DNA from: Patescibacteria group bacterium
GTDB taxonomy: Bacteria > Patescibacteriota > Microgenomatia > UM-FILTER-40-11
Direction of reading: 5' to 3'
DNA: 26,223 bases
Assembly: GCA_023473205.1 (NCBI GenBank)
Contig: JAMCYY010000040.1
Span: forward strand, 1 to 26,223
Shown here: positions 1-26,223 of the stretch, piece after piece
Numbering within the stretch: position 1 is the first letter of the stretch
Layout: every line of letters starts with the position of its first letter
Position numbers and translations under genes: made by a program
Notes under the pieces: model-generated
Databases searched by the model: none
What the model was told of the DNA's origin: nothing
What the model saw: only the letters and a program-made list of their open reading frames with translations

Positions 1-16
1 TTGAATAGTTCATGAT

Positions 17-57
17 GAAGGTGTGAAGCTATAACACCTTCCAGGTGTAAACCTAAA
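17..57 (+). repeat. 41-bp dispersed palindromic repeat, copy 1 (GAAGGTGTGAAGCTATAACACCTTCCAGGTGTAAACCTAAA)
   Basis: Near-identical to 730..770 and to the reverse complement of 8350..8390. Internal inverted repeats GAAGGTGT/ACACCTTC and ACACCT/AGGTGT. Confidence 0.95.
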
Positions 58-78
58 TTAGATAATCCATTTAGTTTG

Positions 79-87
79 TGTTAACAT
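79..87 (+). promoter_or_regulatory. Putative extended -10 element (TGtTAACAT) for def, leaderless geometry
   Basis: TAACAT at 82..87 with TG at 79..80; ATG follows 6 nt later at 94; no Shine-Dalgarno. Confidence 0.5.
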
Positions 88-93
88 AGCGTT

Positions 94-675
94 ATGGTTA
101 AAGATACTCTTCAAGCCGGTGATTCGCGATTAAAAGCTTCAAATCAAAAAGTGACTGATGTCAATGATTCAAAAGTCAAACAAGTAATTGTTGATTTAGT
201 GGAAACAATGAAAGCTAACGAACTTGTTGGCATGGCCGCTCCTCAAATTGGGGAAAATTATCAAATTATTATTACTGAGCCTCGGCAAACAAAAACCAGG
301 TCAGCTGATCAAGCAGATGAACTCCGTGTTTATATCAATCCAAAAATCATTCACTTCTCAGAAGAAAAATCGACCATTTATGAGGGTTGTGGGAGTGTTG
401 CTAAGGGAACCTTATTTGGTCCGGTTATTAGGCCAAAAGAAATTACAATTGAAGCTTTAGACAAAAATGGCCAAAGATTCGAACTTACTTGTGATGGGCT
501 TTTGGCCAGAGTAATTCAACATGAGTATGACCATCTTTCTGGAATTGAATTTACTGAAAAGATTGCAGATTATCGTCTTTTAAAGGACATAGATTTTTAT
601 ATGAAAGATATAAAAGGTTCCTCAGAACAAATTAATGCTTCAGTAATTACTAAGAAAGTCTGTAAAAAATTTTAA
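94..675 (+). CDS. def: Peptide deformylase (divergent motifs)
   Basis: Motifs VGMAAPQIG, EGCGS (metal-ligand Cys) and QHEYDHLSG (HExDH). Confidence 0.9.
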   Translation: MVKDTLQAGDSRLKASNQKVTDVNDSKVKQVIVDLVETMKANELVGMAAPQIGENYQIIITEPRQTKTRSADQADELRVYINPKIIHFSEEKSTIYEGCGSVAKGTLFGPVIRPKEITIEALDKNGQRFELTCDGLLARVIQHEYDHLSGIEFTEKIADYRLLKDIDFYMKDIKGSSEQINASVITKKVCKKF

Positions 676-729
676 AAAAATTTTTTTGAGGTTTAATAAA
701 GTTATTTATTTCATAAAATTACTAGTAAG

Positions 730-770
730 GGAGGTGTGAAGCTATAACACCTTCCAGGTGTAAACTTAAA
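730..770 (+). repeat. 41-bp dispersed palindromic repeat, copy 2
   Basis: GGAGGTGTGAAGCTATAACACCTTCCAGGTGTAAACTTAAA; 39/41 identical to copy 1. Confidence 0.95.
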
Positions 771-771
771 G

Positions 772-800
772 TTGTTATTTTAAAATCTAAGATGTAGAAT
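772..800 (+). promoter_or_regulatory. Putative sigma70 promoter TTGTTA-N17-TAGAAT, 7 nt before ATG 808
   Basis: Hexamers at 772..777 and 795..800 with a 17-nt spacer. Confidence 0.55.
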
Positions 801-807
801 TTGGTTT

Positions 808-1023
808 ATGTCATTAAGAAATGAACAAGGGTATAAGGGGACTGATGCCAGTGTAGGAGCTGATCAATTTGTTGTTGATGCTGGGCTAGCTAGTCGAAGA
901 GTTCCAAATGAAGAAAAAAAAGGAAAAGAGGTAGAAAAAGAACTTGATGGACAAGATGGAGAGGGGAAAAGTTCACGACCATTTACATGCTTTAGAAGGA
1001 GAAGAAGTTCGAGTTTTAGATAA
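808..1023 (+). CDS. Small, highly charged hypothetical protein (71 aa)
   Basis: Fills the def-lexA gap without overlap and has its own promoter-like signal; no family recognised. Confidence 0.55.
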   Translation: MSLRNEQGYKGTDASVGADQFVVDAGLASRRVPNEEKKGKEVEKELDGQDGEGKSSRPFTCFRRRRSSSFR

Positions 1024-1034
1024 AGTTACAGAAG

Positions 1035-1649
1035 TTAAAACTTCCTAATGACTCCCACGACTTTGCCTTGAATTTTAACATCGGTTACATAAATTGGTTG
1101 CATTTTGGCATTAGCCGGAGCTAGTTTAATCCTAGTTGCTTCTTTAAAGTAACGTTTTAAAGTCGCTAAACCATTTTCTAAAAGGGCAACCACAATGTCT
1201 CCGTTTTTTGCTTCTGCTTGTTCTTCTACAACCACAAAGTCGCCATCTAAAATTCCTTCTTCAATCATGGACTCACCTTTTACCTGCAAAACAAATGCCC
1301 TTTTTCGGCCAGAAAGCATTCCCGGGGCAACATGAATTGTCGCATTTGGGTCAGTGTGCGGTTCAATTGGCAAGCCTGCGGCAATAAAGCCTAAGATAGG
1401 TAATTCTACTCCTTTGGTAATTTCACCTAGTTTTTTATCAACAATTTCAATTCCGCGAACCGCGCCTTCAAATTTTTTGATTAACTTTTTTTTGGCCATT
1501 GTTTCCAAGTGTTCATGGACAGTGGCTAAAGAAGAAACTCCCAAAGCTTCAGCAATTTGTTGCAAAGTCGGTGAATAGCCATTTTTTTGAATATATTGAC
1601 TGATAAAGTCCAGAATTTGTTTTTGACGTTTATAGATTGTAACTGGCAT
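1035..1649 (-). CDS. lexA: SOS repressor LexA
   Basis: N-terminal winged HTH (PTLQQIAEALGVSSLATVHEHL), Ala-Gly cleavage site (IAAGLP), S24 catalytic Ser (VKGESM) and Lys (TLKR). Confidence 0.97.
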   Translation of the reverse strand: MPVTIYKRQKQILDFISQYIQKNGYSPTLQQIAEALGVSSLATVHEHLETMAKKKLIKKFEGAVRGIEIVDKKLGEITKGVELPILGFIAAGLPIEPHTDPNATIHVAPGMLSGRKRAFVLQVKGESMIEEGILDGDFVVVEEQAEAKNGDIVVALLENGLATLKRYFKEATRIKLAPANAKMQPIYVTDVKIQGKVVGVIRKF

Positions 1650-1827
1650 TGTTATTTTTTCATCTAAGGTTTGGATTTACGCTGATTAGGCACTATTCAA
1701 ATCTCAGATGACCTTCATTTTTTTGATGCGTCCGCAAATTTTGTGAAACTATATTTTTATATTTTGTCTCAGTGATAATTGCAATCTTTAAAAATCTGTT
1801 TGAATATGTTTTATACTTCTATTATTT

Positions 1828-1857
1828 AGAATACGCCAAAGAAAACCCGAATGTCAA
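1828..1857 (-). promoter_or_regulatory. Putative lexA promoter TTGACA-N18-TATTCT
   Basis: Consensus -35 at 1857..1852 and TATTCT at 1833..1828 on the minus strand, about 180 nt upstream of the lexA ATG. Confidence 0.55.
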
Positions 1858-1926
1858 GGAGTAAAATAAATTAACAATGAGTTTCGATTACAAACAACCC
1901 CTCTGGCAGAATGGTGACCATTTAGT

Positions 1927-1932
1927 TATTAT
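1927..1932 (+). promoter_or_regulatory. Putative -10 (TATTAT) 6 nt before GTG 1939
   Basis: Leaderless geometry; no SD; -35 poor. Confidence 0.4.
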
Positions 1933-1938
1933 TGAATT

Positions 1939-3774
1939 GTGACCAAAAAAATTATTTATAACTTCTTATTAACGGTATTCTTTTTTTTGTTTTCCAGCCA
2001 ATCTGCTTGGGCTAATGATTTTGCCTCTTTTTACAAAACTACTTATGAATTTGCCCAAAACGGGGAAGCTACTGTTTTTCAAGAAATTTCTTTAGTTAAC
2101 CAGACGGCAGATTTTTATGTTTCAGAATATGCTTTATCAATAGTCGGCGGTCAAGTTTATAATGTCGAAGCTTATGACAAGATAGGCGCCCTTCGGGTTA
2201 AAACTACCCAAAAAGAAAAGACAGTCATCCTCTCAACTGCTTTTAATGAAAAAATTGTTGGTAAAGGGCAAATGCTTTCCTTTATTTTAAAATATAAAGT
2301 CCGTGATTTAGCTAAAAAAGAAGGTAATCTTTGGCAGATTTCATTACCTAAGTTAGCAAATTACCAGGATATTGAGGAATATAATGTTGATTTAAAAATT
2401 CCTGGTGAATTTGGCCGGATTGCCTTTGTTAATCCCAGTCCCCGAAAAGAAGAGATGAATGAAAATTTTACTCTTCTTTCTTTTAAAAAAGACGACCTGA
2501 TCAAATATGGGGTTTTAGTTTCTTTGGGCCAATATCAAACTTTTGACTTTAACCTTTATTATGATTTGGTTAACCCCACGGACAAAGAGGTAATTGAAAA
2601 AATAACCATTCCGCCAGATACTCCTTATCAAACAGTTTTTTTTGGAAATATCTCACCCCTGCCTTTGCAAGTTAGTCTTGATGAAGATGGCAACTGGTTT
2701 GCAGATTTTCTTCTTGCTCCTAATCAAAAGCTAAAAGTAGAGGTTGCCGGACAAGCAGATATCTTTGGCCGCCCTAAAACAAACACAACTTTTGATTTTA
2801 ATGGAAATCCAAATGATTATTTAGAGCCGACTAAGTACTGGGAAACGCTTTCTCCTGAAATTTCTGAAAAAGCAAAAGAACTAAAATCGCCGGAAAAAAT
2901 TTTTGATTTTGTGGCCAAAACATTAAATTATCAGTATGACAATCTTGGCCAAGGGCTTCGCCAAGGAGCAGTTGCCGCCTTAAAAAATCCTGATCAAGCA
3001 GTTTGTTCTGAATTTACTGACCTTTTTATTGCCCTTTGCCGGGCAGCTGGGATTCCTGCGAGGGAACTGGAAGGCTTTGCTTATACTGATAATCCAAAGT
3101 TAAACAATCTTTCTTTGGAAAATGATCTTTTGCATTCCTGGCCAGAATATTATGATAAAATCCAAAAACAGTGGCTGATGGTTGACCCGACTTGGGCCAA
3201 TACCACTGGCGGCTTGGATTATTTCAATAAGTTTGATCTTAACCATTTTGTTTTTGTCATTCACGGCAAAAATGATGCTTTCCCTTATCCACCTGGTTCT
3301 TACCGCGAAAAAAATTCTTCAAACCGCCAAATTTTTGTTTCTATGAGCAAAGAAGCAGTAACTTCGAGACAAAAAATCCTGGCAGTGGAAGAACTTAATC
3401 CCGGAAATATCTGGTCCTTAAAAGGAAACTTAGCTGAAGCAAAAATCCGCAACTTAAGTGGTTTTGCCATCTATAATTTAAAGCTTTTTTCTGAGGATGG
3501 AAAAGTTACCCCGTCTTCTTGGCAATACCCTGTTGTTTTGCCTTTTTCTGTTTTTGAACAAAGATTTAACATCAGTCCTAAGGATAACCTGACTGATTAT
3601 TCTCTAAATCTTAATTTTACTGCCGATGACCAAACAATATCCCTGAGATTTAAAGTTTTTTCACTTTTGCAAAGGGGACTTTTGTTAGGGTCGGTCATGC
3701 TTATTATTTTGATGATATTTATTTTGCGTTCTTTCCGAAAGCATAACTTGCAAAGCAAAACTAACCAATGCTAA
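1939..3774 (+). CDS. Exported, C-terminally anchored transglutaminase-like (Cys-His-Asp) protein
   Basis: Signal peptide ending AWA; CSEFTDLFIALCRAAGIPAR, HSWPEYY and VDPTW match the transglutaminase-like triad; C-terminal TM helix plus basic tail. Confidence 0.88.
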   Translation: MTKKIIYNFLLTVFFFLFSSQSAWANDFASFYKTTYEFAQNGEATVFQEISLVNQTADFYVSEYALSIVGGQVYNVEAYDKIGALRVKTTQKEKTVILSTAFNEKIVGKGQMLSFILKYKVRDLAKKEGNLWQISLPKLANYQDIEEYNVDLKIPGEFGRIAFVNPSPRKEEMNENFTLLSFKKDDLIKYGVLVSLGQYQTFDFNLYYDLVNPTDKEVIEKITIPPDTPYQTVFFGNISPLPLQVSLDEDGNWFADFLLAPNQKLKVEVAGQADIFGRPKTNTTFDFNGNPNDYLEPTKYWETLSPEISEKAKELKSPEKIFDFVAKTLNYQYDNLGQGLRQGAVAALKNPDQAVCSEFTDLFIALCRAAGIPARELEGFAYTDNPKLNNLSLENDLLHSWPEYYDKIQKQWLMVDPTWANTTGGLDYFNKFDLNHFVFVIHGKNDAFPYPPGSYREKNSSNRQIFVSMSKEAVTSRQKILAVEELNPGNIWSLKGNLAEAKIRNLSGFAIYNLKLFSEDGKVTPSSWQYPVVLPFSVFEQRFNISPKDNLTDYSLNLNFTADDQTISLRFKVFSLLQRGLLLGSVMLIILMIFILRSFRKHNLQSKTNQC

Positions 3775-3783
3775 AGTAAGATA

Positions 3784-4185
3784 ATGAAAAATTTTTTAAG
3801 GCGAATTTTTCTTAATTTTCTTTCACTTTGGTTAATTGGTAATATTACCCAAAGTGTAAATTATAATGGAAACCTTTTAGTCTTATTTTGGGCATCTCTT
3901 TTCCTGACAATTTTCAACCTTCTTATTAAGCCAATTCTAAATCTTCTTTTGATGCCCATTAATTTAATTACCTTAGGAGCTTTCCGTTGGGTAATTAACG
4001 TTTTAGTCCTGCTGGCTGTCTTAATTGCTGTCGAAGGATTTAAGGTTGTGGGTTTTACTTTTACCGGATTCACCATTGCTGGATTTGTCGTGCCTAAAAT
4101 TACTCTCTCTTTCTTTTGGGCCTTAGTTTTGGTATCATTCATGATAGAAATTTTCAATGGTATTTTTGGTTGGCTTTTTGAATAA
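3784..4185 (+). CDS. 4-TM 'phage holin family' (YvlD/superfamily IV-like) membrane protein
   Basis: Hydrophobic 133 aa with family-typical IKPILNLLLMPINLITLGAFRWVIN. Confidence 0.8.
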   Translation: MKNFLRRIFLNFLSLWLIGNITQSVNYNGNLLVLFWASLFLTIFNLLIKPILNLLLMPINLITLGAFRWVINVLVLLAVLIAVEGFKVVGFTFTGFTIAGFVVPKITLSFFWALVLVSFMIEIFNGIFGWLFE

Positions 4186-4403
4186 TGAAGACCATAATTT
4201 TAGCTCTACAAATAATTTTAAGTATCGCCTTGATCGGCTTAATCATCATTCAATCTAAAGGAGTGGGTTTAAGTGGGCCTTTTGGTGGTAGATTAGGTAC
4301 CTATTCAACCAAAAGGGGAGTGGAAAAGGCGGTTTCTAATTTGACCATTATTGTGGCTGTCCTTTTCTTCTTTTCTTCACTGGCCCAACTTTGGATAAAG
4401 TAA
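4185..4403 (+). CDS. secG: Preprotein translocase subunit SecG
   Basis: 72 aa, two TM segments, IIIQSKGVGLSGPFGG loop and TKRGVEK motif; start overlaps the upstream stop. Confidence 0.9.
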   Translation: MKTIILALQIILSIALIGLIIIQSKGVGLSGPFGGRLGTYSTKRGVEKAVSNLTIIVAVLFFFSSLAQLWIK

Positions 4404-4408
4404 AAAAA

Positions 4409-5737
4409 ATGAGTTTAACAAAAAGACTTCGTTTTATTTATCGTTTTTTAACGGCAGTTGTCAAAAAACAATTTTTGACGGTTATTTTAGGGTTATTTCT
4501 AGGCGTTTGCTTTTTTTTCTTTCTCCCCCGTTTAATGAAATACTTGCCTTTGCCCAAAACACTTTTAAAAATTGGCCTTGTTGGCCAGCCCACAGTCAGT
4601 GATTTGCCTGAACTTGTCCTTAAAGATATTTCTTACGGCTTAACTAAGGTTTCTTCTAAAGGTGAACCCTTACCGGGTTTAGCCACCAGCTGGGATGCTA
4701 CTGATCAAGGTAAAACTTACATTTTTAAGATTAATGACCAAGGGGCCACTTGGCATGACGGCACTTCCTTTTCTGTTAAAGATATTAATTACAATTTCAA
4801 AGACATCTCTTTTTCCTTTAATGGAAATGAATTAACTTTTGTCCTCAAAGATGCCTTTTCTCCTTTACCTGTCGTTCTTTCCCGTCCTCTTTTTAAAAAA
4901 GGGTTAATCGGTTTGGGTGATTATAAGGTTAAAAAAATTGATAAAAATAATAAATTTATTAAGGGGATTTATTTAAATTCCCAAAAAAACGAGATGCCTA
5001 ATAAATACTATCGCTTTTATAATACGGAAAGTGAGTTAAAAACTGCCTTTAACTTAGGCGAGGTCAATATTCTTGAGAATTTGTTTGATTTAAAAGGATT
5101 AGCCCTTGGCCCAAAAGTTGAAGTGAAAGAAAACTTAAGAAAAGATGCTTATTTAGGGCTTTTTTTGGATACCAGCCGTCCGCCTTTTTCCAGCAAATCC
5201 TATCGTCAGGCTTTAGCTTATGCCATTCCTAAAGAGACTGGCGAGAAGCGTTCTTTTGGGCCTTTAAACCCTGATTCTTGGGCTTATAACCCGGATGTTA
5301 AACCTTATGCAAAAGATATTGCCCATGCTAAACAGCTTTTAGAAAAAGAAGGAGGAATAGAAAATACCAAAATAAAGATTGCTACCTTTCTTGCCTATGA
5401 AGAGATGGCTAATTTGATTAAAGAAAGTTGGGCGGAAATTGGCATTGATTCTGAAGTACAAATAATTTCTGCGATTCCTGACCAGTTTGATGTTTTGCTC
5501 CTAGCCAGGGAAGTTCCCGAAGACCCGGACCAATATTACTTTTGGCACTCAACCCAAGAAGGAAATTTAGCCAATTTTAAAAGTTTGCGTATTGATAAGC
5601 TTTTAGAAGACGGACGGACAACTCTTTCGCGTGAAGAAAGAAAAAATATTTATTTTGATTTTCAAAGATATTTAGTGGAAGAGTCGCCTGTTATCTTTTT
5701 AACCCACCCGGTAACATATACAGTAGAAAGGAAATAA
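4409..5737 (+). CDS. Family 5 (OppA/DppA-like) solute-binding protein with N-terminal TM anchor
   Basis: PGLATSW, TWHDGTSFSVKD, YRQALAYAI, IDKLLEDGR and RKNIYFDFQR motifs. ATG 4409 preferred over TTG 4391, which overlaps secG. Confidence 0.85.
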   Translation: MSLTKRLRFIYRFLTAVVKKQFLTVILGLFLGVCFFFFLPRLMKYLPLPKTLLKIGLVGQPTVSDLPELVLKDISYGLTKVSSKGEPLPGLATSWDATDQGKTYIFKINDQGATWHDGTSFSVKDINYNFKDISFSFNGNELTFVLKDAFSPLPVVLSRPLFKKGLIGLGDYKVKKIDKNNKFIKGIYLNSQKNEMPNKYYRFYNTESELKTAFNLGEVNILENLFDLKGLALGPKVEVKENLRKDAYLGLFLDTSRPPFSSKSYRQALAYAIPKETGEKRSFGPLNPDSWAYNPDVKPYAKDIAHAKQLLEKEGGIENTKIKIATFLAYEEMANLIKESWAEIGIDSEVQIISAIPDQFDVLLLAREVPEDPDQYYFWHSTQEGNLANFKSLRIDKLLEDGRTTLSREERKNIYFDFQRYLVEESPVIFLTHPVTYTVERK

Positions 5738-5782
5738 TTGTTATCTCGCTATTTTGTTATATTGTTATCTTATTCTAAAAGG

Positions 5783-5824
5783 TGTTAAAATCATACGCAT
5801 CATTTAAATATCTTTTTAAGGAGG
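5783..5824 (+). promoter_or_regulatory. Extended -10 (TGtTAAAAT) and Shine-Dalgarno (AAGGAGG) for eno
   Basis: TAAAAT at 5786..5791 with TG at 5783..5784; AAGGAGG at 5818..5824, 4 nt before the ATG. Confidence 0.6.
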
Positions 5825-5828
5825 AACG

Positions 5829-7088
5829 ATGAAAATTGTTGAGGTTCATGCTCGGGAAATTTTAGATTCCAAAGGGGTGCCCACTGTTGAGGCAGAAGTA
5901 ACTTTGGAAGATGGAACCAAGGCCATGGGTGGAGTTCCTTCTGGCGCTTCTACGGGTGCAGCTGAAGTTTTGGAACTTCGGGACGGAGATAAATCAAGAT
6001 ATTTTGGTAAAGGAGTTTTAAAAGCAGTGGCCAATGTTAATGGCCCAATTAAAGATGCCTTAGTTGGTCAGGATGCCTGTGATCAACGAGCTATTGATCA
6101 GACAATGATTAGTTTAGATGGAACCGATAATAAATCTAAATTAGGTGGCAATGCCACTTGCGGCGTTTCAATGGCAATTTGCCGGGCAGCCGCTCGGTCT
6201 CAAAAAATACCGCTTTATGAATATTTTGGTAAATTATCTGGCAACACTAATTTTCAATTGCCCCAACCTTTAGTTTTAGTTTTAGAGGGTGGTAAACATG
6301 GGAATTGGTCAACTGATTGCCAGGAATATTTTATTATTCCCAAAAGAGAAGTTTTTCCAACTATTAGTGAAAGTCTTCGGGTTGGTGCAGAAATTTTCCA
6401 TGCCTTAGAAAAACTGCTTTCAGAAAAAGGTTACGCCACTGGAGTCGGATTTGAAGGCGCTTTTATGCCCAAAGAAATGAAATCCAATGAAGAGGCATTA
6501 CAAATTTTAGTTGAGGCCACAGAAAAAGCTGGTTACAAACTTCCTGATCAAATTGTCTTGGGAGTTGACGGTGCAGCATCCGAATTTTATCAAGATGGAA
6601 GATATGTTTTAAAAAGTGAGGGTGGAAAAGTATTGGAAAGCGGTGAATGGTTAGAAACTTTAGTAGGTTGGTCTAGTAAATATCCAATTTGGTCGATGGA
6701 AGATATTTTTGCCGAAGAAGATTGGAAATCTTGGGTTGAGTTTACCAAAAGAGTTGGTGATCATATCCAAGTTGTTGGTGATGACTTACTCACCACCAAT
6801 ATCAAGCGGATTCAAAAAGGCATTGATTTGAAAGCAGTTAACAGCGTTCTCATTAAGCTTAACCAAATTGGTACAGTTTCGGAAACGATTGATGCGATCT
6901 TACTTTCTCATAAAGCAGGATTTACAACGATGATTTCCCACCGTGGTGGAGAAACTAATGACGATATGATTGCTGACTTGTGTGTTGGCTCAGGCAGTTG
7001 GCAATCCAAATTTGGTGGTCCAGATAGAGGTGAAAGAGTGGCCAAATATAATCGGTTACTGCGAATTGAGGAAAAACTATTAAAATAA
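5829..7088 (+). CDS. eno: Enolase (divergent)
   Basis: AREILDSKGVPTVE, PSGASTG, VDGAASEF, SMED, VVGDDL, LIKLNQIGT, SHR and AKYNRLLRIEE motifs. Confidence 0.96.
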   Translation: MKIVEVHAREILDSKGVPTVEAEVTLEDGTKAMGGVPSGASTGAAEVLELRDGDKSRYFGKGVLKAVANVNGPIKDALVGQDACDQRAIDQTMISLDGTDNKSKLGGNATCGVSMAICRAAARSQKIPLYEYFGKLSGNTNFQLPQPLVLVLEGGKHGNWSTDCQEYFIIPKREVFPTISESLRVGAEIFHALEKLLSEKGYATGVGFEGAFMPKEMKSNEEALQILVEATEKAGYKLPDQIVLGVDGAASEFYQDGRYVLKSEGGKVLESGEWLETLVGWSSKYPIWSMEDIFAEEDWKSWVEFTKRVGDHIQVVGDDLLTTNIKRIQKGIDLKAVNSVLIKLNQIGTVSETIDAILLSHKAGFTTMISHRGGETNDDMIADLCVGSGSWQSKFGGPDRGERVAKYNRLLRIEEKLLK

Positions 7089-7116
7089 AATAAAGTGGCA
7101 CACAGTGTAGTAGAAG

Positions 7117-8340
7117 ATGAATAAACATATTTTAATTATCTGTGACGGAATGGGTGATTTACCGGTTCCCGAATTTGGAAATAAAACGCCATTAGAAGCG
7201 GCCAAGACACCAAATATGGACAGAATGGCTAAGTTGGGAAAAACCGGGTTAATGTTCACCTTAGGTAAAGGTATCAGACCTAATAGTGATGAAGCTCATT
7301 TAGTAATTTTTGGTTATAATTTGAAAACTGATTATCCCGGAAGAGGGCCAATTGAAGCTGCTGGTGTGGGAGAAATCTTGGAGGAAGGCGATATTGCCAT
7401 CCGTGGTAATGTGGCGACAGTTGATAATGAACTTAGAGTCATTGATCGTCGGGCCGGTCGGATTGACGATACCACTCCTTTAGTATCGGAATTTAACGGC
7501 ATGGAAATTGATGGGATTAAATTTTTAGTTAAACCAGGTGTTGGTCATCGTTTAAGTATTGTCATGCGGGGTAAAGGGTTGTCTGACAAAATTACCAATT
7601 CCGATGTTCATTATGTTACTGAAGATAAAGTTGTCGAAAACTGGGAAGGCTTAAAAGTTAATGTTCCTCAACCTTTAGATAATTCACCAGAAGCAAAATT
7701 CACGGCCGAAGTTTTGCAAAAATTTTTAGAAAAAACCCATGAACTTTTAGAAAAAAATTCTGTTAATCAAGAAAGAGAAGTTAAAGGAGAATTAAAGGCC
7801 AATTATCTTTTAACTCGAGGACCGGGTTACTATAAAAAGGTTGAACCGTTTACGCAAAAATGGAATTTAGCTAAGGCTGGATGCATTGCTGGAGCTGGTC
7901 TTTACAAAGGTTTAGGTGTAATGGTAGGCATGGATTTAATTCCTGTAGCGAGTGCTACCGGTAAACCAAATACTAATATTACTGCGAAAATTGACATGGC
8001 AAAGGAAAAAATTAAAGACTATGATTTTCTCTTTGTTCATATAAAGCCAACAGACCTTTTTGGTGAAGACGGTAATCCTCAAGGAAAAAAAGATTTTATT
8101 GAAAAAATTGACGAAGCGATTGATCATCTGGATAAAGTAGAGGCAACAGTTGCTATTACCGCTGATCATTCAACTCCTTGCAGTCACAAAGATCATTCGG
8201 CTGATCCGGTTCCTTTACTAATTTATTCTCCAGGAATGATCAGTGATAATCTTGCAAAATTTGGGGAAAAAGACTGTCAACAAGGCTCTTTAGGAATAAT
8301 TGATGGTAAAGACTTCATGAAGATATTTCTCAAATATTGA
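7117..8340 (+). CDS. apgM: 2,3-bisphosphoglycerate-independent phosphoglycerate mutase, ApgM (archaeal-type) family
   Basis: ICDGMGD, KTPNMD, PNSDEAHL (catalytic Ser), GRGPIEAAG, HIKPTD, TADHSTP, HSADPVP; lies directly downstream of eno. Confidence 0.92.
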   Translation: MNKHILIICDGMGDLPVPEFGNKTPLEAAKTPNMDRMAKLGKTGLMFTLGKGIRPNSDEAHLVIFGYNLKTDYPGRGPIEAAGVGEILEEGDIAIRGNVATVDNELRVIDRRAGRIDDTTPLVSEFNGMEIDGIKFLVKPGVGHRLSIVMRGKGLSDKITNSDVHYVTEDKVVENWEGLKVNVPQPLDNSPEAKFTAEVLQKFLEKTHELLEKNSVNQEREVKGELKANYLLTRGPGYYKKVEPFTQKWNLAKAGCIAGAGLYKGLGVMVGMDLIPVASATGKPNTNITAKIDMAKEKIKDYDFLFVHIKPTDLFGEDGNPQGKKDFIEKIDEAIDHLDKVEATVAITADHSTPCSHKDHSADPVPLLIYSPGMISDNLAKFGEKDCQQGSLGIIDGKDFMKIFLKY

Positions 8341-8349
8341 TTAGGTAAG

Positions 8350-8390
8350 TTTAGGTTTACACCTGGAAGGTGTTATAGCTTCACACCTCC
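8350..8390 (-). repeat. 41-bp dispersed palindromic repeat, copy 3 (inverted)
   Basis: Reverse complement reads GGAGGTGTGAAGCTATAACACCTTCCAGGTGTAAACCTAAA, one mismatch to each of copies 1 and 2. Confidence 0.95.
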
Positions 8391-8421
8391 AACCGAATAG
8401 AACCTTTAAAAGCTAAATGCG

Positions 8422-8450
8422 TTGACTGCCATCTGTTTCAGGGCTACAAT
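8422..8450 (+). promoter_or_regulatory. sigma70 promoter TTGACT-N17-TACAAT, 7 nt before ATG 8458
   Basis: Near-consensus hexamers at 8422..8427 and 8445..8450 with optimal spacing. The ORF track's TTG start is the -35 box itself. Confidence 0.75.
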
Positions 8451-8457
8451 TGCTTTG

Positions 8458-9102
8458 ATGAAGAAAATAAATTTAGCGACGCTGGCTTTAATTGTTTTGG
8501 CCTTTGTCTTAGGCTTTTATTTTTATCCCAAACTGCCGGAAATGATAGCTTCGCATTGGGGAATAAACGGTGAAGTTAATGGCTATAGTTCAAAGCTGTT
8601 AGGATCTTTTTTAATGCCTGTTATTTCGCTTGCTTTATACTTGCTATTTCTTTTTTTGCCTAAGATTGATCCTTTAAAGGAAAATATCAAAAAATTTCGG
8701 TCTTATTTTGAAACTTTTATTTTTCTAATAATTCTTTTTCTCTTTTACCTTTATTTGCTTTCAATTTTCTGGAATCTAGGCTATCGATTTAACTTTGGTT
8801 CAATGCTTTCACCAGCGTTTGCCCTTTTGTTCTATTCAGCGGGAGTCTTAATTGGCAAAGCGAAAAGAAACTGGTTCATTGGTATTCGGACGCCTTGGAC
8901 TTTAAGTAGTGACCGAGTTTGGAATCGGACTCACGAGCTTGGAGGTAAGCTTTTTAAAGCTATAGCCCTAATTTCTCTTTTAGGCATTTTTTTTCCACAA
9001 ATAGCTTTTTATTTAGTACTTGCTCCGGTTTTAGCAATGACTGTTTATCTTTTTGTTTTTTCGTATCAAGAATATAAGAAAATTGAAAAATCCCAAAATT
9101 AA
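8458..9102 (+). CDS. SdpI/DUF1648-family multi-pass membrane protein
   Basis: YPKLPEMIASHWGINGEVNG (DUF1648-like) and KRNWFIGIRTPWTLSSDRVWNRTH (SdpI-like). Start moved to ATG 8458. Confidence 0.88.
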   Translation: MKKINLATLALIVLAFVLGFYFYPKLPEMIASHWGINGEVNGYSSKLLGSFLMPVISLALYLLFLFLPKIDPLKENIKKFRSYFETFIFLIILFLFYLYLLSIFWNLGYRFNFGSMLSPAFALLFYSAGVLIGKAKRNWFIGIRTPWTLSSDRVWNRTHELGGKLFKAIALISLLGIFFPQIAFYLVLAPVLAMTVYLFVFSYQEYKKIEKSQN

Positions 9103-9108
9103 ACATGC

Positions 9109-9124
9109 AGCTTTACACCTTCAT
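9109..9124 (-). repeat. Degenerate partial copy of the 41-bp repeat
   Basis: Reverse complement ATGAAGGTGTAAAGCT matches 15..30 (ATGAAGGTGTGAAGCT) at 15/16; adjacent ACCTCCAG resembles the repeat's ACCTTCCAG. Confidence 0.6.
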
Positions 9125-9148
9125 ATAGACCTCCAGTATCTCTGGATT

Positions 9149-11164
9149 TTATCTTCCCCAAAGTGCATAGCGGACAATGAGGGAGCCGAAAACAGTTGCC
9201 GAGAGGGACATGACGGTTATTAAAGTATTAATTGAAGGTCCCGCAGTATCTTTAAAAGGATCGCCAACCGTATCACCGATAACTGCGGCCTTATGGGCCT
9301 CAGAGCCTTTACCGCCCAAAGCTCCGTCTTCAATATATTTTTTGGCATTATCCCAAAGTCCGCCAGAGTTAGCCATAAAAAGGGCAAAAACAATGCCGGA
9401 AATAATTGCCCCGCCCAAAAATCCACCCAAAGCCCTTGGCCCAAGTAAAAAACCAATAATTAAAGGCGCCGCAAAAGCACAAATTCCTGGTAGGACCAAT
9501 TCCTTAAGTGCTCCTTTGGTGGCAATTTCAATACAGCGGTTGCTGTTTGGTTTTTCTTTTCCAGTAAGAATCCCGGGTTTCTTTTCAAGCTGGTAGCGAA
9601 TTTCTTTAACCATTAAAAAGGCATTTTTCCCTACAGACAAAATTGTTAAAGCTGAAAAAAGTGGCGGCATCATTGCCCCTAGGAATAAGCCAACAACTAC
9701 TTCAGGTTGGGTCAGGTCAAGGCTCTTAAGATTGACAGTTTCAATATATGCAGCAAAAAGAGCTAAAACAGTTAAGGCGGCGGCGCCAATGGCAAAACCT
9801 TTAGTAATTGCTTTAGCGGTATTGCCCGCAGCATCTAATTTGTCACAAACAGCAATGGTTTTATCGCTTTCTTTTCCGGCTTCAGAACAACCTTTAGCAT
9901 TATCAACAATTGGGCCGTAAGCATCAGCGGAAACAATCATTCCAGTCACGGAAAGCATTCCTACTGCGGCCAGGGAAACGCCATAAGTTCCGGCAATTCC
10001 GAAATGGACAGCAATAAACCAGGCGGCCATCATTGCCAAACAGATGCCGATAATTGAAGGGACAACACTGAAAAGTCCATAAGAAAAACCGTTTAAGATT
10101 AAAATCGCTGTGCCGCTTTTGGCAGAATTGGCAGTTTCCTGAACAGCTTGGCCAGCAATATCAGTGTAATAATTTGAAGTAAAGCCTAAAATTGACCCGG
10201 CCAACAAACCTGCCATGGTTGGTCCAAAGATTCCCCAAAAACTGTTAATATTGAGTAACTTGAGGGCAAAAAATGAAAGGAAGGCAAAAATTATGGTCGT
10301 GGCAATTGTACCAAAGTTAAGGGCCTTTCCTGGATCTCTCTCTTTTCCCATTTGGACAAAGATCATGCCTAAAAGTGAAGCAATAATGCCGATTGCCCCC
10401 AAAATTAAAGGGGTTAAAGTAAATCGCCAATCAGTCTGGTATAATTCAAAACCTAAAATCATTACCGCTACCATAGAGGCAACGTAAGAATCAAAAATAT
10501 CTGCACCCATACCAGCAACATCGCCGACATTATCACCCACGTTGTCAGCAATAACTGCAGGATTACGGGGGTCATCTTCGTCTAAACCAAATTCAACTTT
10601 GCCAACTAAATCAGCGCCAATATCAGCGGTTTTTGTAAAAATACCTCCCCCGGCTTTGGCTAACAAAGCCAGTGAACTGGCACCAAAAGAAAATCCTAAA
10701 ACAACCGAAGGAACTTTAAAGATATAGAGGACGAGTGCCATTCCCAGTAAGGCAAAGCCAACTACTGAAAGTCCCATTACTGCCCCGGAAAAAAAACTTA
10801 AAGGAAAAGCTTTTTTTAAGCCATCTTTAGCTGCCCAGGCAACCCTGGCATTGGCCTTTGTGGCAATTGTCATGCCTAAATATCCTGATAACGCTGAAAA
10901 AAATGAACCAAAAAGATAAGCGATGGCTGTTTCCCAACCTAGCGTAAAATAAAGAATTAAGGCAATTGCTAATGCTAAAAGAGAAAGTGATTTGTAAAGT
11001 TGTTTAAGGTATGTTTGTGCCCCTTCCTGAATTGCTTGGGAAAAAACCCGCATTTTTGGGTTACCGCATTCTTTTTTGATTACCCAACGGTAAAGAAGAA
11101 AGGCAAAAAGAATTGAGATTGTACCGGTTGTAAAAATAAGGATTTGCCAGAACATCTTAATCAA
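9149..11164 (-). CDS. hppA: Membrane-integral ion-translocating pyrophosphatase with K+-independent H+-PPase signature
   Basis: GGGIFTKTADIGADLVGK, EDDPRNPAVIADNVGDNVGD, DAYGPIVDNA, GNTAKAITKG, GGLWDNAKK and GDTVGDPFKDT motifs; many TM helices. Start is TTG 11164 or ATG 11155. Confidence 0.96.
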   Translation of the reverse strand: MIKMFWQILIFTTGTISILFAFLLYRWVIKKECGNPKMRVFSQAIQEGAQTYLKQLYKSLSLLALAIALILYFTLGWETAIAYLFGSFFSALSGYLGMTIATKANARVAWAAKDGLKKAFPLSFFSGAVMGLSVVGFALLGMALVLYIFKVPSVVLGFSFGASSLALLAKAGGGIFTKTADIGADLVGKVEFGLDEDDPRNPAVIADNVGDNVGDVAGMGADIFDSYVASMVAVMILGFELYQTDWRFTLTPLILGAIGIIASLLGMIFVQMGKERDPGKALNFGTIATTIIFAFLSFFALKLLNINSFWGIFGPTMAGLLAGSILGFTSNYYTDIAGQAVQETANSAKSGTAILILNGFSYGLFSVVPSIIGICLAMMAAWFIAVHFGIAGTYGVSLAAVGMLSVTGMIVSADAYGPIVDNAKGCSEAGKESDKTIAVCDKLDAAGNTAKAITKGFAIGAAALTVLALFAAYIETVNLKSLDLTQPEVVVGLFLGAMMPPLFSALTILSVGKNAFLMVKEIRYQLEKKPGILTGKEKPNSNRCIEIATKGALKELVLPGICAFAAPLIIGFLLGPRALGGFLGGAIISGIVFALFMANSGGLWDNAKKYIEDGALGGKGSEAHKAAVIGDTVGDPFKDTAGPSINTLITVMSLSATVFGSLIVRYALWGR

Positions 11165-11169
11165 TAAAC

Positions 11170-11835
11170 TTATTTTTCCAGAACGTCAACACTAACAATC
11201 TTGACCGGATTTACCGGAGTAGATAATTCACCAAAAGAGTTGGGTTTAACCGGGGCTTCGGCAATTTTGTCGACCACCTCTAATCCTTCAATTACTTGGC
11301 CAAAAATAACATAATTCTTAGGCAAGGGGTAATCTTTATGCATTATAAAAAACTGGCTGCCATTAGTATTAGGTCCGGCGTTGGCCATCGCTACCGTTCC
11401 TCTTAGGTATTCACCTTCAAAAGGTTCATCATCAAATTTATATCCCGGTCCCCCAGTACCATCACCTTTGGGATCTCCTCCCTGAATCATGAAATCTTTG
11501 ATTGTACGGTGAAAAATGGTATTGTCATAAAAATGGTTTTGAGCCAAATAAATAAAATTATTGGCCGTAATAGGAGTTTTTTGCGTATCAAGTTTAATTT
11601 TAATCTCTCCGGCGGTTGTATTTAAAGTGGCGGTATATTCTTTTTTTGCATTAATAAGAATCTTTGGTTGGGAAAGAGGGATTGATGTTGGTGAAATTGA
11701 TGGTTGATTCATTTCTTGTTTTTGGATTATGGGAATATTTACTTCAGACTCTGAATTTGAATTTTCTTTAAGAGAGCAACCGCTTAAAGAAAAGCACATT
11801 AATACCAGTACAATAATAACTAGTTTTTTCTTCAT
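11170..11835 (-). CDS. Cyclophilin-type peptidyl-prolyl cis-trans isomerase, lipoprotein
   Basis: Lipobox LSGC; FHRTIKDFMIQGGDPKGDGTGG and MANAGPNTNGSQFFI. Confidence 0.95.
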   Translation of the reverse strand: MKKKLVIIVLVLMCFSLSGCSLKENSNSESEVNIPIIQKQEMNQPSISPTSIPLSQPKILINAKKEYTATLNTTAGEIKIKLDTQKTPITANNFIYLAQNHFYDNTIFHRTIKDFMIQGGDPKGDGTGGPGYKFDDEPFEGEYLRGTVAMANAGPNTNGSQFFIMHKDYPLPKNYVIFGQVIEGLEVVDKIAEAPVKPNSFGELSTPVNPVKIVSVDVLEK

Positions 11836-11837
11836 GA

Positions 11838-12308
11838 TTATTCTTTGGAAAATTTAGGAGAACCTTTAACCAAACGAGCAGTGTTAACAATAATCCTTGT
11901 TTCACCATCTTCACCTTCAATTTCACTGGCACCGGTGAGTTTTTGATATTGTAATAAATAATCAGAAAGGGTATCTTGTAATTCTTTTACTTCTGACCTT
12001 AAATCATCAACTTTTTGGGTGATTGACTGGAGGGTTGGATTTTTCAGGATTTGCTGCTTAGTTTCTGCTTTTATCTTAATGGCTTCTTTGGCTTTTTCTT
12101 CGTGTTCTTTATAAATTGCATCGCTTTCAAAAGAATCATCTAAGAGTTCTTTTTGTTTTTTTAGCTCTTGTTTTATGGACTCAACCCTTGCCATGTAGGT
12201 TTTAATTAAATTTTCAAGGTTAAGAAAATCAGCGGTAGCGGCATTAATCTCCAAAGACGGTTGAATTAAAGGGCTGGTATTAGTGTTATCAACATTGGTG
12301 TCGTCCAT
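11838..12308 (-). CDS. Hypothetical coiled-coil protein (156 aa)
   Basis: Long E/K/L/Q-rich heptad stretches; first gene of a tightly packed three-gene run. Confidence 0.8.
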   Translation of the reverse strand: MDDTNVDNTNTSPLIQPSLEINAATADFLNLENLIKTYMARVESIKQELKKQKELLDDSFESDAIYKEHEEKAKEAIKIKAETKQQILKNPTLQSITQKVDDLRSEVKELQDTLSDYLLQYQKLTGASEIEGEDGETRIIVNTARLVKGSPKFSKE

Positions 12309-12314
12309 ATGCTA

Positions 12315-12344
12315 AGCATACTAAATAAGTAAACCTAAGGTCAA
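12315..12344 (-). promoter_or_regulatory. Promoter TTGACC-N18-TATGCT, 6 nt before ATG 12308
   Basis: -35 at 12344..12339 and -10 at 12320..12315 on the minus strand. Confidence 0.65.
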
Positions 12345-12445
12345 GAGGGATTTTAAAATCAATTCTTACCTTTCCCTTACCTTTCTTTTTCTCTTGCCAT
12401 ATTTTTTAGAAATACCTTAAAGAAATCATTAATAAATTTTTAAAA

Positions 12446-13960
12446 ATGATTTTTTTAAGAAATAGGTTAAAGGAAAATTTTGAAGAAGGATTTAACTTTA
12501 GAGGTACAAATTTTATGACTTACAATAACCTTTCTTTTAGAGAAAGCGCTTTTTTTAATTTTAGTCTTTGGCAAAAGATAGTTTTAATAACATTAATGAC
12601 AGTAATTCTTTTAGGTATAGTCTTCCGGTTACAATTATTTTTGGTTATTTCAATTGCTTTATTGACTTTTTTATATTTTGCCAATTTAATTTTTGATTTT
12701 TTCTTAATTTTCAGCAGTTTTTGGAAGAATTCCGAGTTGTTTATTACCAATAATGAAATCAGGTATCTTGATGAAGATCTGTTGCCAGTTTATACGGTTT
12801 TTTGCCCCTTATATAAAGAATGGGAAGTCATTAAACAATTTATTAGCGCCATTTCGCAACTGGACTACCCAAAAGATAAATTACAGGCTTTGCTTTTGCT
12901 TGAAGAAAATGACAAACGGACAATTGAAGAAGCCAGAAGAATAACTTTACCGGAATATTTTCAGATTGTCATTGTTCCTGATTCATTACCAAAAACAAAA
13001 CCCAAAGCTCTAAATTTTGGTTTAAAAATGGCTAAAGGGAAGTTATCAGTTATTTATGATGCTGAAGATATCCCTGATAAAGACCAGTTAAAAAAAGCCT
13101 ATCTTGCTTTTCAAAAAGTAGATAAAAAGACCATTTGCATCCAGGCAAAATTGAATTATTATAATCCGCGGCAAAATCTGCTTACTAAACTTTTTACCGC
13201 TGAATATTGTCTTTGGTTTGACCTTATCCTTCCGGGTCTCCAGTCAATTGAGGCACCTATACCTTTAGGTGGAACTTCAAACCATTTTTTGGTTTCTGAA
13301 TTAAAAAAACTTCAAGGATGGGATCCTTTTAATGTGACCGAGGATTGTGATTTAGGAATTCGTTTAGCTAAATATGGTTATAAAACAAAAATAATTAATT
13401 CAACAACCTTTGAGGAGGCAAACAGCAAACCCCTTAATTGGTACCGTCAAAGAAGCCGTTGGATAAAAGGCTATATTCAAACATATTTCGTCCATATGAG
13501 GGATTTAAAAAAATTTTTTAACCATAATAAAAAAAGTAATTTTTTTATTTTTCAATTGGTGGTTGGTGGTAAGGTCTTAAGTATCTTTATTAATCCTTTA
13601 ATGTGGCTTCTAACATTATCCTATTTTTTATTCCGTCCAACCTTGGGAAAATTTATTGAACCACTTTTTCCTCCTTTTGTTTTGTATTTGGGGGTTATTT
13701 GTTTAGTCATTGGCAATTTTCTTTATCTTTTTTATTACATGATTGGCTGTGCTAAAAGAAATTACTTTGATTTAGTAAAATATGTCTTTTTTATTCCTTT
13801 TTATTGGTTAGGAATGAGCATCTCTGGTTGGAAATCATTGTATGAAATTATTGCCAAGCCCCATTATTGGGCAAAAACCGTGCACGGCTTTCATCTAAAC
13901 AAAGCAAATGAGACGGTTGAGAAAAAAATTGCTATCACGGAGGTTATTGTCGAATCATAA
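12446..13960 (+). CDS. Processive family 2 glycosyltransferase (cellulose-synthase-like catalytic motifs)
   Basis: PLYKE, KPKALN, YDAED (DxD), TED and QRSRW (QxxRW) motifs; TM helices at both ends. Start uncertain (12446 or 12515). Confidence 0.92.
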   Translation: MIFLRNRLKENFEEGFNFRGTNFMTYNNLSFRESAFFNFSLWQKIVLITLMTVILLGIVFRLQLFLVISIALLTFLYFANLIFDFFLIFSSFWKNSELFITNNEIRYLDEDLLPVYTVFCPLYKEWEVIKQFISAISQLDYPKDKLQALLLLEENDKRTIEEARRITLPEYFQIVIVPDSLPKTKPKALNFGLKMAKGKLSVIYDAEDIPDKDQLKKAYLAFQKVDKKTICIQAKLNYYNPRQNLLTKLFTAEYCLWFDLILPGLQSIEAPIPLGGTSNHFLVSELKKLQGWDPFNVTEDCDLGIRLAKYGYKTKIINSTTFEEANSKPLNWYRQRSRWIKGYIQTYFVHMRDLKKFFNHNKKSNFFIFQLVVGGKVLSIFINPLMWLLTLSYFLFRPTLGKFIEPLFPPFVLYLGVICLVIGNFLYLFYYMIGCAKRNYFDLVKYVFFIPFYWLGMSISGWKSLYEIIAKPHYWAKTVHGFHLNKANETVEKKIAITEVIVES

Positions 13961-13964
13961 TAAT

Positions 13965-15494
13965 ATGGATAACTCATTTTCATTTAAAAATATCTTTAGC
14001 TTTTCCGCTTTGATGAGTACTGCTTCTTTGGTTATTTGTTATTTCAAAGACCTTATTCTTTCTTATGGGGATGCAGAGTCACACTTAGATATTGCCAAAC
14101 GGGTTATTGATGGCCTGACTCCTGGTTTGGCCCAAATTGGTGGGGTCTGGCTCCCTTTGCCTCATCTTTTAATGATTCCATTTGTCTGGAACAACTGGTT
14201 ATGGCAAACAGGATTAGGTGGAGCAATTATTTCGGCTTTAGCTTTCATTGTTTCTTCTCTTTTAATCTATAAATTGACCTTCCTTTTTACTAAAAAGAAT
14301 ACTGTGTCATTCTTGGCTTCGCTGGTCTTTATTCTTAATCCTAATATTTTGTATTTACAATCGACGCCGATGACGGAACTACTATTAATTGCTTTTTTTG
14401 TCTTAAATCTTTATTTTTTCCTTGGTTATTTGGAAAATAACCAACTTCTATTTTTAATTCTTGCCGGACTTTCAGGATTATTAGCCAGTTTAACCCGCTA
14501 TGATGGCTGGTTTTTAGTAGTGTTAGAGGATTTTGTTCTTTTAGCTTATTTAATTTATAAAAAAATATCTTTTACAAAAATTCAAGGAACCATAATAATT
14601 TTTACCACCGTCAGTTTTTATGGAATCTTCCTTTGGCTTTTTTGGAATTCGCTGATTTTTAAAAATCCTTTTTATTTTACCGCCAGTGAGTTTTCTGCCA
14701 AATCTCAACAAGCATCATGGTTAGATCGTGGCCAACTTCCGGCTTATCATAATCTTTCCCTCTCAACAATGTATTATTTGATGACCGTAATGGCAAACTC
14801 CGGACTGCCGGTATTGGCTTTAGCAGGATCAGGAATAATATATTTTGTTTTAGACTCTGAAGAAAAAATTAAAAGGACTTTCATGGCTTTTGTTTTATTA
14901 ACCCCTTTTCTCTTTTATGTCGTCTCCTTGTTTTTAGGCCAATCAGTAATCTTTATCCCTTCTTTGACCCCAAAGTCTTTTGACTGGCAGCTTTTCAATG
15001 TCCGTTATGGTGTAATGATGTTGCCTTCAATTTCATTTTTCTTTGCTTACTTATTTAAAGACAGCAAGAAAATTATTTATTTTTTAATGTTTTTACTCGC
15101 TTTACAATTAGGGGTTTACCTTTCAGGTCATAACCAGATAATTTCCCTTACTGATGGAACGGTTGGTTTATCTTCAGCCAAGAAAGTTGATGCTCAAGAC
15201 TGGTTGAAAAAGAATTATGATTATGGGTTGGTTCTACTTGACGACTATGCCCGGACTTTAAGTGTTATTCGCTCAGGTATTCCTATGAAAAACTTAATTT
15301 ACTTAGGCAGCAAGCCTTATTGGGAAGAGTCTTTAAATGAACCGGAAAAATATGCCCGCTGGATTATTTTACAAAACAAGGATGAAGTTTGGCGGAAAAT
15401 TTATAATCTTCCTGCACAGCAAGCAAGACTTTATAAATATTTTAATAAAGTTTATACCTCTGAGGAAATTTTAATCTTTAAGAGAATTGAATAA
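13965..15494 (+). CDS. GT-C fold (GT39/PMT-like) polytopic membrane glycosyltransferase
   Basis: Acidic residues in the first outer loop (YGDAESH), WLPLPHLL, TRYDGW, about 10 or more TM helices and a soluble C-terminal domain. Start moved to ATG 13965, just after the GT2 stop. Confidence 0.75.
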   Translation: MDNSFSFKNIFSFSALMSTASLVICYFKDLILSYGDAESHLDIAKRVIDGLTPGLAQIGGVWLPLPHLLMIPFVWNNWLWQTGLGGAIISALAFIVSSLLIYKLTFLFTKKNTVSFLASLVFILNPNILYLQSTPMTELLLIAFFVLNLYFFLGYLENNQLLFLILAGLSGLLASLTRYDGWFLVVLEDFVLLAYLIYKKISFTKIQGTIIIFTTVSFYGIFLWLFWNSLIFKNPFYFTASEFSAKSQQASWLDRGQLPAYHNLSLSTMYYLMTVMANSGLPVLALAGSGIIYFVLDSEEKIKRTFMAFVLLTPFLFYVVSLFLGQSVIFIPSLTPKSFDWQLFNVRYGVMMLPSISFFFAYLFKDSKKIIYFLMFLLALQLGVYLSGHNQIISLTDGTVGLSSAKKVDAQDWLKKNYDYGLVLLDDYARTLSVIRSGIPMKNLIYLGSKPYWEESLNEPEKYARWIILQNKDEVWRKIYNLPAQQARLYKYFNKVYTSEEILIFKRIE

Positions 15495-15512
15495 TTTTAG
15501 TCCTGTTCTTTA

Positions 15513-15542
15513 AGTTGTGAGTTAATTAGTTAACTCACAACT
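15513..15542. terminator. Perfect 13-bp stem hairpin between convergent genes
   Basis: AGTTGTGAGTTAA-TTAG-TTAACTCACAACT. Confidence 0.6.
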
Positions 15543-15559
15543 CATAACCCACAACTCAT
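15532..15559 (+). repeat. Tandem heptamer repeat AACYCAY x4
   Basis: AACTCAC AACTCAT AACCCAC AACTCAT; overlaps the right arm of the hairpin. Confidence 0.8.
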
Positions 15560-15574
15560 AATGATCTATCTTTT

Positions 15575-16006
15575 TTAATCCTTGGGACATTTAAACATTT
15601 GTGGCAGACAATAAAAATTACGATTAAAAACACAATAATTGGTGTTAGGGGATAAATAATCACCCCAGGACGGATAACCATTTTTAACAATTACGCCATT
15701 ATTAGGACAAGTTTCCGCTTTTGTAGGAATCCAAAGGGACAAAATGCCGCTGTTCCCTTGGGAAGGTGAGGCGCCGCAAAATGTTTGTAAAAATATACCG
15801 CAGTTGAGTTTTTGCACTTTATCAAAGCCCTGGTAAATTTCATTTTTTCCCGGAATGGCATGGACTCCTGATTCATAACAGGCGACTAAGGATTTGCTGC
15901 TGTTATTTAAGGAACAACTCTTGGTTGAAATTGCCATTGCTGGCTTAGACAGTAAAAAAAACAAACCCAAAAAAGCAATAGGAATTAACGTGATTTTCGT
16001 TTTCAT
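15575..16006 (-). CDS. Secreted cysteine-rich protein of unknown function (143 aa)
   Basis: Start reassigned to ATG 16006 because of a strong SD. Signal peptide ending AMA; 8 Cys in the 118-aa mature part. Confidence 0.8.
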   Translation of the reverse strand: MKTKITLIPIAFLGLFFLLSKPAMAISTKSCSLNNSSKSLVACYESGVHAIPGKNEIYQGFDKVQKLNCGIFLQTFCGASPSQGNSGILSLWIPTKAETCPNNGVIVKNGYPSWGDYLSPNTNYCVFNRNFYCLPQMFKCPKD

Positions 16007-16013
16007 GAATGTT

Positions 16014-16023
16014 TCACCTCCTT
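16014..16023 (-). promoter_or_regulatory. Strong Shine-Dalgarno AAGGAGGTGA
   Basis: Ten-base match to the canonical anti-SD, 7 nt upstream of ATG 16006. Confidence 0.8.
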
Positions 16024-16158
16024 TCATATTTAAAATAATCCTTGAAAAAAAAGATAAGAAAATGAAGAAAAAGTAATAATTGAGAAAGAAAAAGCCAGGA
16101 TATAGAGAAAATTGCTTCTTGCAATTTACCTCTGTTTTGCTAATATCCATTCTCACAA

Positions 16159-17373
16159 ATGCTTGCTGCCCAAAAAAGTTTTCTTTCATTGATTTCTTTT
16201 TTAAGTATTTTCTGGGGTAATACTTTGGCTCCAAGAATCAAGATTCCTTTGCCCGCTGCGCAGCCTTCAGTTATTGCAACCGCCACTCCTTTCCCTAAAC
16301 CGACTTTCATTCCCACTCTGACTCCTGCTTTCACTCCCACACAGACACCTGCACCGTTTCCAACAGATAATCCTACGTTTACCCCTACTCCGATTTCTAC
16401 TCTGACTCCGGCCCCAACTCAAAACTTGCCTACAATCACGCCCACTCTTACTCCTACCACCTCTGGTTCTTGGCCAATCCAAAGTGTCTCTTCCATGAAA
16501 GAAACCAAGGACCGTGTCTGCGGCCAGCGTGACCAAGATTTCATTGGAAAATGGGTTGATAAAGCAAAAGAGTTGGGAGTAAATTACGTGGCCTTGGAAA
16601 CCCCTTATGATAATCCTTCATGCGGCAATTCAGAAGAATACACCCAAAAATGGATTGAGGTTATCCGTTCTCACGGTTTATCAGTCTGGCATCGGCATAT
16701 GCCGCTTTCATTTGAAGGTATTTATGATGTGGCTAAAGCTAAAGGTGATTATCTGGCATTTATTGAAAATTATATTAAAAACCACGCAAGTTTTTTCCAG
16801 GAAGGCGATATCTTTACCCCGATTCCTGAACCGCAAAATGGAGGAATCAGCGGCATAACTTATTGCGCGCAAAACTTATGTATTTTTGATAATAAAGAGC
16901 AATTTAATGAATGGTTAAGGAAGTCTATAGATGTTGCGGCTAACGCCTTTAACCAAATTGGTTTAAGCGGAAAAATTAAAATCGGCTTTTTTGGCTTTGA
17001 CGGCTTTGTTGCCTGGGGAAGTAATAATCCTGATTGGCAGGGGATTTTAGAAGACAGCACTATTGCGAAAATGGGCAATATTACAATTGACCATTATCCT
17101 GAACTTATTGGTCAATCCATGGAACAAGGGTTAGATGAACTGCAGGCCCGCTATCCGGGAATTCCCATTGTAATCGGGGAATGGGGAAGTGCGGGAACCC
17201 AGAACGTTGAAGACCAGGTAAAAAACAGTATGAGAGCAGCCAAAAGGCCCGGAATTGTGGGCTTTAATTATTGGCATCTGGGTATGGGTGGTAATGAAGC
17301 CCTAATTAATGATGATTTTTCTCTCCGTCCCCAATTCGATGAAGTCCAAAAATTTTTTAAAAATTTTTTTTAA
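16159..17373 (+). CDS. Exported clan GH-A-like (TIM-barrel) glycoside hydrolase with a Pro/Thr-rich linker
   Basis: Hydrophobic N-terminus, about 65-aa PT-rich linker, candidate acid/base Glu (PIPEPQN) and nucleophile Glu (IVIGEWG), IDHYP and FNYWH strands. Confidence 0.7.
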   Translation: MLAAQKSFLSLISFLSIFWGNTLAPRIKIPLPAAQPSVIATATPFPKPTFIPTLTPAFTPTQTPAPFPTDNPTFTPTPISTLTPAPTQNLPTITPTLTPTTSGSWPIQSVSSMKETKDRVCGQRDQDFIGKWVDKAKELGVNYVALETPYDNPSCGNSEEYTQKWIEVIRSHGLSVWHRHMPLSFEGIYDVAKAKGDYLAFIENYIKNHASFFQEGDIFTPIPEPQNGGISGITYCAQNLCIFDNKEQFNEWLRKSIDVAANAFNQIGLSGKIKIGFFGFDGFVAWGSNNPDWQGILEDSTIAKMGNITIDHYPELIGQSMEQGLDELQARYPGIPIVIGEWGSAGTQNVEDQVKNSMRAAKRPGIVGFNYWHLGMGGNEALINDDFSLRPQFDEVQKFFKNFF

Positions 17374-17382
17374 ATCTATTTG

Positions 17383-17391
17383 TGTTATTAT
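17383..17391 (+). promoter_or_regulatory. Extended -10 (TGtTATTAT), 7 nt before ATG 17399
   Basis: TATTAT at 17386..17391 with TG at 17383..17384. Confidence 0.5.
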
Positions 17392-17398
17392 TTACTTA

Positions 17399-18052
17399 AT
17401 GGCAGAACAGATTTTCAAAGGCATAATTAAGTCAAGGATTATTGAAGTAAAATTTGCCATTTCAGGCAAAGTGGTCATTGTCTGTAAGAAAAAAGGGGAC
17501 AATGTTAAAAAAGGCGAACTCTTAGCAACTTTAGACAAAAAATCACTTCAGATGGAACTTGACCGGCAGCTTTCAGACTTTGAAAAAGTTAAGGCAGAAT
17601 TTGAGATTTTTAATTTGCAAAAAGGTGAACCCAAAGATGATATTACTAAATATCTAAAAGCCCAAAAGCAGGCAGAACTTAACCGAAGTATTAAAGAAGT
17701 TGAACTGGCCCAAGAAAAAGTTGAGATGGCTGACCTTTTTTCTCCAATTGAAGGTCTTATTCTGGATGAGAGTGGACTTATCCCGGGGATTTTCATCACA
17801 CCTTCGGGAAATCCAATAAAAATTCTTGAAAGCAACCATTATTTTTTTGAGATGGAAATTGAACAAAAAGATTTGCCTCAATTTTTAACCCCTAATAATT
17901 TAACCATGCAAATTTTCGGAATTGACAAAACTATCCAAGGCCAAAGTAAGTCAGTTTTTCCCAATGAAAAAGGAAAATTTATAGTTGAGGCTGAACTGTC
18001 AAACAGCAGCGGTCTTCTTTATGGCCTTTCCGGTGAAGCTACAATAATTTAA
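17399..18052 (+). CDS. HlyD/membrane-fusion (efflux adaptor)-like protein lacking an N-terminal anchor
   Basis: Lipoyl-like halves (SGKVVIVCKKKGDNVKKGELLATLD; LFSPIEG) around a helical hairpin. Start moved to 17399 because 17309 overlaps the GH gene. Confidence 0.78.
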   Translation: MAEQIFKGIIKSRIIEVKFAISGKVVIVCKKKGDNVKKGELLATLDKKSLQMELDRQLSDFEKVKAEFEIFNLQKGEPKDDITKYLKAQKQAELNRSIKEVELAQEKVEMADLFSPIEGLILDESGLIPGIFITPSGNPIKILESNHYFFEMEIEQKDLPQFLTPNNLTMQIFGIDKTIQGQSKSVFPNEKGKFIVEAELSNSSGLLYGLSGEATII

Positions 18053-18071
18053 TTTATCTTAGAACTATATT

Positions 18072-18100
18072 GTAGTCGCAGACTTTAGTCTGCGCTTTTT
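18072..18100 (+). repeat. GTAG-tagged REP-like palindrome / intrinsic terminator
   Basis: GTAG-T-CGCAGAC-TTTA-GTCTGCG-C-TTTTT: GC-rich stem followed by a T-run. Confidence 0.6.
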
Positions 18101-19611
18101 GAAAGAGTTGGTAATGGTCTTACTGTGGGGCTGTGGATAATTTCTCCGTCAACACTGTAACGTGAACCATGGCAAGGACAATCCCATGACTGTTCTGCTT
18201 TGTTAAAAGTTATGGTGCAGCCAAGATGCGTACAAATGGCTGAGACAAGATGCAGCTTCCCCTCAAAATCACAAAATGCCGCTATTTTTTGGCCTTGGTA
18301 TTTAATTATTTTTGCTTCACCTTTGCTTAATGTTTTCGGATCAATTTCTTTTGGTTCATGAATCCAATCTTCAACATAGGTTTTTCCCACATAAAGGTTT
18401 TGGGAGATAAACTTTCCGGCTTTTGAAAACTCTTTGCGGCCTGGATCAAAAATCATTTGCCAGGGATTATTTTTCCCAAGAATCATGTCTGAAAGCAGCA
18501 ATGCGGAAACAGTGCCGTTAGTCATTCCCCAGCCATCAAAACCAGTCGCCACATAAAGATTGGGGTTATGGCTATAAACCTTACCAATATAGGGGACATT
18601 ATCAATAGTTGAATTATCTTGAGTTGACCAATGATAGGCAATAGTTTTAACTTTAAATTTTTTCCGGGCCATTTTTTCAAGTTCTTGGTAGCAATCAATG
18701 GTATTGGGCTCAACTCCGGTTTTATGCTCTAAGCCAGTTACCACCAACATCTTTCCTTTATTGTTGAGCTGGGGACGGACTGAAAAAAGTGGCTCTTCAA
18801 TATTAATATACATACCATCAATTTGTTCTTCTGTATAAACGCCTAAGACATACGATCTTTTAGGTATCAGTTTGGTATAAAAAGACCCAACGGTTAAAAG
18901 CGGATAATGAGTTGCCAAAACAATCGTTTTTGTTGTAATTTTAACTTTAGATGTTTCAACCATTGGGGAATTATTCGCCGAAAGATTAGTGACACTGGTG
19001 TCTTCATAAATTTGTCCGCCTAAATTAACAAAAAGTTGGGCTAAGGCTAAGAGATACTTGCGGGGATGGAAATGGGCTTGGTTCTCAAATTTAACTGCTC
19101 CTTTAATCTCAAAAGGAAGTTCACTTTTTTCGACAAATGAAGCCGGTAGTTTAAGCTTTTTGGCTGCTTCGACCTCCTTTTTAATTTTTTCCAAATTTTC
19201 AGCCTTTTCCGTAAAGGTATATGCCGGTGCCCGGACAAAATCACAATCAATCTGATTTTTTTCCACTGCTTGACTAATAAATTCAATGGCTAACTCCTGA
19301 GCATTGGCATAATCTTGAGCCAAAGCCAGGCCGAATTGGTGAATTAGATAATCATAAATTAAGGTATGAAGAGAGGTGATTTTTGCCGATGTTTTGCTGC
19401 TCACTCCATGGATAATTTTTCTTCCTTCTAAAAGAATTGTTTTTTTTCCGGCTTTTTGCAATAAATAACCAGTGGTTAAACCGACAATCCCTCCGCCAAT
19501 AATTACTACCTCAGCTTCCAGGTCCTTGGTTAATAAAGGATAATTAGTGGTCTTGGTACTCGCGAGCCAATATGAAGTTGGTTCGCCTGGAAGAGTTAAT
19601 AAAGAATTCAT
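18085..19611 (-). CDS. FAD-dependent oxidoreductase with C-terminal Rieske [2Fe-2S] domain (YhfW-like)
   Basis: IIGGGIVG Rossmann motif, ATGFDGWGMTNG, and Rieske CTHLGC...CPCHGSRY. Confidence 0.93.
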   Translation of the reverse strand: MNSLLTLPGEPTSYWLASTKTTNYPLLTKDLEAEVVIIGGGIVGLTTGYLLQKAGKKTILLEGRKIIHGVSSKTSAKITSLHTLIYDYLIHQFGLALAQDYANAQELAIEFISQAVEKNQIDCDFVRAPAYTFTEKAENLEKIKKEVEAAKKLKLPASFVEKSELPFEIKGAVKFENQAHFHPRKYLLALAQLFVNLGGQIYEDTSVTNLSANNSPMVETSKVKITTKTIVLATHYPLLTVGSFYTKLIPKRSYVLGVYTEEQIDGMYINIEEPLFSVRPQLNNKGKMLVVTGLEHKTGVEPNTIDCYQELEKMARKKFKVKTIAYHWSTQDNSTIDNVPYIGKVYSHNPNLYVATGFDGWGMTNGTVSALLLSDMILGKNNPWQMIFDPGRKEFSKAGKFISQNLYVGKTYVEDWIHEPKEIDPKTLSKGEAKIIKYQGQKIAAFCDFEGKLHLVSAICTHLGCTITFNKAEQSWDCPCHGSRYSVDGEIIHSPTVRPLPTLSKSAD

Positions 19612-19681
19612 TAAGGCTTTTTACCCGGTTAACAACAAAGTTTGAAGAAATCAAAGTAAGAAAATGAAAATAACTATTGGA

Positions 19682-20023
19682 TTATTTTTTTACTGACCTT
19701 CTTATTTCAAACAGAATATCCCTTTTGGCCATTATTGAATGAGAGATAATTTTTTCCTCAATGTCAACTTTAGTGATCTTTTCTTTGAGAAAATTAAGTA
19801 AAGTCAGGGATTCCGGTTCCTTTGAAAAAAGGTGAAGGAAATTTTCGTGAAACTCACGCGGAAGATGGTCTAAAATTATGGTTAAAATTTGCCGGTGGAA
19901 AGTATCATCAACCAAGGCAATGATTTCTTCTTTTTCTTCAATTTCAATGTCCAGGCCTTCAAGCTTTAAAAAAAGCTCTTCAATTTGAGTCAGATGGTCA
20001 TAAAAAACTTTTGCCTTTTTCAT
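19682..20023 (-). CDS. Hypothetical acidic helical protein (113 aa)
   Basis: Abuts the upstream gene's stop (20024/20023), suggesting translational coupling. Confidence 0.75.
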   Translation of the reverse strand: MKKAKVFYDHLTQIEELFLKLEGLDIEIEEKEEIIALVDDTFHRQILTIILDHLPREFHENFLHLFSKEPESLTLLNFLKEKITKVDIEEKIISHSIMAKRDILFEIRRSVKK

Positions 20024-20947
20024 TTATTTTTTCGCCAAAAATTCATTTTCAACTGGTTGTTGCAGTGGACCTAAAGGAACTTTATTTTCCGGATCATCAA
20101 CAAAATATAAAACAACCGGGCCTTTTTGCATGCCCACATTAAGGCCTAAATAAGCCATAACTTCCGGCGAGCCGCCAAAATGTTTGCCTGTCCACCAAGA
20201 AGGACCAGCATCAGCAATAACCGCAACAATTGTTTTGCCGTTATTTGGATTAACCACTACTACTTTACGGTATTTATACCAATCCCTCAAGTAACGGAAA
20301 TTAGTATACCAATCAGGTAAATAAAGTGTTTGGACGGCAACATAATATTTTTCTTTTTGGATTAAATCTTTGGTTAAATTTTTTTTAGTTCGGGAAAAAT
20401 AACCCCAAGCGCCTAATCCTGGGGTAATGCCTTCTCTTAGGTTTTCATCATGCTGCGAAAGAGTATCACCGGGAAAACGGGGTAAATGTTGCTCGGCGCC
20501 AATTAGTCCATAAAGATGGTTTAAGCGAGTACCTCCGGAAGAAGGAACGGCATTAATGCCCCAAACCCGAAAGAGTAAATGGCTAATCTCAGCTTCTTCA
20601 TCAGTTGTTAAATTTTGTATTTTTTGGGGCAGAATTTTCTTTAACTCGCTGGTTATTGTCTGGTTTTCATCATTAGTGGCTGACTCACGGGAAATAATTA
20701 AGTCAGGAGTAATTTTTTGAGGAAGATTTAATTCCGGTGAACCTAAAAGAAGGGAACCGGCTAAAGCTCCGGAAGCTAAGAGCTTAGCCGCTTGGGAACG
20801 TATTTTACCCGGACTTAAAAGTTTATTTTTACTTAATATTTCAACCGCATGAGGATGCTTTTCTAAAAGCTCTTGGTCTGCAAGCAAATGCTTATATCTA
20901 AGTTTGGAATATAAAAGCTCAGAGTCAATTCTTTGTCTTTTGGGCAT
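20024..20947 (-). CDS. Hypothetical protein with a C-terminal RlpA-like double-psi beta-barrel motif
   Basis: VVVVNPNNGKTIVAVIADAGP resembles the RlpA/DPBB consensus; hydrophobic segment near the N-terminus. Start moved to ATG 20947. Confidence 0.75.
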   Translation of the reverse strand: MPKRQRIDSELLYSKLRYKHLLADQELLEKHPHAVEILSKNKLLSPGKIRSQAAKLLASGALAGSLLLGSPELNLPQKITPDLIISRESATNDENQTITSELKKILPQKIQNLTTDEEAEISHLLFRVWGINAVPSSGGTRLNHLYGLIGAEQHLPRFPGDTLSQHDENLREGITPGLGAWGYFSRTKKNLTKDLIQKEKYYVAVQTLYLPDWYTNFRYLRDWYKYRKVVVVNPNNGKTIVAVIADAGPSWWTGKHFGGSPEVMAYLGLNVGMQKGPVVLYFVDDPENKVPLGPLQQPVENEFLAKK

Positions 20948-20954
20948 TGAAAAT

Positions 20955-20960
20955 ATTATA
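20955..20960 (-). promoter_or_regulatory. Consensus -10 TATAAT, 7 nt before ATG 20947
   Basis: Perfect hexamer in leaderless geometry. Confidence 0.6.
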
Positions 20961-21001
20961 CAAAGAATAAGGAGCAATGAAAATGATTAGAAATCGTAGA
21001 T

Positions 21002-21592
21002 TCAGTTGTTAACAAAAGTCCTACCATCAGGAAGACGGCACTGCTCAGGAAAAGATTCCATAATTAAAAAACCAGCCGCTGCACATTCTTCAAAATTATT
21101 GATTCCGGCTAAAAGCTGGTCACATCTTTCTTTACTTGTCCAATTACTCATTGGCAGACATTTTTCCAGTTCTTCTTTTAAAGATATTTTCTTTGCCGGA
21201 AGGGAAATTATTTTTTCCCAAAACAGGCGTGAAATATTGAATTCTCCTTTTGCCAATTTAATTGCTTTTTTAAGCCCATACTGGCTAAGTCCTTTTTCTA
21301 AAGATTCTTTTGCCGGAATATTACCCGTGTAATATTTTTCCAAGACAGGTAAGGCTTGAGCGCTACCAAGTTGTCCAAGCGCCCAAATAGCGGAATTCCT
21401 TGAGTGAAAGTCATTTTTCGGATCATCAAGATAGAGAATTAAAGCAGAAGTACAATCACCGGGATATCTGTTTACCGCCTCTTCACAAGTACCTTTAACT
21501 TCTTTGCCAATAATGATGATCATGAGGAAAAAGGTGAAAAGGAAAAAAATGACTAAAGTGACTCCAAGCAAAGGCAGAAGATACTTTTTCAT
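21002..21592 (-). CDS. Membrane-anchored protein with a HEAT-like repeat and a small C-terminal Cys-pair module
   Basis: N-terminal TM; RNSAIWALGQLGSAQALPVLEK; C-terminal FEECAAAGFLIMESFPEQCRLPDGRTF. Confidence 0.75.
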   Translation of the reverse strand: MKKYLLPLLGVTLVIFFLFTFFLMIIIIGKEVKGTCEEAVNRYPGDCTSALILYLDDPKNDFHSRNSAIWALGQLGSAQALPVLEKYYTGNIPAKESLEKGLSQYGLKKAIKLAKGEFNISRLFWEKIISLPAKKISLKEELEKCLPMSNWTSKERCDQLLAGINNFEECAAAGFLIMESFPEQCRLPDGRTFVNN

Positions 21593-21599
21593 TAAGATT

Positions 21600-21608
21600 A
21601 TCTTAACA
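21600..21608 (-). promoter_or_regulatory. Extended -10 (TGtTAAGAT), 7 nt before ATG 21592
   Basis: TAAGAT at 21605..21600, embedded in overlapping palindromes. Confidence 0.5.
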
Positions 21609-21683
21609 TAAGATAAAAATTGTCTAAAAATATTTGATAACCATCAAGAAACATATTTTAATTAATCTTCTTTACAAATCAGC

Positions 21684-22448
21684 TTAATAAGGAATGTAAC
21701 TTATTGTTTCTCCAATTTCTTTGATGTTTTTGGTTACCTGTCTTAAAAAATCACTTTGCTGAAGGTCATAAGAAAACGTGCCAGTGAAATAAAGATAAGC
21801 TGCCGGACGTATTCGGAGAAAGTGAGGTTTGCCATTAGGAGAAAAGTCAATTTCAGATTCCAAAGAAGAAAGATAAGGACTGGTCGTAGTAAAGGGAATA
21901 CGATGAAATGTGATTTTGTATGAATTAATGAAAGTAGTCTCACTTTTCCAAGACTGCCTAAGTGATTCTATGGAAGTAACTTCTGTTTTTGGGTCTTTTT
22001 CATAATTAACCATGTCAAAGTCAGTTATTACTTGGAGAAAAGGATATTCCCACGACTCCACCAAATAATTAGAATCATCTTCTGAAGGCATATTACTATT
22101 GGTGGTTTCTTTAGAGAGGGTAATCGTCATTTTTTTGATTAGGTTTCTTTTATAAAGATAGGTCTCTTCTTTAATAACTTTGTCGTTAAAAAGCGGAGAA
22201 TAAATTCCAAATTCCTGAAACGAATACGGCACTTCTTGTGAACTTTGAAGTTTAGCTGAGTCTGTAAGTAAATAACTGATTTCTTCTTCTTTTTCAGCCA
22301 ACTCCTTAAGGTAACTTTCTTTTTGTTTAATTAACTGATCTTCTAAAGTTTTAATTGCTCTTTGGTGATAAAGCAAAGCCGCGGCTGTAAGCCCAAAAAC
22401 AACTAAAGTGATGACCGAAGTTAAAATTATTAATTTTTTTTGGTTCAT
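21684..22448 (-). CDS. Hypothetical protein with an N-terminal TM anchor and coiled coil
   Basis: 254-aa ORF; TM helix followed by an E/K/Q-rich coil; no family recognised. Confidence 0.75.
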   Translation of the reverse strand: MNQKKLIILTSVITLVVFGLTAAALLYHQRAIKTLEDQLIKQKESYLKELAEKEEEISYLLTDSAKLQSSQEVPYSFQEFGIYSPLFNDKVIKEETYLYKRNLIKKMTITLSKETTNSNMPSEDDSNYLVESWEYPFLQVITDFDMVNYEKDPKTEVTSIESLRQSWKSETTFINSYKITFHRIPFTTTSPYLSSLESEIDFSPNGKPHFLRIRPAAYLYFTGTFSYDLQQSDFLRQVTKNIKEIGETISYIPY

Positions 22449-22624
22449 AGCTATTATTTATACTAATTTTATATTACAACAATTGTCATCTAGATTCTAG
22501 GTAATGATAATTGGTCATTCTTCTTGATCTTGTTGGTAAGATCTGTCACACTATTTTTGCAGGACTTACCCCTCCTTTAATAACAGAATCGAACATTTGG
22601 CTTTAATAAACTGTATGTTTGAGA

Positions 22625-22630
22625 TAGAAT
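22625..22630 (+). promoter_or_regulatory. -10 TAGAAT, 7 nt before ATG 22638
   Basis: Leaderless geometry; no SD. Confidence 0.5.
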
Positions 22631-22637
22631 ATAAGAA

Positions 22638-23459
22638 ATGAGGATAATTAAAAAACTAACCAAGTATTTATTAATTACTCTGCTAATTTTGATTTTTGCC
22701 TCTCCTTTATGGATTAAGATTATTCCGACTAAACATATCTCATTTCTGACTGGTAAGTTACCAGTAGTCGATAGTGTTGTTTGTAATTTTTCAACCAAGG
22801 TTAGTGGAGAATCGATGGGTTCTCTGATTCCTTCTGGAAGCTCGATTGTAATAAACCGTTGTTTTGAGGACGAAGATTTAAAGGAAGGAACCGTAGTTTT
22901 GTTTAATGACAATGCAAACTTACGTTTTGGTGTCGTTCGCCATGTCTTACCTCTTGATCCTGTAGTATATAAAGTTTCTGATGAGAAAGCCCCAGAGTTG
23001 CTTCTTGACGTAATAAAAGAAGAAATTACAGGTATAACAAAAAGTATTGATATGAGCAAATCCAAATATCAAGCCAAACGGAAAACCGAATCTTTTATTC
23101 TTAATGCCAATGAATTTTTAACCGATTTATACTTAGCCAAAATACCCCATGGCATGGGCATAGAAGTATCTACTGTTGAAAAAACAACCTCTTTTTCTCG
23201 ACAGGAAGATAAATTTTGTTCTGTTATAGTTCCCAAGAAAAATTTAACCGCAGTTGCTACTGAAATTACAGACATTAAAACACAAAAAATAATTTCTCAG
23301 GGAAATAACATTGTTTTCAATGTCAGCTCAAAGCCAAATATCAATTGTAAGGATTTTGGTTCAAGTCAAGGCATGCTCAATCTAGATCCAGGCAGTTATC
23401 GATATAAATTTTTGATTAACCATCAGGTGTTGGCGAATATTCAGTTTGAGGTAAGATAA
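22638..23459 (+). CDS. Membrane-anchored hypothetical protein with a degenerate S24/S26 peptidase-like segment
   Basis: N-terminal TM; VSGESM...LKEGTVVLF pattern. Confidence 0.7.
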   Translation: MRIIKKLTKYLLITLLILIFASPLWIKIIPTKHISFLTGKLPVVDSVVCNFSTKVSGESMGSLIPSGSSIVINRCFEDEDLKEGTVVLFNDNANLRFGVVRHVLPLDPVVYKVSDEKAPELLLDVIKEEITGITKSIDMSKSKYQAKRKTESFILNANEFLTDLYLAKIPHGMGIEVSTVEKTTSFSRQEDKFCSVIVPKKNLTAVATEITDIKTQKIISQGNNIVFNVSSKPNINCKDFGSSQGMLNLDPGSYRYKFLINHQVLANIQFEVR

Positions 23460-23473
23460 AATAAAGAAGGACT

Positions 23474-23761
23474 ATGGACCAAAAAATTACCGATTATATT
23501 AATAAACAAAAATCCCCCCAAAAAGAAATTTGCCATAAGCTAAGGAGTATCATTCTTAAAACCCTTTCGAACGCAGGGGAAGAAATGAAGTGGGGTGTTC
23601 CCGCTTTCGTTGGGGGCAAATTATATATCGTTGCCCTAAAGGATCATGTCAACTTTGGTTATAACGATGGCAGTAAAAAAATGAAACATGTCGAAATAAA
23701 ATCGTTGGACCAAATCGATTCTAAAAAAATAATTGAGTTAATCAAATCGACTAAAAAATAA
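23474..23761 (+). CDS. DUF1801 (YdhG-like) protein
   Basis: ITDYI...KLRSII...EEMKWGVPAF pattern; SD-like AAGG upstream. Confidence 0.8.
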   Translation: MDQKITDYINKQKSPQKEICHKLRSIILKTLSNAGEEMKWGVPAFVGGKLYIVALKDHVNFGYNDGSKKMKHVEIKSLDQIDSKKIIELIKSTKK

Positions 23762-23764
23762 TCT

Positions 23765-23929
23765 ATGCCAATCACCCTTATCTTGTTACTGATTTACACT
23801 ATTGCCATTGTTGTCGCCGTTATCGGCATTGCAAAGAAGATAAAAATCTTGAAGATAATCTCAGTCTTTTTGTTTTTAGCTGGAACTGTCTTGACGGCTG
23901 CTGTTGCTTTCGCTCTGAAAAATATGTAG
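23765..23929 (+). CDS. Small 2-TM membrane protein (54 aa), absent from the ORF track
   Basis: ATG 3 nt after the DUF1801 stop. MPITLILLLIYTIAIVVAVIGIAKKIKILKIISVFLFLAGTVLTAAVAFALKNM: two hydrophobic helices split by a basic loop. Confidence 0.7.
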   Translation: MPITLILLLIYTIAIVVAVIGIAKKIKILKIISVFLFLAGTVLTAAVAFALKNM

Positions 23930-23945
23930 GGCTAAAAATATAAAG

Positions 23946-23951
23946 TAAAAT
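23946..23951 (+). promoter_or_regulatory. -10 TAAAAT, 7 nt before ATG 23959
   Basis: Leaderless geometry, but in very A-rich context. Confidence 0.4.
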
Positions 23952-23958
23952 AAAGAAA

Positions 23959-24954
23959 ATGGAAAAATGGCTTGGTCATCTAAAATATAATCCTTTAATC
24001 CCTCTATCCGAGTGCAAAGATGAGGCACTTCACGCATTTGTCCAGCGTGATCTTTCGGATAAGGTTGTTTCAGTGGAGAGCTTATGGCAACTAACCGAGT
24101 CGCAAAAGATTCTAAGGAGACAACAGCCTAACGGTTCATGGAGATATCCTAATGTAAAAAAGAATATTCGCATACAAGAATATTACAATCAATATGAGAC
24201 ATTCAATAATTTGGGAATTTTGATTGAGGAATTCGGATTCAACAAAAATCACCCCGCTATTACCAAAGCGGCAGATTATTTTTTCTCATCTCAATCTAAA
24301 GAAGGAGATTTCAGGGGAATTTATGGCAACCAATACAGCCCCAATTATTCTGCGGGGATAGCTGAGTTACTTATTAAAGCGGGGTATACAGACGATGTCC
24401 ATGTCGAAAACTTGTTTAAGTGGCTTCTTTCTATCAGACAAAAAGATGGCGGTTGGGCAATACCATTTAGAACCCAGGGCTATGGAATTGGTGTCATTTG
24501 GGATCACTCAAAAACAATCCAACCAGATGTTTCAAAACCTTTCTCATATATGGTTACTGGAGTGGTGTTGCGAGCTTTTGCAGCACACCCAAGATACAGA
24601 AAATTAAAGGAGGCTCATCAAGCAGGAGAGTTACTTCTTTCGGGTGTGTTTAGGAAAGACCAATATCCTGATAGAGCTGGAGCCGAATACTGGTTACGAT
24701 TTTCATTTCCGTTTTGTTACACCGATTTAATTTCTGCTTTAGATAGCCTCTCCCTCTTAGGGTTTTCGTCACAAGTGCCAGAAATAGAAAAATCCCTGCA
24801 TTGGTTTGTGAAAAATCAGCAAAAAACTGGACTTTGGCAATTTAAGATAACAAGGGGTAAAAATAAAGATGTTATTGAGCTGTGGCTTGCATTGGCTGTG
24901 TGTAGGATATTTAGGAGATTTTATCTTAACAAGCATAATGAAAATGTATTATAA
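23959..24954 (+). CDS. Alpha/alpha-toroid protein of the prenyltransferase/squalene-cyclase repeat type
   Basis: Repeated QW-like motifs: QQPNGSW, QSKEGDF, RQKDGGW, QQKTGLW. Confidence 0.72.
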   Translation: MEKWLGHLKYNPLIPLSECKDEALHAFVQRDLSDKVVSVESLWQLTESQKILRRQQPNGSWRYPNVKKNIRIQEYYNQYETFNNLGILIEEFGFNKNHPAITKAADYFFSSQSKEGDFRGIYGNQYSPNYSAGIAELLIKAGYTDDVHVENLFKWLLSIRQKDGGWAIPFRTQGYGIGVIWDHSKTIQPDVSKPFSYMVTGVVLRAFAAHPRYRKLKEAHQAGELLLSGVFRKDQYPDRAGAEYWLRFSFPFCYTDLISALDSLSLLGFSSQVPEIEKSLHWFVKNQQKTGLWQFKITRGKNKDVIELWLALAVCRIFRRFYLNKHNENVL

Positions 24955-24973
24955 TCTAAGTTAGAGGATTACT

Positions 24974-25354
24974 ATGAATAAACAACTTCTAAAAGACGGA
25001 CTTGGATGGGGTTTTCTTCTCTGGTTAGTTGGTTACATTTTAGGGATTGTTTTCTTTATGCTTGTTCCTCCTTCCATGATTGGTTTTGTCGTAATGCCAA
25101 TTGGAATAGTCATTACTCTTTGGGTATTATTCAAAAAAATCGGCAGCAAGTCTTTTAATCACTATCTTCTGCTTGCAATTACTTGGACTGCAGTGGCAGT
25201 AATTTTTGATTATTTATTCCTGGTGAAGGCTTTCAAGTCGACAAATTACTACAAATTAGATGTTTATCTCTATTATCTTCTAACTTTTGTGTTGCCCTTA
25301 TTGGTCGGTTGGAGAAAAAGCCTCGGTTCAAATGGGAGCAAGTTAAGAACTTAG
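24974..25354 (+). CDS. Hypothetical 4-TM membrane protein
   Basis: Hydrophobic 126 aa; TATAAT at 24950..24955 and SD-like GAGGA upstream. Confidence 0.8.
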   Translation: MNKQLLKDGLGWGFLLWLVGYILGIVFFMLVPPSMIGFVVMPIGIVITLWVLFKKIGSKSFNHYLLLAITWTAVAVIFDYLFLVKAFKSTNYYKLDVYLYYLLTFVLPLLVGWRKSLGSNGSKLRT

Positions 25355-25398
25355 AAATCGGTTCACTTCCTTTGTTGTATATTCAGGAGTTTACCCAG

Positions 25399-25447
25399 TC
25401 ATCCTTCGATTACACTCAGGATGATGCTGAGCAAAGTCGAAGCATCA
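25399..25447. repeat. Back-to-back pair of CTGAG-N5-TCGAAG-type palindromic miniature repeats
   Basis: TCATCCT-N12-AGGATGA (25399..25424) and TGATGCT-N12-AGCATCA (25422..25447), with partly complementary loops. Confidence 0.65.
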
Positions 25448-25576
25448 GTTGTCCGAAACTGTGACCATTTCTCGAGCCAATTTGATACATTCACTTGATA
25501 TTAACTTTCTAAGCTGCGAACTGTGGATTTATGGTGAGCAGTGCCAACCAAGACAAATGAGACAGAAAAAAAAGGT

Positions 25577-25675
25577 TTAATAGATTGTTTCAATTATCCC
25601 GTATCTGCCACTGACCGGATCCCAAATCAGAAAGACAAAAAGGAGAATTAAAATCAAAAAGATACCTACTGGCAT
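25577..25675 (-). CDS. Possible 32-aa single-TM small protein
   Basis: MPVGIFLILILLFVFLIWDPVSGRYGIIETIY, starting 13 nt after the tspO stop; no SD. Confidence 0.35.
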   Translation of the reverse strand: MPVGIFLILILLFVFLIWDPVSGRYGIIETIY

Positions 25676-25688
25676 TAATTTCAGATCT

Positions 25689-26159
25689 TTAATTAAGAAT
25701 AATTATCGACAAATTCAAAAGTGAAGCAAAGGTAACCCACGCAAGATAAGGGATCATTAGGTAGGCAGCGGTTTTAGAAACAGCTTTAAATTTAAAAATA
25801 GTTAATAAGATAAAAGTCCACAGGAGAATAACATCAATAAAGGCTAAAACCGGAGATTTTAAACCGAAAAAGAAAATTGACCAGAGAAAATTTAAGAATA
25901 GCTGCAAAGAGAAATACTTAAGGGCGATTTTGTTTTTCTTGGCAATTAAGCCTTCTGTCCAAATTAATCCTGCCGCTATGCCCATAAGCACATATAAAAT
26001 TGTCCAAGCCGGAGCAAAAAGCCAATTTGGAGGTGTAAAGAAAGGCTTATTTAGCGTCTCAAACCAGGTAGAAACCGAAGAAGCCGTCGCCAGTCCACCC
26101 AATAAACCAACTGCTTCACAAACAATTATTGAAATGGCAATTTTGGCGATTTTTCCCAT
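25689..26159 (-). CDS. tspO: TspO/MBR tryptophan-rich sensory protein
   Basis: WFETLNKPFFTPPNWLFAPAWTILY, QLFLNFLWSIFFF and PYLAWVTFA. ATG 26159 gives a typical length of 156 aa. Confidence 0.93.
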   Translation of the reverse strand: MGKIAKIAISIIVCEAVGLLGGLATASSVSTWFETLNKPFFTPPNWLFAPAWTILYVLMGIAAGLIWTEGLIAKKNKIALKYFSLQLFLNFLWSIFFFGLKSPVLAFIDVILLWTFILLTIFKFKAVSKTAAYLMIPYLAWVTFASLLNLSIIILN

Positions 26160-26223
26160 GTCCTTATAAAGATTACCAAATAATGATATAAAGAACAAGG
26201 ATATCAAGTTATACATATATGCT

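Follow-up and report, generated by a model that had tools for sequence, protein, structure and literature searches.

Does the mRNA of a gene in this genome begin at its start codon? In the 26,223-nt stretch of DNA analyzed here (the window), which comes from an uncultured, ultra-small member of the Patescibacteria (Shapirobacteria-type family), ten start codons are closely preceded by a hexamer that resembles a -10 promoter box. The placement of this box 6 to 7 nt before start codons suggests a mode of expression that we predict to be of the leaderless type. Its genome, of 37% GC, follows the standard code, with TGA as a stop (48 of 292 long ORFs terminate with TGA).

Start codons with an adjacent box in the window

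All ten TAnnnT hexamers that the first-pass annotation had placed next to start codons were found at the spacers and on the strands it gave (Table 1), 7 of the 10 at spacer 7, and a Shine-Dalgarno (SD) word precedes none of them (0 of 10). With starts fixed by the longest-ORF rule, 8 of the 25 genes called in the window match, against 7 to 10% expected (P = 2e−4 to 2e−3); these 8 take in the genes at 3784 and 12446, both outside the earlier list. About 2 to 3 chance matches are expected among the ten sites. The box at 23959, the weakest of the ten, may be such a match: it has no TGn extension, its best -35 matches just 2 of 6 positions, and the gene has no ortholog among 30 relatives. A generic two-hexamer promoter scan of the AT-rich window, the threshold of which is passed by 6 of the 10 sites, gave no enrichment over shuffles (39 versus 34.8 and 47 versus 38.1), and a single site is therefore weak evidence.

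Table 1. Start regions in the window: the ten genes with an adjacent box, followed by three SD-led contrast cases. Hexamers are joined by the length (nt) of the stretch between them.
Gene	Coordinates	Strand	Upstream elements	Spacer (nt)	Start codon
def (peptide deformylase paralog)	79–96	+	TGt-TAACAT (82–87)	6	ATG 94
ORF 808 (71 aa)	772–810	+	TTGTTA (772–777)-17-TAGAAT (795–800)	7	ATG 808
Transglutaminase-like gene, head of 1939–5737 unit	1903–1941	+	CTGGCA-18-TATTAT (1927–1932)	6	GTG 1939
sdpI-like gene	8422–8460	+	TTGACT (8422–8427)-17-TACAAT (8445–8450)	7	ATG 8458
DUF4200-like gene, head of 12308-PPIase-H+-PPase unit	12306–12344	-	TTGACC (12344–12339)-18-TATGCT (12320–12315)	6	ATG 12308
HlyD-like gene	17383–17401	+	TGt-TATTAT (17386–17391)	7	ATG 17399 (reassigned from 17309)
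RlpA/DPBB-like gene	20945–20983	-	TTTTCA-17-TATAAT (20960–20955)	7	ATG 20947 (reassigned from TTG 20977)
HEAT-repeat protein gene	21590–21608	-	TGt-TAAGAT (21605–21600)	7	ATG 21592
273-aa protein gene	22603–22640	+	TTAATA-16-TAGAAT (22625–22630)	7	ATG 22638
Prenyltransferase/cyclase-like gene	23946–23961	+	TAAAAT (23946–23951)	7	ATG 23959
eno (contrast)	5818–5831	+	SD AAGGAGG (5818–5824)		ATG 5829
Minus-strand gene (contrast)	16004–16023	-	SD AAGGAGGTGA (16023–16014)		ATG 16006
24974 gene (contrast)	24926–24976	+	near-consensus TTAACA-18-TATAAT (24926–24955); SD-like AGAGGA (24963–24968)	18	ATG 24974

A genome-wide positional peak

Gene starts were set by the longest-ORF rule with a simple ORF caller written for this analysis, and so differ in origin from those of a validated annotation; the rule would fail on high-GC genomes. 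The positional enrichment over controls that the leaderless reading predicts for the whole genome was borne out by a sharp TANNNT peak at spacers 6 and 7. At these spacers the motif precedes 109 of 631 first start codons, against about 44 expected from control spacers (P = 4e−18); it begins at position -12 in 11% and at -13 in 6 to 9% of first starts, with about 4% per position by chance.

Could the boxes be a chance by-product of AT-rich intergenic DNA, helped by an artefact of in-frame stops (TA[AG]nnT at spacers 3, 6, 9 and 12)? The chance rate per position and the window scan, in which two-hexamer matches were no commoner than in shuffles, both speak for this explanation, and the artefact itself is real. 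Part of the raw count at spacer 6 is due to in-frame TAA and TAG stops that precede longest-ORF starts, and TA[AG]NNT occurs 34, 26 and 27 times at in-frame spacers 6, 9 and 12 versus about 14 times out of frame. Because stop codons inflate the in-frame spacers, raw TANNNT counts were superseded by counts of TAYNNT, of near-consensus TATAAT, and in the subset of genes with unambiguous starts. Enrichment persists for the non-stop TAYNNT, which was counted 35 times at spacer 6 (about 4-fold) and 15 times at spacer 7, with about 9.5 in controls, and for TATAAT with at most one mismatch, with 40 and 19 versus about 6 (about 6.7-fold at spacer 6). In the subset of first-in-unit genes with unambiguous starts, 34 of 109 have the box against about 10 expected. 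Moreover, spacer 7 is out of frame and yet enriched, and E. coli, our negative control in the same pipeline, had no box peak (3.4% versus 3.5%) and a strong SD signal. Together with the accompanying signatures, which co-occur only at spacers 6 and 7, and the geometry kept in orthologs (see below), these results largely refute an origin by chance or artefact, which we regard as extremely improbable.

How many genes are concerned? The share first proposed, roughly half of first-in-unit genes, holds for this window; genome-wide it falls to a raw 21 to 31%, or about 12 to 22% net of chance. We estimate that roughly 15 to 25% of unit heads (about 60 to 90 genes, about a fifth) have the leaderless-type arrangement.

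Promoter signatures and unit heads

Sites with the motif stand out in several further features. The TGn extension is present at 33% of them versus 6.5%, and a -35 hexamer with at least 4 of 6 matches at 38% versus 20%. In their aligned profile, positions -23 to -21 read T, T, G, which corresponds to a spacer of 17 nt, and positions -3/-2 read T, G. Of the spacer-6 sites, 84% have a pyrimidine at -1, compared with 51% elsewhere; the A or G that opens the start codon is +1, and the start codons themselves are ATG in 99, GTG in 7 and TTG in 3 cases (91% ATG versus 71% elsewhere). Strict sites, with the box plus TGn or a -35, number 61 versus 9.2 in controls; if downstream ATGs are admitted as well, the figures become 86 versus 13.8. 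At secondary ATG candidates with a box, TGn was found in 20 of 45 cases, versus 6 of 86 deep inside genes.

These signatures also bear on the idea that TAnnnT is an AT-rich, non-SD translation signal on leadered mRNA, in the style of GeneMarkS-2 group B, and no promoter at all. SD use is very weak genome-wide, so some other translation signal must exist, and other Patescibacteria classes seem to have an AT-rich positional motif, TAAATT, 14 to 15 nt upstream even of operon-internal genes. In this genome, however, the spacer-6/7 element is confined to unit heads. TANNNT at spacer 6 to 7 was found before 30.5% of divergent, 16.5% of far same-strand and 10.4% (raw) of close-packed genes (background 5 to 9%), and it is nearly absent before operon-internal genes (TAYNNT 6 times at spacer 6 and never at spacer 7). 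The hallmark of group B, a single motif ahead of every gene whether or not it lies inside an operon, is thus not seen here. In addition, TGn and a -35 TTG at 17-nt spacing are contacts of RNA polymerase and unlike those of ribosomes. A translation signal is therefore a very unlikely explanation of the spacer-6/7 box.

We consider it likely, from the promoter geometry, that the boxes belong to ordinary sigma-70 (RpoD) promoters with a -10 hexamer ending 6 to 7 nt before the start codon, giving rise to predicted leaderless mRNAs. The genome encodes the primary sigma factor (RpoD_Cterm match of 384.7 bits, cut-off 354, at G000:C39:9070–9777, G000 being this genome). RNA polymerase would start on the A of the ATG (or the G of GTG), or 1 to 2 nt earlier. 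With the -10 box at this distance the mRNA is predicted to begin at the AUG and to have no ribosome-binding leader, and ribosomes would load directly at the 5′-terminal AUG without SD pairing. Where the transcripts begin and how ribosomes load are both what we infer from this geometry. In searches of sequencing runs for the organism, only DNA runs from a mine-tailings metagenome matched, sharing 0.95 and 0.86 of words. RNA runs were hit solely via a related PPase protein and none contained this organism; such scraps of RNA from distant relatives are therefore unfit to place its transcription start.

Conservation in relatives

The same spacer-6/7 peak is present in the relatives G003, G006 and G008 and in one Saccharibacteria genome. 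Same-family orthologs keep the geometry (7 of 16 versus 15 of 99, and 6 of 15 versus 5 of 54; 40 to 44% versus 9 to 15%). Conservation fades beyond the family, to 5 of 18 versus 12 of 77 in G008 (not significant) and 0 of 15 in other classes.

For 12308, in about 10 genomes from several families of the class, a full promoter (TTGAcc or TTGatt, 17 to 18 nt, often TGn, TAtnnT) lies 6 to 9 nt before a conserved ATG. The ortholog of 1939 in G001 keeps the GTG and the same TTATTAT box at spacer 6, and that in G004 has GTG with TACAAT at spacer 7. Gene 22638 has a single ortholog (G006, 64% identity), in which the equivalent ATG follows a TATTAT box at spacer 7. In def, TGnTAnnAT lies 6 to 8 nt before the start in G011, G002 and G018 and not in G001 or G025; the Pfam Pep_deformylase alignment begins at residue 4. 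The arrangement is unconserved among orthologs of the HEAT-repeat gene 21592. ORF 808, whose per-codon coding score of 0.143 ranks near the 25th percentile among called genes, has no ortholog among 30 relatives, and its status as a gene is therefore uncertain.

Three starts of the ten had been reassigned (17399, 20947 and 8458). All three moves agree with homology, and that to 17399 is the clearest case. Orthologs of the HlyD-like protein start at residue 30 or 31 of the query (residue 31 corresponds to 17399), with 3 to 8 open codons upstream, and 2 of 4 have TANNNT at spacer 6 to 7. For 20947, the frame of the G006 ortholog opens exactly at residue 11, which is this ATG, and TANNNT lies 5 to 8 nt before the equivalent ATG in 6 of 14 orthologs. 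In both sdpI orthologs of about 50% identity (G029 and G011), an ATG corresponds in position to 8458 and is preceded by TANNNT at spacer 6. That 3 of 10 starts needed moving illustrates that gene callers expecting an SD will misplace starts in such genomes.

A further possibility is that the promoters are real and that many of the mRNAs have short leaders (1 to 5 nt or more) or use a downstream start codon, and hence are not strictly leaderless. The peak has a shoulder at spacers 8 to 11 (for TATAAT, one mismatch allowed, counts of 10, 8, 6 and 5 versus a background of 3.0), orthologs of 12308 and def have spacers of 8 to 9, and the spacer of 7 that prevails among the window sites could give a 1-nt leader. 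However, the peak is highest at spacer 6, which is the canonical -10 to +1 distance, with the pyrimidine at -1 described above, and homology puts the N-termini of def, 17399, 20947 and sdpI at these ATGs. Leaders of up to 5 nt are, moreover, conventionally classed as leaderless in the mycobacterial TSS literature. Altogether we think it unlikely that short leaders or downstream starts account for the arrangement, and favor transcription from the start codon or its immediate vicinity.

Shine-Dalgarno use

The three genes described in the first-pass annotation as SD-led (eno, 16006 and 24974) were correctly assigned, and their SD words are listed in Table 1; that of 24974 falls inside a predicted short leader. 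A division in which core genes are leaderless and orphan genes SD-led does not suit the window, since enolase has an SD. Its proposal of two coexisting initiation modes is right in that both signals occur and incomplete in that the majority of genes have neither SD nor box. SD words precede about 15% of all genes and 24% of those inside operons, about double the rate in controls (GGAGG count of 12 versus 1.5), and the excess of SD pairing energy over control is 4 to 8 points, versus about 25 points in E. coli. With SD words in a minority of genes and so small an excess in pairing energy, most genes have neither signal. Leaderless-type genes thus coexist with an SD-led minority and a majority bearing neither signal. 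The anti-SD is intact in the 16S rRNA of relatives, from which it was read since the 16S is unassembled in this metagenome-assembled genome. This raises the testable question of how ribosomes with a canonical anti-SD are brought to the many genes that lack both an SD and a leaderless start.

Comparison with known systems

Leaderless expression is an established phenomenon outside this phylum (GeneMarkS-2 group C, Deinococcus, mycobacteria). For Patescibacteria/CPR, we found no report of leaderless initiation in the literature searched. Group C comprises bacteria with leaderless transcription, mainly Actinobacteria and Deinococcus-Thermus, in which 25 to 50% of operons are leaderless and the remaining genes have a different signal (PMC6028130). 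The genome described here resembles group C in its positional peak and in the restriction to unit heads, and its share of leaderless-type genes is comparable, if somewhat lower. It differs in that group C with the standard code is almost entirely high-GC, whereas this genome is not, and in that the remaining genes of group C use SD, which is only weakly enriched here. With Deinococcus-Thermus, for which a "-10 region adjacent to ORF" expression pattern was described (PMC12340547), this genome shares a classical -10 box immediately before the ORF, which in that group yields leaderless mRNA; in D. deserti, 47% of mRNAs have their 5′ end precisely at the start codon (PMC4007540). The Deinococcus cases have dRNA-seq, reporters and proteogenomics behind them, our case sequence statistics and conservation. 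The low-GC, small-genome Mollicutes have been placed in group C with 30 to 60% predicted leaderless transcripts (10.1101/2022.07.25.500264). They share the reduced, AT-rich genome type, but they belong to an unrelated phylum and use genetic code 4, whereas TGA is a stop here.

A wider reading is tentative. The Patescibacteria as a whole could form a third large leaderless-rich bacterial lineage, one with low GC and the standard code, in which SD pairing was largely given up although the lineage examined still has the anti-SD. Most genes would then be initiated leaderless or by an SD-independent route, marked in some classes by a TAAATT-like element about 15 nt upstream. We put this forward as a possibility somewhat short of an even chance.

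For an uncultured phylum without genetics, our work provides a promoter model (TTGnnn, 17 nt, (TGn)TAtaaT, 6 to 7 nt, ATG) that is useful for predicting operons, for expressing genes in other hosts and for designing reporters in cultivable relatives such as TM7x. On the wider reading, SD-independent initiation may be linked to reduced ribosomes. Patescibacteria ribosomes have been reported to lack uL1, bL9 and uL30 (PMC9297842), and the S1 protein seen here is short, with four domains.

A probable -10 hexamer lies 6 to 7 nt from many start codons

Genome-wide positional enrichment of TAnnnT, the check that the first-pass annotation had named beforehand, is present in the host genome. A simple ORF picker based on codon usage yielded 710 genes, and the first ATG, GTG, or TTG was taken as the start. 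The first base of the hexamer is at position -12 for 11% of starts and at -13 for 6 to 9%, compared with about 4% per position otherwise, and is depleted at -11 and -10. Spacers of 6 and 7 nt between the hexamer and the start codon (leaderless-type) together account for 109 of 631 starts, versus 44 at control spacers (p 4e-18). Their frequency is 30.5% in divergently transcribed genes, 16.5% in same-strand genes separated by gaps of 80 nt or more, and 10.4% in close-packed genes, with backgrounds of 5 to 9%. In 150 kb of E. coli K-12, the identical pipeline found no TANNNT peak (3.4% versus 3.5%) and a clear Shine-Dalgarno (SD) signal.

In-frame stop codons inflate the raw TANNNT counts. A start chosen as the longest ORF always follows an in-frame stop, and hence TAA or TAG reads as TA[AG]nnT at spacers 3, 6, 9, and 12; TA[AG]NNT was counted 34, 26, and 27 times at spacers 6, 9, and 12, versus about 14 out of frame. 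The peak at spacers 6 and 7 outlasts correction for these stops: TAYNNT, which cannot be a stop, occurs 35 times at spacer 6 and 15 times at spacer 7 (versus about 9.5), and TATAAT with at most one mismatch occurs 40 and 19 times (versus about 6). A start was taken as unambiguous if it was an ATG and the following candidate lay 20 or more codons away; of the 109 first-in-unit genes with such a start, 34 match, versus about 10 expected.

Several features accompanying the box are RNA polymerase contacts, not ribosome contacts. TGn precedes 33% of the spacer-6/7 boxes versus 6.5% of other upstream TANNNT hexamers, and a -35 box with 4/6 or more matches lies 16 to 19 nt away in 38% versus 20%. The aligned profile has T, T, and G at -23 to -21 and T and G at -3/-2; TTG is the first half of TTGACA, and its position fits a 17-nt spacing. 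A pyrimidine directly precedes the ATG in 84% of spacer-6 sites versus 51% elsewhere, a pyrimidine at -1 and a purine at +1 being the usual transcription start preference. ATG makes up 91% of start codons at motif sites, and the genome has a primary sigma factor gene. Strict sites (box plus TGn or -35) number 61 versus 9.2 at control spacers, or 86 versus 13.8 when ATGs up to 50 codons downstream are included. TGn accompanies 20 of 45 box-bearing downstream ATG candidates versus 6 of 86 deep inside genes, an excess which means that some longest-ORF starts are too long, as had been assumed for three genes.

Near-consensus -10 boxes also form a genome-wide shoulder at spacers 8 to 11 (10, 8, 6, and 5 versus a background of 3.0), which suggests a class of 1- to 5-nt leaders next to strictly leaderless starts.

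Share of transcription units and known systems

The first-pass annotation put about half of the first-in-unit genes in the leaderless-type class. This holds within the window but not genome-wide, where the first start has the box at these spacers in 80 of about 382 putative unit heads (21%); net of chance, the share is about 12 to 22%, depending on the subset. With reassigned starts included, the total is about 60 to 90 leaderless-type genes. For group C genomes, 25 to 50% is reported (PMC6028130); the share in the host genome lies at the lower bound of this range or under it and falls well short of the half seen in the window. The arrangement is like that of GeneMarkS-2 group C genomes (PMC6028130), Deinococcus-Thermus (PMC12340547, PMC4007540), and mycobacteria (PMC4633059). 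Group C genomes of low GC content have so far been reported mainly among code-4 Mollicutes (10.1101/2022.07.25.500264), and we found no report of leaderless initiation in Patescibacteria in the literature searched. As predicted from sequence, the host genome would add to this known leaderless-rich arrangement.

Sites in the window

All ten hexamers proposed for the window (starts 94, 808, 1939, 8458, 12308, 17399, 20947, 21592, 22638, and 23959) are present at the claimed spacers and strands, and none of the ten has an SD word. The three genes quoted as SD led (eno, 16006, and 24974) are likewise correct; 16006 is a minus-strand start with AAGGAGGTGA upstream. An extended -10 TGn is found at 94, 17399, 21592, and the previously unlisted 3784. 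Near-consensus -35 boxes precede 8458 (TTGACT at 17 nt) and 12308 (TTGACC at 18 nt), and the -10 box of 20947 is a perfect TATAAT. With longest-ORF starts fixed, the geometry occurs in 8 of 25 called window genes versus 7 to 10% expected (p 2e-4 to 2e-3). By chance, about two to three of the ten sites would be expected, 23959 being the weakest.

Additional spacer-6/7 matches in the window and S1-like proteins in relatives
Feature	Location	Details
Extra match, start 3784	window 3769-3786	TGc-TAAAGT, spacer 6; upstream stop codon just 9 nt away
Extra match, start 12446	window 12433-12448	TAAATT, spacer 7
S1-like protein	G003:C9:23081-24055	
S1-like protein	G008:C1:10835-11818	
S1-like protein	G153:C3:56419-57504	

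A palindrome-containing repeat, ACACCTTCCAGGTGTAAAC, lies directly 5' of the -35 positions of def (94) and ORF 808 (window 17-60 and 750-790), and a reverse-complement-like copy (CCTGGAAGGTGT...) lies upstream of the sdpI-like gene at about 8370-8400. The repeat could be an operator or terminator common to these leaderless-type units.

Orthologs and reassigned starts

Reassigned starts agree with orthologs in relatives. The shift from 17309 to 17399 is supported by orthologs that start at residue 30-31, with just 3 to 8 open codons upstream, and that from 20977 to 20947 by the ortholog in the relative G006, which opens exactly at residue 11. TANNNT lies 5 to 8 nt upstream of the ATG equivalent to 20947 in 6 of 14 orthologs, and in both sdpI orthologs (2/2) TANNNT precedes an ATG at spacer 6. 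The GTG of 1939 is kept in two relatives, with an identical box in G001 and TACAAT in G004. About 10 orthologs of 12308 from several families share TTGAcc or TTGatt, a spacing of 17 to 18 nt, often TGn, TAtnnT, and 6 to 9 nt to a conserved ATG, making this the clearest case of a putatively conserved promoter-start arrangement.

Where a host gene is leaderless-type, its ortholog in G006 is so as well in 7 of 16 cases, versus 15 of 99 for other genes; in G003 the figures are 6 of 15 and 5 of 54 (p ~0.01 each). Retention fades outside the family, being weak in a second family of the class (5/18 versus 12/77) and nil in other classes (0/15). The leaderless-type state of individual genes turns over, while the phenomenon persists.

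Shine-Dalgarno use

The 16S rRNA 3' end of the relatives is GGATCACCTCCTTTCT, and hence the anti-SD is intact; PMC9297842 reports its loss only in part of Parcubacteria. GGAGG stands ahead of operon-internal genes 12 times versus 1.5. An SD 4-mer is found in only about 15% of host genes, and the SD pairing-energy excess over the control is 4 to 8 percentage points versus about 25 in E. coli. Two initiation modes had been proposed; SD and leaderless-type genes do coexist, but the account is incomplete, as the majority of genes carry neither signal.

Relatives encode only a short four-domain S1-like protein of 372 to 427 aa that matches rpsA at about 17-343; G006 and the 60%-complete host MAG yielded no such protein. 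This short S1 may bear on the translation of SD-less leadered mRNAs.

Spread in relatives

The spacer-6/7 peak recurs in two genomes of the same family and one of the same class (17% versus 5 to 7%) and in a genome from Saccharibacteria, where 18 of 73 unit heads have the hexamer at spacer 6, and it is weaker in one genome each of Nomurabacteria and Dojkabacteria. In 200 kb from each of the last three (G153, G156, and G154; records L201-L230), no SD enrichment at all was found. These genomes have a second TANNNT peak, mostly TAAATT/TTAAAT, 14 to 15 nt upstream of starts, which also occurs ahead of operon-internal genes (at spacer 15 for 21 of 103 in the Saccharibacteria genome). The peak is absent in the host genome and its family. 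The TAAATT-type element looks like a non-SD ribosome-binding signal.

Host genome and enolase

The window spans the entire contig C85, which belongs to a 755-kb MAG of 115 contigs, with 37% GC and a completeness of about 60%; the reads of the MAG trace to a mine-tailings metagenome. The MAG uses the standard genetic code (long-ORF stops: 204 TAA, 48 TGA, and 40 TAG). 'Candidatus Shapirobacteria bacterium CG03_land_8_20_14_0_80_40_19' (G002) and 'Patescibacteria group bacterium SMAG_U14133' (G003) are in the same family. No tRNA or Rfam matches were found in the 26,223-base window. Its roughly 27 genes include def, lexA, secG, eno, gpmI, an sdpI-like gene, a membrane H+-PPase gene, and a cyclophilin gene.

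Enolase homologs are all in Patescibacteria (CPR) bins. The nearest, at 73 to 75% identity, include bins labeled Gammaproteobacteria, Pseudomonadales, and Bathyarchaeia (L002, L003, L007, and L023), which are probably mislabeled public records. The window enolase (5829-7088) has 58 to 59% identity to genomes of other classes in the phylum versus 41 to 54% to those of its own class, a pattern that hints at lateral exchange of eno inside the phylum.
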